Below are positions 1 to 58,454 of a stretch of 58,454 nt of DNA, piece by piece. The first letter of the stretch is position 1, and the number at the start of each line of letters is the position of its first letter. The DNA lies in IMG/VR virus record IMGVR_UViG_3300043443_000324, positions 1 to 58,454 of that record; one strand, 5' to 3'. The translations under genes and the position numbers were made by a program. The notes beneath the pieces were generated by a model. That model worked only from the letters and a program-made list of their open reading frames with translations, was not told the origin of the DNA and did not search any database. The stretch comes from a virus. Taxonomy: Duplodnaviria; Caudoviricetes.

Positions 1-127
1 CGACCCAGTACTGCTGGACCGTCGCGGGGACGACAACGTACTGGTCGGCCGACAGCGTGCCGACGAACTTGTAGGCGATGCGGTTCAACTCGCTGCCCGT
101 GAGCGTGTAGGTGCCGCCCGTGACGCT
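1..127. repeat. Terminal direct repeat (circular assembly overlap), identical to 58328-58454
   Basis: First 127 nt match the last 127 nt; a gene reads in frame across the join. Confidence 0.95.
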
Positions 128-892
128 GATCGACGTGTAGTCGAAGGCGAAGACCGCCTCTTGGCCCAGCCCCAGCGTGTACCACGTCAGGCCGTCGGTC
201 AGGAGGTTGGTGCTCTCGCCCGGTCGCAGCGCGAGGCTGGGCAGGTCGTCGATGGTCTCGCTGCCCGCCGCGTCGACAGTCAGGTCGCCGCCGCCGCTGT
301 TGCGCACCGCGACGAAGAAGTTGTTGCCGACGGTCGCCGCGCTGAGGAGGTTCAGCGTGCCGGTGCCCGTGCCGGTCCAGACGAGGGCCGAGGCGCGGTC
401 GGTGGCCAGCAGCGTGCGCGGGCTGCTGTTGAACGTCGTCACCGGCAGCGACTGCGAGAGCGTGTTCGACGTGACGGTCAGGCCGTAGCCCGCCAGCGCC
501 GAGGCCTGCACAGTCGCGGTCGACGCGCCGTAGCGGAAGACGCGCCAAGTGCCAGCCGCCGTGCTGGTGTTGGACAGGTAGACCTGCCACTGCTCGCCGA
601 CGCCCACCGTGGCGATGGTGCTGCCGCCGTAGTCCTTGACGAGGAAGCTGTTCGTGCTGGCGGGCAGGTTGTTGAACAGGATCGTCTGCCCCGCGCCCGT
701 CTGCGTGGCGTCGGGCAGCGTGACGCTGTAGGAGCCACTCGTCGTGACGTCGATGATGCGCGCCGCCGGGTTCGACGGGTCGTTGCTCTCAAGCGGCCAC
801 TCCAGCGCCTTGTCGGCGGAGAGGGCCAGCGCCAGATAGGACACGTCCGAGGGGTAGATCGTCGTGCCGCCGAAGACCTGCGTGTAACTCAT
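1..892 (-). CDS. 5' part of a tail/tail-fibre protein that spans the circular junction (continues 58327..57411; about 602 aa)
   Basis: ATG at 892 (MSYTQVFGGTTIYPSDVSY...), open to 1 and in frame with the 57411..58415 ORF once the overlap is removed. Confidence 0.85.
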   Translation of the reverse strand, partial: MSYTQVFGGTTIYPSDVSYLALALSADKALEWPLESNDPSNPAARIIDVTTSGSYSVTLPDATQTGAGQTILFNNLPASTNSFLVKDYGGSTIATVGVGEQWQVYLSNTSTAAGTWRVFRYGASTATVQASALAGYGLTVTSNTLSQSLPVTTFNSSPRTLLATDRASALVWTGTGTGTLNLLSAATVGNNFFVAVRNSGGGDLTVDAAGSETIDDLPSLALRPGESTNLLTDGLTWYTLGLGQEAVFAFDYTSISVTGGTYTLTGSELNRIAYKFVGTLSADQYVVVPATVQQYWV

Positions 893-1542
893 GCTTCTTT
901 CCTCACGGCAGAGCGGTCAAGTATCTTGGCGAGGTCTTCGCCGTTGAGCATGGCCGCCGAGCGGTCGTACATGGACTGCCAGACCGGGATGCGCTCGTCG
1001 TTCTTCAGGAACGGGGTGGCCTCCAGCAGCGCCCCGTAGAGCAGGAGCTGCGGCGCGTATTCGGTCAGCCAGTTGGTCTGCGTCGTGTCGTCGAGCAGCG
1101 GCGGCAGCTCGTAGTACAGGATTTCGATGGGGTAGGCCGCGTCGGGCGTCGGCGCGATAAGCCAGTGACTGTAGTCATAGTCGCTGTAGAATACCGGCTC
1201 CGCCGTCTCGCTCTCATCCGGCCAGTAGCTGCGCAGGTACTCGTAGTCGCGGGTGAAGAGCGTCTTGCGCTTGGTGTTGCCGACGCCCGTGCCGATGTTG
1301 AGCGAGACCGTGTCGCGCCAGCGGTCGGGCTTGTCGTAGACCGACTGGCCCTGATTGAGCGTCGTCGTGACGACGTTGATGAAGCCCTGCACCTTCAGTT
1401 CGCGGGCGATGCGCCGCTCTGCGAGGTTGATAAGGCGCGGGATTTGCTCGAAGACGACGGGGTCGGACGCAAGCGTCGCGCCGCGCTCGAGGTAGCGCTG
1501 CACGTCCTGCTTCAGCGTCGCGAAGGTCATCGTGGTTGCCAT
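889..1542 (-). CDS. Head-tail adaptor / tail tubular protein A-like
   Basis: LINLAERRIAREL, APTPDAAY, TNWLTEYAPQLLLYGALLEA pattern typical of podovirus adaptor proteins; late-gene context. Confidence 0.7.
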   Translation of the reverse strand: MATTMTFATLKQDVQRYLERGATLASDPVVFEQIPRLINLAERRIARELKVQGFINVVTTTLNQGQSVYDKPDRWRDTVSLNIGTGVGNTKRKTLFTRDYEYLRSYWPDESETAEPVFYSDYDYSHWLIAPTPDAAYPIEILYYELPPLLDDTTQTNWLTEYAPQLLLYGALLEATPFLKNDERIPVWQSMYDRSAAMLNGEDLAKILDRSAVRKEA

Positions 1543-1557
1543 GGCCTTACCCCTATA

Positions 1558-1818
1558 TCACTTTTCACCGGCTTTGACAGCCTCACGCCACGCGTCGACT
1601 GTCAAGCGGTGTTTAACGGCACAATCCTCGTAGGCGGCCAGCACGTCGACCTCCCACTGCAGGCGGTCAGGGTCGAGCAGCGGCTCCGGCACCGTCGGCA
1701 GCATCCGACACGGCGACGACAGGTTGGCCGGTGGCAGCGGCATTGACACTGGCGACACGGCCTTGGAGCACCCCGACGCCAGCAGGAGGCACGGCACAAT
1801 CAGAAGGCACCTCAACAT
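1558..1818 (-). CDS. o-spanin (Rz1-like lipoprotein)
   Basis: Lipobox LASG-C, Pro-rich linker, second Cys; overlaps the i-spanin out of frame. Confidence 0.8.
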   Translation of the reverse strand: MLRCLLIVPCLLLASGCSKAVSPVSMPLPPANLSSPCRMLPTVPEPLLDPDRLQWEVDVLAAYEDCAVKHRLTVDAWREAVKAGEK

Positions 1819-2062
1819 TGCGGTATATCTCCCTGATAGTGTTACGCGTCTCGATGTTCGTGGTCTCCGCGCCGCCGCGCCAGTCCTCGTAGCCAGTCGA
1901 CGCGCCGTCGATCTTGGCCTGCATTTCCTTGCGAAGCTGGTCGGCACGCACGACCGCCGCCAAAGCGTCGGCGTCCGCCTTCCAATCACGTACCGACCAG
2001 CCAGCGAAAAGTCCTACCATAAGTGCGCCGCCCGCGCCCCACAAAAGTAGAGGGTTAATCAT
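1667..2062 (-). CDS. i-spanin (Rz-like)
   Basis: N-terminal TM helix, coiled coil, C-terminal Cys; follows holin and endolysin. Confidence 0.8.
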   Translation of the reverse strand: MINPLLLWGAGGALMVGLFAGWSVRDWKADADALAAVVRADQLRKEMQAKIDGASTGYEDWRGGAETTNIETRNTIREIYRNVEVPSDCAVPPAGVGVLQGRVASVNAAATGQPVVAVSDAADGAGAAARP

Positions 2063-2312
2063 TGTTAGAGACCCCCTTGATCTTACCCCACTCGCGGACG
2101 GCGAACGCGCCAGCGGTCGCGGTGACGAGGAGCGACAGGCCGGTTAGGTCCGTCGGCATTTCGCCCTTGCGGAAGAACATGTAGAGCGGCAGAACCACGC
2201 CGTGGACGGCCATAGTCCCGGCGATCCAGATGCAGGTGACCGGACGCCACCACTTGCGGATGACGCAGAGCGCTACCTTTTCCGCAGCGAGGAGGCGGTC
2301 CTTGAGGCTCAC
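2055..2312 (-). CDS. Holin
   Basis: GTG start overlapping endolysin stop; 85 aa, two hydrophobic helices, WRP motif. Confidence 0.7.
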   Translation of the reverse strand: MSLKDRLLAAEKVALCVIRKWWRPVTCIWIAGTMAVHGVVLPLYMFFRKGEMPTDLTGLSLLVTATAGAFAVREWGKIKGVSNND

Positions 2313-2842
2313 GGGACGCGCTTCGCCAGCGCGACAGCGGCGCGCTCGACGTCGCGCACGCGGTTCAGCCAGCCCTTGCCGAAGATGGGGAAGGTCTTCA
2401 ACAGCTTGTAGTAGTCGCGCCGCATGTCCTGATACTCCATGACCGCGTGCTCGCGGCCCTTGGAGCGGACATACTGGCCCATGAGCGACAGGGTCTTGGG
2501 GCCGATGACGCCGTCTTCCTTCGCGCCCACCATGCGCTGCAGGTAGCGCGCGGCCCGATTGGTGCCAGCGTTGACGCCGAAGTCGAAGACGCACAGGTCG
2601 AGGCCGCTGGGTATCTCATCGCCGCAGACGACGTCCCAAAACTTGACCTTGTAGAGCTTCGTGACGTGCTGCACGGTCAGGCCGCGCATGATCTTCTCGG
2701 TGACCGGGTGGCCGATCCACTCTTCGTAGACGCGCTGCGTGACGCCGAGATTGGTCCGCCCACCCGGATCGGACGGATGGTGACCGTAGCCGCCCTCGTG
2801 CTTCAGCACGATCTTGAGACAATCGTCGAAGTTGCCCTTCAT
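2309..2842 (-). CDS. Endolysin, glycoside hydrolase family 108 with PG-binding domain
   Basis: HEGGY..HPSDPGGRTNLGVT, FDFGVNAG, DGVIGPKT, FGKGWLNRV; ATG at 2842. Confidence 0.9.
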   Translation of the reverse strand: MKGNFDDCLKIVLKHEGGYGHHPSDPGGRTNLGVTQRVYEEWIGHPVTEKIMRGLTVQHVTKLYKVKFWDVVCGDEIPSGLDLCVFDFGVNAGTNRAARYLQRMVGAKEDGVIGPKTLSLMGQYVRSKGREHAVMEYQDMRRDYYKLLKTFPIFGKGWLNRVRDVERAAVALAKRVP

Positions 2843-3810
2843 ACTGCCGCTCCCCTGAAATAAGCGACGTCGTCGATAACCTCGCACAACTCTGGGGGCA
2901 ACAGCTTGCCATCCTTGAAAGTTAGGACCGCAAATCCGGATGTGTGAGGAAAAGGGTTGTTTTCGGCATAGTCGAATTGCGGCCCCAGCGGGTCGGATAG
3001 CGTGCCGGTGTCGACGCCCCAGCGCCTGCCGTTGTAGTCCGCCCACGGCGTGACGATCAGGCGGTGCAGGTGGCCGGTGATGATGGACCAGCCGGACTTC
3101 AGCGTGTTGTTGTAGGCGGCGTGTACGCCGTTGGCGTAGCGGTGCTTGACCATCACGTTGCCGTTGATCGCCAGCGACCACGCGAAGTCCCAGTTGTGGA
3201 ACTTGTCCTCCAAGCGGTCGAGCACGCCCTCGTATTCGCTGGCGTTGCTCGCCAGCATGCGGTCGAAGCGCATGTCGTGGTTGCCGACGTTCCAGAAGAA
3301 CGCGCACCGCTTGGGGTCTGCCGTGAGGTATATCTCGTGCAGATATCCATCACAAACTTCGAGTTCCTCCTTGACGCTGGGCAATTCCGACCAGCCCAGC
3401 TTGTCGTGCCGGGTGACCCGCGCCCCGTCGAAGATGTCGCCGTTGGCCACGACGACCCTCGGCTTCAGGTCGGCGATGATCTTGAGCAGCGCCTCGTGGG
3501 CCACGCTCTTGGGCTGGCCGGGCCAGAAGTGCGCGTCGCTGAAGACGATGACGTGGCCGTCGATGACCTCGAAGTCGTTCTGCCGCTTGTAGGCCCGACC
3601 CGTGTCGCGCCAGCCGTGCAGCTTGGATGTGCTGTCGCCCTGCTTGTTCTGCGCGATGGTGGGCAGCGCGGCCCCTGCGTCCGCGAGTTTCTTTCGGCGG
3701 CGGTAAATCTGGCGCTCGGACAGACCCGTTATGTACTGCATCATGGTAGGGCTGTGCCCTGCCCTGCTCCACGCGAGGACGAACTCCTCGTCACTGATCT
3801 TGGTAGCCAC
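2839..3810 (-). CDS. Calcineurin-like metallophosphoesterase with N-terminal HTH-like segment
   Basis: SDAH, NGDIFD, GNHD, KH, TGHLH motifs. Confidence 0.85.
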   Translation of the reverse strand: MATKISDEEFVLAWSRAGHSPTMMQYITGLSERQIYRRRKKLADAGAALPTIAQNKQGDSTSKLHGWRDTGRAYKRQNDFEVIDGHVIVFSDAHFWPGQPKSVAHEALLKIIADLKPRVVVANGDIFDGARVTRHDKLGWSELPSVKEELEVCDGYLHEIYLTADPKRCAFFWNVGNHDMRFDRMLASNASEYEGVLDRLEDKFHNWDFAWSLAINGNVMVKHRYANGVHAAYNNTLKSGWSIITGHLHRLIVTPWADYNGRRWGVDTGTLSDPLGPQFDYAENNPFPHTSGFAVLTFKDGKLLPPELCEVIDDVAYFRGAAV

Positions 3811-3832
3811 GGTCTGTCTCCCTAAAGCCGGG

Positions 3833-4090
3833 TCAGGCCTTGTCTTCCTTGCGGTCCAACTTCTTGAAGATGGTGCCGAGGTTGTTGTCGATCTTGTCGA
3901 AACCGGAGCGCATCTCCTCCTTCATCTCCTTCATCGCGTCCTTCCAGTCGTCCCGCGAGACGTAGGTGTGCGGCATGGCGCGGACGTCGGCGTCAAGGCG
4001 CTCGATGGATTTGCTGAGGTTGTTCAAGACCCATCCTCCGAAGAAGCCAGCCGCGCCGAAGGCAATGTTAAACAGTATCTGGTAGTCCAC
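3833..4090 (-). CDS. Small membrane protein with coiled coil (possible holin/antiholin)
   Basis: N-terminal TM helix then charged coiled coil; just upstream of the lysis region. Confidence 0.6.
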   Translation of the reverse strand: MDYQILFNIAFGAAGFFGGWVLNNLSKSIERLDADVRAMPHTYVSRDDWKDAMKEMKEEMRSGFDKIDNNLGTIFKKLDRKEDKA

Positions 4091-4099
4091 CGACGGCTC

Positions 4100-4462
4100 T
4101 CACTTCAGGTTGCGCAGCTTGTAGATCGCCGACAGGTAGACGGCCGTGAGGGTGTCGATCAGGTTCGCAACGGCGCGGTTGCCCTTGCACACCTTCTCGT
4201 GGTTCTCCTCGATCCACGCCGCGTCAGCCTCCAGCAGCGGCAGGATGGCGCTCTTGGACGTGTCCGGCACGGGGATGGTGCCGATGAGGTCGAAGGCCCC
4301 CTGATAGGCCTCCACCAGCGCGTCCAGCGCCTCGATTATGTCGTCGTAGAAGGTGCCCAGCGCCATGTGCTTGGCGAAGCTGCCGTCGCCCTTGGCGCGC
4401 CAGTGCTCGAAGTGGGCGACGTTGCGGGCGTAGAAGGCCCGCGCGATGAGCTGTTCGATCAC
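4100..4462 (-). CDS. Ferritin/Dps-like four-helix protein (DUF5856-like)
   Basis: H..HW....SFAKHMALGTFYD....LDALVEAYQG, YKLRNLK. Confidence 0.7.
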   Translation of the reverse strand: MIEQLIARAFYARNVAHFEHWRAKGDGSFAKHMALGTFYDDIIEALDALVEAYQGAFDLIGTIPVPDTSKSAILPLLEADAAWIEENHEKVCKGNRAVANLIDTLTAVYLSAIYKLRNLK

Positions 4463-5061
4463 AGGTCGATCCTCTCGGTGACGACGATGGCGGAGGGTGC
4501 GGCAGGGGCGATGGCACCCGCCGCGATGGCGTCAAGCGTTACCGCCACGTTGGAAGGGAGCCACTTGATCTGGATGTACTGGCCCGCCGTCACCGTGACG
4601 TAGTAGACGATCTGGAAGAAGTTGTTGCCACCGTCGGCGGCCTTCGGGACGTTGATGACGGTGGCGCTGTTTGCGATGTTGGAGCCGTCTTTGGCGAACC
4701 AGATGGTGACCTCGTGGTCGTTGGTGTCGCTGTTGGCGAACTGGAGGCTGGTCGCAATCGAGTACGTGCCCGCCGTGGCGTAGGTGATGCGTGTCAGCGC
4801 GCTGCCGTCCGTGACAACTGTGACGCCCTTGGTGTTGATGTCGTTGCTGCCGAACTTGATGGAAGTCGCCGCGCTAACGCTGCCGGTCTGGTCAGTCGTG
4901 TCGTAGAAGGAGCCGATCTTGATGCCCGCGTAGGCCACATCCTCAGCGGCGGCCTGCGCGCTGCCGTAGCTGCCGCCGGAGAGCTGCGACAGTTCCATGA
5001 GTTCCGCGCCGGTCAGCGGTGTGCTGGCTGCGGGCAGTTCGCTGATCTTGATAGTCGCCAT
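4459..5061 (-). CDS. Virion structural protein (C1q-like beta domain)
   Basis: KISELPAAS..LTGAE N-terminus typical of fibre/structural proteins; beta-rich C-terminus. Confidence 0.6.
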   Translation of the reverse strand: MATIKISELPAASTPLTGAELMELSQLSGGSYGSAQAAAEDVAYAGIKIGSFYDTTDQTGSVSAATSIKFGSNDINTKGVTVVTDGSALTRITYATAGTYSIATSLQFANSDTNDHEVTIWFAKDGSNIANSATVINVPKAADGGNNFFQIVYYVTVTAGQYIQIKWLPSNVAVTLDAIAAGAIAPAAPSAIVVTERIDL

Positions 5062-5077
5062 GTTCGTCAGTTCCTAT

Positions 5078-5150
5078 GTGTAACGGCGTCGGCAGCCGGG
5101 AGGGAGGAGATGCCGCCGACGCCGCCACACGGCAAGGGGAGCGATCCTTG
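5078..5150 (-). ncRNA. Candidate structured RNA: 19-bp hairpin with CU-rich anti-SD-like loop plus a small hairpin
   Basis: 5078-5096 pairs with 5112-5130 (G-U pairs favour minus strand); loop AUCUCCUCCCUCCCG. Confidence 0.4.
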
Positions 5151-5184
5151 GTCCGCAGTGGTCTGTGGGTTGCTCCGTTGCACG

Positions 5185-5412
5185 TTAAGGCTCCAGCGGG
5201 GTGTCAGGTCGCGGGAAGCGGAGGGTGATGTCCTCCGTCTGCCGGGCGGGCAGGCGGTAGGGGTCGTATTCGTCGAGGTCGTCCTTGCAGACGCGCAGGC
5301 CCGGATAGTTCGGGTCGGGCATCAGCTCGTCGTAGGGAAACTTGCGGCTGCAGCGGCCGCAGATGGCGATGGCCAGTGTGCCGCGTCCAGTCGTGTCGAG
5401 GAAGACGGGCAT
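5185..5412 (-). CDS. Small Cys-containing phage protein
   Basis: CGRC...VC motif, DEYDP, RFPRPD; phage-like codon usage. Confidence 0.75.
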   Translation of the reverse strand: MPVFLDTTGRGTLAIAICGRCSRKFPYDELMPDPNYPGLRVCKDDLDEYDPYRLPARQTEDITLRFPRPDTPLEP

Positions 5413-5413
5413 G

Positions 5414-6643
5414 TCAGCGTTTCCCCTTCTTGCGCTTCACGGCGAGGCCGCCGCGAGCCTTGCGGATGTCGGGATCGTTCGGGTCGTAGGTGCCACGGTT
5501 GCCGGTGGCGGACTTGATCTGGGTCGGTTCAAGAACTACCGTTGCGACCTGATCACCCCCGTCGAGGCCGCGCGGGAACTGGATCGCGTCGTAGCCGCTC
5601 TCTTTGAGCCACTCACGCAACGGCTCTGTGTCAAAACTGCCCCGAGGTCGCGCCGGGTCATATTCCCAATCCAACTCATTGCCACGCTGAAGGAACTCGT
5701 CGAAGGACGATGGCCGCCATGGGTTCTCGTATTTCAAGTACACCGGCATCATGTATGGGCTAACATCTGCCGTGGGTCGGCTGACTGTGTACAGCCCCGC
5801 GCCTTGCTCGTCGGCGCGGTCGCTAAACCATGAGCCTACAGTATCCATGCCCGGCTTACGCCTTGGTACGAGGTTGGGAACGGCCATACGGTCGAACACG
5901 CTGAAGTGCTGCCCGAGGCGGCTGCCCTCCCACGCATTAGTGCCATGGTAGAACATCTTCGGTTCACCGTATTCGTCGATGCCCTTGCTGCCTTCGAACC
6001 AACGGCTGAAGCGCGGATCAAGCATCAGTTCTGACGGCGGCATGTAATGCTCAAGGAGACTGGGCTCCATACGGCCACCAACCTGCTCACCACCGGCAAA
6101 CCAGCGCACCTCAGCAGGAACCGAGCGCAGTCCAAGGTCTCGTGCCACCGCCGCACGCGTATTGCCCTCAATTATGTAAGGGTCGCCAAGATGGTTGATG
6201 CCCACGAGGATTGGGCTGTCAGGGTAGAGGCCGTGCTCTTCGACGGAAGGACGCAAGCGGTCGTACTGCGCCTCGCCGGGCACACGACGCTCGCCGCGCG
6301 CTCCGGGGACGACAGCCAGTTTCTGCGGGTCTAGTTCAATCGGTTTCTTAAGGTAGCCAGTAACAGGGCCGGTGACCCTGTTATCCACGCTGTAGTTTTC
6401 CTCAGCACGGCGGCGGGTGTGCTTCAGCCAATCGCCGCCGGGATTATCGGTGCGCACTTTCGGCTTCACGCGGCGACGCGGCACCGCGAAGTCAACACCC
6501 TCGGGCTTCTGCCGCATGATGCGCTCGAGCGTCTTGCGCGCCTGCGCCTCGCTGGCGTCACGCGCGAGCAGACGGCTGCCAGCCCGCACGACGTCGTCGC
6601 CGAACTCGGCGGCGAGCTTCGCAAGGCTGGTGCGCCAGCTCAT
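5414..6643 (-). CDS. Putative virion cargo protein: shared N-module + ParB/Srx-like domain + ADP-ribosyltransferase-like (ART-PolyVal) domain
   Basis: PILV...IIEGNTRAAVARDLG (ParB-like); FSRWF..SK.ID..GEP..FYHGT, GSWFS, PVYL...NP, GYDAI, PTQIKSATGNRGTYDP (ART-PolyVal-like). Confidence 0.75.
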   Translation of the reverse strand: MSWRTSLAKLAAEFGDDVVRAGSRLLARDASEAQARKTLERIMRQKPEGVDFAVPRRRVKPKVRTDNPGGDWLKHTRRRAEENYSVDNRVTGPVTGYLKKPIELDPQKLAVVPGARGERRVPGEAQYDRLRPSVEEHGLYPDSPILVGINHLGDPYIIEGNTRAAVARDLGLRSVPAEVRWFAGGEQVGGRMEPSLLEHYMPPSELMLDPRFSRWFEGSKGIDEYGEPKMFYHGTNAWEGSRLGQHFSVFDRMAVPNLVPRRKPGMDTVGSWFSDRADEQGAGLYTVSRPTADVSPYMMPVYLKYENPWRPSSFDEFLQRGNELDWEYDPARPRGSFDTEPLREWLKESGYDAIQFPRGLDGGDQVATVVLEPTQIKSATGNRGTYDPNDPDIRKARGGLAVKRKKGKR

Positions 6644-7626
6644 CGCGTGTAGGCCCCGATAGCCGGAGCGATGTTCAGCGGCGAGTTGTCGCGCTCCTCC
6701 TGCTGGGCGATGTAGAGGGCCTGCTGCGCCTTGGCATCGAGCATGGGGATCATCCCCGCGTCGACCTCGACGTACTCCATGGCCAGCTTGGCGGCCAGCA
6801 TGGAGACGATGGCCTCATACCAGCGCTGGGGGACTTCGATCTCCTGCGTCATGGTCCCGACGTCCATGATGTGCCGGTGCGCCCATACGACGATCTGCAT
6901 CACCGTGGCGGCGCTGTTAGGCACAGGCCACAGGTTCATGACCGGGGAGAGCGACTGGCGGTCGAGCCAGTACTGGAGCGGCCTGTTGCTCTGGAACGAC
7001 TTGTTCGGCAGGTTCGTGAAGTCGTCGCGGTTGAGCCTCGCCAGCGGTATCTCCGTCGGCGTGTTGCCGAGGTATATCTGGCTGAAGCCGAGGGTGCCGC
7101 TGGTTGCCCGCACGCGGAAATACTCTGAGGGCACCACGCTGCCGAGATCGTACCAAGTCCACTCCCCACTGCTGGCTACGGGAACTTCCGACTGGATGAT
7201 GGTCCAAGTGACGCCGTCGTCGGAGCGCGAGAACTCAACGGGGACGGCGGTGGCGGACCAGAGGATGCCGACGGTGGTGACGGGCGTCTCGCCGCTGAAC
7301 TGGACGATGCGCGACGTCGAGGTGTCGGTGTTGGTGCCGCTCACCTCCTGCAGCCAGCGCAGGTTGCTGTTCAGGATGTCGACGGTGCCCTTGTCGGTCA
7401 CGACCGTGGGGACGCCCTCGTAGAGCGGGTAGATCGTCTTCTGGATGCACCAGAGCGGCGCGCCCTCGTTTGCCAGAGCCGACAGGAGCAGCCACAGGTT
7501 GTCGTTCGCGATGTCGACGTGCTCGGCGCTCAGAGACTGCGCGGGCATCTTGCAGCGACGCGCAGCGTGCTCGATCACGCGGCGCGTGTTGAACGTCGTC
7601 TGCGATACCGTGCCGGAATAGGCCAT
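6640..7626 (-). CDS. Head-tail connector / tail protein with inserted discoidin-like domain
   Basis: MAYSGT N-terminus, RDDFTNLPNK...RPLQYW, LWPVP, EVPQRWYEAI pattern. Confidence 0.65.
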   Translation of the reverse strand: MAYSGTVSQTTFNTRRVIEHAARRCKMPAQSLSAEHVDIANDNLWLLLSALANEGAPLWCIQKTIYPLYEGVPTVVTDKGTVDILNSNLRWLQEVSGTNTDTSTSRIVQFSGETPVTTVGILWSATAVPVEFSRSDDGVTWTIIQSEVPVASSGEWTWYDLGSVVPSEYFRVRATSGTLGFSQIYLGNTPTEIPLARLNRDDFTNLPNKSFQSNRPLQYWLDRQSLSPVMNLWPVPNSAATVMQIVVWAHRHIMDVGTMTQEIEVPQRWYEAIVSMLAAKLAMEYVEVDAGMIPMLDAKAQQALYIAQQEERDNSPLNIAPAIGAYTR

Positions 7627-7671
7627 AAGAAGTTGCTCGCTGGTTCAGGGCAGCAGCTCGCCACGTTCGGA

Positions 7672-7721
7672 GCAAGCATCTCTGGCCGCTCCTATGTAGC
7701 AGAGGCCTCCGCCCCTGTAAA
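7672..7721 (-). promoter_or_regulatory. Late-arm promoter TTTACA-N17-TACATA followed after 8 nt by CAGAGATGCTTGC
   Basis: Intergenic; same downstream motif and spacing as the terS promoter. Confidence 0.5.
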
Positions 7722-8669
7722 CTAACAGCCGGGGTAGAGCGGCTTGCGGGGCGCGGTCGTGACGACCATCGACTGCCGCGCGGCCTCCGGCACGACCATG
7801 TTCGCGCGGGCGAGTTCCTCAACCTGCAGGCTGCCACGCGCCGCCTCGGCCACGACAAGGTCGCCGCGCGGCAGTTCCTCGACCTGCAGGCTGCCACGGT
7901 CGCAGAACGGGTGGTAGGGTATCGGCACCGGGCTGCCGCCACGGACAAGCGCCGCGTAGAACGTGTTCGCGTTGTCGAAGCGTGCCGGGCGCAGCGTGAT
8001 GGTCGCGCTGATCGACGCCGCGTAGAAGGTGTTGCTGTTGGCGAACAGGCTCGGCGACAGCGTGATGCTGGCCTGCAGCGACGCCGGGTAGAAGGTGTTC
8101 GTGTTGACGACCAGCGGCGGGTAGAGGTCGTTCCTCGGCGTGACCGTCGCCGCGTAGAACGTGTTCGCATTGTCGAAGCGCGTGTTCTGCGTGAGGGTCG
8201 TGACGTTGGCGATGTAGGCCGAGTAGAAGGTGTTCGTGTTGTCGAAGCGCGCGGCCGACAGCGTGATGCTGGCCGACAGCGTGGCCGCGTAGAAGGTGTT
8301 AGTGTTGGTGAACAGGCCCGGCGACAGGGTCACTGCGCCCGGCGTCAGCGTCGCGGCGTAGAAGGTGTTGCTGTTGTCGAAGCGCGCAGGCAGCAGGGTC
8401 ACTGCGCCGGGCGTAAGCGTCGCGGCGTAGAAGGTGTTCGTGTTGACGACCAGCGGCGGCGACAGCGTGATGCTGGCCGTGATGCTGGCAGCGTAGAAGG
8501 TGTTGCTGTTGTCGAAGCGCGCGGGCGACAGGGTCACCGCGCCGGGTGTCAGCGTCGCAGCGTAGAAGGTATTCGTGTTGTCGAAGCGCGCCGTCTGGAC
8601 AAGGGTCTGCTGCACCGCAACAGGAAGTGCCGCGAATGACGTCTCCGAAAGAGAGGAGAAGCCGAACAT
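7722..8669 (-). CDS. Repeat-rich virion structural protein (10x NxNTFY repeats plus five 10-aa C-terminal repeats)
   Basis: MFGFSSLSETSFAAL start; repeats counted in the translation. Confidence 0.75.
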   Translation of the reverse strand: MFGFSSLSETSFAALPVAVQQTLVQTARFDNTNTFYAATLTPGAVTLSPARFDNSNTFYAASITASITLSPPLVVNTNTFYAATLTPGAVTLLPARFDNSNTFYAATLTPGAVTLSPGLFTNTNTFYAATLSASITLSAARFDNTNTFYSAYIANVTTLTQNTRFDNANTFYAATVTPRNDLYPPLVVNTNTFYPASLQASITLSPSLFANSNTFYAASISATITLRPARFDNANTFYAALVRGGSPVPIPYHPFCDRGSLQVEELPRGDLVVAEAARGSLQVEELARANMVVPEAARQSMVVTTAPRKPLYPGC

Positions 8670-8675
8670 CTGCGC

Positions 8676-8939
8676 TTACCCCGGCGCCGCCTGCGGCTCT
8701 GCAGGCCAGACGATGTTGAACGGGTCGGGCTGCTGCGTAACATCGCGCAGGGCCTGACGATATGTGGCCCAAGCAGCGGCGTCAACCGGCGCGTCAGGGA
8801 GTTGCGTCCAATCGCTTGCCGCGAGGCGGGCGTTGCGTTCTGCGCGTACCGTAGCCCACTGCGCGTCATAGTCAGGCGCAGGGGTTTCGGCGTATTCCAC
8901 TGCACCATCCGCACAATCAAAAATAGCTTCTTTGCTCAT
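8676..8939 (-). CDS. Tail fibre assembly chaperone
   Basis: VRAERNARLAASDWTQLPDAP...WATYRQALRDVTQQPDPFNIVWP. Confidence 0.85.
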   Translation of the reverse strand: MSKEAIFDCADGAVEYAETPAPDYDAQWATVRAERNARLAASDWTQLPDAPVDAAAWATYRQALRDVTQQPDPFNIVWPAEPQAAPG

Positions 8940-9595
8940 GCGCAATTCCACCCAAAAATCTTTACGGTCCCAGCCGTGAAGTTGTTGAGGTCGTTCCCCC
9001 TAATGCGAATTGCGTTAATCCCCCCAACATTGCGAAGGCCGTTTATCGAACCCGCTACGTTCTGTAAGTCGCCATTATCAGTTCTACCACCGGGGCCGCT
9101 AAGCCCTATAGAATTGTCGCGCGTGTAGTTCATGATGGTTCCGCAGCCCGTCCAAGTGGGACCGGCAGTGGCGCTAGTCGCAAACAACAGAGCATCAGCA
9201 GTACTGTAAGAGCTACCATTATTGTTAGAGGTTCTCGCGCTAATCGGCATCCCCCCGTTTGTAATAAATCCGGTTAACTGAATATAAATATTATCATAAG
9301 TTTGAGGTATATTTGTGATGTTGATGGCCGTTACGCCAGTCGTAACTGTATACGTAGCAACCTCAACTAGCCCGATAGGATCGTAGCCCAGCGTAATTGA
9401 CCCCGCGCCGTTCGTAACCGTGATGCCCGCACCAGCAGTCAGCGTAGCCTTGGTGAGCGCGCTGTTAGTGCTGTTGCCGATCAGCAGTTGGCCGTTGGTG
9501 TAGCCGGTCTGGCCGGTGCCCCCGTTGCCGACAGGCAACGTGCCGTTAGCCGCCGCAAGGTTTACCGGGGGGATGAGACTAGACAAGGCGACCAT
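8936..9595 (-). CDS. Tail fibre protein with AT-richer distal part
   Basis: GTLPVGNGGTG, GQLLIGN, KATLTAGAGITVTNGAGSIT fibre motifs. Confidence 0.75.
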   Translation of the reverse strand: MVALSSLIPPVNLAAANGTLPVGNGGTGQTGYTNGQLLIGNSTNSALTKATLTAGAGITVTNGAGSITLGYDPIGLVEVATYTVTTGVTAINITNIPQTYDNIYIQLTGFITNGGMPISARTSNNNGSSYSTADALLFATSATAGPTWTGCGTIMNYTRDNSIGLSGPGGRTDNGDLQNVAGSINGLRNVGGINAIRIRGNDLNNFTAGTVKIFGWNCA

Positions 9596-9598
9596 GGA

Positions 9599-9937
9599 TT
9601 ACGCTCCCGGCTCCGCAGGCCATGTAATGTTGAACGGGTCAGGCTGCGCGGTGATGTCGCGCAGGGCTTGGCGGTAGGCGCGCTGCGCGTCGCGGATGAT
9701 ACCGCCCGTCTCAGCGGCCTTCATGACCCACCAGTCCGTTGCCGCGAGGCGGGCGTTGCGCTCTGCGCGGACTGCAGCCCACTGCGCGTCATAGTCAGGC
9801 GCGGGAGGCGTGAACTCGCCATCAACGTAATCGTCGCCAATTCGCGCGGTGTCGCTGGCGATCCATGCCGGGGTTAGCGGCTCATCCGCCAGTGCCACGT
9901 TAACGACCTTGCCGTTCTCAATGATTGCGTATCGCAT
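9599..9937 (-). CDS. Tail fibre assembly chaperone (paralog of 8676..8939)
   Basis: PDYDAQWAAVRAERNARLAATDW...YRQALRDITAQPDPFNITWP. Confidence 0.85.
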   Translation of the reverse strand: MRYAIIENGKVVNVALADEPLTPAWIASDTARIGDDYVDGEFTPPAPDYDAQWAAVRAERNARLAATDWWVMKAAETGGIIRDAQRAYRQALRDITAQPDPFNITWPAEPGA

Positions 9938-9947
9938 GGCCTATCCT

Positions 9948-11603
9948 TTACCAGCTATAGACGCGGCAGAAGCCCGCGCCGCCAGCACCGCCATCGCCTG
10001 AAAGAAAGCCCGTTACCGATGCGCCGCCGCCACCGCCACCGCCAGCAATTCCGCCGGAGCCTCCCGCCCGGGCGGGCGAAGACCCAATGTTGTTGCCACT
10101 TCCCCCTCCGCCGCCGCCCATGCCGATGGCGGTCCCATTTCCGCCTGCGATGCCCTGAGTACCCCCTGCGCCACCACCGCCAGTTTTCCCGACATTGTAG
10201 CCGCCTGCAAAAGCCGCCTGCGAAGCGTTAGCGCTCGTCAGCGCGCCACCGCCACCGCCACCGCCACCGCCTTGGTAGGAGCAGCCCGCCGCCGAGGTGC
10301 CAGCGACTACGCCACTGCTGCCGGAGCCGCCACCAAAGCCTGAGGCTTGAGCAGTGAAAGACGTGCTATCAAAGTAGGCACCGCCGAACTGCTGGCTGGA
10401 GGAGGAGGTGGTCCCAACAAGTGCAGGTTCGCCTGTCGCGTTCCCTGCGGAGAGAACACCCCCGCCGCGACCGGGGGTCTGCGCCGTGGTCCCCCCAGCC
10501 GCGCCGCCGTAAGCGACTAGTTTGCTGCCGAAAGATGAGTTCCCGCCATCTACGCCAAGGGTGCCCGCCCCCGCCGTGCTTCGCCCCGCGCCCCCGGTTC
10601 CGCCCGCGCCAATCGTAACGGTTTCCGTAGCGCTTAAGTCAGAGGCCTTGAACAGCCGATACGCATACGCGCCGCCGCCACCGCCCATACCCCCAGAGCG
10701 ATTGGTCGCGGAAGCGCCACAAGCGCCCGCACCGCCGCCGCCACCAGCGCCCCAGCATTCAACCATGACGAAGGTCGCGCCGGAAGGCTTCGTCCAAGTG
10801 CCGGATGAGGTGAACTCTTGCAGGTTGGCAGTCGCGGGAAGCGCCGACGAGGTCCACGCCGTGCCGTTGCTGGTCAGCACATTGCCAGAAGTGCTGGGAG
10901 ACACCCCTGTGACAGGCGAGGTGCCATTGCCCACCAGCACCGCGTTCGCGGTAAGGGTAGACGCGCCCGTGCCCCCGTTGGGCACGGACAGGAGGCCGCC
11001 GCCAGCCCCGCCAGCTTGCGCAAATACGTCCCACGTCGTGCCGCTGTAGACGAGCTGCACGCTGACGCCAGAGATGTCGCACACGAGGTCAGATGCGCTG
11101 CCCTCAATCGTGGAGCCGTTCCGCGCGATAGTCAGGTTGTTCGTGGCCCAAGAGTTGGCGCTGTCCACGACAACGACCTGATCGCCAACTGCCGGGGACG
11201 CCGGGAGGGTGACCGTAAATGCGCCCCCACTCGTGTTTGTCTGGACACCGTCGAAGACCGCAGCCGCGTAGTTCGAGGTCTTGACCGGGGTGTACAGCAC
11301 GCCCACGCGTTCTGCGGGCAGCGTGACGAAGACGTCCTTGGTGCCAGCGGAGAACGGGACCAGCGCACCCGCGTTGCTGCTCTCAAGCACCGTGTCGCGC
11401 GACAGCGTCGGCCCGGTCGAGGAGTAGGTGCCGATGCCGACTTCCCACTCGTTGCTGCCGGAGATCGTGTAGTAGGTCGTGTTCCCGTTGCCGATGGCCG
11501 AGAAGTTCTGGAACCCAGTCGGCGCGGTGCCGCTGAGTGTGACCGTTCCGGTGCCCGCCGTCGTAGTCGTGTCGCGGACGCGGTCTTTTAGAACAAGCGC
11601 CAT
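9948..11603 (-). CDS. Tail fibre protein with glycine-rich distal domain
   Basis: MALVLKDRVRDTTTTAGTG anchor; FTVTLPASPAVGD; FTSSGTWTKP..GAGGGGG. Confidence 0.8.
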   Translation of the reverse strand: MALVLKDRVRDTTTTAGTGTVTLSGTAPTGFQNFSAIGNGNTTYYTISGSNEWEVGIGTYSSTGPTLSRDTVLESSNAGALVPFSAGTKDVFVTLPAERVGVLYTPVKTSNYAAAVFDGVQTNTSGGAFTVTLPASPAVGDQVVVVDSANSWATNNLTIARNGSTIEGSASDLVCDISGVSVQLVYSGTTWDVFAQAGGAGGGLLSVPNGGTGASTLTANAVLVGNGTSPVTGVSPSTSGNVLTSNGTAWTSSALPATANLQEFTSSGTWTKPSGATFVMVECWGAGGGGGAGACGASATNRSGGMGGGGGAYAYRLFKASDLSATETVTIGAGGTGGAGRSTAGAGTLGVDGGNSSFGSKLVAYGGAAGGTTAQTPGRGGGVLSAGNATGEPALVGTTSSSSQQFGGAYFDSTSFTAQASGFGGGSGSSGVVAGTSAAGCSYQGGGGGGGGGALTSANASQAAFAGGYNVGKTGGGGAGGTQGIAGGNGTAIGMGGGGGGSGNNIGSSPARAGGSGGIAGGGGGGGASVTGFLSGDGGAGGAGFCRVYSW

Positions 11604-11626
11604 GCTTCGCTCCTACGTAGTATTAC

Positions 11627-12028
11627 TTACAGCGCAAAGATGCCCGATGCGTTCCAAGCAATCGCGATGTCGCCGCCGTTCGGCGTCACCGGCAGGTTGG
11701 TCACGCCCGTGTCGATGAAGGCCACCAGCGGCGACGTCGCGGCGTTGCCCGTGTCGATGTAGATCACGAGCGACACGACCTGCGAGCCGGAGACCGAGGT
11801 GTAGAGCACGTCTGCCGCGTCGAACACGCCGTTGGTGAAGGTCTTCGACCCCAGCGTCTGCGGGGTGCCGACGACAGACGCGGTGACGCTGCTGTAGTAC
11901 TGGTCCGAGGACGAGTACGTGTAGCCCGCAGTCACCAGCGCCACCTTGACGGTCTGCCCGTCGAGGTCGTTGTTCGCGGTGAACTCTAGGAGAGCCTGCT
12001 TCCACTTGGGGTAGAGGGCATTTGCCAC
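11627..12028 (-). CDS. Virion structural protein
   Basis: MANALYPKWK, GVFDAADV, LPVTPNGGDI..WNASGIF; SD upstream. Confidence 0.7.
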   Translation of the reverse strand: MANALYPKWKQALLEFTANNDLDGQTVKVALVTAGYTYSSSDQYYSSVTASVVGTPQTLGSKTFTNGVFDAADVLYTSVSGSQVVSLVIYIDTGNAATSPLVAFIDTGVTNLPVTPNGGDIAIAWNASGIFAL

Positions 12029-12042
12029 GGTCTAGTCTCCTG

Positions 12043-12642
12043 TCAGCACTTCTTGCCGGGCATGACGGCGAGGCCGCCGCCCTTGCGGCGCATGGGCATC
12101 TCACCGCGCTGCGAGGGCAGCGTGGTCAGCTTCTCCATAAGCGGGTTGCGGATCATCGGCTCGCGCACGTCGCGCTGCTGCACCATGCGGCGCTCGCTGA
12201 CGGCCTCACGCGTGCGCGGCGTCACCTTGCGGCTCTCGCGGGCCTCACGCATGAGCTTGGCCTCCTCACGAGCCTCGAGGCCCTGCATGCGGTTGCCACG
12301 CGCCACGGCGGCCTGCTCGCGGCGCTCCTCGTCCGTCATGCCGACCTTGACCGGACGCGCCGAGATGCCCTCGCGCATCATGCGGCCGCCCTCGTTCTTC
12401 TTGACCGGAACCTTGGCACCAGCGCCGCGCGCCTCGCTGAGAGCGATGGCGATGGCCTGCTTGGGGTTCTTGACCTCGGGGCCTTTCTTCGAGCCGCTGT
12501 GCAGCTCGCCGCGCTTGAACTCGCCCATGACCTTGGCGATCTTCGCCGCGCCCTTGGCCTGCCCGCCCTTGGCGTAACCCTCGCACGCGCCGCCCTTCAT
12601 GTACTGGACGCGGGTGCTGTTCTTGAAACCGTCCATGCTCAC
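12043..12642 (-). CDS. Basic head-region protein with DUF6496-like core and several xxGG motifs
   Basis: KIAKVMGEFKRGELHSGSKKGPEVKNPKQAIAIALSEAR; YMKGG, YAKGG, NEGG, KGGGLAV. Confidence 0.75.
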   Translation of the reverse strand: MSMDGFKNSTRVQYMKGGACEGYAKGGQAKGAAKIAKVMGEFKRGELHSGSKKGPEVKNPKQAIAIALSEARGAGAKVPVKKNEGGRMMREGISARPVKVGMTDEERREQAAVARGNRMQGLEAREEAKLMREARESRKVTPRTREAVSERRMVQQRDVREPMIRNPLMEKLTTLPSQRGEMPMRRKGGGLAVMPGKKC

Positions 12643-12803
12643 TTGCCTTTCTTGCGCGCCGCGAAGGCGTTATCTACCAGATTTGGATAGGGTCGGCCAG
12701 CGGCCTTCGCGCGGCGCTTTGCCGCAGCCTTGCGCTTTACCGAGAGGCTCTTGGGCTTCTGCCCCTCGGGCCTCGGCTTGTCCCAGAACGGCTTGTCGGC
12801 CAT
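12639..12803 (-). CDS. Small basic protein (54 aa)
   Basis: ATG at 12803, MADKPFWDKP...AAGRPYPNLVDN. Confidence 0.7.
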   Translation of the reverse strand: MADKPFWDKPRPEGQKPKSLSVKRKAAAKRRAKAAGRPYPNLVDNAFAARKKGK

Positions 12804-12805
12804 GT

Positions 12806-13102
12806 TCAGCAATCCCACTTGCGCAGAGACAGGGCCTTGCGCGTCGGGCGGCCCTTCTCGTCCTTCATCGGCCCCGGCATCCCAGACATCCGGGCGCAAA
12901 ATGACTTGCGTCGGGCGGCGGCCTTGGGCGACTTCTTCGCCTGCTTGGCGCTGACGGGCGGCTTGATGTCGTGGCCCTGCGCGCGCAGCGACGCCCTGCC
13001 CTTGGCGTTCAGGCCGCCCTCTGGGTTCTGGCCCTCCTTGCGCGTCCAAGCGCCGCCGCCCTTGGCGTAGCGCTTGACGCTGAAGTCGGAGCAGCCAGCC
13101 AT
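12806..13102 (-). CDS. Small basic protein (DUF6321-like)
   Basis: WTRKEGQNPEGGLNAKGRAS...RRKSFCARMSG...SLRKWDC. Confidence 0.75.
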   Translation of the reverse strand: MAGCSDFSVKRYAKGGGAWTRKEGQNPEGGLNAKGRASLRAQGHDIKPPVSAKQAKKSPKAAARRKSFCARMSGMPGPMKDEKGRPTRKALSLRKWDC

Positions 13103-13103
13103 A

Positions 13104-13508
13104 TCAGTCGGCGTAGGACTTCACCATCTCGAGCACGATGCTGTAGGTGTCCCCAGCCGATGCCCCGATGGTGGTGAAGAGGATGTCGCCGGTCTTGCCC
13201 GTGCTCGCGTTGTTCGGGAGCTGGATGCGCTTGCCGTGGTCGAAGGTGTACATCCCCGGCGCGAGAATGACCGCAGGGACGTCCGTATTCGCGTCCCACA
13301 GGAGCGAGACCGACATGCCGTTGATGGAGGCGTGGATGCGGTCGAGGGAGACCCCGTCGCAAGCCTTGCCGAAGGCGCTCGGGTTGAGCGCGGAGACGTC
13401 GACCTTCAGCACTGCGGTTTCGCCGGTGCCGTCGGAGACGTTCGTGAACTTCATGACGACTTCACGTTCGCCGTCGAAGATGGTCTGCGAGGTGACTACG
13501 TCAGCCAT
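13104..13508 (-). CDS. Virion structural protein
   Basis: MADVVTSQTIFDG..VMKFTNVSDGTGE..VLKVDVS; TGDILFTT; SD AGGAG. Confidence 0.7.
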   Translation of the reverse strand: MADVVTSQTIFDGEREVVMKFTNVSDGTGETAVLKVDVSALNPSAFGKACDGVSLDRIHASINGMSVSLLWDANTDVPAVILAPGMYTFDHGKRIQLPNNASTGKTGDILFTTIGASAGDTYSIVLEMVKSYAD

Positions 13509-13528
13509 GCGAAACTCCTATAAGGTGG

Positions 13529-13566
13529 GAGGCGGATCGGACAAGGCCCCCGGCCCGATCCGCCTC
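13529..13566 (-). terminator. Strong intergenic hairpin (terminator or processing site)
   Basis: GAGGCGGATCGG / CCGATCCGCCTC inverted repeat; no clear U-tract. Confidence 0.45.
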
Positions 13567-13577
13567 ACCGGACTGCA

Positions 13578-14276
13578 TCAACGTTCCTTGGCGACGTAGA
13601 TGTAGTCGAGGGTCATGGTCTTGGCCACCGCTTCGCCGTTCTGGATGGCGAAGCTGACGGTGCAGGTGGTGTCGGGCAGGTAGGACGAGGAGGCGTCCAG
13701 CGAGCCGACCACGTTGCCGTTGACCTCGTAGTAGACCTTGCCTTCGCCGTCGTAGGCGAAGCCCAGTTCGATGAAGGTGTCGTTGGCCAGCGTCGCAATC
13801 GACGAGGCCGACGTCGAGCCGGTGGAGGCGTTCTTGCGGCAGACCACGCTGATGGCGGTCGAGCCGTCGGCTTTCAGGAAGTAGACGCCGTCGGTGACGT
13901 CCAGCGGCGTGGTGTCGACGACCTGCAGGCCGATGACGACGTCCGACTGTGTGGCATCCGACACCTTGAAGCGGCAGCGGAAGAAGGTCTTCTTGCCAGC
14001 GGTGAAGGTGAAGGCCGCCGGGTTCTTCTGCAGCGCGACGAGGTCGTCGTCGGCGGCGGTGTTGGTCACCAGCAGCAGACCACCGTCACCGGCAGTCAGA
14101 GCCTGCGTGGCACCCGCGTCGGTCTCCGTGACAGTCCAGTCACCGGCGGTGTAGGTGTCAAAGTCGTCGAAGAAGGTGTGGAACTTGGTCGGGTCCGGCT
14201 GGACCATATCGGCGAAGAGCGCATTGTCCGCGACGTTCGTGACGCCGTTCGGGAAGCGAGTGACAAGATTGCCCAT
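13578..14276 (-). CDS. Virion structural protein (lectin-like beta sandwich, possible head decoration)
   Basis: TRFPNGVTN, FFDDFD, beta-rich; in the capsid module. Confidence 0.65.
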   Translation of the reverse strand: MGNLVTRFPNGVTNVADNALFADMVQPDPTKFHTFFDDFDTYTAGDWTVTETDAGATQALTAGDGGLLLVTNTAADDDLVALQKNPAAFTFTAGKKTFFRCRFKVSDATQSDVVIGLQVVDTTPLDVTDGVYFLKADGSTAISVVCRKNASTGSTSASSIATLANDTFIELGFAYDGEGKVYYEVNGNVVGSLDASSSYLPDTTCTVSFAIQNGEAVAKTMTLDYIYVAKER

Positions 14277-14314
14277 GGGGTTAAATCCTCTGAGGTGGTG
14301 CTATAGCGCGTGCG

Positions 14315-14343
14315 ACCATACCACAGCGCCCGCGCTCTTGCTA
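14315..14343 (-). promoter_or_regulatory. Promoter TAGCAA-N17-TATGGT restarting transcription after the endonuclease
   Basis: Extended -10 TGTGG, intergenic position. Confidence 0.4.
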
Positions 14344-14348
14344 GAGGC

Positions 14349-14957
14349 TCATGCCTTGTGGCGTTTGAGGTAGCGGACGGCATTGTCCAACAGCTCGGGG
14401 CTGTCGTTGAAGAGGCCGAGGCCACGATTGCAGTTGCTGCACAGAAGCGCGCGAACAGCCCCCGTGGTGTGATCGTGGTCTATGGCAAGGTCTCTGATCT
14501 TACCCGAAGCCTTGTCCGGCGCGCGTTCCGGGCAGCCGCAGATGGCGCACACGCCGCCCTGCGCCTTCAGCATCTCTTGGTAGCGGTCGGCGTTGATGCC
14601 AGCGGACTTCCATTTGCGCTGTTTCGCGTAATGAGCGTGACACAGACCCTTGGCATAGACATGGCTGTCGCATGTTCCGATCAAGCACGGCTTAGGGGGC
14701 GTTTTGCGGTCGCGGTATTTGGTGTGGCCGTGCCGCAGCAGCCGCTGGTAGTGCATCTTGCACAGGTTTTTGGCCTTGACCGGCTCGTGGCAACCATCTT
14801 CGGCGCACTCTTCCGGCTTGACGCTGACCCGGCTCTTGATCGGGCCGACCGGCGTCGCGCCCCGTTTGAACTGCATGTAGTGCGTCTGGCAGTAGCCGCG
14901 AGCTTTGTGGGGCCTATCGCAACCCGCCATCGTGCAGGTGCTGTGTTGCTTACGCAT
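14349..14957 (-). CDS. Free-standing endonuclease VII-type (HNH) homing endonuclease with three N-terminal Cys/His repeats
   Basis: 3x C-x4-C...(LC/YC)xxHY; QGGVCAICG, LAIDHDHTTGAVRALLCSNCNRGLG. Confidence 0.85.
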   Translation of the reverse strand: MRKQHSTCTMAGCDRPHKARGYCQTHYMQFKRGATPVGPIKSRVSVKPEECAEDGCHEPVKAKNLCKMHYQRLLRHGHTKYRDRKTPPKPCLIGTCDSHVYAKGLCHAHYAKQRKWKSAGINADRYQEMLKAQGGVCAICGCPERAPDKASGKIRDLAIDHDHTTGAVRALLCSNCNRGLGLFNDSPELLDNAVRYLKRHKA

Positions 14958-15017
14958 AAAAAGAACCTCCTCCGGTAGCTAGGCTTGTATCCTAGTGCCG
15001 GAGGAGGTCTCTTGCAA
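14958..15017 (-). promoter_or_regulatory. Capsid-gene terminator hairpin that also occludes the endonuclease SD and contains a promoter
   Basis: 14965-14975 pairs with 14998-15008, U-tract before ATG; TTGCAA(15017-12)-N17-TAGGAT(14994-89). Confidence 0.65.
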
Positions 15018-15049
15018 GTCAGATAAAATCGTTAGATTTTAGCGACTTA

Positions 15050-15964
15050 TCACAGGCCGGGTGTACCGTATACGCCACGGGGGTCAGTCCATCCGAACGC
15101 ATAGCGTTCCGTCGCCTTGTAGCGCATGGAGTCGGTTTCGAAATCGCCTTCCATGCTCTTTTCCAGACCGCGACGCATGGCCAGCTTCAGACCTTCCGGC
15201 GCGTCGGTCTCAATCCACCACGCGGTGGTCGAGGTGATACGCGACAGGTTGGCCTGACCGCCGTCCAGCAGCCCCATCGACTTGACGGGGTTGATGTCGT
15301 TGTTGGCGGTGCCAGCACGCAGGGCCGACTTGAGCAGCACTTCGGCCTGAAACACGTTCGAAGGACCGGAAACGATCTTCTTCGGCGTCAGGCGGATGCG
15401 CTTGCCGTTGTTGTCCACGGCGTTCCTGATCTGGATCAGGAGCTGTTCCAGCGAGGTCTGCGACAGGTTGGCTGCCGTGGTCAGTTCGTTGGAGAAGGTG
15501 CCGTTGGCAATCGGGTGGTCGGTCGCAACCAGTTCCTTGCCGTCGCCGCCAACATAGCTGGCGTTGAAGGCGCGGTTCAGGATGTTCGCACCAAGGGTTT
15601 CCTTGGTTTCGATCAGCGACTGGGCGAGGTGACGCGCATAGGTCTGGCCGATGCGGATGTGGTCACCGTCTTCGACGAGCACCTTCGTCAGCGCGAACGC
15701 GAGACCGTAGACACGGTACACGTAGCGCTGGATGAAGAGCACGCCACCCGACTGGTAGGTGACCGGCATGCCGTCCGGCAGTTCGGGCGCGGCACCGAAG
15801 CCATAGAGCACAGGCTCTTCGTGGTAGTTCCGGGGGATGCCCTTGAACTCCTTGAAGACCTGCGACCACTCGTCGGCGCGCTGGTCGTAGATGCCGTTGA
15901 ACTCTTCGTTCAGGATCGGCTCAACGATGGAGCGGAAGTCAGTACTCCGCATGGGGGTAGCCAT
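15050..15964 (-). CDS. Major capsid protein
   Basis: 304 aa, GFGAAP..PDG..VTY, GDFETDSMRYKATERYAFGWTDPRG; position after scaffold. Confidence 0.9.
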   Translation of the reverse strand: MATPMRSTDFRSIVEPILNEEFNGIYDQRADEWSQVFKEFKGIPRNYHEEPVLYGFGAAPELPDGMPVTYQSGGVLFIQRYVYRVYGLAFALTKVLVEDGDHIRIGQTYARHLAQSLIETKETLGANILNRAFNASYVGGDGKELVATDHPIANGTFSNELTTAANLSQTSLEQLLIQIRNAVDNNGKRIRLTPKKIVSGPSNVFQAEVLLKSALRAGTANNDINPVKSMGLLDGGQANLSRITSTTAWWIETDAPEGLKLAMRRGLEKSMEGDFETDSMRYKATERYAFGWTDPRGVYGTPGL

Positions 15965-15978
15965 TGCTCAAGCCCTCC

Positions 15979-16527
15979 TTAATAGTCGGCGATGTCAGCA
16001 ACGTTCTGGTGTTCAGAAATCTGAACCTGAACGATGACGTAGGTGTCGCCCCAAGCGTTGTTCGGACCCGGCGTGATGCCGATGACACGGAACGAAGCGT
16101 TGTTGGCGAGCGAGGCGACGTCGAGCATCTGCGAAGAGCGGCCGGTCGTGGTGTTGCCCGAGGCAGCGGTGAAGTCATACTGACCACCGATGGTCGTGGC
16201 GTCCATGGCCGCGTTGCTCTGGATTTCGTAGACGATGCTCGGGTCCAGCGTGGCGTAGGCAACAATGTTGGTGGCACCCGACTGGGCGGTCCACTTGTTG
16301 CTGACGCGGTGACGGCCATCGCTGTCGTCCCACTCAACACCTTGGAAGGTGCCAATGAAGCGATCACCGACGCCTGCAGCTTCAAGATTGCCGTCGTTCA
16401 GCTTGACGGGCTGGTTCTGGTAGATGGTCGTCGCGTAGGCCGCCCCAATCGAGTAGGCAGTGGGACGAACCACGCCACTCGGAGAGTAGACCGGACGGAG
16501 ACCGAAAGGAGCCGAAGTCGAAGACAT
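15979..16527 (-). CDS. Capsid decoration/cement protein
   Basis: APFGLRPV, IGTFQGVEW, DPSIVYEIQ; directly upstream of MCP. Confidence 0.7.
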   Translation of the reverse strand: MSSTSAPFGLRPVYSPSGVVRPTAYSIGAAYATTIYQNQPVKLNDGNLEAAGVGDRFIGTFQGVEWDDSDGRHRVSNKWTAQSGATNIVAYATLDPSIVYEIQSNAAMDATTIGGQYDFTAASGNTTTGRSSQMLDVASLANNASFRVIGITPGPNNAWGDTYVIVQVQISEHQNVADIADY

Positions 16528-16562
16528 GGCTGGTACTCCTAAGAGGGTTGCGGGTCACCCCG

Positions 16563-17114
16563 TCAGTTGAAAATCCCCCGACGAGGCGTGTACTCACGCA
16601 TCTCCGACATGCCATCGCCTTCGTAGACCACGCTGCCAGCCCGCTCCGCCTGTTCGCGCATCATCTCCGCGACTTCGGCGAGCTTGTCCTCTTCACGCAG
16701 AGGTGCGTCGTGGTGAGCTTCCTGCATGAACTTCTCGTAGAGGCTCAAGGGCAGCTTAAACGCGAGCATCTCGTTCACCCCGATGAAGCCGGTCCATTCG
16801 CCCGTCTTCTGGGTGGCGTGGGCCATTCCGGGGACTTCCTCCGGCTTCACAGGCTCATAGCCGAGCTGCATGCGCCGGTGGATGGGGTCACGCGGATTGG
16901 TAGTGGTGAGCCAGCACATGTGATAGCCCGGAAGGTCCGGCAAATCAGGCAGTGCGTCATTGAACAACTGATTTCGGAACATCTCCAGTCGGTCGTCTTC
17001 GCTCATTTCCCGCGCCTCAGTGACCTGACGGTCCTGTCCGTGACGGGTAGCCTCGCGGCGACCAACAACGTCAAATTCCTGCTTCAGTCGGGCGTCTTCA
17101 GTAGCCTTAGTCAT
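16563..17114 (-). CDS. Conserved head-module protein
   Basis: PGYHMCWL, GYEPVKPEE, FIGVNEMLAFKLP; SD AAGGAG. Confidence 0.7.
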   Translation of the reverse strand: MTKATEDARLKQEFDVVGRREATRHGQDRQVTEAREMSEDDRLEMFRNQLFNDALPDLPDLPGYHMCWLTTTNPRDPIHRRMQLGYEPVKPEEVPGMAHATQKTGEWTGFIGVNEMLAFKLPLSLYEKFMQEAHHDAPLREEDKLAEVAEMMREQAERAGSVVYEGDGMSEMREYTPRRGIFN

Positions 17115-17131
17115 GTTGTCTCACTCCTTAA

Positions 17132-18061
17132 TCAGCGAGCCGAACCAGTGTCGTAGGCCTGATACGCCTTCAAATAGCGTTGACGCTGGACGGGGTCGTC
17201 CCACACGCCAGCCTCGATCATAGCCTGCTTTCGCTCGGGTGTCACGTAGATTTCTTTACGGGTATTGACGGGTGCGTGCTCACGCGTATTGCCCGTCGGC
17301 GGTGCCTTGCGGCGGGGTGTCTGGGACTTGGGCTGCGGGGCCTCGTCGGCGTCCTCGCCCAGAGCGTCGGCGACGCGCGCGGTCAGCTCCTCCCAGTACT
17401 CGCGCGACGCGGGATTGTAGCCCTCGCGCGCCAGTTCGTTGTCGATGGCCTTGGTCAGGGCGCTGTCGCGATCACGAGCCTGCGGGTCGTACCACGGGTT
17501 CGCCTCCATCCACTGCTTGGCGTAGTTGACCACGTTCGGGTCGACGGGCGGCGGGGCGTTGCGCGCGGCCTCGAACTGCTGCTTGGCGGCAGCGAGCTGG
17601 TTGGCCTGCGAGATGGCCTCGTCGCGGATGCGCATGGCGGCGACCACGTCGTTGCCGTTGCCCGCCTCCGTGGCGGCCGCGATGATGCGCTCCGCCTGCT
17701 GCACCTCGGCCTGCGCCTGTGCCAGCCGCTGCTCGAGCGTCTGTGCGTTGGCAGACGCGGCGTGGTTCTCCGTCGCAGCAACGCGGCTGGACAGCATGGC
17801 CACGGTGCGGCGCAGCTCCTCGATCTCCCGCTGCGCGGCCTCCTTGGCGCGCTTCTGGATTTCGCGGCGCTTGCGGCGGCGTTCACGGTTGCCAGAGGAC
17901 GTGACGTCCTCCTCGTGGTCGTCGTCGCTGGTGGAGAGGCGCTCGTCCTCCTCGTCGCCGTCGTCCTCGGCCTCGCCGGTCCTGCCGTCTTCGGGCGGCG
18001 TCTCGACGGGGATCAGTTCGTCGTCGGTGTTCTGGTCGTCGTTCTCAGTCAGGGTACTCAT
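17132..18061 (-). CDS. Capsid scaffolding protein
   Basis: Acidic N-terminus, long coiled coil, WMEANPWY; between portal and MCP. Confidence 0.75.
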   Translation of the reverse strand: MSTLTENDDQNTDDELIPVETPPEDGRTGEAEDDGDEEDERLSTSDDDHEEDVTSSGNRERRRKRREIQKRAKEAAQREIEELRRTVAMLSSRVAATENHAASANAQTLEQRLAQAQAEVQQAERIIAAATEAGNGNDVVAAMRIRDEAISQANQLAAAKQQFEAARNAPPPVDPNVVNYAKQWMEANPWYDPQARDRDSALTKAIDNELAREGYNPASREYWEELTARVADALGEDADEAPQPKSQTPRRKAPPTGNTREHAPVNTRKEIYVTPERKQAMIEAGVWDDPVQRQRYLKAYQAYDTGSAR

Positions 18062-18089
18062 GTGACCGGCTCCTTTCAGCCTTATCGAA

Positions 18090-18518
18090 CTACAGGAAGG
18101 CCTTCATCGCGAGCGGGTCGCCCGTGATCTTGCCCAGCAGGTCGAGGTCGTTGAAAATGACGAAGAGGATTTCCTCACCGTCGGCGATATGGACGGACCA
18201 GCGGTCGCCCCCATACTTCGGTGCGCGCACGTAGTCGCCGATGCTGACCCAAGCGCCCTCGGGCCACGGCTCCATCGTGTTGCGGTTGTGGAAGGCCAGC
18301 GGCCCCATGGCGATGACCTTGGCGACCTGCGTGTTCCACATCTCCGTGTCGCGGGTCTCGCCCGCGAGGATGATGCCGCCCTTGGTCTTGGTCTTCGCGC
18401 GCCTGATCTGCAGCAGCACGCGGCTGCCGAAGGGTTTCACGCCGGGGTCGACCTTGGGGAAGGCATCCTCCTCGCCTTCGTACTCAAACTCGACCTTGTT
18501 CATGTCGTAAGCCTGCAT
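18090..18518 (-). CDS. groES: GroES/Cpn10-like co-chaperonin
   Basis: KPFGSRVLL..KTKGGIIL..KVIAMGP..SIGDYV..PKYGG..NDLDLLG. Confidence 0.85.
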   Translation of the reverse strand: MQAYDMNKVEFEYEGEEDAFPKVDPGVKPFGSRVLLQIRRAKTKTKGGIILAGETRDTEMWNTQVAKVIAMGPLAFHNRNTMEPWPEGAWVSIGDYVRAPKYGGDRWSVHIADGEEILFVIFNDLDLLGKITGDPLAMKAFL

Positions 18519-18538
18519 AGTTCGCTCCTTTCTGCGGG

Positions 18539-18730
18539 CTAGAGGTTAAAGTCTCTCCTATCCTTCTCGGCCACGAGGTCGATCAGGACGCGCTTGGCCA
18601 TCTCAAGGCCAGCGTACATTCCTACAGCCTTGCCGTAGTGGAAGTCGCCCGGAATGGGCTGCTGCAACGACTGGTGGGCAAGCGTCGCCTGCTCCTGTTC
18701 CAGCCGCTGCAGCAGGTTCTCCAGTCTCAC
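18539..18730 (-). CDS. Hypothetical protein (head module)
   Basis: GTG start overlapping upstream stop; Y...VGMYAGL pattern. Confidence 0.65.
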   Translation of the reverse strand: MRLENLLQRLEQEQATLAHQSLQQPIPGDFHYGKAVGMYAGLEMAKRVLIDLVAEKDRRDFNL

Positions 18731-18867
18731 GCGGGCGTCTTCTTTCCACCGCTGACTTCAAACTTGGGCGACTGGCCCATCTTGAGCAGCTTGTGCAGGT
18801 TGGTGTTCTCGGCGGTCATGCCACCGGCAGGCTTGCCCTTGCTGAGGGCGGCGTCGTTCTTGGCCAT
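18727..18867 (-). CDS. Small basic protein (46 aa)
   Basis: MAKNDAALSKGKPAGGMTAENTNLHKLLKMG; SD AAGGA; below ORF-track cutoff. Confidence 0.6.
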   Translation of the reverse strand: MAKNDAALSKGKPAGGMTAENTNLHKLLKMGQSPKFEVSGGKKTPA

Positions 18868-18872
18868 AGTCG

Positions 18873-18992
18873 TCAGTCCTTCTTCTGGCCCATGGCCAGC
18901 AGGCGCGCACGCTCACTGGTGTCGGGCTTGCTCGGGGTTTCTTCAGCCTCGACGGGCGGAAGCGGTGCGGTCTTCTTGGGCGTGCGTGCCAT
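18873..18992 (-). CDS. Small protein (39 aa)
   Basis: SD AAGGAG, MARTPKKTAP...LLAMGQKKD. Confidence 0.55.
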   Translation of the reverse strand: MARTPKKTAPLPPVEAEETPSKPDTSERARLLAMGQKKD

Positions 18993-19002
18993 TGCTTGCT
19001 CC

Positions 19003-21537
19003 TTACGGGTTCGGGTTGATGCCAGTGCCGGTGGACACCGCGACGCGCTCGCCGCTGGCGATCTCGGCAGCCGCCAGTTGCATGGCGGTGCTGTTGTCCT
19101 CGGTGTTCATCGCGATGCGGGCCTGCAGCTCGGCGGCCTTGCGCGCGTCCTCGGCCTGCTGCTGCTGCTGGGCCATGGCGATGCGCGCCTGCAGCTCGGC
19201 GATGTCGACCTGCGCGTCCTGCTGCTGGTCGGCCTGCTGGGCCTGCAGACGCTGCGCCTCCAGCGCCATGCGCTGCTGCTCGGTCTGCTGGTCGGCCTGC
19301 ATCTTGGCCTGCTCGATCTGCAGCTTCTGGCCCTCGATGGCCAGACGCGGGTCTTGCATGGGCTGCGGGGCGAACTGCTGCATGACCTGCTGCGCCATCT
19401 GCACGATCTGCGGCAGGTTGCCGAAGAGCTGCGTGCTGGCGCCCACGGCCTTCGCGCTGGCCTCGGCCAGCATGCGGTCCAGCGCCCGGCGGTCTTCGGT
19501 GTCCGGCCCCAGCTCCTTGAGCACCTCGCCGAGGTCTTCGCCCAGCGCCTGATTGCTGATCTCCACCACCGCGCTGGCGTACCACAGCACGACGTGCTCG
19601 CGGATGTGGCCAAGGATCGCCGGGATGAACTGCGGCGCGATCAGGGCGTTCATGCCCAGCGACGGGTTCATCAGGAAGTCGAGGTGCGTCGCGAGGTGGG
19701 CGAGGTGGTCCTGCTCGGGGAAGGCCATGACCGGGCGGCCCAGCGACGCGGCGACGTTCTCGTTGACCGCGTTCTGCTCCTTGGGCTGCGTCGGCGGGAG
19801 CAGCAGCTCCTTGGCGTTCGGCACCTTGAGCGTCTCGAGCAGCCGCTCCTCGACCTTGCGCACGTCGTAGAGCTGCGGCAGCATCTGCGCCCGCTGCGCC
19901 ACGGCCTGCACCTGCGCGAAGCGCTGCGTCTCGGAGAAGATGTTCGGGTCGCTGACCGGCACGACGTCCAGCGGGCCGTCGAAGTCCTGACGCGTCGCCA
20001 GCTCCTCGCCCGCCTCGTCCTCGAGCTTGCTGTCGTCGAGGTACATGCCGTTGAGGCGGTGCAGCACGCGCAGCATGCGCGCCATGGCGTCGTGCAGGCG
20101 GCTGTGGATCGCCGAGAACACGACCATGCCCTGCTCGAGCTTGGCCAGCGTCGTGCCGACCGGCGCGTTCGGGTTCTGGTCGGCGATGTCCTCCATCGCC
20201 GTGCGCACCACGCCCTTGCCCGCGTCGACAAGGAAGCCCAGCAGGCTGAACAGCACCGCGTTGGGCGGGTTGTAGGGCATCGGCATGAACAGCTTGCGGA
20301 TGTCGTCGACGTTCAGGCCGCCCTCGATCTCCCTGATCTCGCCGGGCACCGGGGCCTCGGACTGGCCGCCGATCTTCGCGCCCTTCAGCTTCAGGCCCGA
20401 GGGCGTGTTGCTGATGTGGGCGGCGTCCAGCAGCGCGCGCAGCGCGCCGGTGGCCGCGCCGCTGAGGCCGCCGATCATGTGCGGCAGGCCGATGGGGTAC
20501 GCGCCGCGCCACGGGATGAAGGGGAACTCGACGAACCACTGCAGCTCTTCCTGCGTCTCGTCCTCTTCGTCCCAGTTGCGGTAGATCGACAGCACCTTGC
20601 CGGTCGACTTGTCGATGCTGACGATGTACGGCAGCGCGTCCTCGTCGTCGCCGATGCGGGCGATCACGTAGACCTCGTAGACGATCCGCAGGCCGTCCTC
20701 GTTGTAGGTCGTGGCGTCGCGGCCCTCGATCTTGTCGTTCGCCTTGCCCGCGCCGGACAGCTCCGGCTCCATGCCCACGGGCGCGAGGTCGACGTCGCGG
20801 TACATGCCGCTCTTGACCCGGTCCTCGTAGTCGAGCTGCGTCAGGTACTGGACGTGCGTCTTGCGCTGCGCCGTGTAGAAGTTGGTCGCGGCGTAGGGCA
20901 GGTACATGTCGTCGATGGCGACGAACAGGAACGTCGGGCGGTTGCGCTTCTCGTCCCAGCCCAGCTTCATGTACTGCGCGCCGCCCAGCGGCACCTGCGT
21001 CATGAGCTGCTCGAGCTCGGCCCGGACCTCGGGGCACTGTACGGTCATCTGCCAGTTCAGCAGGTTCGTCTTGCGCTTGGCCTTGGCCAGCTTGGCCTCG
21101 GTCTCCTTGCCGGGGATGTAGTCCTTGGCCGGGCCCTGCGGCGGGAACAGCTCCTTCATCGCGCGGGCGGCGAAGTCGATGCAGGCCTCGGTCAGCATCG
21201 GGTGGACGACCTTCGACGCGCCGGAGAACTGCGCCCCGCCGGGTGCCTCGTCGCCCAGCCCGGTGCGCTTGATGCCCTCCTCGTACTGCTCGTCGCGCTT
21301 CTTGCGGGCGTCCTTGTCCTTGGCGATCAGGTCGAGCATGCGGGTGGACAGCGCGGCCAGCTCATGCTCGGGCATCTCCTCGGCAAGGTTGGCGTAGAAC
21401 TCGCTGTCGGCCGGGCGGCCCTCCTCGTCGTCCAGCCGCACGATGGCGCCGCCGTCGGGCGTGTCCTCGACGCCGTCATCGTCGTCGGGGATGGCCATGT
21501 ACTCGCCCTCGAGCTGCTCGTCTTCGTCGTCCATCAC
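19003..21537 (-). CDS. Portal protein (P22-like, long Gln-rich C-terminal barrel)
   Basis: 844 aa after terminase; GASKVVHPMLTEACIDFAARAMKELFP, APVGTTLA, PVSDPNIFS. Confidence 0.9.
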   Translation of the reverse strand: MMDDEDEQLEGEYMAIPDDDDGVEDTPDGGAIVRLDDEEGRPADSEFYANLAEEMPEHELAALSTRMLDLIAKDKDARKKRDEQYEEGIKRTGLGDEAPGGAQFSGASKVVHPMLTEACIDFAARAMKELFPPQGPAKDYIPGKETEAKLAKAKRKTNLLNWQMTVQCPEVRAELEQLMTQVPLGGAQYMKLGWDEKRNRPTFLFVAIDDMYLPYAATNFYTAQRKTHVQYLTQLDYEDRVKSGMYRDVDLAPVGMEPELSGAGKANDKIEGRDATTYNEDGLRIVYEVYVIARIGDDEDALPYIVSIDKSTGKVLSIYRNWDEEDETQEELQWFVEFPFIPWRGAYPIGLPHMIGGLSGAATGALRALLDAAHISNTPSGLKLKGAKIGGQSEAPVPGEIREIEGGLNVDDIRKLFMPMPYNPPNAVLFSLLGFLVDAGKGVVRTAMEDIADQNPNAPVGTTLAKLEQGMVVFSAIHSRLHDAMARMLRVLHRLNGMYLDDSKLEDEAGEELATRQDFDGPLDVVPVSDPNIFSETQRFAQVQAVAQRAQMLPQLYDVRKVEERLLETLKVPNAKELLLPPTQPKEQNAVNENVAASLGRPVMAFPEQDHLAHLATHLDFLMNPSLGMNALIAPQFIPAILGHIREHVVLWYASAVVEISNQALGEDLGEVLKELGPDTEDRRALDRMLAEASAKAVGASTQLFGNLPQIVQMAQQVMQQFAPQPMQDPRLAIEGQKLQIEQAKMQADQQTEQQRMALEAQRLQAQQADQQQDAQVDIAELQARIAMAQQQQQAEDARKAAELQARIAMNTEDNSTAMQLAAAEIASGERVAVSTGTGINPNP

Positions 21538-21773
21538 AGGGCGTTCTCCAGTTTGCGCCGCGCGTCTGCCGCCGTGTGCGCCAGTTTGTCCACCAGCAGC
21601 CTGTGCTCAAAGTGGCAGGCGTCCGGCTTGTCCCAGAAGCGGCGCGCTCGCTCCATGAAAACCTCGCGGACACTCAAAGGCTGCGCGCCCCACAGCGCCT
21701 CGTTAAGGGGCGGGTTGCTGGCGCGCGTGAACCATCGCCGGGCGATGATCTCGATGATGCCTTCGTCGTCCAT
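21534..21773 (-). CDS. Hypothetical protein inserted between terL and portal
   Basis: SD AGGA, stop overlaps portal start. Confidence 0.55.
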   Translation of the reverse strand: MDDEGIIEIIARRWFTRASNPPLNEALWGAQPLSVREVFMERARRFWDKPDACHFEHRLLVDKLAHTAADARRKLENAL

Positions 21774-21784
21774 GGTGCGTCCTG

Positions 21785-23236
21785 CTACTGGCTGTAGGGG
21801 TTCATATACGCCTTACGCGGCGGCGTGTCGACCTTGCGCTCGGGCAGCATGCTCATCAGGCCCTTGTCGACGCACAGGCGGATGGCCTGCGTGGTCTGGT
21901 CAACGTGGTCGTCGTGCTTGATGCTGCCCTCGCCGGTGAAGCTGCAGAGCTGCGCCACCAGCGGCTCGCACCACGTGCGCGGGCGGCCGGGGAACTTGTC
22001 GCTCTCGGGCAGCCAGACGCGCTTCTGGGCGAAGATCGGGCTGACGACGTGCAGGCGGCTCAGCTTGTCGGCGCGGCCGGGGTTGTAGGCGTAGGCCTCG
22101 AGGCCCGTCTCGGCCAGCGTCTGGCGCAGGCTGATGCCGCTGCCCTTGTCCTCGATCAGCAGGATGTCGGGCTTGCGCCCGGACGTCAGCGGCTTGGCGC
22201 TGCCGAACATGGGCTTGATGAGGGCCGTGTCGGCGTCGTCGCCATAGGCGGTGTTCATCTCGCGCCGCACCTTGCGGACGAGGTCGGGCAGGCCGAGGTG
22301 GTCCTCCCAGCAGTCGAGCAGCATGACGTTGGTGCGCTTCTCGTGGTGGAAGACGCCCCACACGCCGCATGCCGTCGGGTCGGCGTCGCCCTTCTTGTCG
22401 GTGGTGCGCTCGGTGTACGCCGTGTCCAGCGACATGATGATCCAGTCGAAGCGCGGCAGGGGCGTCTTGGCGGGCCACAGGCGGAACCAGCTACGCTTGA
22501 CGATGCCGCTCTCCTCCGGGTCGATCAGCTCGCCGTACAGCTCCTGCCTGCCCAGCGTCGTGCCCTCGTAGGCCTCAAGCGCCTTGAAGAAGGACTGGGG
22601 CAGGTTGGCCTTGTTGTCGAAGGTCGAGCCGCGCACGATGACGCGCCCGTCCTGCGCCTTGGTCAGCCTGCGCACGATGTCCTTCGGCTTGGGCGTCGTC
22701 GTCCACAGCACCTGCGGCCGGGGGCCGAGGCGCAGGCCCATCTGCATCATGTCCCACGTCTCGTCGGCGTAGCCCCACGCGGCCAGCTCGTCGCACCACG
22801 CGCGGCAGGCCTGCGGGCCGCGCAGCCGCTCCGGGTTCTCGGCGCTGTAGCCTTGGATCAGGCTCGTGCCGCCCGCGCAGTTGCGCATGGTGATGGTCAG
22901 GTCGGTCATGTTCGTCGAGACGATCAGCTCGGGCGGGATGACGGACAGGAGGCCGCTCTCGCCGCCGAAGGCCACGCGCTTGACGTCACCCAGCGTCGGG
23001 CAGACGACGTACGAGGGCAGGCCGCTCGCGTCTTCGTACACGGCCCGGCCCAGCCACTCGGCACCGACGCGCGTCTTGCCGAAGCCGCGCCCGGCCAGCA
23101 CGCCGCACTCGGTCCAGCCGTCGTCGGGCGGCACCTGCTCGGCGCGCGCGGTGCCGAGCCAGCGCGTCTGCCACGCGAGGAAGGCCCGGTCGCCGTCGCC
23201 CAGCGCGGCCAGTTGGTCCTCGAGGACGTCAGCCAC
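21785..23236 (-). CDS. terL: Terminase large subunit
   Basis: AGRGFGKT Walker A, WCDELAAW Walker B, TTTPKP, SLDTA, IEDKGSG, HDDHVD. Confidence 0.95.
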   Translation of the reverse strand: MADVLEDQLAALGDGDRAFLAWQTRWLGTARAEQVPPDDGWTECGVLAGRGFGKTRVGAEWLGRAVYEDASGLPSYVVCPTLGDVKRVAFGGESGLLSVIPPELIVSTNMTDLTITMRNCAGGTSLIQGYSAENPERLRGPQACRAWCDELAAWGYADETWDMMQMGLRLGPRPQVLWTTTPKPKDIVRRLTKAQDGRVIVRGSTFDNKANLPQSFFKALEAYEGTTLGRQELYGELIDPEESGIVKRSWFRLWPAKTPLPRFDWIIMSLDTAYTERTTDKKGDADPTACGVWGVFHHEKRTNVMLLDCWEDHLGLPDLVRKVRREMNTAYGDDADTALIKPMFGSAKPLTSGRKPDILLIEDKGSGISLRQTLAETGLEAYAYNPGRADKLSRLHVVSPIFAQKRVWLPESDKFPGRPRTWCEPLVAQLCSFTGEGSIKHDDHVDQTTQAIRLCVDKGLMSMLPERKVDTPPRKAYMNPYSQ

Positions 23237-23306
23237 GGCTCGAGGTCGCCGCCCAGATGACGAACAGGAGGCCCAGCAGCCACGGGGTGGCGAGCACGTC
23301 GATCAC
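23229..23306 (-). CDS. Tiny hydrophobic peptide (25 aa) bridging terS and terL
   Basis: GTG overlaps terS stop, own stop overlaps terL start; one TM helix. Confidence 0.35.
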   Translation of the reverse strand: MIDVLATPWLLGLLFVIWAATSSRG

Positions 23307-23788
23307 AGCACGTCGCTGCCGTCTGCGGCTGGGAGCGCCTTGGCGGGCGCGGGCAGGGCCTCGTCGGCCTTGGCGCGCAAAGCCTTGCGCATCTGCTTGG
23401 CGAGGTCGGCCACGTCGAGCTGCGCCACCTGTATGGCACCGCCGCCGGGGCCGGTGTGCTCGATGCCCACCTTGTCGCCGTACTTGTCCGGCTGCCACTT
23501 GGACAGGAGCCGCAGGCGCATGTCGCTGCGCAGGCGCGCCTTGGCCACCTCGATGGCGTCACGCGGGCAGTTGTCGACGATGTCGATGATGCCCTCGGCC
23601 ATGGCGTCCGCGCCGATGCTGCGGGCCTCGAAGTACGCGCGCGAGAGTTCGGGGTCTTTGCGCATCCACGCGGCCCACGTGCTGCCGTTGATGTCGTTCG
23701 CGCGGCAGGCCGAGATCAGCGTCTCGCCGCGCGACAGGCGCTCGAGCACGTCTTCGATCAGCTCGGGTGTGCGCTTCGTGTCAACCAT
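23303..23788 (-). CDS. terS: Terminase small subunit (Sf6-like)
   Basis: LERLSRGETL..AC, YFEAR..GADAMAE, ARLRSDMRLRLLSKWQPDKYGDKV; ATG 23788 with GGAG SD. Confidence 0.85.
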   Translation of the reverse strand: MVDTKRTPELIEDVLERLSRGETLISACRANDINGSTWAAWMRKDPELSRAYFEARSIGADAMAEGIIDIVDNCPRDAIEVAKARLRSDMRLRLLSKWQPDKYGDKVGIEHTGPGGGAIQVAQLDVADLAKQMRKALRAKADEALPAPAKALPAADGSDVL

Positions 23789-23807
23789 GTGCTCCGCAAG
23801 CTCCTGT

Positions 23808-23857
23808 GCAGGCATCTCTGTGCGAACAGACATAAGCCAGCGCCGCGCCAAGCGCAA
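23808..23857 (-). promoter_or_regulatory. Late promoter TTGCGC-N17-TATGTC followed after 8 nt by CAGAGATGCCTGC
   Basis: Upstream of terS; motif shared with 7672..7721. Confidence 0.5.
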
Positions 23858-23911
23858 GGGGGTCGCGCACGACCGGGTGGCGTGGAACGCCGCGCTGCAC
23901 CCAGCAAACAG

Positions 23912-24697
23912 CTAGTCGAAGTACAGCATGTCCTCGAAGACCTCGAAACCCGCATGACCTTTCAGCTCGCCATCGGACCACCGGGTGAGCATTACCTTGA
24001 TGCCATCCGCGCTGCCCGTCTCGCCGTAGAGCGCCACCGACACATACTGCGCGACCTCGGACAGGGGCCACGTATCCTTGACAGCCGAGAGCGCGTCCAG
24101 ATGCGGCTTCATCTCCGCCTGCCTCGAGCCGGGAGGCAGTGCGTCCTCATCCACCACCTCCACAGGTTTTACTTGCCGCCGAGAAGGCTCAAGGGCCTTC
24201 GCCTCCGGGTCACGACGCTTGAAGCCGTGCGCCTTCACATGCTCTGGGCAATTGCGCGTGATGCCCTTGGCAATCTTGGGCGAGAAGGGCGACATGACCC
24301 GGTACGCCGCGCCGCACGTCTTGCACGCCGCATCCCACAGCGCGTACTTGTACTTCGCCTTGCCCGGACCGCGCCGCCAAGTGTGCCCGACGTACACGAA
24401 CTGCTGCCCGTCATACTCCAGCACCACGCCCTCGGGCGGGTCTGTCCGATCACCGCCGTGCCTCTGCCGGAAGTCCGCGTAGACCTGCGAGAACGCCGTC
24501 ACCTTGCGAACCGCCGGGCCGCGCTCTGCGTTCGCCGCCTCATACGCCGCCGCAGCCTCATCCGCCGTGATGTGCGACCCGAGCCAGCGCCTGACCCCGC
24601 CCACATATATCTCCGCCGTGAAGCGATCTGTGCGGGCGTCATACGACACCCCGCGCAGTCCCGACGCCAGCGCGCGTTTGGCCTTTACATCAACCAT
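23912..24697 (-). CDS. AP2-domain DNA-binding protein with CxxC segment
   Basis: SGLRGVSYD....RFTAEIYVGGVRRWLGSH.T.DEAAAAYEAA; ATG 24697 has GGAGG SD. Confidence 0.75.
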   Translation of the reverse strand: MVDVKAKRALASGLRGVSYDARTDRFTAEIYVGGVRRWLGSHITADEAAAAYEAANAERGPAVRKVTAFSQVYADFRQRHGGDRTDPPEGVVLEYDGQQFVYVGHTWRRGPGKAKYKYALWDAACKTCGAAYRVMSPFSPKIAKGITRNCPEHVKAHGFKRRDPEAKALEPSRRQVKPVEVVDEDALPPGSRQAEMKPHLDALSAVKDTWPLSEVAQYVSVALYGETGSADGIKVMLTRWSDGELKGHAGFEVFEDMLYFD

Positions 24698-24958
24698 GGC
24701 TACCTCCATTTCCAGTGTCATCCGCCCCTTGTAGTACGGAAGCCCCAGAGCGTCAACTCTGGGAGCCTTATACCTAGGAACCAACGGGGGATTGGTATAT
24801 ACATCACTATGTGTGATATACCATATCCCCTGTCTATGGTTCTATAAGCCCAGTGCAACGTTTGCAACGTGACCCCAGAGTGTTGCGTTGCGTTGCGTGT
24901 TGCACGGCCAGCGAATATTCGTCGGCAGAAAAAAGTGCAGGGGGCTGCATTTTCCCTA

Positions 24959-25018
24959 TTGCAACCTGCCGTTGCGGTGGTATGTAGAGACATCAACAAC
25001 GCACACGGAGTTACCGAC
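24959..25018 (+). promoter_or_regulatory. Early promoter cassette P1
   Basis: TTGCAA-N16-TATGTA, CATCAACAACGCACAC, GGAG. Confidence 0.8.
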
Positions 25019-25639
25019 ATGACCACCGCTTCCACCCACACCGGCATCTGTCAGGCCTGCGGTCGCCGTCAGGCTGTCCACGTCAAGACCGGCATGATCG
25101 CCAAGCACGGCTACACCACCGAGTACGGCTTCTTCAACGGCACCTGCGGTGGCAGCGACGCCCTGCCGCTGGAGCTGGACACCACGGTCAACGTCGCCAC
25201 CGTCGCTGCCATGGTCAAGTTCGCCGACGAGCAGGAAGCTCAGGCCGCGGGCGAGATCCTCAAGGTCGCCGTCGAAGTCGGCCACCAGTACCGTGGCGGT
25301 CGCCGCATCGCCGTCACCCAGATGATGGACCGCGCCGAGTTCGAAGCCACCCAGCCGCGCTACCGCAACTTCGACGACGCGGTCGAGCTGGTCCGCATGC
25401 GCCTGCGCCGCACCGCCGAGATCGTCCGCGCCGACGCCGAGGTGCTCGACGCCCTGCGCGACCGCGTCCATGGCCAGCCGCTGCAGCCGCGTGCTGTCGA
25501 GGTCGAGATCAAGCGCGAGACCTTCAAGGCCATCCGCGAGGCCTACGCCCGGCAGGCTGAGCTGAAGGCGCAGGGCATCGACGCCCGCATCCGGCGCGGC
25601 ACCTACGTCGGCCAGCCGCACACCGTGACCTACCGCTAA
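25019..25639 (+). CDS. Early protein with Cys/His metal-binding N-terminus
   Basis: GICQACGR...KHGY....GFFNGTCGGS; highly biased codons. Confidence 0.8.
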   Translation: MTTASTHTGICQACGRRQAVHVKTGMIAKHGYTTEYGFFNGTCGGSDALPLELDTTVNVATVAAMVKFADEQEAQAAGEILKVAVEVGHQYRGGRRIAVTQMMDRAEFEATQPRYRNFDDAVELVRMRLRRTAEIVRADAEVLDALRDRVHGQPLQPRAVEVEIKRETFKAIREAYARQAELKAQGIDARIRRGTYVGQPHTVTYR

Positions 25640-25645
25640 CCGGGG

Positions 25646-25661
25646 AGGGGGCTTCGGCCCC
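25646..25661 (+). terminator. UUCG-tetraloop hairpin after the first early gene
   Basis: GGGGGC TTCG GCCCCC; no U-tract. Confidence 0.35.
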
Positions 25662-25687
25662 CACCCACCCCCACAGGAGCCTGAGCC

Positions 25688-25918
25688 ATGAAGACCATCG
25701 TACACGTCAACCAGCACGCCGTGCGGCGCGGTGACCCCGAGACGATCACGGTGAAGACCTACAAGTCGAACACCTACGCCCGCGAGGTCGAGATCAACGG
25801 CCCCTGCCGGGTCGTCTACAGCCCCGACAAGCCGCTGTCGTGCGGGGCGAAGGTCTGGATCGAGACGCAGGCCCCCGTGACGGTCATCAGGGCCGACGGC
25901 CCCGCCACCAGCCGCTGA
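25688..25918 (+). CDS. Conserved phage hypothetical protein
   Basis: IVHVNQH..TVKT..GPCRVVYSPDKPLSCGAKVWIET; SD AGGAG. Confidence 0.8.
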   Translation: MKTIVHVNQHAVRRGDPETITVKTYKSNTYAREVEINGPCRVVYSPDKPLSCGAKVWIETQAPVTVIRADGPATSR

Positions 25919-25952
25919 GGCAGGGGGCGGCGCGCGCCCTCAACTTTTTTTC
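25917..25952 (+). terminator. Probable intrinsic terminator
   Basis: GC-rich stem followed by a T8 run. Confidence 0.45.
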
Positions 25953-25982
25953 ATCACCATGCGTTTTTAGGTATTTCCACTA

Positions 25983-26042
25983 TTGCAACCTGCCGTTGCG
26001 GTGGTAAAAGGGGGCATCAACAACGCACACGGAGTAGCCGAC
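25983..26042 (+). promoter_or_regulatory. Early promoter cassette P2 (near-duplicate of P1)
   Basis: TTGCAA-N16-TAAAAG, CATCAACAACGCACAC, GGAG. Confidence 0.8.
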
Positions 26043-26264
26043 ATGAAGATCACCAACCTCCACATCGCTTGCACCACCGGCGCCAACCGCCGCCCGGCTG
26101 GTGGCGACGCCACCTTCGAAGATGGCAAGTCCTACGGCTGGACCGTCCACGGCCTCACCGGCGAGATCGTCCTGTTCGTCTACCGCCGCGCCGCTGGCAT
26201 GACCTACGAAGCCACCTTCAAGTCGCCCAAGCGCGCCGCTGCCATCGCCGCCGCCATCGCCTGA
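26043..26264 (+). CDS. Early hypothetical protein
   Basis: ATG after P2 SD; biased codons. Confidence 0.75.
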   Translation: MKITNLHIACTTGANRRPAGGDATFEDGKSYGWTVHGLTGEIVLFVYRRAAGMTYEATFKSPKRAAAIAAAIA

Positions 26265-26286
26265 CCCACCACAAGGAGCACACGAC

Positions 26287-26541
26287 ATGATCCGACCCGT
26301 CATCAACAACAACGGCACCGCGCCGATCAACCTCATCGAGCCGCGCATGCGGGCCTACCGGCTGCTGGGCGAGGTTGTCGACCTGCTGAAGGGCGTGACG
26401 CCCAACGGCCGCGACTACCCCGGCGACAACGACCGCTGCGTGGCCGACCGCCAGCAGCACTACGAGCGCATCAAGGCGCTGCGCGACATCGCCGACGAGC
26501 TGATGCTCGAGGCCCTGTTCATCAAGCAGGGGGAGGCCTGA
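26287..26541 (+). CDS. Hypothetical protein
   Basis: SD AAGGAG; PNGRDYP motif. Confidence 0.75.
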   Translation: MIRPVINNNGTAPINLIEPRMRAYRLLGEVVDLLKGVTPNGRDYPGDNDRCVADRQQHYERIKALRDIADELMLEALFIKQGEA

Positions 26542-26544
26542 GCC

Positions 26545-26700
26545 ATGATCTACGCCTTCGCGCTGGGCTTCATCGCCGCCGTCATGATCGACGCCAAGGG
26601 CGGCTGCAGCCCTGCCCAGACGCTGGTCAACGGCCTGTTCCTCGGCTTCCTGTTCCTGCTGACCTTCGGGCTGCTCGCCGCCCTCGCCTCCCTGCTGTGA
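26545..26700 (+). CDS. Small two-TM membrane protein
   Basis: SD GGAGG; 51 aa, hydrophobic. Confidence 0.65.
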   Translation: MIYAFALGFIAAVMIDAKGGCSPAQTLVNGLFLGFLFLLTFGLLAALASLL

Positions 26701-26742
26701 TCGGCACGGGGCACTTGTTTTCTGCCCCTTGCACTTTTCCTG

Positions 26743-26803
26743 TTGCAATGCCCTGTGGCAGTGGTATGCAGGGACATCAGCAACGCACACAGGAATGAAG
26801 CAC
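26743..26803 (+). promoter_or_regulatory. Early promoter cassette P3
   Basis: TTGCAA-N16-TATGCA, CATCAGCAACGCACAC, AGGA. Confidence 0.8.
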
Positions 26804-27070
26804 ATGACCACCATCACCGACCTCTACAACGCCACCTACGAAGTCGCTGACAGCGCCCTGCGCGCCGATCTGGTCGACACAATCGTGTGGGCGCAGGAAG
26901 ACGCCAACCAGTCGTTCACCGACGGCACCGAGTACAGCGTCGAGGAAGAAGACCGCCGCGCCCTGACCTACCTCGAAGTCATCCTGTGCGGTGGCGAGAA
27001 CGGTATGGTCAACAACACCCCTTGGGCCGACCTCGCCGCTTGGTTCCGCGCCAACGGCTTCCAGTTCTGA
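26804..27070 (+). CDS. Acidic early protein
   Basis: ATG after P3; D/E-rich. Confidence 0.75.
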   Translation: MTTITDLYNATYEVADSALRADLVDTIVWAQEDANQSFTDGTEYSVEEEDRRALTYLEVILCGGENGMVNNTPWADLAAWFRANGFQF

Positions 27071-27084
27071 CAGGAGCACCCGAC

Positions 27085-27345
27085 ATGACCGACACCTTCA
27101 CCGCCACCCCCCTCCACCAGCAGGCGCTCTACGCCCTCGCCGCCTCGGACATCCGCAAGGGCGACGCCATCCAGCCGGTCGCGGGCCGCAAGCTCCGCGA
27201 CTGCCGGGCCGAGAGCGACCCCTACATCGGCCGCCTGCCCGGCGACACCGAGGACAGCGCCATCCTGCACTGGTCGCATCAGGCCAGCGACAACGACCGG
27301 CACTGGTGCACTGGGCGCCTGTCCAGCTTCAAGCGGGGGGCCTGA
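27085..27345 (+). CDS. Hypothetical protein
   Basis: SD AGGAG, high GC3. Confidence 0.7.
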   Translation: MTDTFTATPLHQQALYALAASDIRKGDAIQPVAGRKLRDCRAESDPYIGRLPGDTEDSAILHWSHQASDNDRHWCTGRLSSFKRGA

Positions 27346-27348
27346 ACC

Positions 27349-27612
27349 ATGACCGCACTGCCATCGACCTATCGCGGCTGGACCATCCACTACGAGGACT
27401 GGGCGCGCTGCTACGAGGCCACCGGCCCCAACTACGACGCCGACTGGCGCGGCGAGGAGGACGGCTGGGAGGGCAACGGCCACCGCGTGCAGGCCGACAG
27501 CCTGCGCGGCATCTACGCCGAGATCGACGCCTTCTACGACGACGATCACTACAACGACACGCTCGATGCTATCGGCGACGCCGAGCACGAGCGCCGCAGA
27601 CTGGAGGACTGA
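27349..27612 (+). CDS. Acidic, aromatic-rich hypothetical protein
   Basis: YRGWTI, YEATGPNYDA; operon position. Confidence 0.75.
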   Translation: MTALPSTYRGWTIHYEDWARCYEATGPNYDADWRGEEDGWEGNGHRVQADSLRGIYAEIDAFYDDDHYNDTLDAIGDAEHERRRLED

Positions 27613-27616
27613 GACC

Positions 27617-27796
27617 ATGACTACCAAAACCGAAGTTGACGGGGCCATCCGCATTGGCGCCTTTGTTGTCGAGCAACCCTACGGCGATGAGCCGGGGAAG
27701 GTGGGCATCTACCGCTACAACGACGGGGAGGGCGGCAACTTCGACGCCGCCGGGCTGGAGGCGCTGATCGCCGCTTACTACGAGGAGCACTTCTAG
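27617..27796 (+). CDS. Hypothetical protein
   Basis: SD GGAGG; DGEGGNF motif. Confidence 0.7.
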   Translation: MTTKTEVDGAIRIGAFVVEQPYGDEPGKVGIYRYNDGEGGNFDAAGLEALIAAYYEEHF

Positions 27797-28320
27797 TGGC
27801 CGTAGACATCAAACTGAACAACATGATCGACGCACTGGGGCGCCTCGAGCGCGTCCGCATCGAGGACGTCGAGCTGTCCGTCCGCGCCCTGCGCGGCCTC
27901 AAGAACGTCGGCGCGGTGACGCTGGCCGACGCCCAGCGCGCGATCATTGACCGCACCCTCATCAAGCAGCACCACATCGGCCGCCGCACGGTCGACGAGG
28001 TGCGCGAGATCATCGCCAACGTCTCGGCCCTGCCCGACGAGGCCCTGCCGCCGCGCGACACGGTGCTGCGTGAGGAGGACACCGAGGCCGACCTGCTGCG
28101 CTATGAGAACGCGCGCCTGCTCGACGAGCTGAAGCGCAAGGACGCGTTCATCGCCGCCCTGCGCCTCGAGCCTGACCGCCTGTCCAAGCTGCTGCAGACC
28201 GAGCGCCACAACCACACCCGCACGTGCCGCCGCCTTGACACCGTCATCGCCATGATGAGCGTGGCCGACCTGCGCCGCGCCGGGATCGACGTCGACATCA
28301 CCTTCAACGAAGAGGACTGA
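27796..28320 (+). CDS. RNA polymerase alpha-CTD-like protein with C-terminal coiled coil
   Basis: IEDVELSVRALRGLKNVGAVTLAD...LIKQHHIGRRTVDEVREII resembles the alpha-CTD HhH pattern. Confidence 0.75.
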   Translation: MAVDIKLNNMIDALGRLERVRIEDVELSVRALRGLKNVGAVTLADAQRAIIDRTLIKQHHIGRRTVDEVREIIANVSALPDEALPPRDTVLREEDTEADLLRYENARLLDELKRKDAFIAALRLEPDRLSKLLQTERHNHTRTCRRLDTVIAMMSVADLRRAGIDVDITFNEED

Positions 28321-28325
28321 ACACC

Positions 28326-28475
28326 GTGCACACGTCTCTCTGGCTGGCCTTCGCCGCCATCACCTTCGGCATGACGGGCATGGTCGCCCGCAGCACGATA
28401 ACCAGCGCCGTGGCCCTCGGGCTGGCCATCCTGTGCATGGTCGCCGCCATCCTCACCACGCCGCTGCCCGCATGA
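28326..28475 (+). CDS. Small two-TM membrane protein
   Basis: GTG after GAGGA; 49 aa, hydrophobic. Confidence 0.6.
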   Translation: MHTSLWLAFAAITFGMTGMVARSTITSAVALGLAILCMVAAILTTPLPA

Positions 28476-28891
28476 GCGTGCACGCCACCTTCAGCGATCG
28501 GCTGGGCGAGGCCCTGCGCATGCGCGGCCAGACCCTCAAGGGCCTGTCGCGCGTGTCGGGCTACAACACCAGCTACCTGTGCCGTCTGCGCGCCGGGGAC
28601 AAGGCCAACCCGACAGTCGGCGCGGTGTGGGCGCTGGCCTCGGCCCTCGACGTCAGCCCCTTCTGGCTGCTGGGCGGGGACGACGAGCCGGGCGACCTGC
28701 ACGCGCCCTACCGGGCACGCCCGTCCGGCCTCAGCGAGGCGCAGTGGGCCGACGTGGCCGACCTGCGCGCACGCGGCGCGTCGTGGCCCAAGGTGGTCGA
28801 CTGGCTGCGCCAGCACCACGGCGTCGTCGTCCAAGACCACAGCCTCCGCCGGGCCTCTGCAGGAAAGTTATCCACAGGGGGTTGCAACTAG
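28472..28891 (+). CDS. XRE-family HTH regulator with a second HTH-like domain
   Basis: FSDRL..A...RGQT...LS..SG...SYL..L..G..ANPT.....LASALDVSPFWLLG. Confidence 0.8.
   Translation: MSVHATFSDRLGEALRMRGQTLKGLSRVSGYNTSYLCRLRAGDKANPTVGAVWALASALDVSPFWLLGGDDEPGDLHAPYRARPSGLSEAQWADVADLRARGASWPKVVDWLRQHHGVVVQDHSLRRASAGKLSTGGCN
28868..28876 (+). promoter_or_regulatory. Perfect DnaA box TTATCCACA 5 nt upstream of the P4 -35
   Basis: Exact consensus match. Confidence 0.5.
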
Positions 28892-28941
28892 GCGTAGCAG
28901 TGGTATGGAGGGTCATCAGCAACGCAATGGAGTACCCGCCC
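28882..28941 (+). promoter_or_regulatory. Early promoter cassette P4
   Basis: TTGCAA-N16-TATGGA, CATCAGCAACG, GGAG. Confidence 0.8.
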
Positions 28942-29100
28942 ATGACCACCAAGACCGCCCGCCGCCCGTCCCGCGAACTGCGCGCCATGGCCTTCGCCAT
29001 CGCCGACGAGATCGAGACGGTCGCGCAGCGCTACATCGCACGGGGCTACAGCCGCAAGGCGGCTGTCACCCTCGCCATCACCCAGATCGCAGGAGCCTGA
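28942..29100 (+). CDS. Small early protein
   Basis: ATG after P4 SD. Confidence 0.7.
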   Translation: MTTKTARRPSRELRAMAFAIADEIETVAQRYIARGYSRKAAVTLAITQIAGA

Positions 29101-29103
29101 GCC

Positions 29104-29283
29104 ATGAGCTTCTTCAAGAACCGCCGCGACGACACCTGCACCTTCGTCTGCGACGACTGTGGCGTCGAGCACCAGCTCGACGGCACGGACTTCTTCGACG
29201 CGCTGGATGCCGCCAAGGACGACGGCTGGCGCGCACGGCAGGAGAGCGGCGACTGGCTGCACCTGTGCCCCGACTGCCTGTAG
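29104..29283 (+). CDS. Small zinc-ribbon protein
   Basis: CDDC ... GW ... HLCPDC; SD AGGAG. Confidence 0.75.
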   Translation: MSFFKNRRDDTCTFVCDDCGVEHQLDGTDFFDALDAAKDDGWRARQESGDWLHLCPDCL

Positions 29284-29294
29284 GAGAGACGGAC

Positions 29295-29540
29295 ATGCTG
29301 ACACCCGAGGAGGAGGCCCACGAGGCCCTGCACGACAAGGTAGAGCTGGCCGTGGCCGACCTGCTGGACGACGCCTTCGAGCACCACGAGTGCGGGGCCG
29401 ACGTGCTGGCCCGCATGCTGTGCATGTACATCACCGAGCCGAGTGCCGACGAGGAGCATGTCGGCGAGCTGCTGGCCATGGTGCTCTCCGCAGCGGCCAT
29501 GCGAGGCCTGATGCACATGCCGGTGGCCGGGCATGCGTAG
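29295..29540 (+). CDS. Acidic hypothetical protein
   Basis: SD AGGAG, high GC3. Confidence 0.7.
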   Translation: MLTPEEEAHEALHDKVELAVADLLDDAFEHHECGADVLARMLCMYITEPSADEEHVGELLAMVLSAAAMRGLMHMPVAGHA

Positions 29541-29627
29541 CTTGGAGCAACTGCGCTTCGAGGCGCAGGTCAACCTGTGGCTGTTCGACCAGTTCGGATG
29601 GCTGCCAGAGAACGAGGAGTTTGTGTG

Positions 29628-30542
29628 GTGAATGCAATTAATGAACTTATCGCCCGCTGGAACAGCGATGAAGGCAAGCCCTACAAGGGTAAGCTGATTG
29701 ACCGCGACAACTACGCCGAAGGCAACCTGTCCTGTATGTGCACGCAAGGCCAAGTCCTGCACGTTGTCGGCGGATGGAGTGCCGACATGTTGGCGGAAGC
29801 TGAACAGGCCGAAGCCGATGCAGCAACGGCGAAGTTACTGAACATCAGCCGCGCCCACGCGGTCCTGTTACGCAACACAAACGACGAGGTGGATGGCGTG
29901 CCCGCGATTGTCCTGACTGATCCGGGCGCTGTGCTTGGCGACCAGTGGAGCAAGTTGCTCGACTTTTGGTGGCATATGGATAGCCTTAACGATGACGATT
30001 GGCGTAAAGTGGCCGCTGCTGGGGCCGCTGCTTGGGCCGCTGCTGGGGACGCTGCTAGGGCCGCTGCTTGGGCCGCTGCTAGGGCCGCTGCTTGGGACGC
30101 TGCTGGGGACGCTGCTGGGGCCGCTGCTGGGGCCGCTGCTTGGGCCGCTGCTTGGGACGCTGCTGGGGACGCTGCTGGGGCCGCTGCTTGGGCCGCTGCT
30201 GGGGCCGCTGCTTGGGCCGCTGCTGGGGCCGCTGCTTGGGACGCTGCTAGGGCCGCTGCTTGGGCCGCTGCTAGGGCCGCTGCTTGGGACGCTGCTGGGG
30301 ACGCTGCTGGGGACGCTGCTGGGGACGCTGCTGGGGGCGCTGCTGGGGACGCTGCTGGGGGCGCTGCTGGGGACGCTGCTGGGGCCGCTGCTGGGGACGC
30401 TGCTGGGGGCGCCAGTTCTGAAATCCAAGGAACCGCAATTTTCAAGCAAGATGGCAGGCCGTTTTTCTTCCTCCCGATGTTCGGCTTTGCATCGCCCGAG
30501 GACATTCCGGCGCGTCCTGCTGATTATGGACTGGTGGCATGA
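29628..30542 (+). CDS. Protein with Ala-rich [ADG]AA[WRG] tetrapeptide repeat
   Basis: GTG 29628 after GAGGAG; globular N- and C-terminal parts flank the repeat. Confidence 0.8.
   Translation: MNAINELIARWNSDEGKPYKGKLIDRDNYAEGNLSCMCTQGQVLHVVGGWSADMLAEAEQAEADAATAKLLNISRAHAVLLRNTNDEVDGVPAIVLTDPGAVLGDQWSKLLDFWWHMDSLNDDDWRKVAAAGAAAWAAAGDAARAAAWAAARAAAWDAAGDAAGAAAGAAAWAAAWDAAGDAAGAAAWAAAGAAAWAAAGAAAWDAARAAAWAAARAAAWDAAGDAAGDAAGDAAGGAAGDAAGGAAGDAAGAAAGDAAGGASSEIQGTAIFKQDGRPFFFLPMFGFASPEDIPARPADYGLVA
30012..30407 (+). repeat. 33 tandem 12-bp units G[CAG]C GCT GCT [GTA]GG
   Basis: Directly visible; 396 bp. Confidence 0.95.
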
Positions 30543-30584
30543 CCGAGATTGAGAAGAAGCCCGCGCAGCACTGGAGGGGAAGAA

Positions 30585-30791
30585 ATGACTGACACCCCCA
30601 CCCACTTCCGCTTTCGCCTAGGCGACAAGGTGCGCAAGGTCCGTGGCTCGTCATGGCGCGGCACTGTCTGCGGTTGGTATAGCACCGACCACACGCCTGA
30701 GGGCTACAACGTCAACAGCGATTTTGAGCCGGGGTCTGTCCAGTGCTGGCCGCTGGCGGCGCTTGAGGCTTGGGAGATCGACAATGGATGA
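30585..30791 (+). CDS. DfrB / R67 type II dihydrofolate reductase homolog (SH3 fold)
   Basis: FRLGDKVRK..GSSWRG.V.GWYST..TPEGY.V.S..EPGSVQCWPLAALE aligns with R67; VQIY replaced by VQCW. Confidence 0.85.
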   Translation: MTDTPTHFRFRLGDKVRKVRGSSWRGTVCGWYSTDHTPEGYNVNSDFEPGSVQCWPLAALEAWEIDNG

Positions 30792-31068
30792 AATGATCGC
30801 AGCGATGGCGATTGCCATGTGTCAAAGCGCGTTAGGTGGCAAGCGCTGCCCTTGCGCCGAAACAGGCAAGTTCAACTGCCGCAACGAATACCCCGGTGAA
30901 CAGGCCACCGTCGCCTACAACGCCATGCGCGAGACGCTGGTGCCGGTGATGTATGCCGTGGAGGAGGAGGGCCACCCGATCATCAGCTACATCACCCGTG
31001 AAAAGCCTACCGAACAGGCAACCAGTGTTACACCCCTCTACGCACTCCCGGAGATCGACAATGGTTAA
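30784..31068 (+). CDS. Hypothetical protein
   Basis: GGAG SD; Cys cluster; VTPLYA C-terminal motif. Confidence 0.65.
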   Translation: MDEMIAAMAIAMCQSALGGKRCPCAETGKFNCRNEYPGEQATVAYNAMRETLVPVMYAVEEEGHPIISYITREKPTEQATSVTPLYALPEIDNG

Positions 31069-31243
31069 GGTGACACAGGCTGACCGCATCGCCGCCCTGA
31101 TCGCTGCCGGTGACAGGCTGGCGGGGTTTGCGGGGCATGATGATGGGTGCTCATCTGGAGGGCCTTACCCGTTCCCTGAAGATCGCTGCACCTGCGGCTA
31201 CACCGAGGCTTGGAAGCAGTGGAAGGAGGTGCGGGGTGAGTGA
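31061..31243 (+). CDS. Small Cys/His protein
   Basis: GHDDGC...CTCG; GGAG SD. Confidence 0.65.
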   Translation: MVKVTQADRIAALIAAGDRLAGFAGHDDGCSSGGPYPFPEDRCTCGYTEAWKQWKEVRGE

Positions 31244-31562
31244 GTCTTGCACTTGGCCGAACGGCACCTGCCAGCATTACGCTGAGAGGCAATCAAAACC
31301 TGACCCATGGGGGCGGGTCTGGATGCACTGCGAGGAAGGTCTATCTATGAGCAATGCCAGTCTTGCGCGGTTCATGGGGTTTTGCCTGCGCAATCGCATC
31401 AAGGTTGGCGATATATGGGCCTTTCAGCCTAGCTATCCACGGTCTTTGGTCACTGCGGCTGTGTGCCTAAAGCCAGAGCAATTTGAAGCATTTGAGCGGG
31501 AGACAGGTGGAAAGCTGCGAGAGCCTCCGAAGATCAAACTCAATTCAGGAGGCCACCCATGA
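31236..31562 (+). CDS. Hypothetical protein
   Basis: GTG after AAGGAGG; AT-richer codons. Confidence 0.6.
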   Translation: MSESCTWPNGTCQHYAERQSKPDPWGRVWMHCEEGLSMSNASLARFMGFCLRNRIKVGDIWAFQPSYPRSLVTAAVCLKPEQFEAFERETGGKLREPPKIKLNSGGHP

Positions 31563-31837
31563 CCAACCCCATGACTGAAGCCGCCGCGAGGGCGATACAC
31601 ACCAGAGTTAGTAGCTCAATGGGGGAAACACTTAGCTGGGATGATGAGTTTCCAGAGGTGCGCGCGGGATTCATTGCCGACGCCCAAGCCGCCATCACCG
31701 CCATCGAACCCATGATCCGCGCTGACGAACGCGCGAAGGTGGAGCGGGAGATTGTGGAGTGGTTGCGGGAACAAGACGGCCATGGATACGACCATATGAG
31801 GGCCGACTGCATCGAGGCCGGGGAGCATTTGAAATGA
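31559..31837 (+). CDS. Hypothetical protein
   Basis: SD AGGAGG; AAARAI, AQAAITA, IVEWLR..AD.IE.GEH motifs common in small phage proteins. Confidence 0.7.
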   Translation: MTNPMTEAAARAIHTRVSSSMGETLSWDDEFPEVRAGFIADAQAAITAIEPMIRADERAKVEREIVEWLREQDGHGYDHMRADCIEAGEHLK

Positions 31838-32007
31838 AAATAGGTGATACCGTCCGCAAGAAGCGCGGCTACCCATGGCCCGGCGTGATCGTGGCTGACT
31901 TCTTCAACCTCGCAGGCGAACGCCGCATCGTGGTTGAATGCACAGTGCCGGAAGTCGCTGGCGCGCTGCATATTTATAACCCGGAGCAGTTGGAGGTGAC
32001 GGGATGA
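31834..32007 (+). CDS. Second, more divergent DfrB-like SH3-fold protein
   Basis: IGDTVRKKRGYPWPGVIV..F.......VVE......GALHIYNPEQLE. Confidence 0.65.
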   Translation: MKIGDTVRKKRGYPWPGVIVADFFNLAGERRIVVECTVPEVAGALHIYNPEQLEVTG

Positions 32008-32660
32008 CCAACAGCGAGATCATCGCCTTCGCCGCGCGCCTCTTCCACGTCGACCCGGCGCTCATGCGCAAGGACTGCCGCAACCGGCACGTCTGCCGGG
32101 CGCGCTTCGCCCTCTACGCTGGCTTCATGCTGCGCGGCGAGCTGCGGGGCTTTCCGCCGTCGACCTCCCAGATCGGCCGCTGGTGCCACCGCGACCACAG
32201 CACCGTCATCTACGGCCTGCGCAAGGCGCACGCCCTCATGCAGGCCGACGCGGCCTTCCTCGAGGCCGTCTGCGAAATTGCAACGGTGACGCAAGAAAGC
32301 CCTTGCAACACGCCGTTGCGTCCTGTACGGGTCGTTCATCAGCAACCGAGGAGGAACCCCATGGACAACCCCGAATACGTCGAAGCCCGCATCAATGAGC
32401 TGCTGGCCAAGCTGGGCGAGAAGCGCATCGCCGTCTACTGGGACGGCGAACTGATCGAGCGCGACACGCCGCGCTGCTTCAACGTCTACTGGGAGGGCAA
32501 CGATACGCCCTACTGGCTGGAGGACTACCGCAGCCGCATCAGCATCCACACCGAGGAGAACCGCTGCCGCTACACTGTCGACAGCGCCCGCTACTACGAG
32601 GACATCGCCGCCAAGCTGGCCGAGTTCCTCCCCACCGCCATCATCGAGGAGGCAGCCTGA
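32004..32660 (+). CDS. DnaA C-terminal (domain IV) HTH protein, reading through P5 in frame into the next early gene
   Basis: R.RHVCRARF...STSQIGRWCHRDHSTVIYGLRK. Confidence 0.75.
   Translation: MTNSEIIAFAARLFHVDPALMRKDCRNRHVCRARFALYAGFMLRGELRGFPPSTSQIGRWCHRDHSTVIYGLRKAHALMQADAAFLEAVCEIATVTQESPCNTPLRPVRVVHQQPRRNPMDNPEYVEARINELLAKLGEKRIAVYWDGELIERDTPRCFNVYWEGNDTPYWLEDYRSRISIHTEENRCRYTVDSARYYEDIAAKLAEFLPTAIIEEAA
32303..32360 (+). promoter_or_regulatory. Early promoter cassette P5 (inside the DnaA-IV ORF)
   Basis: TTGCAA-N17-TACGGG, CATCAGCAACC, GAGGAGG. Confidence 0.75.
32361..32660 (+). CDS. Early protein from internal start
   Basis: Strong SD GAGGAGG and ATG right after P5. Confidence 0.7.
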   Translation: MDNPEYVEARINELLAKLGEKRIAVYWDGELIERDTPRCFNVYWEGNDTPYWLEDYRSRISIHTEENRCRYTVDSARYYEDIAAKLAEFLPTAIIEEAA

Positions 32661-32661
32661 C

Positions 32662-32934
32662 ATGACCCTGTCCGAGATCATCAACCCGTGGGGCGCGCTG
32701 CGCCGCCTCAAGGTCGCCCACGCGTGGCTCCGCGAGGAGTTCGAGAAGGAGCGTGCGCGGGCCGACCGCAGCGCGCGCAACGCCACCGACGCCCGCAACG
32801 CCGCCGACAATCACTCGCTGACGGCCATGGGCCGGGCGCAGGAGATCGACCGGCTGCGGCACCAGCTCCGGCAGGCGCACTTCCGCAACCCCAAGACGGG
32901 CCGCCTCGGCAGGCGCGGGGAGACGTTCCAGTGA
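32662..32934 (+). CDS. Hypothetical coiled-coil protein
   Basis: RNPKTGR C-terminal motif; SD GAGGAGG. Confidence 0.7.
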   Translation: MTLSEIINPWGALRRLKVAHAWLREEFEKERARADRSARNATDARNAADNHSLTAMGRAQEIDRLRHQLRQAHFRNPKTGRLGRRGETFQ

Positions 32935-33095
32935 GCCAGACAACCTACGAGCTGCGCAGCGTGCGCGGCAACCGACCCGTCTTCGCGTTTGACGACATCG
33001 TCAGGGCGCGGCAAGAGCAGGAGCGCGCCAGCGCACGGGGCGTCCGCCTCGCGCTGGTCCGCGTAACCCGTACCGAGGAAGTGATCGCCGCATGA
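32931..33095 (+). CDS. Small hypothetical protein
   Basis: GTGA overlap, GGAG SD. Confidence 0.6.
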   Translation: MSQTTYELRSVRGNRPVFAFDDIVRARQEQERASARGVRLALVRVTRTEEVIAA

Positions 33096-33349
33096 CCCCC
33101 ACCACCAAGGAAGACCGCGTCCGCGCCCTCGAGACGGCCATCGACCGCGCGGGCGGCATCATCCGCTTCAGCAAGGCGATGAACATCACGCATCAGGCCG
33201 TCTACAACTGGAAGCGCCGGGGCTGGGTGCCCGCCACGCAGGCGCTCATGATCGAGGCGATCTTCGCCGTGCCGCGCGCCGAACTCATGGAGCCGAGCCT
33301 CGCGGCCGTCCTGACGACGCCGCCGATCACGCACGACGACATCCTCTGA
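33092..33349 (+). CDS. Cro/YdaS-like HTH regulator
   Basis: AIDRAGG...FSKAMNITHQAVYNWKRRGWVP; upstream of primase. Confidence 0.8.
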   Translation: MTPTTKEDRVRALETAIDRAGGIIRFSKAMNITHQAVYNWKRRGWVPATQALMIEAIFAVPRAELMEPSLAAVLTTPPITHDDIL

Positions 33350-33379
33350 CGCCGCCTCCCCGTGGAGAGGGACAACGAC

Positions 33380-35431
33380 ATGACACCCAAAGTGCGCCCT
33401 ATCGCGCCGCACCTGCGCGCCCTCGACGCGCCTGAGCCGCTGCGTGCGCTGCCCTCATGGCTAATTTGGCGCTACGAGACCCACGCCGAAGAGCCGAAGC
33501 CCCGCAAGGTGCCCTACTACGCGGCAGGCCACCGCCGCTACGGCCAGCAGGGCAGCCCGAACGACCGGGCCAACCTGACCACCTTCGCTGCCGCCCGCGA
33601 CGCCGCCGCGCGGCTGGGCTTCGACGGCGTGGGCTTCGCCATGCTGCCCGACTGGCAGGTGACGGCCCTCGACGTCGACCACTGCGTCGACGCCGACGGC
33701 AACCTGCCGCCCGAGATCGCCGACATCGTGCGGCGCACCTACGCCGAGTACTCGCCCAGCGGCTCAGGCGTGCGGGCCTTCTTCACGGGCGCGCTGGGCA
33801 ACCACAAGAGCCCCGCGACGGCGGAGCAGTACGGGCTGGAGACCTTCAGCAGCACCGGCTTCGTGACGTTCACCGGCAACATCCTCGGCCACGTCGACAT
33901 CCTCGGCTACGAGGACAAGGTGGCGGCCCTGCCCCAGCCCCTGATCGACCTGTGCGAGAGGCGCTTCGGCAGCACCGCCTCCCGCTTCGACCCCGACGAC
34001 ATCATGGCGGGCTACGAGCCGAAGCTGGGCCTGTCCGTCGAGCAGATGGAAGACCTGCTGGCCGCCCTCGACCCCGACTGCGGCCGCGACGAGTGGGTGC
34101 GCGTCGGCATGGCCCTGCACCACGAGTGCGAGGGCGACGACACCGGCTTCGACCTGTGGAACGACTGGTCGGCGCTGGGCGGCAAGTACCCGTCCGAGGA
34201 GGCGCTGCGGCAGCAGTGGGACAGCTTCGAGCGCCGCAAGGGGCCGGGCCGCAGGCAGGTCACCATGGCCTCGGTCATCAAGATGGCCAAGGAGGCGGGC
34301 TACGTCCGCCCTCTGGAGGCGGCTACCGCTGACGACCTGCGCAAGGTAGCCGCCGAAGTAGCGCAGCAGGACTGGGCACCCCGCGCCGGTCTCATGCCGC
34401 CCGACTACGACGGGCGCTTCCCGTTCTTCCGGGCATCCGACGTGGCCAACCGGCCGCCGCTGGACTGGTGGATCAAGGGCGTGCTGCCCAAGGCCCAGAT
34501 CGGCGCGATCTTCGGCGCGTCGGGCAGCGGCAAGTCCTTCCTCGCCCTCGACATCATGGCGCACCTCTCGCTGGGCCTGAACTGGCGCGAGCGGCGCACG
34601 CGCAGGGCGAGGGGCCTCTACGTGGCCGCCGAGGGCGGCGCGGGCGTGGGCAAGCGCATCAAGGCGTGGGCGCGCAAGAACAACATCGACCTCGACGACC
34701 TCGACATTGCCGTCCTGACGGTCGCGCCGAACATCATGCTCAAGGACGACATCGAGGAGCTGGTCCGCGCCATGACGCTGGCCGGTGACTTCGACTACAT
34801 CGTCCTCGACACCTACGCGCAGGTGACGCCCGGCGCGAACGAGAACGCCGCCGAGGACATGGGCCTCGCGCTGGCGCACTGCCGGGCGATCCACGAGGCG
34901 ACGGGGGCCATGGTCATCCTGATCCACCACAGCGGCAAGGACGCGGCGCGCGGCGTGCGCGGCTGGTCGGGCATCAACGCGGCGCTGGACTTCGCCATTG
35001 AGATCACGCGCATCGAGGACGGCGACTACCGCGAGGCCAAGATCACGAAGATGAAGGACGGCGAGGACGGCCTGAAGTTCGGCTTCAAGCTCGAGATCGT
35101 CGTCACCGGCATCGACAGCGATGGCGACGAGGTCACGAGCTGCGTCATCACCGACGCCGACGCGCCGGTCGAGGAGAAGCCCATCGGCAAGGGCATCCGG
35201 CGGCGCGGGCGCATGGAGAACCACATCCTCGAGACGATGGCCACCTTCGGCGTCAGCGACACGGTCAAGATCGTCGACCTCGTCGACCGCGCCGTGCAGA
35301 CGTTCCCGGCGCCGGAGCCGGGCGAGCGCGACACGCGCCGCCAGCGGATTGTCCGGGCAATTCAGACGCTTGCCAAGGAGAAGGACGGCCCGCTGTCTTT
35401 GGACAACAACGTGGTCATTTTTTATGAGTGA
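33380..35431 (+). CDS. Primase-helicase (AEP-type primase, PriCT-2, RecA-like AAA_25 helicase)
   Basis: LDVDHC, YAEYSPSGSGVR, RDEWVRVGMAL..WNDWS..GGKY, GASGSGKS, IVLDT, IHHSGKD, RGWS. Confidence 0.9.
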   Translation: MTPKVRPIAPHLRALDAPEPLRALPSWLIWRYETHAEEPKPRKVPYYAAGHRRYGQQGSPNDRANLTTFAAARDAAARLGFDGVGFAMLPDWQVTALDVDHCVDADGNLPPEIADIVRRTYAEYSPSGSGVRAFFTGALGNHKSPATAEQYGLETFSSTGFVTFTGNILGHVDILGYEDKVAALPQPLIDLCERRFGSTASRFDPDDIMAGYEPKLGLSVEQMEDLLAALDPDCGRDEWVRVGMALHHECEGDDTGFDLWNDWSALGGKYPSEEALRQQWDSFERRKGPGRRQVTMASVIKMAKEAGYVRPLEAATADDLRKVAAEVAQQDWAPRAGLMPPDYDGRFPFFRASDVANRPPLDWWIKGVLPKAQIGAIFGASGSGKSFLALDIMAHLSLGLNWRERRTRRARGLYVAAEGGAGVGKRIKAWARKNNIDLDDLDIAVLTVAPNIMLKDDIEELVRAMTLAGDFDYIVLDTYAQVTPGANENAAEDMGLALAHCRAIHEATGAMVILIHHSGKDAARGVRGWSGINAALDFAIEITRIEDGDYREAKITKMKDGEDGLKFGFKLEIVVTGIDSDGDEVTSCVITDADAPVEEKPIGKGIRRRGRMENHILETMATFGVSDTVKIVDLVDRAVQTFPAPEPGERDTRRQRIVRAIQTLAKEKDGPLSLDNNVVIFYE

Positions 35432-35457
35432 ACTTGCAATTTTTTGCAGATAGGGGG

Positions 35458-35520
35458 TTGCAATCTCCTGTTTAGGCGTTATCTAGAGTTCATCAGCAAC
35501 GCCAAACAGGAGATGAACTC
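35458..35520 (+). promoter_or_regulatory. Early promoter cassette P6
   Basis: TTGCAA-N16-TATCTA, CATCAGCAACG, AGGAG. Confidence 0.8.
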
Positions 35521-35832
35521 ATGGCTACCAACCCCGTTATCGACTTCGACGCCGCCCTCGTTGACCGCCTCGGCGACATCAAGGCGCAGATCGCCGACCT
35601 CAAGCGCATCGAGGCTGACCTCGTCGCCCGCCTCGCCGACAGCGGCGCGGACGCCATCGACGGCCGCTTCTTCCGCGCCACCGTCAGCCAAGTGGCCGAG
35701 CGCCAGTCGCTCGACGCCAAGGCCGCAGAGGCCAAGCTGCGCGAGCTGGGTGTCGACGGCCGCTGGTTCAGCAAGAACCAGAAGGTCACCAAGGGCTACA
35801 CGACCGTCAAGGTCGTGGCGCGGAAGGCCTAA
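35521..35832 (+). CDS. Early hypothetical protein (coiled coil plus beta)
   Basis: LVDRLGDIKAQIADLK; follows P6. Confidence 0.8.
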   Translation: MATNPVIDFDAALVDRLGDIKAQIADLKRIEADLVARLADSGADAIDGRFFRATVSQVAERQSLDAKAAEAKLRELGVDGRWFSKNQKVTKGYTTVKVVARKA

Positions 35833-35836
35833 GCCG

Positions 35837-36013
35837 GTGCTGGGCATCCTCGCAGCAGAGTTCACGTCGCGCGGCAGGGGCCTGCCCGCGACGCTGGACA
35901 TCAACCGCATCATCGACGGCCGCCGGTCGCGCGTCATCTCGTTCAGCGTCGGCGGCAAGCGCGAGGCGCGCAAGCTGGCCGAGCGCTACGGCGCGCAGCC
36001 GTGGAACTTCTGA
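35837..36013 (+). CDS. Small hypothetical protein
   Basis: GKREARKLA..YGAQPWNF. Confidence 0.6.
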   Translation: MLGILAAEFTSRGRGLPATLDINRIIDGRRSRVISFSVGGKREARKLAERYGAQPWNF

Positions 36014-36024
36014 GGAGACAGGAA

Positions 36025-36225
36025 ATGCGTGACAGAGACACCTACCGCAGCATGGACACCGAAGACCTGCTGCTCGAGGCCCGCGAGATGGGCATCGACC
36101 CCGAAATGGCCGTCGTGATCGCCGAGCGCCTCGACGTCCTCTACAATCAGGCTTGGCACTACCACACCACCCACGAGAGCATGGGCGGGCGCTACACCTT
36201 CAACAACAGGAGCGAATACGCATGA
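36025..36225 (+). CDS. Hypothetical protein
   Basis: SD GAGGAG. Confidence 0.65.
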   Translation: MRDRDTYRSMDTEDLLLEAREMGIDPEMAVVIAERLDVLYNQAWHYHTTHESMGGRYTFNNRSEYA

Positions 36226-36698
36226 GCTACAAGATCGAGATCAACGCCGACAGCATCAGCGAGTTGGCGGGCAAGCTGCTGGCGCTGGCCGCGCAGATGC
36301 AGGCCACGCCGGTCGACCCGGTGATGCCCGAGGTCCGCGAGGCACCGAAGCCGAAGCGCGCCAAGGCCGAGAAGCCGGTGGAGGTCGCCGAGGCGCCGGT
36401 GGGGGAGCCTGCTGCCCAGCAGGACACCGCAGCATCATCGGACCCGGCTATTATGCCGGAAAGCGATACCCGGACATCCGACACTGGCCTGCCTGCAACG
36501 AACACTGTCTCCCCTTCTGAGGCCGTCGTCTCGCTTGACTTCGAGAAGGACGTCGCGCCGCTGGTGTTGAAGGCCGTGGCCGTGAAGGGCAAGCCGTGGG
36601 TGCAGGAGGTGCTGGCGCAGTTCGGCGTCGAGCGCGCCTCGCAGGTGCCCGATGAGCGTCTGCCTGAGCTGGTGGCAATTGTGGCGGAGGCGGTGTGA
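36222..36698 (+). CDS. Replication-module protein with probable -1 frameshift variant ending at 36520
   Basis: SD AGGAG; helical C-domain VLAQFGVERASQVP; GGGGGAG at 36401. Confidence 0.8.
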   Translation: MSYKIEINADSISELAGKLLALAAQMQATPVDPVMPEVREAPKPKRAKAEKPVEVAEAPVGEPAAQQDTAASSDPAIMPESDTRTSDTGLPATNTVSPSEAVVSLDFEKDVAPLVLKAVAVKGKPWVQEVLAQFGVERASQVPDERLPELVAIVAEAV

Positions 36699-36943
36699 TG
36701 GGCTACGAGATCGTCAAGGACAAGCCGCTGCCCCCGCGAGCTAAGAGGGGTGGGCGGCGCTTGAAGTACCCCTTCGCTGCGATGGAAGTCGGCGATGCGT
36801 TCTGCGTACCCGTTGACGGGTGCGCAAAACGCCAAGCCAATCTCATCACTCGCGCCGCAGCGTACGCCAAGCAACACGGCCCCCATAAGAAGTTCTCCAC
36901 GCGCCTGCTTGACGGCGATGTGTGGGTCTGGAGGATCGCATGA
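36698..36943 (+). CDS. Small putative DNA-binding protein
   Basis: KYPFAAMEVGDAF.VP ... VWRIA. Confidence 0.7.
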   Translation: MGYEIVKDKPLPPRAKRGGRRLKYPFAAMEVGDAFCVPVDGCAKRQANLITRAAAYAKQHGPHKKFSTRLLDGDVWVWRIA

Positions 36944-38154
36944 GCGCCCACGCCCGGCTCAGCCCCAGCGGTGCACACCGCTGGATGGCCTGCCCCGGCA
37001 GCGTCGTGCTGGAGGCTGACTACCCGGACACGGGCAGCCTCTACGCCGACGAGGGCACCGCCGCGCACACGCTGGCCTCGTGGTGCCTCGAGGACGGCAT
37101 GGACGCCGACCAGTACCTCGGGGGCGAGATCGTCGTCGGCGAGCGCAAGTTCGTCGTCGACACCGCCATGGCCGATTTCGTGCAGGACTACGTCAAGCTG
37201 GTGCGGGAATACGCCGAGGGCGGCTCGCTGTTCGTCGAGCAGCGCGTGCCCATCGGCCACCTGACCGGCGAGGCCGACGCGGGCGGCACGTCCGACGCGG
37301 TGGTCCTGTGCCGCAACGAGATGGTCGTGATCGACCTGAAGTACGGCATGGGGGTCAAGGTCTACGCGGAGGACAACCCGCAGCTCATGATGTACGCGCT
37401 GGGGGCCTACGAGCAGTTCGGCCTCGTGTGGGAGGGCGACATGGTCACGATGGTGATCCACCAGCCGCGCCTCAACCACGTCGCCGAGTGGTCGATCCCG
37501 CTGCGCGTGCTGCTGGACTTTGCGGCGCAGGTGCGCGACGCGGCGGCCACCGTGGCCGAGGCTGTGTCGGTCGCCGACATCGGCGTCGACAGCTACCTCA
37601 ACCCCGGCGAGAAGCAGTGCCGCTTCTGCAAGGCCAAGGCGTCGTGCCCGGCCCTGCGCGCCGAGGTGGCCGACGTTGTCCACAGCACCGCGACACTGGA
37701 CGACTTCGCCGATCTGGTGCCGCAGGTGCCGGACAGCCAGACGGGCGACAACTACCTGAGCGTCGCCATGTCCAAGGTCGATCTGGTCGAGCAGTGGTGC
37801 AAGGCCGTGCGCGCCGAGGTCGAGCGCCGCCTGCTGGCGGGCCAGACTGTCGAGGGCTACAAGCTCGTCGAGGGCAAGCGCGGCAACCGGAAGTGGGCCG
37901 ACGCGGAAGCTGTGGAAAAGCTGCTCAAGTCGTTTCGCATGCGGCAGGACGAGATGTACGATCTCAGCCTCATCAGCCCCACCAAGGCCGAGAAGCTGTT
38001 CAAGGAAAACCCCAAGCGCTGGGCGAAGGTGCAGGAGCACGTCACGCAGAGCGAGGGCAAGCCGTCCGTGGCACCCGCCACTGACAGGCGGCCAGCAATG
38101 GCCGTCCCATCGGTCGCCGACGACTTCGGCGGCCTCTTTCAAACTGACGACTGA
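36940..38154 (+). CDS. Cas4-like PD-(D/E)xK exonuclease (DUF2800 family)
   Basis: HARLSPSGAHRW.ACPGS, EGTAAH, GTSD, IDLKYG.G, NPQL..YALG, CRFCKAKASC. Confidence 0.9.
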   Translation: MSAHARLSPSGAHRWMACPGSVVLEADYPDTGSLYADEGTAAHTLASWCLEDGMDADQYLGGEIVVGERKFVVDTAMADFVQDYVKLVREYAEGGSLFVEQRVPIGHLTGEADAGGTSDAVVLCRNEMVVIDLKYGMGVKVYAEDNPQLMMYALGAYEQFGLVWEGDMVTMVIHQPRLNHVAEWSIPLRVLLDFAAQVRDAAATVAEAVSVADIGVDSYLNPGEKQCRFCKAKASCPALRAEVADVVHSTATLDDFADLVPQVPDSQTGDNYLSVAMSKVDLVEQWCKAVRAEVERRLLAGQTVEGYKLVEGKRGNRKWADAEAVEKLLKSFRMRQDEMYDLSLISPTKAEKLFKENPKRWAKVQEHVTQSEGKPSVAPATDRRPAMAVPSVADDFGGLFQTDD

Positions 38155-38170
38155 TAAAGGATACCGTACA

Positions 38171-38755
38171 ATGGCTACCAAGATCATGCTCAAGGGCATC
38201 ACGATGGCTTTCCCGGCGCTGGCCGAACCGCAGTCCTTTGGCGAGGGTGAACCCGCCTACGGGGCCAAGTTCCCCATCGTCCCGAACAGCGAGCACCAGA
38301 AGCTCATTGAGCAGGCCATCATGGCCGAAGCCAAGGAGGCGTGGAAGGACAAGGCCGACAGCGTGCTGGCCATGCTGATCGAAGACGGCAAGGTCGCCTT
38401 CACGAAGAAGGTCTACCGCTCGAAGAAGACCGGCGAGGCATATCAGGGCTTCGAGGGCGCGCACTACCTGTCGACCCGCAATGCGAAGACCCAGCCGACG
38501 GTCTTCAACCAGTACGGCGAGCCGCTGTCGTCCAAGGGGGACATCGAGCGTCAGGCGTTCAGCGGCGCGGTCGTCAACGCCTCGGTCGAGGTGTGGGCGC
38601 AGGACAACAAGTGGGGGCGCCGCATCAACTGCACCCTGCGCGGCGTCATGCTGACCGGCGAGGGGCAGAACTTCGGCGGCAGCGCGGCCCCGGCCTCGGC
38701 TGACGAGTTCGCCGAACTGGCCAAGGCCAAGGCCGAAGCGGACGACGTGCTGTGA
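38171..38755 (+). CDS. Single-stranded DNA-binding protein (DUF2815 / gp2.5-like)
   Basis: AFPALAEP, QDNKWGRRINCTLRGV, acidic tail; between exonuclease and polymerase. Confidence 0.85.
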   Translation: MATKIMLKGITMAFPALAEPQSFGEGEPAYGAKFPIVPNSEHQKLIEQAIMAEAKEAWKDKADSVLAMLIEDGKVAFTKKVYRSKKTGEAYQGFEGAHYLSTRNAKTQPTVFNQYGEPLSSKGDIERQAFSGAVVNASVEVWAQDNKWGRRINCTLRGVMLTGEGQNFGGSAAPASADEFAELAKAKAEADDVL

Positions 38756-38757
38756 CG

Positions 38758-39012
38758 ATGGCGCGCGAGCCGGAGCACGGCACCAACGACCGCCTGCGGC
38801 TGCTCGTCGAGCGCGTGGAGCGCCTCGAGGAGGAGAAGAAGGGCATCGCCGAAGACATCAAGGATGTCTACGCGGAGGCCAAGGCGGTCGGCTTCGACGC
38901 CAAGATCATGCGGGAGGTCATCAAGTTCCGCAAGATGAAGCCGGACGACCTTCGGGAGCGCAATGCGCTGCTGAATATCTACGCCGCCGAGCTGGGTCTG
39001 GACTTGCTCTGA
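38758..39012 (+). CDS. gapR: GapR (DUF2312)-like nucleoid-associated protein
   Basis: RLRLLVERVERLEEEKKGIAEDIKDVYAEAKAVGFDAKIMREVIKFRK. Confidence 0.9.
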   Translation: MAREPEHGTNDRLRLLVERVERLEEEKKGIAEDIKDVYAEAKAVGFDAKIMREVIKFRKMKPDDLRERNALLNIYAAELGLDLL

Positions 39013-39029
39013 CCCTGCCGCTATAGACT

Positions 39030-39177
39030 GGGCGCAGCGGCCCCGTAAGCCTTCTGGCTGTGGGTGCTAAGGCCGCTGCGCCCTTTCCTTCGGTGAGGGC
39101 TGTGACGGAACGTGGTTCACTCCTCGTTGCTGATAACCGGCACAGCTCTCTCCCAAGGAAAGGGAATATCAGCCCCT
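39030..39177 (+). ncRNA. Structured RNA / polymerase leader with loop antisense to the early-leader motif
   Basis: Stem 39030-42/39071-83; stems 39081-90/39155-64 and 39095-104/39141-50; loop CACUCCUCGUUGCUGAU (39118-34). Confidence 0.65.
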
Positions 39178-41142
39178 ATGAGCACTCTCCACCTCGACCT
39201 CGAGACCTTCTCCGAGACGCCCATCAAGCACGGCGCGCACCGCTACGCCGAAGACGCCGAGGTCATGCTCGTCGCCTTCGCGTGGGACGACGAGCTGGTG
39301 GCCGTGTGGGACTTGACCACGGGCGAGAAGAACCTCGGCAACGTCCAGATGCTGGTCGACAGCGCCGACCGCGTCGTGATCCACAACAGCGCCTTCGACC
39401 GCACCGTGCTGCGCCACAGGGGTGTGCATATTCCTGTGGATAAAGTTGAGGACACGATGGTCCTCGCCCTGCAGCACAGCCTGCCCGCGTCGCTGGGCAC
39501 GCTCTGCGACGTGCTGGGCGTCCCGCAGGACAAGGCCAAGGACAAGGACGGCAAGAAGCTCATCCAGCTCTTTACGAAGCCGCGCCCGAAGAATACAAAG
39601 ATCAGGAGGGCAACGCGGGAGACGCACCCGGATGAGTGGCAAAGGTTCATCGAATACGCCCGCCTCGACGTGGACGCGATGCGAGCCATACGTGGACGGC
39701 TGCCGCGTTGGAACGATAGTCACTCTGAGCGCGAACTGTGGCTCCTCGACCAAGGAATTAATGACCGTGGTGTCGGAGTCGATATTGACCTCGCCCGATC
39801 CGCTCTCCGAGCTTTTGGACGAGCTTCGCGATCTCTGGCCGCTCGTGCAGGAGTTCTGACCGGCGGCGCGGTGGGCAGCGCGACGCAGCGCACGGCATTC
39901 CTGCAGCACCTGCGCGACGCCCACGGCCTCGACGCCGACGACATGACCGGCGCGACGGTGACGAAGCTGCTGCGCGAGGAATTGACGCCGGAGCTGCGCG
40001 AGCTGCTGGAGATCAGGCAGCAGGCCGCCGCGACGTCGCCCGCCAAGTACAAGGCCCTGATGGACGCCGCCTCGAGCGACGGGCGCCTGCGCGGGACGAT
40101 CCAGTTCTGCGGCGCGGCGCGCACGGGGCGCGACGCGGGGCGCATCTTCCAGCCGCAGAACCTGCCGCGCACGCCCGACTGGTTTGACGGCGAGGTGCAG
40201 GAGGCGACCATCGCGGCCTTCAAGGCCGACGCCGAGGACGTCCTGTGGGAGAACGTCAGCGACCGCTGCGCGTGGGCCGTGCGCGGCTGTCTGGTGGCCG
40301 AGCCGGGCAGGAAGTTCGCCATCGCCGACCTGTCGAACATCGAGGGCCGCGTGCTGGCGTGGCTGGCGGGCGAGGACTGGAAGATCGAGGCCTTCAAGGC
40401 CTACGACCGGGGCGAGGGGCCCGACCTCTACAAGGTGACTGCCGGGCGCATCCTGAGCAAGGACGCGGCCGACGTCACGAAGGAGGAGCGCCAGACGCAG
40501 GGCAAGGTGCCCGAGCTCGCGGGCGGCTACGGCGGGGGCGTCGGGGCCTACCGGAAGATGGGCGGCAAGGTCTTCGACGCCATGGGCGACGAGCAGATCA
40601 CCCAGATCGTGCAGGCGTGGCGCAAGGCGCACCCGGCGACGACACGCCTGTGGTACAACGTCGAGGGCGCGGCGCGGTCGGCCATCCGCGCGCCGGGCGA
40701 GAGCTTCGACGTGCGCGGCCTCCTGCGCTTCGACACGGCCATCGGCCCCGACGGCGTCGACTACGTCCGCTGCCGCCTACCCAGCGGCCGCTACCTGCTC
40801 TACCGCAAGATGCACATCAACGAGGACGGCCAGCTCCTCTACGAGGGCATGAACCAGTACACGCGCAAGTGGGAGTGGCTGGAGACCTACTACGGCAAGC
40901 TGGTCGAGAACATCGTGCAGGCCGTGGCGCGCGACGTGTTCATGACCGGCATGCGCCGCGCCGAGCTGTCTGGCTACGACGTGGTGCTGCGCGTCCACGA
41001 CGAGCTGGTCTGCGAGGTGCCGGACCACGGCGACTACACGCACACGCACCTCGCCGAGATGATGGGGACTAACCCCGCGTGGTCGCTGGGCTTGCCGCTG
41101 TCGGCGGCGGGTTTTGAGACCCGCAGATACAGAAAAGAATGA
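39178..41142 (+). CDS. polA: DNA polymerase family A with 3'-5' exonuclease
   Basis: LDLETFS, HNSAFDR, YARLDV, QPQNLPR, ADLSNIEGR, GKVPELAGGYG, VHDE. Confidence 0.95.
   Translation: MSTLHLDLETFSETPIKHGAHRYAEDAEVMLVAFAWDDELVAVWDLTTGEKNLGNVQMLVDSADRVVIHNSAFDRTVLRHRGVHIPVDKVEDTMVLALQHSLPASLGTLCDVLGVPQDKAKDKDGKKLIQLFTKPRPKNTKIRRATRETHPDEWQRFIEYARLDVDAMRAIRGRLPRWNDSHSERELWLLDQGINDRGVGVDIDLARSALRAFGRASRSLAARAGVLTGGAVGSATQRTAFLQHLRDAHGLDADDMTGATVTKLLREELTPELRELLEIRQQAAATSPAKYKALMDAASSDGRLRGTIQFCGAARTGRDAGRIFQPQNLPRTPDWFDGEVQEATIAAFKADAEDVLWENVSDRCAWAVRGCLVAEPGRKFAIADLSNIEGRVLAWLAGEDWKIEAFKAYDRGEGPDLYKVTAGRILSKDAADVTKEERQTQGKVPELAGGYGGGVGAYRKMGGKVFDAMGDEQITQIVQAWRKAHPATTRLWYNVEGAARSAIRAPGESFDVRGLLRFDTAIGPDGVDYVRCRLPSGRYLLYRKMHINEDGQLLYEGMNQYTRKWEWLETYYGKLVENIVQAVARDVFMTGMRRAELSGYDVVLRVHDELVCEVPDHGDYTHTHLAEMMGTNPAWSLGLPLSAAGFETRRYRKE
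39435..39443 (-). promoter_or_regulatory. Perfect DnaA box inside the polymerase gene
   Basis: TGTGGATAA, in a local patch of atypical codons. Confidence 0.4.
39632..39859 (+). CDS. Candidate overprinted gene (+1 frame) inside polymerase
   Basis: GGAG 10 nt upstream; polymerase codon bias breaks down over this interval. Confidence 0.45.
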   Translation: MSGKGSSNTPASTWTRCEPYVDGCRVGTIVTLSANCGSSTKELMTVVSESILTSPDPLSELLDELRDLWPLVQEF

Positions 41143-41152
41143 GTAAAATCAT

Positions 41153-41449
41153 ATGTTTACTCAGCTCAACCCGCACCTGCCGCTCGACACGCCCAAGGGC
41201 GCGGGCTACGCTGTCGGCGTCATCGACTACGGGCTGGAGCACAGCCTCCTGTGGGTGGTTGCCCTGAGCGCCAGCGGCGAGATATGGTGCGTGCCGAACC
41301 GCGAGGTTCGCATGCCCGCCAACTGGTCCGCAGGACGGAGGTTACATGACACCGGCATCGAAGCTGCAGGAGCGCCTGAAGAAGCTGGTGCAGGGGAGCG
41401 GCGGCCAATACCGCAAGATGCGCTGGGAGGGCCGCCGGGGCTGCCCTGA
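41153..41449 (+). CDS. Conserved hypothetical protein
   Basis: QLNP.LPLDTPKG.G.A..VIDYGLEH.LLWVV. Confidence 0.7.
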   Translation: MFTQLNPHLPLDTPKGAGYAVGVIDYGLEHSLLWVVALSASGEIWCVPNREVRMPANWSAGRRLHDTGIEAAGAPEEAGAGERRPIPQDALGGPPGLP

Positions 41450-41645
41450 CTGCTTCATCTGGTGGGAGTGGCCGAGGGCCGCCTTCGTCGAGGTCAAGGC
41501 CGGGGACGACCGCTACAGCAAGCTGCAGGCCCGCGAGGTCGAGCGCATGCAGGCGGACGGCCTGCCGGTCTACACGGCGCGAACTGAGGCCGACGTCGAC
41601 TGGATCGTCGAGCGTGTGAAAAAAGGTGTTGCAACGCCTGATTGA
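41346..41645 (+). CDS. VRR-NUC endonuclease
   Basis: GRRGCPD, FVEVKA, SKLQARE; GGAGG SD. Confidence 0.85.
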   Translation: MTPASKLQERLKKLVQGSGGQYRKMRWEGRRGCPDCFIWWEWPRAAFVEVKAGDDRYSKLQAREVERMQADGLPVYTARTEADVDWIVERVKKGVATPD

Positions 41646-41690
41646 ATGTGGTACAAGGCGCTCATCAGCAACGAAGAAGGAGTGTCCACC
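41629..41690 (+). promoter_or_regulatory. Early promoter cassette P7
   Basis: TTGCAA-N17-TACAAG, CATCAGCAACGA, AAGGAGTG. Confidence 0.8.
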
Positions 41691-41867
41691 ATGTCCAAGA
41701 CCTACACCGCCTACGCCGTCTACGAGAACGGCGACCGCGCAATATACGAGGGGCTGACCAAGGCTGCCGCGCTGCGCCGCTACGCCCGGTTCCAGCGCGA
41801 AGCCGACAAGCACCTCGTTGGCTCGGCAGGCCCGATCAAGAGCTGGGGCTGGAGGCTCGAGGCGTGA
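41691..41867 (+). CDS. Small early protein
   Basis: ATG after P7 SD. Confidence 0.75.
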   Translation: MSKTYTAYAVYENGDRAIYEGLTKAAALRRYARFQREADKHLVGSAGPIKSWGWRLEA

Positions 41868-41869
41868 GC

Positions 41870-42019
41870 ATGTACCAAGCAGTGAGCCTTCCAGATGGTT
41901 CGCCGTTCCGCATTGCGGATACGCCGTGCGCCTCGCTTGCAGAGTGCGTCAAGCGCGCGCAGCAGACCTTCGGCGAGGGCAAATACACCATAGAGCGCAT
42001 AAGGAGGGTCAAGGCGTGA
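41870..42019 (+). CDS. Small hypothetical protein
   Basis: GAGG SD, operon position. Confidence 0.55.
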   Translation: MYQAVSLPDGSPFRIADTPCASLAECVKRAQQTFGEGKYTIERIRRVKA

Positions 42020-42153
42020 GCAAGCTCGAAGCCGAGATGAAGTCCCTCGCCGCCCGCGTCCAGCAACTGGTCGCGGGCGGCATGAGCCGAGACCGCGCCA
42101 TGATGCTCGCCGTCATGGAGGCGGGCGGCAAGATCACGATTGTGAAAGGTTGA
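42016..42153 (+). CDS. Small hypothetical protein
   Basis: GTG after AAGGAGG. Confidence 0.65.
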   Translation: MSKLEAEMKSLAARVQQLVAGGMSRDRAMMLAVMEAGGKITIVKG

Positions 42154-42188
42154 TTAGTCAGGGTGACCCAATTTTTTTCATTCAGGGG

Positions 42189-42244
42189 TTGCAACGTCAG
42201 GTTGCGTGTGCCATAAGGGTGCATCAGCAACGGAGTACCAAGTC
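42189..42244 (+). promoter_or_regulatory. Early promoter cassette P8
   Basis: TTGCAA-N17-CATAAG, CATCAGCAACG, GGAGT. Confidence 0.8.
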
Positions 42245-42964
42245 ATGTCCCGCAATAGCTACGCCCACATCGAGAACGAAGCCCGCTATCAGGCTGCCAT
42301 CGACCGCCGCATCAAGGCCAACCGCGCCAAGACTGGGCGCGCCAAGTGGTTCGCCGCGCACGAAGACGCGCAGACCATCTACGATTGGCTGTTCAGCGCT
42401 GGCGAGTTCGATAGCATTGTGGACCTTGACCCGCGCTGCTCCATTTGGGAAGACAACGGCGAGATCGACCACTGCTTTGAGGTTGATGGCGAGGACTACC
42501 GCTGCAAGTGCAAGCGTCGCCACCACCCGCTGACGGCCTACAATCGCGGCAACTTCTTTGACAAGCTGCGCACCGCCATCGACGAGTGGGGCGGCCTGAC
42601 TGACGGCCAGCACGCCGCTGCCGCTCGCATTCTCGGCGAGGCTCGCGAGAAGCTGGCCGGTCGTGAAGTTGCCCGCGCAGCCCAGCTCGCCGCAGACGTG
42701 AACACCAACCACGTTGGCGCTGTCGGCGAGCGCCGCGACTTCGAGCTGACCGTCGAGCGCACCCACAGCTTCGACAGCCAGTTCGGCACCGTCTACATCA
42801 CGATCTTCCGCGACGCCGACAACAACGTCGTTGTCTACAAGGGCAGCATTGCCTTCGAACGCGGCGAACAGGTGCGTGGCAAGGCCACCATTAAGGCCCA
42901 CGATCTGCGCGATGGCGTGCCGCAGACTATTATTGCCCGCCCTAAGTTTGAGGTGGCGGAATGA
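42245..42964 (+). CDS. Early protein with C-terminal OB-fold-like domain
   Basis: HVGAVGER..FELTV....FDSQFG......FRD..NN.VVYKG...KATIKAH....GVPQT.I.RPK. Confidence 0.75.
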   Translation: MSRNSYAHIENEARYQAAIDRRIKANRAKTGRAKWFAAHEDAQTIYDWLFSAGEFDSIVDLDPRCSIWEDNGEIDHCFEVDGEDYRCKCKRRHHPLTAYNRGNFFDKLRTAIDEWGGLTDGQHAAAARILGEAREKLAGREVARAAQLAADVNTNHVGAVGERRDFELTVERTHSFDSQFGTVYITIFRDADNNVVVYKGSIAFERGEQVRGKATIKAHDLRDGVPQTIIARPKFEVAE

Positions 42965-44325
42965 CCCGCACCTTCAAGCCCCACGCCTATCAGGAGGAGG
43001 TCATCGACTTCATCTGCCAGACCAAGCGCTGCGCGGTCTGGGCTCCGATGGGCGGCGGGAAGACCGTCTCAACCCTGACGGCGCTGGAGCGCCTGAGCGT
43101 GGTCGAGGACGTCTACCCCGCGCTGATCCTCGCCCCGCTGCGCGTCGCCAAGACGACGTGGCCGGACGAGGTGCAGAAGTGGGACCACCTGCAGGGCCTG
43201 CGCGTCAGCGTCATCACCGGCACCCCCAAGCAGCGCGCCCGTGCGCTGGAGGCCGAGGCGGACATCTTCACCACGAACTATGACAACATCCTCTGGCTAC
43301 GGCAGGCGCTGGGCGACAAGTGGCCGTTCAAGACGGTCGTGGCCGACGAGCTGACCCGCCTGAAGTCCTTCAGGCTCCGGCAGGGCGGCTCCAGAGCGCG
43401 TGCGCTGGGTCAAGTGGCCCACGCCCCCGGCAGCCGCTTCATCGGCCTCACGGGCACGCCTGCGCCGAACGGCATCAAAGACCTGTGGGGCCAGCAGTGG
43501 TTCATCGACAAGGGCGAGCGGCTGGGGCGCACCTACGCCGCCTTCGAGCAGCGCTGGTTCCGGCGCGGCTACGACGGCTACAGCCTCATCCCCTTCGAGC
43601 ACTCGCAGGCCGAGGTGCAGGACCGCCTGCGCGACGTCTGCCTGACCGTCACCGGCCTGCCGGTCGACGAGCCGGTGGTCAACCCGATCTACGTGACGAT
43701 GCCCCACGGGCCGCGCGTCCTGTACGACGAGATGGAGCGGCACGCCTACGCCGAGATCGAGGGCGAGGGCGTGGAGGCCGTGAACGCGGCGGTGAAGACG
43801 CAGAAGCTGCTGCAGCTCTGCAACGGGGCGATCTACATCAACGACGACGGCTCGTGGGAGGACGTGCACAATGCCAAGCTGGACGCGCTTGACAGCATCA
43901 TTGAGGAGGCGAACGGCGCGCCTGTTCTCGTCGCCTACAACTTCAAGCACGATCTCGAGCGGCTACGGGGTCGTTTCCCTCAAGGTCGGGTGCTGGACGC
44001 TGACAGCGATACGATCCGCCAGTGGAACGCCGGGCGCATCCCGCTACTATTCGCTCACCCTGCGTCGGCGGGGCACGGACTGAACCTCGCCGACGGGGGC
44101 AATATCATAGCCTTCTACGGCGTGAACTGGAACCTAGAAGAGCACATGCAGATCATCGAGCGCATCGGGCCGATGCGGCAGAAGCAGGCGGGCCACGACC
44201 GGCCCTGTCTGGTCTACCCCATCCTCGCCCGCGACACGGTCGACGAGGTGGTCATGGAGCGCCTGTCGTCCAAGCGGTCCATTCAAGAGGTGCTGCTCGA
44301 CGCGCTGAAGAGGAGGAAGAAATGA
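42961..44325 (+). CDS. SNF2-like superfamily 2 helicase
   Basis: MGGGKT, VADE, LTGTP, KLLQL.NG, SAGHGLNL, QIIERI. Confidence 0.9.
   Translation: MTRTFKPHAYQEEVIDFICQTKRCAVWAPMGGGKTVSTLTALERLSVVEDVYPALILAPLRVAKTTWPDEVQKWDHLQGLRVSVITGTPKQRARALEAEADIFTTNYDNILWLRQALGDKWPFKTVVADELTRLKSFRLRQGGSRARALGQVAHAPGSRFIGLTGTPAPNGIKDLWGQQWFIDKGERLGRTYAAFEQRWFRRGYDGYSLIPFEHSQAEVQDRLRDVCLTVTGLPVDEPVVNPIYVTMPHGPRVLYDEMERHAYAEIEGEGVEAVNAAVKTQKLLQLCNGAIYINDDGSWEDVHNAKLDALDSIIEEANGAPVLVAYNFKHDLERLRGRFPQGRVLDADSDTIRQWNAGRIPLLFAHPASAGHGLNLADGGNIIAFYGVNWNLEEHMQIIERIGPMRQKQAGHDRPCLVYPILARDTVDEVVMERLSSKRSIQEVLLDALKRRKK
43871..44083 (+). CDS. Candidate overprinted gene (+1 frame) inside helicase
   Basis: GGAGG 9 nt upstream of ATG; helicase codon bias distorted here. 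Confidence 0.4.
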   Translation: MPSWTRLTASLRRRTARLFSSPTTSSTISSGYGVVSLKVGCWTLTAIRSASGTPGASRYYSLTLRRRGTD

Positions 44326-44708
44326 ACGACCTACCCTGTGACACCGAACCGACGCAACACGCCCTCGAGGAGAGCGTGACGCTGGAGACCAACCCGATAG
44401 GCCTCGCGTACCCGGAGCGGCCGGTGCCTGCGCCCAAGGCGGCAGAGCTGCTGGGCCGTGCGGCCATGCACATGCACGACCGCGCGTCGACCTACGACAA
44501 GCCCGAGGGCGAGCGGTCCATGGGCCGCTGCGTCGAGGCGTTCAACGCGGTGACGGGCCGCGACCTGAGCGAGGGCGAGGGCTGGCTGCTCATGGCCCTG
44601 CTGAAGCAGGTGCGGCTGTTCACCCGCAGCGAGTACCACGCCGACAGCGCGGAGGACGCCATCGCCTATCTGGCGCTGCTGGCCGAGGCGAAGGGGGCGG
44701 GGCGGTGA
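44322..44708 (+). CDS. DUF6378-like all-alpha protein (possible nucleotide hydrolase)
   Basis: DRASTYD, ERSM, GWLLMALLKQVR, HADSAEDAIAY. Confidence 0.7.
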   Translation: MNDLPCDTEPTQHALEESVTLETNPIGLAYPERPVPAPKAAELLGRAAMHMHDRASTYDKPEGERSMGRCVEAFNAVTGRDLSEGEGWLLMALLKQVRLFTRSEYHADSAEDAIAYLALLAEAKGAGR

Positions 44709-44914
44709 GGCAGAAACTACACCCAGTCATAGCGGATACCGCAGAACCGCTGTCCGACGACATGGCTCAAGCCCTGATGCTGCTAGAAATAGAGCATCTT
44801 GGCGATCACGATGCCGTGCTGACGGAAGACGATGTTCGGGCATTTATCCGCCAGACGCCATACGCACATGTCGCAGATGACTTTGAGGACTACTTTCTTC
44901 TCTGGGCCGACTAG
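44705..44914 (+). CDS. Acidic hypothetical protein, last gene of the plus arm
   Basis: GTGA overlap; stop overlaps the convergent gene's stop (CTAG). Confidence 0.55.
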   Translation: MRQKLHPVIADTAEPLSDDMAQALMLLEIEHLGDHDAVLTEDDVRAFIRQTPYAHVADDFEDYFLLWAD

Positions 44915-46416
44915 AGGCCCAGTTTGGAAAGTCGGTCCTTGATCGCCTGCGCTGTCACGTCGTCAAGGAAGCCGCTGACGCCGGGTTGCAAAAACTTCTG
45001 GGTGTTGCCAGCGCGAACAGGTTCTCGCGGCGGCTTGGCGTCTTTGCCAGCCGCGATGGCGGCCTCGTACTTTTCTTTAGCCGCGCGGTACTCTTTCTGC
45101 TGACGCCTCCACTCGGAAAGGCTCAGGGTCGCTTGCTGGCCGCGAAAACCCGACAGATCGCCGAGGTCTGCGTACTTCTTGTTCAGCATGCCGTGCGCGA
45201 TTTCCGCGATATTTATGTCAGGGTCCACCGTCCCCATGAACTCCACGGGGAGATTATAGCCGTATGTCGGATTGCGTGAGAAATCGACCACGACCTCACG
45301 CCTAGGGTCCAGAACACCGATGTTCTGGATCATGTAGCTGGGCTTGTCGATCTGCGCGGGGTCGGTAATAAGCGCGCGGGTGAGAGGGAGCGACAATCCG
45401 CCGCTTTCCGTAAACGCGGTGTCGCGGTGCAGTGCCTCCTGAAGCGCCTTGCGTTGCTCCGTAGGCAACGCGCCGTATTGGAGATAGCCTTCCGGGTTAT
45501 CAATGCCCTTAAAGTCGCGGATATAGTTGCCGATAACCGCGTTGACGCGGGCGCGGTCATCTCCGCCGAAGGCAGAGTTGGCCTGCGACATCATGAGTTC
45601 GCCGGTCGTCTTTGAGAAATCTGTACCCGTTCCGGCCATGCGGTAGGGCGCCAGAAGCGGCAACTTTCCGGTCTTCTTGTAGTACGCCATGGCACGGTTC
45701 ATGATACCGGACGCAACACCGGGCGTAGAAACGGCCCAACCTAAACCGGGATTAGCGGGCATGAAATCCTGACCGCCGTATTCATGAACCGGAATGTCCA
45801 GATCAGTGGGGCCGATCCCGGTTATCGTAGTGTTTGCGCCAGAACGATCTGACATCGTGCCAATGATGAAGTTGTCGGCGAGCTCGTCAACGCCAAGCGA
45901 AGGCCCCTGCGGGACGATGCGGTTGTGTTCGACCTTTACGGCTAGGTCTTTGAGACGCCCCATCTCGCCCTTGCGCAGGCCATACGTCTCGGGATCAAAA
46001 GCGATCTTCGAAAGATCACGCACGTTTGTCGGTGCGGTTTGAACCTCGAGGGGGCGCGCTGTGCGGGGGGCTGCTGGCACAGTGAAATTGGCTACATTGC
46101 GCTGCCCGATGGCCGCCCGCGCAGCCGAGTCCGACGCGCCCTCCTTGACCGCGAGAGACTTCTTAGCCTTGCGCTTGGGGGCCGTCACTGTCAGGTCACC
46201 GGCTTCCGTGCGCGGCGCGGCAGGCACCTTGCGCTGCCTGCTGGCTGCGGGCGTCACGGAGAAGTCGATCTCCTCCGGCAACTCGCGCATGATGCGCTCG
46301 TAGGCGTTCTTGGCCTGAGCGACTGTCGCGTTCTTCGGCAGCACGCGGCGCAGGGCGCGGACGGCATCATCACTGAGTTCGCCGACTTCTTTGGCCAGCT
46401 TGGTGATGATGCTCAT
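44911..46416 (-). CDS. Putative virion cargo protein: shared N-module + unknown C-domain
   Basis: Last gene of the ejection operon; N-terminal 54 aa homologous to 5414..6643. Confidence 0.75.
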   Translation of the reverse strand: MSIITKLAKEVGELSDDAVRALRRVLPKNATVAQAKNAYERIMRELPEEIDFSVTPAASRQRKVPAAPRTEAGDLTVTAPKRKAKKSLAVKEGASDSAARAAIGQRNVANFTVPAAPRTARPLEVQTAPTNVRDLSKIAFDPETYGLRKGEMGRLKDLAVKVEHNRIVPQGPSLGVDELADNFIIGTMSDRSGANTTITGIGPTDLDIPVHEYGGQDFMPANPGLGWAVSTPGVASGIMNRAMAYYKKTGKLPLLAPYRMAGTGTDFSKTTGELMMSQANSAFGGDDRARVNAVIGNYIRDFKGIDNPEGYLQYGALPTEQRKALQEALHRDTAFTESGGLSLPLTRALITDPAQIDKPSYMIQNIGVLDPRREVVVDFSRNPTYGYNLPVEFMGTVDPDINIAEIAHGMLNKKYADLGDLSGFRGQQATLSLSEWRRQQKEYRAAKEKYEAAIAAGKDAKPPREPVRAGNTQKFLQPGVSGFLDDVTAQAIKDRLSKLGL

Positions 46417-48065
46417 CGTGCCTTCCTCTTATCGGCCAGACCGCCGTGCTTGTAGCGCTTCATGATCTCAATGAGATCGGGGTTCATGACGACGTAGTTC
46501 TCTGTGTCGCTGCCACCGGCGCGAGAACCTTGGTCAAGGTAGCGGATGCCCGGTATGCCGGAACCCGTCAGCAAGTCGGACATGGCAGCGTCGCGCACGT
46601 CAGAACGGAAACGCAGTTGGTGGTATATGTCTCCGCCGAGCGTCGGGTACTTCTCATCGGCGGGCATGTCGTTGAGTTGGTACTTCTGCAGGAGCGGCAT
46701 CAGCGCCCGCAAGACCTCAGGCTGCTCGCTGAGAGGCTGGTCCCACGCCAACATGCGAGACGGATCGACATTCAAGTCAACCTGATACAGCGAGCCGGGC
46801 GCGCGCCACTGGCCTGCGACTTCCCGGTTAAACCAGTCGACAGCCTCCGGGCTGTACATGCTAGGATCGCGCTCAAGGTTCTGGCGGATGGCGAGGACGT
46901 CGCGCGCGTCCATCAAGTCGTCCAGCAGCGCCGTCCGGTCGTAAAAGCGTTGGGCCTCACCCACAGGCAGCGTATCGGCCGTGTTCATGAGGCGGTTGTA
47001 AACGGCGTAGACGTCCTCCCCGCCTATGCTCGGGTTAGTCGCAGCGGGCGGCAAGGTGCTATCGCGGTAGCCGCGAGCTACATTCGGCTCCTCGGCAAAG
47101 TAGAGCCCGCGCCCGTAGGCCTGCGCGCCCTCCCCCGTGCCGATCTTGTCCATGCGAAAGCGGCCAAGGCGGTACTCTTGCAGCGGATCGACATTCGCCG
47201 GAAGTGTGCGGATGCGGTCTTCCGTTGGGCTTTCGATAAAGTACTCTTCGCCAGTCTCGCGGTCACGGACCTTGAACTCCGGCCTGAACCGATGCTGCGT
47301 GCCGTGATAGGCTGTTACTTTGTCGGGTGCAGGCGCGGCTCTTGCGGGAACAGAGAGCGACGAGCGCTGGACCGGCGCGGTGTAGATCGGAACCTCTTCC
47401 GTCAGGTCGGGAAGTTCCCACTGCGCCTCGTCAGGAGTAGTGATTTTAAGACTTTGCGGGGCCTCAAGCGCGCCCATCTCCTCGGGCAGGTCGCGGAACA
47501 CACCCTCGACGTAGTCGGCGTCGGCCAGCGGACGCGCCTCGGTCATGTAGCGCCGCGCACGCGCCGCGAGGTCCGAAGCGCCCTGCCGGACGCCTGCGGG
47601 CAGGCGGCGCAGCGCCGCGCCACCGAGACGGCCCGCCGCGCTGAACGCGGGGCCGAGGGCACCGGCGAGCGCCAGCGTCGTCGCGTCATCGCTCTGGAGG
47701 TCACCCTCGCCGTACACGTCGCCGCCCAGCGCGTCGGCCACGCCACGGACGCCCGCGCCATACAGTTCACGCAGGCCCAGCAACTCGTCGTCTACGGTGC
47801 GCAGCGTCTGCTCCGCGCCGGGCGACACGCGCCCGATGGCCGACAGGACGCGCTCAGGGGCGTTCTGGCGAGGCGCGCTGATCTGGGCCTGCGGCTTGAC
47901 CCGAACGTTCAGGTTGCGAGGCTTGTCGCCCTTGCGCTTGGCCGTCGTCTTGCGGCCCGTGGCGCGCTGCGCGGCAGGCCCGATGCGAATGGCGAACGGG
48001 TTCAGTCCCTCGTCAGCAGGCGCACCGTCGAGGTAGAGCGTGCTGGTGACCTTGCGCTCGGCCAT
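46413..48065 (-). CDS. Putative virion cargo protein with ART-like polyvalent-protein domain
   Basis: AYHGT..RF, KIGTGEGAQAYGRGLYFAE, GSLYQVDL, GIPGIRYLD, NYVV; ends YKHGGLADKRKAR. Confidence 0.75.
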   Translation of the reverse strand: MAERKVTSTLYLDGAPADEGLNPFAIRIGPAAQRATGRKTTAKRKGDKPRNLNVRVKPQAQISAPRQNAPERVLSAIGRVSPGAEQTLRTVDDELLGLRELYGAGVRGVADALGGDVYGEGDLQSDDATTLALAGALGPAFSAAGRLGGAALRRLPAGVRQGASDLAARARRYMTEARPLADADYVEGVFRDLPEEMGALEAPQSLKITTPDEAQWELPDLTEEVPIYTAPVQRSSLSVPARAAPAPDKVTAYHGTQHRFRPEFKVRDRETGEEYFIESPTEDRIRTLPANVDPLQEYRLGRFRMDKIGTGEGAQAYGRGLYFAEEPNVARGYRDSTLPPAATNPSIGGEDVYAVYNRLMNTADTLPVGEAQRFYDRTALLDDLMDARDVLAIRQNLERDPSMYSPEAVDWFNREVAGQWRAPGSLYQVDLNVDPSRMLAWDQPLSEQPEVLRALMPLLQKYQLNDMPADEKYPTLGGDIYHQLRFRSDVRDAAMSDLLTGSGIPGIRYLDQGSRAGGSDTENYVVMNPDLIEIMKRYKHGGLADKRKAR

Positions 48066-48068
48066 GTC

Positions 48069-50606
48069 TTACTGCCCACCATAGAACATCGGGTCGAACT
48101 GAAACTCGGACGGCGCGCCGATGCCGTAGCGGGCGCGCAGGTCTTCGATGTCCTCGGGCCGGTCGCGGACGCCCTGCAGCATCGGCGCGGTGGCCAGCGC
48201 CGCGAGGTACTCGGGCCGGTCGCGGATGATGTCGGCGGCGCGCATCGCGGCGGCCGGACGCTGGCCTGCGATGGCCGTGCCAAGCGCCTGCCGCACGCCG
48301 GGCGCATTGCCGAGGCCCATGGCAATGTTAATCGGCAGGGAGAGGGGCGCGCCTGCGACGCTGCTGGTGAGGCCGATGCCGCGCTCAACGCGGGACACGT
48401 CGCCCGGAGGGGCCTTGCCGAGGGCCTCGATGCCTGCCTCGGCCAGCCGCTGGCCGCGTGCCTCGCCGCGCACGAAGGCCCGGCTGCGCGCGCTGGTGTC
48501 GCCCTTGCGCGCGGCGGCCAGTGCCTGCTGCGGCGTGAACTCGCCCGGCGCGTTGCCGAGATTGCGCGCGGCCTCCTCGGCGCGGGTCAGGATGGCGTAG
48601 CCACGGTCAGCCCGGTCCATCAGGTCGACGGCCTCGGGCGGCGAGTGCCGACGGGCGTTGTCGTCGAGGATGCGCTGCAGTTCGGCCACGCCGTCGGCCA
48701 TCTCCGCGTTCTGCTGCTTGGAGAAGGCGGCGCGGCGCTTGCCGAGGAGGCTCACGAGCGACTTGTATTTGTCGCCGCTGATACCCTGACCGGCGGGCGT
48801 GTCGATCTTGCGCTGGACGGTGCCCTCAAGCAGCTTGCGCAGGCGCGAGGCGGCCTCCTCGGAAAACTCGTCGCTGTCGAGGCGCTGGCGGAACGCCATG
48901 AGGTCGTTACGCAGCGGGGCGTCGGGCACCATCTGCATCTGCGACCGAGCAGCCTCGTAGGCGTCGTTGAACGCCTTCTGGGCCACTTCCATGCGCTTGG
49001 TCGGCTTCAGTCCCTTAGGCACTTCCACGCCGATGTTCCGCAGCGCGTCATCGAGGTAGGCCTCTTGGAACTGCTCGAAGGCCTGCCGCTGCGCCCGCAG
49101 GGCGACGTCACCACCGCCGGGCAGGACACCCGCGAGGCCCGCCTCCAGCTCAGGCGCGCCGAGCGTCTGGCCGAGGGACATGTCGCGCACGCCCGCCTCG
49201 CGCAGCATGCGGACGCTCTCCGGCGTGCGGGGCGACAGCACACGGGCGGTCGCGCCCGGCACCGCGCCGCCTGCGAGGCCGAGGCCAGCACCCATCGCCG
49301 CGCCGGTGATGCGCGAGCCGGGGGCCGCCTCGCCCGCGCCGGTGATCGCCCCGAGGGCAGTCTCGCCCAGCATGGCCGCGCGCGTCGCCGAGAGGCCGGG
49401 CGCGAGCATCTGCGCGCCGCGCACGGCGGGGATGGATGCCATCATGCCGCCAGCGATCTCGCCGAGGGTGGAGGCGATGGGACTTTCGGTCTGCGAGTAC
49501 TGCCGGGCGAAGCGGGCGCGCTCCTCGGCCTCAGGGCCGCCCATCAGGCCAGCCAGTTCGTCAGTCATGCCGCCGGTCAGCGCGCTGCCCGCGCCGATGG
49601 CGTAGGCCCCGACGGGACTTTCGCCGACAGCGCCGATGATCTGCTCGGAGACGGGGCGCGTGCTCTCGCCGGGCACGATCTGCGCGCCCTTGCCGCCCGC
49701 GTCGCGGTAGCGGATGGCAGCGTCGAGCTGGTCCTGCGGGACAGGGCGTCCAAGCTCCTGCGCGAGGGCGTTCATCTCGGCTTGGCTGGCACCGGCGTCG
49801 AAGGCCTGCTGCAGCCGCGCGGCGATGCGCTTGTCCTCCTCGGAGACGTACTTGTCGCCCGCACCGGCGCGCAGTTCCGTGGTCGCCTCCTGCGCGGTTG
49901 CGGGTGCCTCCCCGGCGCGCGGCGCGGGGCGCTTAGGCTCAAAGCCGGGTATCGCATCGGCAGGCAGCGGGTTGCCGGTGCGCATCTTGTAGCTCGTCTG
50001 CAGCAGGTCAGGCGTGCCGCCCAGCCGCTTGTAGATGGGCAGGAAGGCGTCCATGACGACGTTCATGCTGCGCTGGAACTCCTCGTCAGTCTGAGACTGC
50101 GAGAGGTCGGCCAGCGACGTGCGCATCAATTCGATGTCGGTGTTCGACACGGGGGTGAGCGCGGTGCCCGCCGCCTTCAATTCCGAAAGCGTGTCGATGG
50201 CGGTCTTGCTGCCGATGGTCTTCAACAGACCGGCCACGTTGGCGGCCTCTGTGGCGCCAAGGTCGGCCGCAGTTTCCGCACCAAAGCCGGTGGCGAACCA
50301 CTCGTCGCGCGACTTGCCCTTGGCAGCGGCGGCTGCCGCAATGGTGCGTGCGAGGCCTGCGACAACGCTGCTCTCAGCCGCTGCGGCATCTTGCGACTTC
50401 CGCTGCCGGTCAGCCTCTTCAGACTTGGCCTTCTCGACGTTGTACTCGACTAGCCGCGCCTCACCCTCGGCCTTGCGGATTTCAGCCGGGGTCAGGCCGC
50501 GCGTGCGGGCCGCGCTTGCCTCCGTCGATGCCGTCGAGGCGGCAGTCGCGCGCTCGCGCGGGGACGGACCCGTAGGCGCTGCGTAATCTTCCCAAGGACC
50601 GGCCAT
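48069..50606 (-). CDS. Large DNA ejection / internal virion protein
   Basis: 845 aa helical, Gly/Ala hydrophobic segments, MAGPWEDY start, third in ejection series. Confidence 0.7.
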   Translation of the reverse strand: MAGPWEDYAAPTGPSPRERATAASTASTEASAARTRGLTPAEIRKAEGEARLVEYNVEKAKSEEADRQRKSQDAAAAESSVVAGLARTIAAAAAAKGKSRDEWFATGFGAETAADLGATEAANVAGLLKTIGSKTAIDTLSELKAAGTALTPVSNTDIELMRTSLADLSQSQTDEEFQRSMNVVMDAFLPIYKRLGGTPDLLQTSYKMRTGNPLPADAIPGFEPKRPAPRAGEAPATAQEATTELRAGAGDKYVSEEDKRIAARLQQAFDAGASQAEMNALAQELGRPVPQDQLDAAIRYRDAGGKGAQIVPGESTRPVSEQIIGAVGESPVGAYAIGAGSALTGGMTDELAGLMGGPEAEERARFARQYSQTESPIASTLGEIAGGMMASIPAVRGAQMLAPGLSATRAAMLGETALGAITGAGEAAPGSRITGAAMGAGLGLAGGAVPGATARVLSPRTPESVRMLREAGVRDMSLGQTLGAPELEAGLAGVLPGGGDVALRAQRQAFEQFQEAYLDDALRNIGVEVPKGLKPTKRMEVAQKAFNDAYEAARSQMQMVPDAPLRNDLMAFRQRLDSDEFSEEAASRLRKLLEGTVQRKIDTPAGQGISGDKYKSLVSLLGKRRAAFSKQQNAEMADGVAELQRILDDNARRHSPPEAVDLMDRADRGYAILTRAEEAARNLGNAPGEFTPQQALAAARKGDTSARSRAFVRGEARGQRLAEAGIEALGKAPPGDVSRVERGIGLTSSVAGAPLSLPINIAMGLGNAPGVRQALGTAIAGQRPAAAMRAADIIRDRPEYLAALATAPMLQGVRDRPEDIEDLRARYGIGAPSEFQFDPMFYGGQ

Positions 50607-51421
50607 CAGCGCACCTTTTGCCAGCTAGATTGTGAGGCAGGGTCGCCGCCCATGTAGCGGTAGCCCTGACGGACCTCGCCGACCTTCGGAGGCGGCGAGG
50701 TGATAGGCTCGTTGGTCTCCATGTCGACCAGCGCGCCGGTAATCGGGTTGAAGCCCGTGCGCCGCTTGGCGGGCTGCTCGGCTTCCAACTCGGCGCGCAG
50801 TGCATCGCGGCGCGCCTTGAGGATGTCCATCTTGCCCTCGAACTCGCCGGTCTGGTAGCTCTCCTGCAGGCGGGCGAGGGCCTCGGCGCGCTTCATCTGC
50901 GCCATCTCGCGCTGCTCGCCGATCTGGCCGAGGGCATTGGAGACGTTCTGCATGGTACCCGCGAAGCCCTTGAACTTGCGCGGCGCGAGCAGGGCGCGCG
51001 ACAGCGCGAAGAGCTGGCTCGAGGTCGACGGCCCGGCATACATCTCGTTGATGCGCTGCTGGCCGCTCTCGAACTGCTGCTTGCGCAAAGCTGGCAGCCC
51101 CTCGTAGAGGCCCATCAGCTCCTCGTCGGCGGCGCGGAGGCGGTCCCGCGTTGAGGGGGTCTGATTTGCGGCAGTCGCGGCGTTCAGGCCGCCAGCGGGA
51201 GTGTCCATGGGCGTCGTACCTTGTTCGGGCGGCACATTAGCACGGGCGGGCGCTCCCGTCACCATCGGGCGCGCGGCGAGCGCAGGATTGACCGCGCTGG
51301 GCGGAACTCCGGCCTCGTCGATGACCGTGCCGAAGTCGCGCGCGATCTGCACGGCGTTCTCGTAGCCCTGCTTGGCGATCAGGTCGGCCCATTCGGCCTG
51401 CGTCATGCGTTGGTAGCCCAT
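50606..51421 (-). CDS. DNA ejection protein
   Basis: Helical; ends PKVGEVRQGYRYMGGDP....W. Confidence 0.65.
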   Translation of the reverse strand: MGYQRMTQAEWADLIAKQGYENAVQIARDFGTVIDEAGVPPSAVNPALAARPMVTGAPARANVPPEQGTTPMDTPAGGLNAATAANQTPSTRDRLRAADEELMGLYEGLPALRKQQFESGQQRINEMYAGPSTSSQLFALSRALLAPRKFKGFAGTMQNVSNALGQIGEQREMAQMKRAEALARLQESYQTGEFEGKMDILKARRDALRAELEAEQPAKRRTGFNPITGALVDMETNEPITSPPPKVGEVRQGYRYMGGDPASQSSWQKVR

Positions 51422-51424
51422 ATC

Positions 51425-52744
51425 TTACAACCCGAACAGCTTGCCGAGGGCGCTGCCCGCCTTGGCATCGGCGAGGATACCCCCCAGCCCCGTCAGCGCG
51501 CCGCCGATGGTCGCCGCCGTGCTGGGCTTGTATTCCTGCTGGTAGCCCAGCGGGACGATGCCGTACTCCTGCGAGGCGGTTGGCACCGCCCCGGCAGTGC
51601 CCTTGAACGTCGCCATCGCGTTGTTGATCTGCTCTTGGTTGTAGCCCTGCTGGCGCAGGAAGTCGCCGTAGGCGAGGTCGAGGTTCTTCTGCGCCTGAGC
51701 CTGCTGCTGCGCGCCGACGCCCTGCATGGCCTCCGCGCCCCGGAGGCCGAGGGTCTGCGCGGTCCCTGCGAGGGCGCCAAGCTGCTCCGCCGCGCCAAGC
51801 TGGCGGGTGATGTCCTCGCCGCCGATGGCGCCGATCTGCGAGCCGATGTCGGTGAGCGTGCGCTGCTGCTGGTTGGTGAGGGTGCCGTAGGTCTGCCCGA
51901 TGTCGGCCATCTGGCGGCCAGCCTGCGCCAGCGCGCCCTGCTGCTGGGTGCCGAGTGCGCCCGCCGTCGAGGCGAGCTGCGCCTGCCGCGCGAGGTCGCC
52001 AGCCGACAGTTCCGCCGCCTGACCGTAGCCCTGCTGGAGGGCCTGCGTCTGCTGCGCGAGGGCGGCCTCCTGCGTGTCGCGGATGGCGCGGGCGGTGTCG
52101 GTCATCATGCCCGAGGGCGTCCCGGCGCCGTCGCGACCGCCGTAGCCAAGCTGGCCAGCGGCGATGTAGCGGCCCTCGATGCCGGGCATGATGTTCTCAG
52201 ACAGGTTGCGCTGGGCGAGCTGCCCGATGCGGTTGACCACCTGCTCCGTGTAGGGGTTCATGTACTGGCCGATGTTGGCAACGCTCGTCTGCCCGGCTTG
52301 GCCGAGGAACGGCTGCGCGGCCTGCATGCCCAGCGCCTGCGTGCTCTGGCCGGTGAGCTGCGCGCCCTGCTGCAGGCCCGGAGTGGCCGCCGTGACACCG
52401 CTCATGCCTGCCGCCTGCCCGAAGTAGGGCTGCGCGCCGCCCAGCGCGTTCTGGCCCATGAGGTTCTGCGTCGCGCCGGTCGCCGCCTGCAGGCCGGGCT
52501 GGTAGGCCGTGGCGGCAGGCCCCGTCATGGCGAAGCCCTGCTGCTGCGCGGGCGAGAACTCGGCGACGCGCGGACCCTGATAGGTCTCGTAGGGCCGGTT
52601 CAGGAGCGCCTGCTGGTTGGACAGCAGTTGCATGGCGTAGTTGCTGTACCACTCGGGCAGGACAGTCTCGCTCTGCGTCGCCTTCAGGGCCGAGCCGGAG
52701 GGTATCTTGGCACCCTCAGTCAGGAAGGAGGAGATGTCGACCAT
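51425..52744 (-). CDS. Gln/Ala/Gly-rich DNA ejection (pilot-like) protein
   Basis: YQGPRVAEFSP.QQ, QYMNPY, YGDFLRQQ.Y. Confidence 0.7.
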   Translation of the reverse strand: MVDISSFLTEGAKIPSGSALKATQSETVLPEWYSNYAMQLLSNQQALLNRPYETYQGPRVAEFSPAQQQGFAMTGPAATAYQPGLQAATGATQNLMGQNALGGAQPYFGQAAGMSGVTAATPGLQQGAQLTGQSTQALGMQAAQPFLGQAGQTSVANIGQYMNPYTEQVVNRIGQLAQRNLSENIMPGIEGRYIAAGQLGYGGRDGAGTPSGMMTDTARAIRDTQEAALAQQTQALQQGYGQAAELSAGDLARQAQLASTAGALGTQQQGALAQAGRQMADIGQTYGTLTNQQQRTLTDIGSQIGAIGGEDITRQLGAAEQLGALAGTAQTLGLRGAEAMQGVGAQQQAQAQKNLDLAYGDFLRQQGYNQEQINNAMATFKGTAGAVPTASQEYGIVPLGYQQEYKPSTAATIGGALTGLGGILADAKAGSALGKLFGL

Positions 52745-54657
52745 TAGCGGCGGCCTTTCTTGAGGTACTGTTCGGGCTTCTTCGCGTTGTCGCTGAACTT
52801 GCCCTTGGAGAGCGCGCGGCCCTTGTGCTTGCGGATGTTGACGCGGAACTTGTCGAGCGCGTCAGCGCCCGCCTTGGTCGAGCCGTTGCCGAGCATGGCC
52901 ACGGTCTCCGCGTCGATGACGTACTCGCCGTCGGAGAGCATCGCCGGTATCTTGTCGTCGCGCCCGTCGCCGGGGCCGCCGACAGCGTAGCCGCCCTCGG
53001 CCATGTTTTCGAGGCCCTTAAACGGCACCTCGTAGCCGGTGTAGGCCGTGCTGGTGTTGCGCGGCCCGGCGGGGATGTTGCTGCGGAACGACTGCTCGGG
53101 GCCGTAGCCGTAGCGGTAATAGTCCTGCGTGCTGGCGAGGCCCTGACCGCCGAGGTCGGCAGCCGTGCGCGGCCCGGCACCGGCAGCGAGGCCGGGCATG
53201 CTAGGAGCCGGAAGCGGCTTGTTGAAAGTCGAGGAGCCAGTGCCGCCGAAGAGACCGGCGGGGATTGTGCCCTGCTTCGCGCCGGAACCACCGCCGCCAA
53301 ACAGGTCGCCGACAAGGCCGAGGCCAAGGCCGCCGAGGCGCAGGTAGTTGACGATGTCGTCGAGCGTGGTGTTCTTGTCATCGAGAGCCTTGTCGAAGTC
53401 CTTCTCCAAGGCCGTCGTGTCAGTCGCACCACCGGGCAGCAGCGACGGCAGCGCCCCCGCAACGCCAGCGCCGAGGTTCACAGGCGGTTGCTTGGGCGCG
53501 GCGGTAACCGTAAGGTCGCCGGGCGCGGCAGGAGCACCGCCGACATTGATAGGCAGCCGGGTCGTGCCGAGGTTGGGAGCAACCCCGCGATTGGCGGCGG
53601 TAACGAGGAGGTCACCGAGGCCGCCAGCCGCACCAGCGCCTGCGTTGCCCAGCGCGCCTCCCAGACCTTGAGCCGCCTCCTTGGCCGCCATGTCGGCTGC
53701 GATGCCGCTGACGTCTTTGCCGACGAGAGTGCCATCTGGCGTCTTCGGCCCCAGCAACTCACCGCCGAGGAACGACAGGCCACCAGCAGCAACGCCGCCG
53801 AGCAGCGCGTTCTTCAGGTTCTGGCCGGTGGCGAGGCCACCCGCCGTCGTGCCGAGGCCGGTGCCAAGAGCGGTCGCGGCATTAGCACCGAGGCCCGCTC
53901 CTTGGAGCGCAGGCCCCAGCAACTGGCCGCCCGCAGCCGACAGGCCGCCCATGACCGCGCCCTTGAGCGGGTCGCGCCCGGCGAGAGCGGCACCTGCGCC
54001 ACCCGCAAGCGCGGTGGTGGCGATGGGGCCGAGGAACTGCAGGCCGGGGATCAGGGCGGTGGCGATGGGCAGCGCCGTGCCGACAACCTTGCCGATCTTC
54101 GACAGCGTGCTCTTCGCCGGGTCATCATCAGCCACGCGGCTCCACTGGCCGGTGGCGGGGTCGAGCATCTCGACGCCCCAGTTGGCCTTCTTGCCCTTGG
54201 TGGCGGACAAGTCCTGCGCCATGGAGTAGACGTTCTTCAGGCCCTCTTCGCCCGCGCCCGTGTAGAGGACGCGGTCCTTGCCCTTCTCGTTGATGAAGCG
54301 ATACTGCGCGTTCGGGTCGAGCGGCACGAAACCGGTGGACGTCTCCGTTGCGCCCTTCTTGCCGATCTCTTTGGCCTTGATGCTGGCGGGGTTGCCCTTG
54401 TTCGTGACGAACTGCAGTCCCGACAGGCCGTCCATCTGCGCCAGTTGGACGCTCAGGGGGTCGAGGCCGCTCGTCGGCCGCGCGTACTGCGGCTTCGTCC
54501 CCTGCCACGCCGCCGGGCGGCTACCGAGGCCCACGGGCGCTACCGCAGGAACGTTGGTTGCCGCAGCCAGAGCCGTCGGCTCCTCGGAGTACGCGCGAGG
54601 TGCAATGCCGCTATAGAGGCTGTTTGTCATACCGGGAACGTAGAAAGCAACCATCAA
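52744..54657 (-). CDS. Internal virion protein with C-terminal AxGG...GPG.G..D.IPA.LS.GEYV module
   Basis: Gly/Ala hydrophobic mid-region; MAEGGYAVGGPGDGRDDKIPAMLSDGEYVIDAETV. Confidence 0.75.
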   Translation of the reverse strand: MMVAFYVPGMTNSLYSGIAPRAYSEEPTALAAATNVPAVAPVGLGSRPAAWQGTKPQYARPTSGLDPLSVQLAQMDGLSGLQFVTNKGNPASIKAKEIGKKGATETSTGFVPLDPNAQYRFINEKGKDRVLYTGAGEEGLKNVYSMAQDLSATKGKKANWGVEMLDPATGQWSRVADDDPAKSTLSKIGKVVGTALPIATALIPGLQFLGPIATTALAGGAGAALAGRDPLKGAVMGGLSAAGGQLLGPALQGAGLGANAATALGTGLGTTAGGLATGQNLKNALLGGVAAGGLSFLGGELLGPKTPDGTLVGKDVSGIAADMAAKEAAQGLGGALGNAGAGAAGGLGDLLVTAANRGVAPNLGTTRLPINVGGAPAAPGDLTVTAAPKQPPVNLGAGVAGALPSLLPGGATDTTALEKDFDKALDDKNTTLDDIVNYLRLGGLGLGLVGDLFGGGGSGAKQGTIPAGLFGGTGSSTFNKPLPAPSMPGLAAGAGPRTAADLGGQGLASTQDYYRYGYGPEQSFRSNIPAGPRNTSTAYTGYEVPFKGLENMAEGGYAVGGPGDGRDDKIPAMLSDGEYVIDAETVAMLGNGSTKAGADALDKFRVNIRKHKGRALSKGKFSDNAKKPEQYLKKGRR

Positions 54658-54899
54658 CCCGCACCTTCAAGCATCGGAAATACGCGAACGGCCCATTCGC
54701 GCCAGTCCGAAAACTGATAAGGATCAGGGAGGACGCGCTGCGCAAAGTCCGGCGCGCGTACAAGTCCTACCGCCCAGTCCTGCCACTGAGCCTCCGGGCC
54801 AGCTCGCCCGAATGCCCAGTTGTCATTGAGGTTCAATATAGCAGCATCCGCCCACTGCTGCCAAGTCATGGTTAGCGGATTTACCGCGCCGCGTGACAT
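54654..54899 (-). CDS. Small Trp-rich tail-module protein
   Basis: WQQWAD, WQDWA, PDPYQFSDWREWA. Confidence 0.7.
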   Translation of the reverse strand: MSRGAVNPLTMTWQQWADAAILNLNDNWAFGRAGPEAQWQDWAVGLVRAPDFAQRVLPDPYQFSDWREWAVRVFPMLEGAG

Positions 54900-56524
54900 T
54901 AGCCGAGGACCGTGCCGTCGCCGGGCTGGACGTGTGCCAGCACCAAGCCCATCTGGTAATCTCCGCCGATGCAGTTGCTCTCGAAGCGGAAGCGTAGTTC
55001 ACGCCGCTGCGTCTTGAAGAATACGACTTGCTCTTGCGGCGTCGAGGCGTCCTCGGGGATCGTCATGATGTCGCCGTTGACCTCCTGCGCGCGGGCGTTG
55101 GCGCGGCCACGCACCTGCACCGTCAGCGGCCCAGACTGCACGAAGTCCGGCTCGAGCAAGAGAACTTGCAGGGCGTTGTTCTTCTGCGACGTCACGGGCA
55201 GCGACAGGTCCGCCGTCTCGAAGTAGCTCTGCACTGGGTTCTCGTCGATGCCGTCGATCTCGTCGGTGCCGACCTCATGCACCCAGAACTTGTAGCGCGG
55301 CTCGCCGCTCTCCTCCGTGACGCGGTAGTCTACGCCGTCCTCGGTGACGCGGATGTCGCCGCCACTCTCAACGATGCGCGTGTCGTCGCCGAGCAGGTAC
55401 GGCTCGCTGCCTGCCATCAGCGGCTTGCGGAAGACCGCCGGGAAAACACCCGCGCTGCGCCCGTTATTGGGGAGCGCCGTGTCATACCACGTGTTTTCAC
55501 GGACATTGAGGATGATGGCGTGGTTCGGCTCGGTGCTGGTGCCCTTGGGGAAACACCACCAGATTTCACCGTAGCGCGGCACCTTCATCGCGAACACCTT
55601 CTGGCGGTAGGCCATGTTGATGTTGTCGAAGAAGAAGTTCTGGTTCATGTTGTTCTCGATCTCGCGAACAACGCCGTTGAACATCAGGAAGCGGTCGGTG
55701 CCGATCCAGTAGAAGATGCCGTCGTACTCAATGACGCAGGCCGCCGACATGATCGACGTCTGCGAGCTGATGGTGTCGAACTGAAACACCGCCGTGCTGC
55801 CGACGTAGCTGCCACGGATCAGGGCGTCCGCCGACCAGAACAGGCCCGAGGGGCTGTTGCCGGGACCGCCGCGCAGGGGCATGCCCCGGACGATCTTCTG
55901 CCCCGTCACGTAGGCGTTGCCCGCCCCGCTGCCCGTGAAGTCGTCCGGGGCGTTCGGCACGGACCACGCGACGTAGCCGTCATTGCCGAACGCGAATGTG
56001 TAGGGCGGCAGCGTGACGACGCCGCCCGTGCAACTGAAGTTCGCAGGCACGGCGGTGACGCGCGTCAGCACGCCCGTGCCGAGCAGGTCGCCGACGAACA
56101 GCTCGCCGCCCGTGCTGTTGCAGATGCAGTTGAGGTTCGGCGCGACCTGCGCGACGAGTTGGTTGCCGTTCGTGGTGTCGTAGGACACGTCGAACTGCCA
56201 CATGTTTGCGGCGCTGGCAGTGAAGCTGCTGGTCGGCGTGCGGTCGGTGATGACGCTCGTGTTGTACGTGCCGTCGATGTAGAAGCGCTCGACCTTGTTG
56301 GCAGAGCCGCCGTGGATGTACGTCAGGTTGTCCTGCGTGTACTCGAGGAGGGTGCGGACCTGCCCCTCAAGATACTTGTTGATAGAGCGGTAGCCGCCCA
56401 TCTTGCGCGGCAGGCCGCGCTGGAAGCGGCACCACTGACCGTCAACGTAGGCGTCGCCCTCAAACTTGGTGCCGTCCCGCTTGATACCGGGCTGCGACCT
56501 GATCTGGACAATGGTCTCGGCCAT
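54899..56524 (-). CDS. Tail nozzle / tail tubular protein B (P22 gp10-like stabilisation protein)
   Basis: PGIKRDGT, RFQRGLPRKMGG, YGEIWWCFP, NVRENTWY, EPDF; beta-propeller-like. Confidence 0.75.
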   Translation of the reverse strand: MAETIVQIRSQPGIKRDGTKFEGDAYVDGQWCRFQRGLPRKMGGYRSINKYLEGQVRTLLEYTQDNLTYIHGGSANKVERFYIDGTYNTSVITDRTPTSSFTASAANMWQFDVSYDTTNGNQLVAQVAPNLNCICNSTGGELFVGDLLGTGVLTRVTAVPANFSCTGGVVTLPPYTFAFGNDGYVAWSVPNAPDDFTGSGAGNAYVTGQKIVRGMPLRGGPGNSPSGLFWSADALIRGSYVGSTAVFQFDTISSQTSIMSAACVIEYDGIFYWIGTDRFLMFNGVVREIENNMNQNFFFDNINMAYRQKVFAMKVPRYGEIWWCFPKGTSTEPNHAIILNVRENTWYDTALPNNGRSAGVFPAVFRKPLMAGSEPYLLGDDTRIVESGGDIRVTEDGVDYRVTEESGEPRYKFWVHEVGTDEIDGIDENPVQSYFETADLSLPVTSQKNNALQVLLLEPDFVQSGPLTVQVRGRANARAQEVNGDIMTIPEDASTPQEQVVFFKTQRRELRFRFESNCIGGDYQMGLVLAHVQPGDGTVLG

Positions 56525-57411
56525 CAGAGGTCACCCGTATTAGTAGAGGGGAACGAGCGCGAGGTGCCGGGGTAGATGATGCGGACAGCGCCCTGCGCGC
56601 CAGCGCCGCCCGTGCCGGATGAATTGGTGGTATACCAACCCCCGCCGCCGCCGCCGCCATAGAGGCCCCCGGTAGGCTGCGTGCTTATGCCACCAGCGCT
56701 GCCACTAGCGCCTCCGCTCCCCCCACCTCCGGCGGTTGGGAACGCGCCACCACTGGCCCCCGCTGTGCCCGAGGTGCCCTCTCCGAGAAGGCCCACGCCG
56801 CCGCCCGATGCGCCGTTATATCCCGCAGTGAAAGGCGGCGTCCCGCTGGGCACATCAATGACGCTGGCGGCTCGGCCACCGCCACCACCACCGCCGCCAG
56901 AACCTGCGGTGGGGGAGGTATTGCCCCCCGCACCTCCGTTGCCAGAATACCCGCCCGCACCGCCGCCGCCGCCGGAGTCGTAGGTGCTCCCGTAAGCCCC
57001 TGTGACAGTAAGCGACGCGCCGCCTGCTCCACCGTCGCCGCCTCCGACACCGCCGCCGGTAGCGCTGACCGATGAAATGAGGGTAGTAGCGCCGCGCCGT
57101 ACTGCACTGGCACTGCCGCTGGAACCTTGCGAGGTTGACGAGGTCGCCGTGTTTGCGCCCGCGCCGCCAGCGCCTACGTCTACCGTAAGCGTCTCGCCGG
57201 GTGTGACGCTGATATTGTTGAGATACCGCAGACTACCACCGCTGCCACCGCCGCGCGCGCCGCCGTTACCGCCGCTAACGCAAACGACGGAGATCGAAGT
57301 CACGCCAGCGGGAACGACCCAGCTAGTGCTGCCAACGGTGGTGAATGCCTGCTGACCGACGGGGCCGCCTATGCCTCCCGACCCCGCCATGGCGCACATG
57401 ACGCCAGTCAT
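56524..57411 (-). CDS. Glycine-rich tail fibre / receptor-binding protein
   Basis: WVVPAGVTSISVVCVSGG, VTPGETLTVDVGAGG, GAQGAVRIIYPG..RSFPST. Confidence 0.75.
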   Translation of the reverse strand: MTGVMCAMAGSGGIGGPVGQQAFTTVGSTSWVVPAGVTSISVVCVSGGNGGARGGGSGGSLRYLNNISVTPGETLTVDVGAGGAGANTATSSTSQGSSGSASAVRRGATTLISSVSATGGGVGGGDGGAGGASLTVTGAYGSTYDSGGGGGAGGYSGNGGAGGNTSPTAGSGGGGGGGGRAASVIDVPSGTPPFTAGYNGASGGGVGLLGEGTSGTAGASGGAFPTAGGGGSGGASGSAGGISTQPTGGLYGGGGGGGWYTTNSSGTGGAGAQGAVRIIYPGTSRSFPSTNTGDL

Positions 57412-58454
57412 CAGCTTACGTTCCCGCTGACCACCCAAGTCGTCGAGGCGACCTTGACGCAGGTGGCGAGGCCGTAGGCCGCCAGTGTCCGAGAGCCGGT
57501 GTTAGTGCTGCCAGCCAGCCGCAGCGTGTCGGTGGTGATGGAGATCGTCTGGCTGGAGCCGCTGTTGTTGAACAGCACGATGGCGGTGCCCACCGGGAAA
57601 GCCACAGAGCCGTTGGCGGGGACGACGAAGCCGCCCGTCGTGTTGCTGACGTGCTTGCCAGCGTCGGCCAGCGCCAGCGTGTACGCGCCGGTCTGTGCGT
57701 TCTGCGGGAGACCCCGGAAGCCGAGGCTGTCTGCCGCGATGGTGCCGGTCGCCGTAATCGTGACGTCCTGATCCAGCGCCGTGATGTCGGTGTTCGCACC
57801 CGACGCGGCGGCGCTGATCGCCGAGCGGAACGTTGCCGCGTCAAGAGCGCTGACGGTGTTGTCGGCGTTCATGCGCAGGAACGTGATCGCGCCGGGGTTC
57901 GTCAGGGTGAAGATGTTCGCCCCGACGGTAGTCGCGCCGAGGTTAGACCGGGCGGTGGCGGCGTCGCTGGCACCCGTGCCGCCGTTGGCAACGGGCAGCG
58001 TGCCGCTGACGTCGGTCGTCAGGACGACCTTGCCCCACGCCGGGGCTACGCCGACGCCACCGGAGCGCAGTACGTTGCCGACCGCGACGTCTGACAGCTT
58101 GGCAAGCGTCGTGGCGCTGTTGGCGTACAGCAGGTCGCCGATGGTGTAGCTGGTGATGCCCGTGCCGCCGTCCGTGACGCCGACCGGCAGCGAGATGGTC
58201 GCCGTGTCGGCGTCGACCACGTTGGTGCCGTTGCAGTAGTAAATGCCGCGCGTGCCTTGGCCGACGCCGACAGGCGTGCCACCGCTGGTCTGCAGGTAGA
58301 AGTTGTAGGCCCCGGTCGTAGCGTTGTCGACCCAGTACTGCTGGACCGTCGCGGGGACGACAACGTACTGGTCGGCCGACAGCGTGCCGACGAACTTGTA
58401 GGCGATGCGGTTCAACTCGCTGCCCGTGAGCGTGTAGGTGCCGCCCGTGACGCT
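57411..58454 (-). CDS. 3' part of the junction-spanning tail/tail-fibre protein
   Basis: GGTG fibre repeats, YTLALADAGKH, VAFPVGT, WVVSGN C-domain; continues from 892..1. Confidence 0.85.
   Translation of the reverse strand, partial: SVTGGTYTLTGSELNRIAYKFVGTLSADQYVVVPATVQQYWVDNATTGAYNFYLQTSGGTPVGVGQGTRGIYYCNGTNVVDADTATISLPVGVTDGGTGITSYTIGDLLYANSATTLAKLSDVAVGNVLRSGGVGVAPAWGKVVLTTDVSGTLPVANGGTGASDAATARSNLGATTVGANIFTLTNPGAITFLRMNADNTVSALDAATFRSAISAAASGANTDITALDQDVTITATGTIAADSLGFRGLPQNAQTGAYTLALADAGKHVSNTTGGFVVPANGSVAFPVGTAIVLFNNSGSSQTISITTDTLRLAGSTNTGSRTLAAYGLATCVKVASTTWVVSGNVS

Follow-up and report, generated by a model that had tools for sequence, protein, structure and literature searches.

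Two widely separated genes of one phage, gA and gB, share homology confined to the first 54 residues of their proteins, while the remainder of each is unlike the other. Throughout, the window refers to the whole stretch of DNA analyzed, which is a complete phage genome of 58,454 bp. The shared segment, hereafter the leader, seems from sequence to go with the phage genome rather than with the enzymatic payload behind it. We propose that this podophage uses both proteins as accessory cargo or effectors, that they are small relatives of the "polyvalent proteins", and that the leader is a docking label for packaging and entry with the DNA. We put the probability of this explanation as a whole at about 0.55, slightly better than even. 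The concept has precedents in the internal proteins of T4, the MuF toxins, and the polyvalent proteins, whereas the leader family itself had no match in Pfam, PHROG, NCBIfam, or PDB sequences, and is not a known catalytic subdomain by these searches. New are the sharing of leaders within a genome, the unrelated leaders on orthologous ParB-ART payloads elsewhere, the placement of the genes in variable slots of late operons, and a short motif at domain junctions and tails.

Table 1. Coordinates of gA, gB, their parts, and adjoining genes in the window
Feature	Position	Strand	Description
gA	5414..6643	-	ORF, 409 aa; leader, conserved junction, ParB/Srx-like domain, ART-PolyVal, basic tail
gA leader, subtype A (MSWR...)	6482..6643	-	residues 1-54; GC3 0.88
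gA junction PRRRVKPKVRTDNPGG	6434..6481	-	residues 55-70; conserved throughout ParB-ART family
gA ParB/sulfiredoxin-like domain	6098..6301	-	Pfam stretch, residues 115-182
gA ART-PolyVal ADP-ribosyltransferase domain	5489..5977	-	residues 223-385
gA C-terminal tail ...YDPNDPDIRKARGGLAVKRKKGKR	5417..5488	-	disordered in model
328-aa virion gene upstream of gA	6640..7626	-	weak SU10-adaptor likeness, 22.6 bits, below cut-off
gB	44911..46416	-	ORF, 501 aa; leader, disordered basic linker, payload X
gB leader, subtype B (MSIITKLAKE...)	46255..46416	-	residues 1-54; GC3 0.85
gB linker	46033..46254	-	residues 55-128; basic, Pro/Ala-rich; contains KKSLAVKEG
Payload X	44914..46032	-	gB residues 129-501; unnamed family
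g550	46413..48065	-	550 aa; directly upstream of gB

The leader and its distribution

A first-pass annotation of this DNA had reported an ungapped 54-aa N-terminal module common to two distant genes. Both ORFs proved to be as described, and the two leaders are identical at 28 of 54 positions with zero gaps. BLASTP of whole gA against whole gB yielded 63.9 bits (E 2e-15), with residues 1-54 as the gap-free portion. Residues 1-84 of gA matched only gA itself and gB (E 3.0e-12, 50% identity) in the six frames of the window, and a seven-leader profile run against all window stop-to-stop frames of ≥40 aa also recovered only gA and gB (E 5e-29 and 7.6e-23), the next value being 0.24. At the DNA level, the leaders agree at 99/162 positions (61%), the longest shared run is 15 nt, and the identities at codon positions 1, 2, and 3 are 36/54, 39/54, and 24/54. 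From this identity and codon-position pattern, the similarity is old and preserved at the protein level, with no recent gene conversion; since position 3 has diverged while positions 1 and 2 were kept, the leader peptide has been under selection. The payloads are richer in AT, as previously claimed, while the leaders match the codon usage of the resident genes: GC3 falls from 0.82-0.88 in the leader windows to 0.55-0.77 downstream, and most genome genes that passed the GC3 filter have values of 0.8-0.98.

The gA leader is modeled as three helices (residues 3-14, 16-27, and 32-44), as is the gB leader by AF2 (residues 3-11, 16-25, and 32-45; pLDDT 85-91). The predicted fold is a generic three-helix bundle with weak structural matches (VIA-align Z 3.4-4.2), including phi29 p16.7c (Z 4.2), the DdrO C-terminal domain (Z 3.8), and RuvA domain III (Z 3.6). 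These last three are small dimerization or DNA-binding helical domains.

Among 1.84 billion representative proteins, the leader profile found 19 matches at E≤1e-3, 10 of them beginning at residue 1-2; once gA-family members are added, 20 proteins carry the leader, all of metagenomic origin. Nineteen of the 20 were aligned and form four subtypes of 29-49% identity in which the fold pattern is kept. At least nine payload architectures follow the leader in these metagenomic relatives, with payload sets comprising ParB+ART, ART alone, a small unknown domain, X, X', Y, DUF7178, PcfJ-like, ParB+X, and ParB+ART+X, the last being a single chain (P0002) that joins the payloads of gA and gB. Leaders of subtypes A, C, and D are found on ParB+ART, those of subtypes B, C, and D on X, and those of subtypes B and D on DUF7178. 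The idea of a constant leader with swappable payloads is thus borne out, as the leader is strictly N-terminal, always at residue 1-2 in these relatives, and sits on many unrelated payloads rather than one, and any given payload occurs behind several leaders. The constancy of the module needs qualification, however: the 54-aa module is real, but it is one elaborate type among the N-terminal leaders of the ParB-ART family, which are far more numerous and diverse and range from 5 to 71 aa (median 39). Nor is the leader obligatory for X or ParB-ART, because these payloads also occur behind quite different, longer N-terminal parts (P0004, P0013, P0038, P0049, and P0091) and the complete relative G001 has X and lacks such a leader.

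In five of the nine genomes examined, cargo genes of one genome share a leader type, whether the genes are neighboring or distant. Local alignment of the first 60 aa of these same-genome pairs scored 126 in the window, 112 in L037, 95 in L038, 66 in L039, and 157 in L043, and the payload parts of the same five pairs scored 31-54; the first 60 aa of thirty cross-genome pairs averaged 33, with a maximum of 72. Leader sharing was absent in the other four genomes (L035 26, L036 27, L045 26, and L047 20). Against the leaders of orthologous ParB-ART proteins, the gA leader scored only 22-27, and the cores of these proteins scored 640-720. Judging from these scores, the leader appears to follow the phage genome, not the payload, in five of the nine genomes.

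Payloads, junctions, and genomic setting

The AF2 model of gA has a mean pLDDT of 83.7. An F-A-V-P motif closes its leader directly before the junction, and P55, R58, P61, P68, and W72 are invariant among 70 ParB-ART family sequences. The basic, proline-containing linker that the first-pass annotation placed behind the leader holds for gB, whose linker is basic and Pro/Ala-rich, but not for gA, where the segment PRRRVKPKVRTDNPGGDWL belongs to what is conserved in the ParB-ART family and is no free linker. Of the gA payload, described as ParB-like plus ART-like, the ART part was confirmed and the ParB-like part is probable. Against ParB_N (PF02195), gA scored 16.4 bits, under the Pfam cut-off of 26.3, yet it matched PHROG 620 "ParB-like" at E 5.8e-5, and its best Foldseek matches were all ParB-N, Noc, KorB, or Srx (sulfiredoxin) with probability 1.00, though with an E of only 6e-3 and a low whole-model TM. 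The ParB/Srx fold has a conserved arginine in its active-site pocket; in this region of gA, G160, N161, and R163 are invariant in the 70 family sequences. The ART domain scored 58.7 bits against ART-PolyVal PF18760 (E 1.4e-15; gathering cut-off 31.2), the relatives P0022 and P0027 scored 65.1 and 87.8 bits, and its modeled fold resembles the PARP1 catalytic domain (Z 7.2, 122 aligned, rmsd 3.9). The H-Y-D active-site pattern is present, H233 being nearly invariant and Y302 and D352 invariant in the 70 sequences. In the gA model, these residues lie within or beside strands 230-238, 294-303, and 353-356, which we read as strands 1, 2, and 5; the described ART-PolyVal pattern places its His, Tyr, and Asp in strands 1, 2, and 5, respectively (PMC5512222). 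Residues 400-409 have pLDDT <50, and GG[LFR][AV]V occurs within the last 30 residues of 77 of 107 ParB-ART family members.

Whole gB had no match in Pfam, PHROG, or NCBIfam. Its residues 47-128 have pLDDT <50 (AF2), and the KKSLAVKEG motif column is conserved among X-family proteins. Payload X has 18 relatives besides gB (P0002-P0018 and P0038). Its core is possibly PUA-like (YTH/ASCH/EVE type) in the model: the ten best VIA-align rows comprise nine YTH domains and the archaeal PH1033 (1wmm), with Z 9.1 to 6.7, 113-132 residues aligned, and rmsd 3.3-4.1, while ASCH, EVE, McrB-N, and Lon-N rank below. The top three YTH matches have Z of 9.1, 8.0, and 8.0, and a Z of ~8-9 is only slightly above the level of unmatched models; Foldseek returned nothing for X at E≤0.001. 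Profile-profile comparison of the gA and gB payload families gave an hhalign probability of 2.6%, in agreement with the earlier view that they are unrelated. Upstream of gB, g550 begins with a long stretch rich in Gly and Ala, continues into a C-terminal domain of no named family, and closes with the tail HGGLADKRKAR. Its residues 408-542 match PHROG 873 (E 1.3e-8), its tail and last strands align weakly with the gA family (hhalign prob 8.9), and its C-terminal domain adjoins a ParB part in L068. It is probably a third cargo protein of the gA/gB system.

Domain junctions and C-terminal tails are marked by a short basic [LF]-A-V-[KP] motif, located at the leader end (DFAVP, DFAAKP), before X (KSLAVKE, SLAAKP), and near C-termini (GGLAVKRKK). 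Across 28 related proteins, 83 occurrences were counted, against 22.0 +/- 4.7 in residue shuffles (maximum 41 in 500), an excess that is not a probability because the proteins are related. In P0002, DALAAKPAEAS stands on both sides of the ART insertion, and it is found once in P0003. In the window, a loosened version of the motif matches eight times, five of them within gA, gB, and g550, and the major capsid, scaffold-like, and portal proteins do not contain the motif. A binding peptide would be an equally good reading, as would a composition common to DNA-binding linkers rich in Ala, Lys, and Pro.

Both genes occupy variable slots of late structural/ejection operons. The start codon of gA overlaps the stop codon of the virion gene before it (ATGA), and its slot, bounded by the 328-aa virion gene and a 75-aa gene (5185-5412), is empty in Caulobacter phage RW and G001, whereas in L008 it is filled by a 267-aa gene for leader plus ART. 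Likewise, the gB start overlaps the stop of g550 (ATGA), and gB is the last gene of an operon with a PHROG "virion structural protein" (E 7e-39), a weak "DNA ejection protein" match (E 4.7e-4), and weak partial tape-measure-like matches (PHROG). Relatives have arrays of leader-bearing genes at the place of gB, convergent with an SNF2 helicase gene. Gene order suggests late expression. Pfam and PHROGs revealed no prohead protease in the genome, and two unassigned head-module genes gave no protease lead; a T4-like cleavable signal is therefore unsupported. There is no evident immunity gene beside gA or gB.

A proposed docking label and its alternatives

Each of the two proteins consists of a predicted three-helix leader of ~45-54 aa, a disordered basic segment with [LF]-A-V-[KP], and a payload, namely a ParB/Srx-like domain plus an H-Y-D-type ADP-ribosyltransferase in gA and a candidate PUA-like nucleic-acid-binding core in gB. 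The leader would stand outside payload chemistry as a genome-specific label common to the cargo proteins of one genome, and leaders would be exchanged by recombination at the junction. The label would dock the cargo to the procapsid or internal ejection-protein core of the same phage, and the docked enzymes would be packaged and then enter the next host with the DNA, in the manner of the T4 capsid-targeting sequence on internal proteins and the MuF domain on phage toxins. We infer packaging and ejection because of the late-operon position, the polyvalent-type payload, and the leaders that are shared within and differ between genomes; a docking partner in the particle, injection, and targets modified by the enzymes are likewise proposed.

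The leader may instead be a docking, oligomerization, or regulatory module inside the infected cell, where it may bind a phage partner, inhibitor, or chaperone, or gather enzymes in one complex late in infection, the proteins never being packaged. Within-genome leader sharing is equally expected if cargo proteins bind any one genome-specific partner, and small dimerization/DNA-binding helical domains are what the leader weakly resembles (Z 3.6-4.2). We nevertheless consider this rather unlikely, as the genes lie within virion/ejection operons, to which they are coupled in translation, and outside the early/middle region, a host-directed enzyme would be most useful at entry, and the payload domains are of the polyvalent type, whose published model is delivery with DNA (PMC5512222).

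Two further readings concern the motif. In a variant of the docking-label explanation rather than an alternative to it, the leader would be a removable propeptide and the basic [LF]-A-V-[KP] motif a protease site, so that cuts at the leader end and ahead of both the payload and the basic tail would free the enzymes and split P0002-like fusions into single domains. The placement of the motif at precisely these sites, its excess over shuffled sequences (83 versus 22.0 +/- 4.7, which among related proteins is no probability), the flanking of the P0002 ART insertion, and the 5/8 loose matches in gA, gB, and g550 are all consistent with cleavage. However, neither a prohead nor another protease was found in the genome by Pfam and PHROGs, the capsid, scaffold-like, and portal proteins are without the motif, and a binding peptide or ordinary linker composition would explain it equally well, making the variant doubtful. 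Just as speculative is a bipartite address, in which a short N-terminal amphipathic helix and the [LF]-A-V-[KP]-basic peptide would together form a cargo-loading signal that binds the HK97-fold capsid interior or the ejection-protein core. We liken this to the cargo-loading peptides of encapsulins, which bind HK97-fold shells. If true, such an address would provide a sequence-readable rule naming the injected effector set of a large uncultured podophage clade, and it would be transplantable for loading foreign proteins into phage heads.

Finally, that the shared 5' segment is a mere recombination handle or duplication remnant devoid of protein function is highly improbable, for although cassette exchange is clear at the junctions and polymorphic toxin loci typically have constant flanks (PMC3482391), 61% DNA identity with a longest run of 15 nt is a poor substrate for homologous recombination, the codon positions (36 and 39 kept versus 24) point to peptide selection, AF2 predicts a confident three-helix fold in the gB leader (pLDDT 85-91), and that fold pattern is kept across four subtypes at 29-49% identity.

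Relation to known systems

Like the T4 internal proteins, gA and gB are unrelated accessory proteins of one phage with only an N-terminal leader in common. The T4 capsid-targeting signal has ~10 residues and is cut off by the prohead protease gp21, whereas the gA/gB leader is a predicted folded helical module of ~45-54 aa (shorter in relatives) with no protease found by Pfam and PHROGs. As a predicted three-helix module of ~45 aa in a genome with no prohead protease family, it is not a member of the T4-type capsid-targeting sequences, although it may work similarly. There is also no sequence similarity, and the window phage is a podophage with an ejection-protein operon. In T4, the leader is the only common part of Ip1-3 and Alt and directs them into the capsid for co-injection (PMC12373910). 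T4 Alt is an ADP-ribosyltransferase, of the R-S-E clade, while the gA ART belongs to the H-Y-D clade (PMC5512222).

The MuF polymorphic toxins of temperate phages are described as having a constant N-terminal head-associated module and variable, recombining C-terminal toxic or enzymatic domains (PMC5576092). The layout of gA and gB is alike, but their leader is far smaller and no immunity gene is evident next to them. None of gA, gB, and g550 matched Phage_Mu_F in Pfam or PHROG and they are not MuF toxins.

How a small anchor at the N-terminus can be joined to a mobile remainder is illustrated by gp29 of cyanopodophage A4, a 380-aa internal ejection protein in which only the N-terminal 92 residues are ordered and the remainder is not resolved; the ordered part forms the innermost pre-ejectosome layer on the portal (PMC12002296). 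Unlike gA and gB, gp29 is a core ejection protein rather than a swappable cargo itself. The leader had no sequence or fold match among the chains of the A4 pre-ejectosome structure, and the sole row from that entry, 9k3a_B, was a weak Foldseek match to the gA body (prob 0.60, rmsd 17.5).

Polyvalent proteins of phages and conjugative elements have been described by Iyer et al. (2017) with ART-PolyVal and ParB domains as hubs, with head or "header" domains such as MuF and ArdC-N, and with metallopeptidase processing, their delivery with DNA being the published model (PMC5512222). Neither the present leader nor the [LF]AV[KP] junction motif figures in that description, and gA (two payload domains) and gB (one) are small, lie on separate genes, and each have their own leader copy. 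At least two effector domains per polypeptide, as expected of polyvalent proteins, are present in gA (ParB-like and ART-PolyVal) and P0002 (ParB+ART+X), while gB alone has a single payload domain of no named family. What links them to the polyvalent proteins is the combination of ART-PolyVal PF18760 with a ParB/Srx-type domain in variable multi-domain proteins among virion genes.

The shared leader of gA and gB in its genomic setting

The first-pass annotation had proposed that two late genes lying ~40 kb apart in the window encode a common, ungapped N-terminal module of 54 aa, and this was confirmed, with 28/54 residues identical without a gap and a whole-protein BLASTP E of 2e-15. We refer to these proteins as gA, which bears a ParB/sulfiredoxin (Srx)-like and an ART-PolyVal domain, and gB, which bears an unnamed domain X. 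No third copy of the leader was present in any reading frame of the window. At the DNA level the two leaders are 61% identical, and codon positions 1, 2 and 3 agree at 36, 39 and 24 of 54 codons, a pattern which indicates that the divergence is old and that selection acts upon the peptide. GC3 is 0.82-0.88 in the leaders and 0.55-0.77 in the bodies; by this measure the former appear native to the genome and the latter imported. The possibility that gA and gB are simply full-length paralogues found little support, as the BLAST alignment does run to residue 158/185 but with many gaps, whereas a profile-profile comparison of the gA and gB family payloads detected no relation (probability 2.6%).

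The window is an entire virus record of 58,454 bp, which has direct terminal repeats and a rated completeness of 100%. Among isolates, the 62-kb Caulobacter phages RW, KcrB, RLK and GB2A are the closest, matching 30% of a 4-kb query at ~70% DNA identity. Genes were called from open frame and GC3 and annotated with Pfam and PHROGs, yielding one replication block between two late blocks. Late block 1 includes HNH, small and large terminase, 844-aa portal, Cpn10-like and scaffold-like genes, followed by genes for tail fibres, a 328-aa gene that weakly resembles SU10 adaptors, and gA. In late block 2, a 541-aa gene matches a PHROG "virion structural protein" (E 7e-39), the 637-aa gene shows tape-measure-like motifs, and the 439-aa gene has a weak match to the PHROG "DNA ejection protein" (E 4.7e-4); its distal genes encode 271 aa, 845 aa, g550 (the 550-aa protein) and lastly gB. 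Both leader genes start in an ATGA overlap, gA upon the stop of the 328-aa gene and gB upon that of g550. No prohead protease family emerged when the head module was scanned with Pfam and PHROGs, and the ESM Atlas returned no family for its 183-aa gene and, for its 182-aa gene, a "cement protein" lead alone (score 0.84) and no protease. In the early region, the sequence of the 174-aa protein suggests that it could modulate the transcription of the host or serve there as a decoy.

Coordinates and strands of features in the window
Feature	Coordinates	Strand	Remarks
Late block 1	24784 to 889	minus	Terminase, portal, capsid, tail-fibre and adaptor genes, gA
SU10-adaptor gene	889-1542	minus	Clear, 110 bits
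DUF5856 gene	4100-4462	minus	PHROG "starvation-inducible transcriptional regulator", E 4.7e-12; amid tail genes
gA	5414-6643	minus	409 aa
328-aa gene	6640-7626	minus	Upstream neighbour of gA; SU10-adaptor likeness 22.6 bits, below cut-off
HNH/endonuclease VII gene	14349-14957	minus	Inserted immediately downstream of major capsid gene
Major capsid gene	15050-15964	minus	Mu-gpT-like
Scaffold-like gene	17132-18061	minus	309-aa coiled-coil protein
Cpn10/GroES-like gene	18090-18518	minus	Between portal and scaffold-like gene
Replication block	24869 to 44914	plus	Primase-helicase, exonuclease, SSB, DNA polymerase A, SNF2 helicase
174-aa early-region gene	27796-28320	plus	RNA polymerase alpha subunit C-terminal-domain-like, PF03118, E 2.2e-7, above cut-off
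Payload X	44914-46032	minus	gB residues 129-501, ~370 aa
gB	44911-46416	minus	501 aa
g550	46413-48065	minus	550 aa, directly upstream of gB
Late block 2	58415 to 44911	minus	Starts with tail-fibre-like gene, ends with gB

Leaders, payloads and the genomes that carry them

We built a profile from seven leaders and ran it against 1.84 billion representative proteins, which returned 19 matches at E<=1e-3, of which 10 begin at protein residue 1-2. Among these N-terminal matches from metagenomic relatives, the leader is followed by ART in P0027, by a small unknown body in P0026, by DUF7178 in P0023 and by a PcfJ-like domain in P0029. The other nine were dropped as internal helical repeats, six by position and stretch count alone and three upon inspection (P0025, P0033 and P0035, all with TPR- or ankyrin-like "AYDAIMAVIPEE" repeats and no N-terminal leader). 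Once the gA family is counted, 20 proteins carry the leader, and alignment of 19 of them separated four subtypes with 29-49% identity between the subtypes compared. Subtype A (MSWR...) precedes ParB+ART, ART or a small unknown payload; subtype B (MSIITKLAKE...) precedes X, X', Y or DUF7178; subtype C (MANPLLRWLL...) precedes ParB+ART+X, ParB+X or a ParB+ART fragment; and subtype D (MGVKKKLIDLAVK...) precedes X, DUF7178, a PcfJ-like domain or ParB+ART. Among the relatives of gB, P0019 has a leader 95% identical to that of gB and a body only distantly alignable to X (hhalign probability 97). P0020 combines the leader with DUF7178, P0003 with ParB and X, and P0002 with ParB, ART and X in a single 818-aa chain, so that one relative has the gA and gB payloads fused. 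The pairings form a combinatorial matrix in which the leader is N-terminal in all cases, and we have very little doubt that it is a modular leader with swappable payloads.

A tblastn search of GenBank phages with the leader (E<=10) gave chance matches to the linker part alone in seven Klebsiella phages, IMG/VR contigs gave 54 and 75 pattern matches with none confirmed, and a word-index search with gA residues 1-60 recovered P0022 alone besides gA itself. The best match of the leader profile among PDB sequences was a designed helical bundle (E 0.0074). Pfam, PHROGs, NCBIfam and PDB sequences hold no family for the leader itself, nor does NCBIfam hold one for gA, gB or g550, and the literature searched, mainly open-access texts, contained no description of it.

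gA shares its ParB-ART body with a large family, 164 clusters at E<=1e-5. Among 119 N-termini, taken from the best 120 of these clusters and comprising 83 distinct first-25-residue strings, almost every member has a helical N-terminal segment of some kind. In the 79 members with a recognisable junction (the conserved stretch that follows the leader, PRRRVKPKVRTDNPGGDWL in gA), the preceding segment spans 5 to 71 aa with a median of 39. At least eight sequence types can be told apart among the segments. All open with a basic stretch, typically M-S-R-x-x-R and then hydrophobic residues, and many end in [LF]-x-V-[PK] directly ahead of (A)PRPRQKPxVRTDNPGG. The shortest is a single amphipathic helix of ~17 aa (MSRASRLLDLLTEFAVP), and just five are recognised by the window's leader profile. 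The 54-aa module is thus one elaborate member of a broad leader class. The C-terminal tail is more conserved than any leader, with GG[LFR][AV]V within the last 30 residues of 77/107 members.

We also scanned metagenome contigs and located 47 loci with ParB-ART relatives; at some of these, neighbouring genes of the same genome were found to start with a common leader despite unrelated bodies. In L037 the two genes both open with MGIASRFAAKAA..., in L038 with MSRARRLIKAASEYIPDAIEEP.../MSRLKRVIKAVAPYVPDEVEEP... and in L043 with MAKTPVRRLIEKGIEAGADYIPDA.../MARTPVRTLIEKGIEAGADYIPDA.... For each genome we compared the first 60 aa of two cargo genes by local BLOSUM62 score, which was 126 for the window, 112 for L037, 95 for L038, 66 for L039, 157 for L043 and 26 for L035, with scores of 31-54 for the bodies of those same pairs. 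Cross-genome leader pairs (n=30) averaged 33 with a maximum of 72. The gA leader scored 22-27 against the leaders of orthologous ParB-ART genes at five loci, whereas the gA core scored 640-720 against their cores. Full pairs from L036, L045 and L047 showed no leader sharing (27, 26 and 20), and three other loci were excluded for truncated N-termini. Overall, unrelated cargo genes have a common leader in 5/9 genomes. One would expect such within-genome sharing if the leader is an address that fits some component of its vehicle, but not if it is a piece of the enzyme. This genome specificity is our main new result, and it strengthens the interpretation of the leader as an address.

In L035, L037, L038, L039 and L043 the genes form an array consisting of a 600-1000-aa gene, the ParB-ART gene, and then one or two genes of 400-675 aa. 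Convergence of the array on the SNF2 helicase gene, which matches the position of g550/gB in the window, was confirmed in L035, L037 and L043. A second site is the slot between the 328-aa gene and a 75-aa gene, which is occupied by gA in the window, by a 267-aa short-leader+ART+tail gene in L008 (neighbouring gene 71% identical to the window's) and by a ParB-only gene in L058 and L059. It is empty in Caulobacter phage RW (a 4-nt gap from GP076c to GP075c) and in G001, a complete relative genome in which neither gA nor the leader was found and X is part of a 600-aa protein whose N-terminal part differs and whose gene closes the same operon. The 328-aa gene itself is 69-71% identical in G001 and L008. 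It does not invariably precede gA relatives, as tblastn detected it in only 5/47 metagenome loci; the ParB-ART gene is ~1.5 kb from it in L048, L051 and L052 and located elsewhere in most of the 47. X directly follows ParB-ART in L037 (2923-5273), L039 (2959-5279) and L053 and is fused to it or its ParB part in P0002 and P0003, and this recurrent adjacency and fusion therefore suggests a "Rosetta stone" link in which ParB-ART and X may act together on a nucleic-acid target.

Payload domains, short motifs and g550

The gA model (70 relatives, mean pLDDT 83.7) places leader helices at residues 3-14, 16-27 and 32-44, and the gB model (19 sequences, mean pLDDT 69.6) at 3-11, 16-25 and 32-45 with leader pLDDT of 85-91. 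The ParB/Srx-like domain of gA scores under the Pfam cut-off, although G160, N161 and R163 are invariant and the top Foldseek matches are ParB-N, Noc, KorB and Srx (probability 1.00, E 6e-3). Its ART-PolyVal domain reaches 58.7 bits with PF18760 against a cut-off of 31.2 and structurally matches the PARP1 catalytic domain (Z 7.2). H233, Y302 and D352 are conserved, consistent with the H-Y-D pattern that Iyer et al. give for the ART-PolyVal clade (PMC5512222). By its domains gA counts both as an ART-PolyVal protein and as a small polyvalent protein, and it terminates in a disordered basic tail (...RKARGGLAVKRKKGKR). The only PADLOC match was a weak one, between the ParB-like part and a methyltransferase model.

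In gB, the leader is followed by a disordered basic linker (residues 47-128, containing KKSLAVKEG) and then X, whose body has no match in Pfam, PHROG or NCBIfam and none by Foldseek. The ten best VIA-align rows were nine YTH domains and archaeal PH1033 (Z 9.1 to 6.7), followed by ASCH, EVE, McrB-N and Lon-N. The modelled core of X thus appears to resemble PUA-like domains, which we regard as a lead rather than an assignment, and X could be injected and bind DNA or RNA that carries modifications. The GenBank phage collection contained no match to gB, and a search of 185,579 species genomes with the X family gave 33 pattern matches, none confirmed, and identified no prophage relatives or host.

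A short motif, [LFMI]-A-[VAI]-[KRP...] in basic surroundings, recurs at the leader end, just ahead of payload X and in C-terminal tails. Its [LF]-A-V-[KP] form is at gA residues 52-55 and 400-403 and gB residues 88-91, and P0002 has DALAAKPAEAS on either side of the ART insertion. We counted 83 motifs in 28 related proteins against 22.0 +/- 4.7 in residue shuffles, a figure that is descriptive only due to the kinship of the proteins. In the window, 5/8 matches to the loose motif are in gA, gB and g550, with none in the capsid, scaffold-like and portal proteins. The motif may mark a site of processing, act as a binding peptide or simply be characteristic of the linkers.

The g550 tail (HGGLADKRKAR) resembles that of gA (GGLAVKRKKGKR), and its N-terminal part has a 34-residue stretch (KPRNLN.RV...) in common with P0049, a 569-aa ParB+ART protein (E 5e-5). 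In L068 a g550-type C-terminal domain comes directly after a ParB part. g550 is probably a third cargo protein with a long N-terminal module in place of the short leader. The idea that it carries a diverged ART-PolyVal domain is unsupported (hhalign probability 8.9%, with the last strands and tail alone aligned). In IMG/VR, ART-bearing polyvalent proteins of 846-1626 aa (L011, L015-L018 and L021-L023) have recurring K-x-GG-h motifs, with KAKGGLAGFL ahead of the ART domain and C-termini of ...GG.VTHAHHLEIEERPL; other lineages may thus possess related signals at junctions or tails.

Proposed role of the leader and comparison with known systems

The first-pass annotation had read the two genes as a constant leader for packaging or ejection joined to exchangeable payloads. 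The modular half of that interpretation is borne out, and for packaging and injection we infer the following. The leader, perhaps together with the short motif, would dock its cargo to a component, specific to each genome, of either the procapsid or the internal ejection-protein core. Docked enzymes would be packaged and then enter the next host alongside the DNA. There, the ART would modify host proteins, and nucleic acid would be the target of the ParB-like domain and of X. We favor this address reading with a probability of roughly 0.55.

Proteins injected with phage DNA act ahead of any phage gene expression and are prime counter-defence candidates. To our knowledge, injected proteins beyond those of T4, P1, N4 and a few others are not recognisable from sequence. 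If the genome-specific leader is a loading signal, then searching each genome for the same leader on different bodies becomes a simple rule for computation, by which the injected effectors of an entire group of environmental podophages could be listed. The ParB-ART family alone comprises 164 clusters. Leader-reporter fusions would then provide a handle on podophage cargo loading and ejection, and the leader itself a possible tag for loading foreign proteins.

With regard to known systems, the T4 packaging signal is a short cleaved peptide, and T4 differs from the window phage in phage type. In logic, however, the T4 internal proteins are the closest, with unrelated bodies and a common N-terminal packaging leader (PMC12373910). 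MuF toxins and polyvalent proteins, as treated in PMC5512222, are like gA and gB in the idea of a constant head with a variable payload and in their effector domains. Among podophages, PMC12002296 describes A4 gp29 as an internal protein anchored through a small N-terminal helical part.

Follow-up and report, generated by a model that had tools for sequence, protein, structure and literature searches.

Genomic context and the early leader motif

The sequence analysed here (hereafter the window) is a 58,454-nucleotide stretch spanning positions 1-58,454 of IMG/VR record IMGVR_UViG_3300043443_000324, from a freshwater phage (Duplodnaviria; Caudoviricetes). Its + strand encodes a GapR-like DNA-binding protein (38752..39012; 86 aa; Pfam PF10073 GapR_DNA-bd, E 2.3e-31) and a family A DNA polymerase (polA, 39178..41142; 654 aa, from its translation) that shares 56.7% identity with the protein annotated as DNA polymerase in Caulobacter phage RW. 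The 165-nt gap between both genes (39013-39177) folds into two hairpins, which constitute the element described here. Among relatives, the element lies downstream of a gene with a conserved C-terminal ...LG(L/M)DLL*, and its downstream neighbour is whichever gene first follows gapR, not specifically polA.

A CTATAG box (39021..39026, +) is located 3-8 nt 5' of the first hairpin. It is kept as CTATA(G/A/C) at the equivalent position in an alignment of 37 relatives, and it resembles the TATAGT -10 of promoters in a distant phage group (L176-L178). A simple sigma-70 scan made no call at 39021-39026; judged by its sequence, the box is a possible -10 element of a promoter for a leader RNA. Searches for tRNA and tmRNA found none. 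The phage group carrying the element is widespread and freshwater, and DNA sequencing runs of 13 studies contain the window or part of it. No RNA run was listed for the phage among the sequencing runs searched; six runs labelled 'RNA?' hold small shares of the phage, were kept as contigs and are probably DNA, and four 'RNA?' runs of this kind, once aligned, yielded nothing on RNA starts or ends.

The 10-mer ATCAGCAACG occurs 18 times with at most one mismatch, against 3.99 occurrences expected and with 0 of 100 shuffles reaching 18. Eight + strand copies between 24992 and 42232 each follow a TTGCAA-N16/17-TAnnnn site by 5-6 nt and precede an ATG by 22-29 nt. In agreement with the initial annotation, the motif is exact in P3 (26776..26785), P4 (28915..28924), P6 (35492..35501, of the eight sites the one that most closely precedes the element), P7 (41664..41673) and P8 (42223..42232). 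It has one mismatch in P1 (24992..25001) and P2 (26016..26025), which both read ATCAACAACG and have their TTGCAA at 24959 and 25983, respectively, and in P5 (32338..32347; ATCAGCAACC), which heads an operon with a Cro-like gene and a primase-helicase. The full arrangement TTGCAA-N16/17-TAnnnn-N5/6-ATCAGC is present at 8/8 sites. A consensus scan calls a promoter at none of these eight because their -10 lacks the final T, and early RNAs would begin at the motif, to judge solely from its 5-6 nt spacing to this weak -10. Phage-encoded Cro-like and HTH_3 proteins could read the motif as DNA.

The apex of the element carries CGTTGCTGAT, the exact reverse complement of ATCAGCAACG; among minus-strand copies of the 10-mer, the one in the element (39125-39134) is the only one near an intergenic region. 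It forms part of an anti-leader segment (CGTTGCTGATAAC; 39125..39137, +) that is mostly single-stranded. The segment reads as the early-leader motif in reverse complement, and it overlaps the sequence complementary to TATCAGC.

A conserved plus-strand RNA fold

Direct reading of the sequence bore out the stems first proposed for this region: 39081-39090 (CCCTTTCCTT) pairs with 39155-39164 (AAGGAAAGGG), 39095-39104 with 39141-39150 (10 bp, one G-U) and GGTT (39114-17) with AACC (39135-38), and a 13-bp hairpin is present at 39030-39083. The 17-nt loop assigned to this stem (39118-39134; CACTCCTCGTTGCTGAT) is indeed enclosed, but it is not wholly open: the minimum-energy fold and the family consensus have a small apical hairpin that takes up part of its CUCC, which leaves an unpaired stretch of approximately GTTGCTGATAA. 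The exact 17-mer is unique; with up to three mismatches allowed, 3 matches are found where 0.23 would be expected. The folding energy of region 39013-39200 is -87 kcal/mol, compared with -66.05 +/- 4.45 kcal/mol for shuffled sequences (z = -4.71; 0 of 200 as good).

A covariance model of the element retrieved 55 matches at E <= 1e-13 in 56 sources, 44 of them distinct, with one sense copy per genome; five near-complete genomes contain exactly one element each. Rfam 15 produced no matches at gathering thresholds over the whole window. For 38950-39250 at E <= 10 it produced 13 weak matches, all to generic hairpin (miRNA precursor) or ar7 models and all far below threshold, the best at 19.8 bits versus 80.6, and the C4 family did not match the element even at this cutoff. 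A published description of the element was not found in a literature search, and its assignment to a new RNA family is strongly supported. More distant polymerase loci (L057-L081, L165-L168) showed no element. Genome G007 (the L053 record) has a divergent one, scoring 36 bits; no leader motif common to several sites was found there, and its repeated 8-mers are coding.

The main helix P2 (39081..39164, +; strands 39081-39104 and 39141-39164) consists of three blocks of 9-10, 2 and 10-11 pairs, 22 in total, with single mismatches, and encloses the apical domain. In the covariance-model alignment of the 44 distinct sequences (A4), 95.7% of its cells are paired and 16 of its 22 pairs have changed on both sides, values that 0 of 500 shuffles reach, with slid controls 44-54% paired. 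The 3' strand of P2 holds the Shine-Dalgarno sequence AAGGAAAGGG (39155-39164), and the burial of this sequence, originally described for polA, extends to all members. In 44 of 44 distinct members the start codon follows the purine-rich 3' strand of lower P2 at 3-14 nt, the Shine-Dalgarno of the downstream gene being paired within a conserved helix as in leaders that sequester it.

Within the apical domain, the small hairpin P3 (39111..39126, +) pairs CGTGG (39111-15) with CCTCG (39122-26), and takes the form GCGGG/CCUGC, GCUGG/CCGGC or ACAC/GUGU in relatives. Its five pairs are formed in 83% of cells, three of the five having changed on both sides (A4), and the sister clade uses another register for it (15 unpaired cells). 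The P3 loop and 3' arm carry a CUCC anti-Shine-Dalgarno, part of which is within P3. Hairpin 1 (39030..39083, +), with its 13-bp GC-rich stem, is variable in sequence and covarying in its stem: RNAalifold identified ten pairs that each show compensating changes in some sequences, and compensating changes in 24 of 30 pairs overall (37 sequences). Across 46 variants, the 9-mer of the anti-leader segment has a mean unpaired probability of 0.68, against 0.40 for the whole element, and almost every one of the 46 minimum-energy folds leaves it unpaired. Within the segment, GTTG and TG do not vary (alignment A2), and the 9-mer itself stays invariant between stems that do vary.

G-U combinations are far more frequent than A-C combinations (20 versus 7 in P2, 45 versus 2 in P3), which identifies the + strand RNA as the folding strand, and covariation together with this G-U excess substantiates the conserved, strand-specific structure that had been put forward. 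The reverse complement of the apex (ATCAGCAACGAGGAGTG) does look like a typical leader with a Shine-Dalgarno, as would befit a minus-strand start site or a ninth, degenerate promoter-leader cassette on that strand. Such an origin is nevertheless scarcely credible, given the G-U excess, the conservation of covarying stems in 44 distinct sequences and the covariance-model scores of 72-113 bits on the sense and 18-48 bits on the antisense strand; the minus strand of the element also has no TTGCAA, -10 or ORF, much as the initial annotation had observed in judging that it does not resemble a ninth cassette.

Other identities for the apex were considered. Its GTTGCT-N6-GTTGCT resembles the TTGCAA-N7-TTGCA boxes. 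An internal + strand promoter at the apex was rejected because neither the window nor the sister clade has the first box, and several subgroups lack it too. To our knowledge, the apex also misfits the 16S rRNA 3' end, DnaA boxes, IHF sites and boxA, in either order or sequence.

A fold of this kind might instead serve processing, stability or termination with no antisense function. Hairpin 1 would then terminate the upstream message or shield it, cleavage of P2 by RNase III would separate the messages and free the Shine-Dalgarno, and the apex would be conserved as a determinant for a protein or an RNase. RNase III processing is known from the early RNA of phage T7 and the lambda N leader. P2 has the length of an RNase III site (~20 bp or more of near-continuous double-stranded RNA), making roughly two turns of helix interrupted by small mismatches; the fold as a whole is very stable, and GC-rich hairpin 1 is followed by a weakly U-rich tract (CTTTCCTT; TCTGTTCT in relatives). 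This tail, however, is far poorer than the T7 runs carried by the real terminators of this genome, and hairpin 1 lacks the direct U run that, with a GC-rich stem, makes an intrinsic terminator. It is likewise absent from the 9 terminator-like sites of the scan, whose 3-8 nt limit its loop exceeds. Hairpin 1 is, moreover, dispensable, being deleted in natural variants L005/L006 that retain the remainder of the element, and a processing role leaves unexplained the complementarity and co-evolution with leaders and start region detailed below. We therefore regard a role restricted to processing as distinctly improbable, even if processing can hold alongside antisense pairing.

Co-variation of the anti-leader segment with its partners

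Covariation between loop and leader motif in related genomes had been proposed as a check, and on running it the exposed segment was found to track the leader motif across lineages. In the main clade, 29 non-redundant contigs combine GTTGCTGAT with one or more detected leaders; xTCAGCAAC or xTCAACAAC leaders are present in 29 of the 29, and CCAACAAC leaders in 0. The sister clade combines segment GTTGTTGGT with promoter-linked leaders ACCAACAAC; xCCAACAAC leaders are present in 10 of 10 contigs with this segment, one of which carries, in addition, one leader of the other type. In a third lineage (L175) the segment is GTTGCTGA and both leaders are CAGCAACGAAGGAGAC, with 12 nt of continuous complementarity, and in G009 the segment GTTGCTGAG accompanies its one leader, CTCAGCAAC. 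Computed duplex energies are -23 to -31 kcal/mol within clades versus -12 to -20 kcal/mol across clades, and in L175 they are -31.3 kcal/mol with its own leaders versus -19 to -25 kcal/mol with others. The flavour of the Shine-Dalgarno adjoining the motif matches as well, GGAG occurring with CUCC and AGGGA with UCCCU. This co-variation amounts to about three lineage events, one of them read from a single leader. Inside the main clade, cognate duplexes are no better than non-cognate ones, and the leaders of G002 vary at positions 1-2 with an unchanged segment. The P1 and P2 leaders of the window place an A opposite the C of the segment, and intragenomic leader variants are not wobble-compatible.

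Duplexes of the segment region with targets in the window range from -18 to -32 kcal/mol. With the apical domain, the P7 leader reaches -29.4 kcal/mol and the P5 leader -32.4 kcal/mol; in a hand alignment of P5, the stretch from motif to start codon is complementary to this domain at ~24 of its 27 positions, and the covariance model detects the P5 antisense at 32329-32371 (14.1 bits, E 0.9). The targets are located on the same strand as the element and 2.5-14 kb away, so that it is trans-encoded rather than cis-encoded.

Variant elements in L143 (CCUGCUGAU) and L221 (GCUCUGAU) predict other leaders. Neither contig has a promoter-linked leader, and longer relatives of these types were found neither in the viral scan nor in one metagenome scan (with the L143 polymerase). 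Caulobacter phage RW, a cultured relative with the same gene order, has neither motif and no covariance-model match; the paper on its genus, in a search of its text, has no occurrences of promoter, hairpin or stem-loop (PMC11053796). Loss of the loop in relatives that keep the leader motif was named in the initial annotation as counter-evidence. The distant L176-L178 group (polymerase 46% identical) has TCAACAAC leaders, a related motif, after clear TTGCAT-N16-TATAGT promoters, and no element is present in the available 8.5-16 kb. A related motif without the element indicates that the leader motif has an independent existence.

The L176-L178 group is also compatible with ATCAGCAAC being an asymmetric double-stranded DNA operator for a phage regulator, such as the Cro-like or HTH_3 protein. 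A motif at +1 would then shut the early promoters in the manner of L5 stoperators, the polA copy being an extra site and the RNA fold a coincidence. The motif holds a fixed place in promoter-like sites that also have TTGCAA and TTGCA boxes, and TTGCT is found in its reverse complement. The phage has HTH genes at 33092-33349 and 28433-28891, and one common protein would also shift all sites together. Yet the 10-mer has no visible dyad symmetry, and an operator would account neither for a single inverted copy that is always in the unpaired part of a covarying fold, nor for an adjoining anti-Shine-Dalgarno of the lineage's own flavour. The 12-24 nt of complementarity in L175 and in P5 of the window, and the covariation of the segment's 3' flank with an RNA partner, would be equally unexplained. 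We deem a DNA operator very unlikely.

That RNA partner is the element's own downstream start. In the window, this internal target (39167..39180, +) comprises TATCAGC (39167-39173) and the polA start codon (39178-39180). ATCAGC stands just before the downstream start codon in 27 of 40 GTTGCTGAT elements, and the 9-10 nt that precede this codon are likewise complementary to the segment in 27 of the 40. Covariation links the three nucleotides that follow GAU to the three that precede AUCAGC at the downstream start: pairs form in 27/27 cases at the first position (A-U 25, C-G 2), in 25/27 at the second (A-U 11, C-G 14) and in 13/27 at the third. The alternative pairing with UAUCAGC suggested at the outset is thus backed by three compensating versions (GAUAAC:GUUAUC, GAUACA:UGUAUC and GAUCC:GGAUC), which argue for RNA-RNA pairing by the segment. 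Complementarity maintained by compensating change, as expected of an antisense regulator, is accordingly seen in the sister clade, in L175, in G009 and in these own-start versions.

In the window, the own-start pairing spans 7-8 bp (-9.4 kcal/mol). In the common type, the energies of lower P2 (-13.8 kcal/mol) and of the own-start helix (-13.0 kcal/mol) are about equal, and the linker from P2 to the partner is 0-3 nt, so that by helix geometry the two helices should be unable to coexist and would form a two-state switch. Together with a Shine-Dalgarno within P2 in all members and the three compensating versions, these features fit a purely cis translational lock, in which P2 hides the Shine-Dalgarno and the segment alternatively pairs with spacer and start codon. 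The likeness to early leaders would then be historical, the downstream initiation region having descended from a leader cassette, and there would be no trans function. We consider this unlikely, for three reasons. The own-start partner is absent from 11 of 32 main-clade elements and from 12 of 12 distinct ones of the sister clade, where the longest complement is 3-5 nt. The segment is nevertheless invariant in both sets, including the 12 distinct sister-clade sequences, and hence something besides cis pairing maintains it. The CGUU half, although unused in cis pairing, is the most conserved and matches the AACG of the leaders. Finally, the segment of the sister clade followed its leaders and not its own tail. 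A pre-ATG pseudoknot was rejected as a family-wide feature on account of the same absences, and the own-start pairing is kept as a putative, clade-specific second target.

Proposed mechanism and relation to known systems

The reading that we favour as most likely, with middling confidence, is that the anti-leader segment acts as antisense, pairing with the 5' ends of early mRNAs as well as with its own initiation region. The gapR-polA gap would encode a structured + strand leader RNA of the replication-gene block, in which the 22-bp P2 locks the Shine-Dalgarno of the first downstream gene and the apex presents 9-13 nt of unpaired anti-leader, GUUGCUGAU(AAC) in the window phage, beside the small CUCC-carrying hairpin. 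In the infected cell, this segment would pair with the common 5' end of early mRNAs, AUCAGCAAC(G), issuing from about eight host-type promoters, often reaching into their Shine-Dalgarno, and in most members also with (GU)UAUCAGC(A) directly before its own downstream start codon. The two pairings share nucleotides and would therefore be mutually exclusive, and early-message translation or stability would thereby be tied to replication-gene expression. Control might run towards silencing of the early messages or towards licensing of the polymerase, as first put forward. In the version we prefer, the effect would be repressive: a stable leader fragment, presumably left by processing, would block ribosome binding to early messages in the manner of RNA-OUT on RNA-IN, and the own initiation region would be one further target, where early leaders compete. 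The stoichiometry is awkward, with one anti-leader gene facing eight promoters.

It is possible, if somewhat doubtful, that antisense pairing goes further, the early messages bearing a common 5'-terminal tag and the replication leader one anti-tag, so as to form an early-to-replication translation switch in which the own start competes, with orthogonal allele pairs across sister clades. This would constitute a regulon-wide timer, and the two natural allele pairs, GUUGCUGAU/AUCAGCAAC and GUUGUUGGU/ACCAACAAC, appear mutually orthogonal from their sequences. For annotation, the element serves as a marker of where the replication module begins.

In phage T4, RegA/RegB silence early messages globally and post-transcriptionally, at the Shine-Dalgarno or close to it, and the T4 gp43 translational operator is a hairpin before the DNA polymerase gene. 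These systems act via proteins, whereas in the phage studied here the reader of early leaders would be RNA; working as proposed, the element would be an RNA counterpart of the protein-based early shut-off by RegA/RegB. The stoperators of mycobacteriophage L5 are short, asymmetric, repeated intergenic motifs with one orientation relative to transcription, and serve as repressor DNA sites; here, in contrast, one copy is inverted, unpaired in a covarying RNA fold and covarying with an RNA partner. The c4 RNA of phages P1 and P7 is an antisense RNA derived from the leader of the operon it controls, with exposed loops that pair with downstream sites covering the ribosome-binding site. It has two loops and two targets within one operon of a temperate phage, whereas the element has one segment, a 22-bp Shine-Dalgarno lock and targets at separate promoters. 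The phage antisense RNAs that we know of target one phage gene or host genes.

In the consulted sections of a published account of IS10/Tn10, RNA-OUT is complementary over its first 35 nt to the RNA-IN initiation region, and pairing prevents ribosome binding (PMC5006887). As described there, RNA-OUT resembles the element in being a folded antisense RNA directed at the 5' end and initiation region of its target, the element likewise being a structured RNA with an exposed segment complementary to target 5' ends. RNA-OUT is transcribed opposite a single target with a 35-nt perfect match, whereas the phage segment is encoded elsewhere, lies within an mRNA leader, covers 9-13 nt (up to ~24 with bulges) and has about eight targets with a common 5' tag. 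In the portions consulted of a review of phage small RNAs, VpdS, PreS, 24B_1 and OOP use a short exposed seed to pair with several messages near the ribosome-binding site, and the small RNAs covered have host targets or single phage genes as targets (PMC12197685). None of those described in these portions is aimed at a tag common to all of the phage's own early messages, and none is embedded in a replication-gene leader (PMC12197685). In the phage described here, one RNA segment appears matched to a tag on every early message, with the match kept by co-evolution.

A structured RNA between the GapR-like and DNA polymerase genes

The window, 58,454 bp long, is a complete virus record of IMG/VR that carries direct terminal repeats; its early and replication genes form a plus-strand block (~24.9-44.3 kb) with minus-strand reading on both flanks. 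Within this block, a primase-helicase (33362-35431, +) is followed by small genes, a DUF2800 PD-(D/E)XK exonuclease (36922-38154, +), a Gp2.5/Enc34-like single-strand-binding protein (38171-38755, +) and a GapR-like protein (38752-39012, +), and a 165-nt gap then precedes a family A DNA polymerase (39178-41142, +), a VRR-NUC nuclease and a SNF2 helicase. The nearest named phages, Caulobacter phages RW, KcrB, RLK and GB2A, share this gene order, with a polymerase identity of 56.7%. Some relatives have polymerase genes that are 0.7-0.9 kb longer and match the query in two pieces (L123, from RW, 4001-6883; L048, 3001-5883; L221, 2475-5180), consistent with insertion of an intein or a homing-endonuclease segment. 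The early block also encodes a glycine-zipper membrane-type protein (29935-30552, +; PF13488, E 9.4e-13), and a more distant relative (G007, locus L106) carries about 25 tandem copies of a 13-bp GGCCAATTTAATC-like unit (16285-16600) adjoining TTGCAGAACTGC repeats (15796-15830).

The gap upstream of the polymerase gene (39013-39177) folds far better than shuffled sequences (z = -4.71), and every coordinate and pairing that the initial annotation had assigned to it can be read directly in the sequence. RNAalifold predicts both of its hairpins from 37 distinct sequences, with compensating changes in 24 of 30 pairs. The main helix, P2 (39081-39104 with 39141-39164, +), whose 3' strand is the Shine-Dalgarno sequence, has 22 pairs that are 95.7% paired, 16 of them with changes on both sides; these figures come from an alignment fitted to the model, and hence leaning towards structure, but the independent MAFFT/RNAalifold result agrees. 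None of 500 shuffles reached any of five measures for this helix, and pairing fell to 44-54% when the partner was shifted by 1-3 columns. Three closing pairs that had been put into the model received no support (51% paired). Helix P2 is topped by a small apical hairpin, P3 (5 pairs, 83% paired), which occurs in versions including GCGGG/CCUGC, GCUGG/CCGGC and ACAC/GUGU. G-U pairs outnumber A-C mismatches in both helices (20 vs 7 in P2, 45 vs 2 in P3), and the folded molecule is therefore the plus strand, that is, the sense RNA. This strand test, together with the missing minus-strand promoter and open reading frame, excludes a ninth, minus-strand cassette, as the initial annotation had judged.

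The same annotation had drawn the apex as a 17-nt loop, and this part needs redrawing, since the apex is better represented as a small CUCC-carrying hairpin plus a free GUUGCUGAUAA. In 44 of the 46 variants folded, the 9-mer of this free segment lies unpaired on the 3' side, bulging out between P3 and P2; the remaining two were false regex matches outside the element. The mean unpaired probability of the 9-mer is 0.68 vs 0.40 for the whole element. The apical domain (39113-39135) differs by three small indels in a near-identical strain represented by a contig of run X15, namely one base gained behind 39113, two gained behind 39124 and one lost at 39135, with the 10-mer intact. Hairpin 1 (39030-39083, +) is variable in sequence and covarying; its U-poor tail and a terminator scan argue against its being a real terminator. 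Loci L005/L006 carry a natural deletion that takes out the GapR-like gene's 3' half together with the 5' arm of hairpin 1 and spares P2, the apex and the downstream partner.

A polymerase search of viral contigs returned 80 loci (81 with that of the window), of which 51, the window included, carry the apical motif. The position of the element is constant, behind the conserved GapR-like C-terminus and a CTATA(G/A) box, and the gene that follows varies between polA, a small ORF starting MKLTIPQIR and another starting MIKAIETRYKGY. A covariance model derived from 26 sequences gave 55 full-length sense matches at E <= 1e-13 (44 distinct), each near-complete genome having a single sense copy, and four more elements in metagenome contigs; the model found no element in RW, the L176-L178 group or more distant polymerase loci. 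The element of the window matched neither a tRNA nor any Rfam family.

Early promoters and their leader motif

With up to one mismatch, the 10-mer ATCAGCAACG occurs 18 times in the window vs 3.99 expected. Eight plus-strand copies, at promoter-like sites P1-P8, each lie 5-6 nt behind TTGCAA-N16/17-TAnnnn and 22-29 nt ahead of a Shine-Dalgarno-bearing ATG, and the only inverted copy within a non-coding gap is the candidate anti-leader segment at 39125-39134. In relatives the promoters follow the same plan, TTGCAA-N7-TTGCA-N~14-(T/C)ATCAGCAAC-N-GGAG-N-ATG. The more distant L176-L178 group (polymerase 46% identical) presents TTGCAT-N16-TATAGT-N4-7-TCAACAAC-AAGGAG, which by its sequence is a clear host-type promoter with the motif beginning about where transcription would be expected to start. 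Because of this placement, it is reasonable to infer that the leader motif is the 5' end of the early RNAs.

The early promoters (window 24959-42232, +; genomes G001-G004) combine a palindromic GTTGCAAC at -35, a second (G/A)TTGCA box 13 bp on and the leader motif, which has TTGCT in its reverse complement. In RW (locus L124) the promoters have TGCAAC-N6/7-TTGCAA in place of the GTTGCAAC-based plan. Such repeated boxes suggest a box-reading factor. A 174-aa early protein (27796-28320, +) contains a domain resembling the C-terminal one of RNA polymerase alpha (PF03118, E 2.2e-07). Such a domain is unusual among phages, and the protein might act on the A/T-rich tracts that precede the TTGCAA promoters. 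A Cro/YdaS-like HTH protein (33092-33349, +), encoded in the P5 operon directly before the primase-helicase, and an HTH_3 protein (28433-28891, +) within the P3 promoter block are candidate early regulators.

Two proposed pairing partners of the apical segment

The segment was compared with the leaders across those non-redundant contigs in which the element and one or more leaders were detected. Two natural segment/leader allele pairs were found, GUUGCUGAU/AUCAGCAAC and GUUGUUGGU/ACCAACAAC. Leaders are of the form xTCAGCAAC or xTCAACAAC in 29 of 29 contigs with GTTGCTGAT, none of which has CCAACAAC, and all 10 contigs of the sister clade, represented by genome G005, combine GTTGTTGGT with xCCAACAAC leaders. 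Promoter-linked xCCAACAAC copies number six in G005 and four each at loci L163 and L127, so that the two substitutions of this clade are complementary in one segment and at least six separate leaders; they count as one evolutionary event, because the polymerases of the clade are 89-91% identical. Amid its six ACCAACAAC leaders, G005 (L103/L104) also has a single promoter-linked one that belongs to the main-clade type (ATCAGCAAC); this leader may be an imported cassette escaping the local anti-leader. At locus L175 the segment, GTTGCTGA, abuts helix P2 directly and both leaders read CAGCAACGAAGGAGAC, giving 12 continuous complementary nucleotides, Shine-Dalgarno included; in genome G009 the segment is GTTGCTGAG and the sole leader starts CTCAGCAAC. 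RW has neither segment nor leader motif and keeps hairpin 1 and a short Shine-Dalgarno-sequestering hairpin, and the variant elements at L143 and L221, which would predict other leaders, lie on contigs without leaders. Duplexes are predicted at -23 to -31 kcal/mol for partners from one clade vs -12 to -20 for partners from different clades, with no finer specificity inside the main clade, and the apical domain of the window reaches -32.4 kcal/mol with the P5 leader of the primase-helicase operon (~24 of 27 positions complementary in a hand alignment). As judged from these alleles, the covariation between loop and leaders that the initial annotation had proposed to look for is present, segment and leaders having changed together in about three events. 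A DNA operator read by one of the HTH proteins of the phage would likewise make its sites change together through the shared protein, but it would leave unexplained the RNA covariation, the unpaired placement of the segment inside a covarying RNA and the adjoining anti-Shine-Dalgarno of matching flavour, and we consider it very improbable.

A second partner lies at the element's own downstream start. ATCAGC directly precedes the start codon in 27 of 40 elements with GTTGCTGAT, and the three bases behind GAU in the segment covary with the three bases ahead of ATCAGC: GAUAAC faces GUUAUC in 10 elements, GAUACA faces (U/A)GUAUC in 12 and GAUCC faces GGAUC in two, with weaker matches in three more, among them the window with 7-8 bp. 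The resulting helix spans 9-11 bp in 18 of 32 distinct main-clade sequences and extends to the A of the start codon. Covariation in three versions shows, at the level of sequence comparison, that the segment pairs with RNA. The additional pairs use positions missing from a 5'-terminal leader starting at A, and the own start would fit an internal target read by the same segment. This partner begins only 0-3 nt behind P2 and, from A-form geometry, should be unable to contact the apex as long as the 22-bp helix is fully formed. The pairing would thus require either two molecules or opening of lower P2, the latter being an option because its energy (-13.8 kcal/mol) nearly equals that of the own-start helix (-13.0 kcal/mol). 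The partner is absent from the sister clade and from a subgroup in which polA follows directly, and the segment is invariant there; therefore, the leaders are the common partner and the own start an added one. A translational lock acting only in cis is accordingly unlikely, as it explains neither the sister clade nor the conserved CGUU half.

A candidate anti-leader and its relation to known antisense systems

We hold with about even confidence that the element is an antisense "anti-leader" in the leader of the replication block, acting on early messages. Carried within this very stable leader, the segment would pair with the 5' ends of early messages, often including the Shine-Dalgarno, and in most members also with its own downstream initiation region; either pairing would exclude the other. 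We favour a negative sign, in which the segment would cover the ribosome site of early messages and so repress them, and early leaders would compete with the internal target; less probably, control would run the other way, with the polymerase start being freed by early leaders. A leader fragment might accumulate through its stability or after cleavage of P2. A processing or stability element alone appears rather improbable, and such a role may well hold alongside the antisense reading. Against the anti-leader stand the leader variants of promoters P1 and P2, which put A opposite C, the G002 leaders, which vary at positions 1-2 with the segment unchanged, the related leader motif of L176-L178 in phages without the element, and the ratio of eight promoters to one anti-leader gene. 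The public runs containing the phage are DNA, or yield contigs of doubtful RNA origin.

The c4 RNA of P1/P7 is among the closest cases in working principle, as is IS10 RNA-OUT acting on RNA-IN (PMC5006887). The regulators covered in the available parts of a 2025 review on phage small RNAs act on host genes or on one phage gene each (PMC12197685), and the paper on RW and its genus mentions neither promoters nor hairpins (PMC11053796). The literature searched holds no phage RNA aimed at a tag common to all early messages. The element belongs to neither the IS10 RNA-OUT nor the c4 group: it is not encoded opposite its targets, and it matches no Rfam model. We rate the RNA family as new and its proposed antisense control as a new variant.
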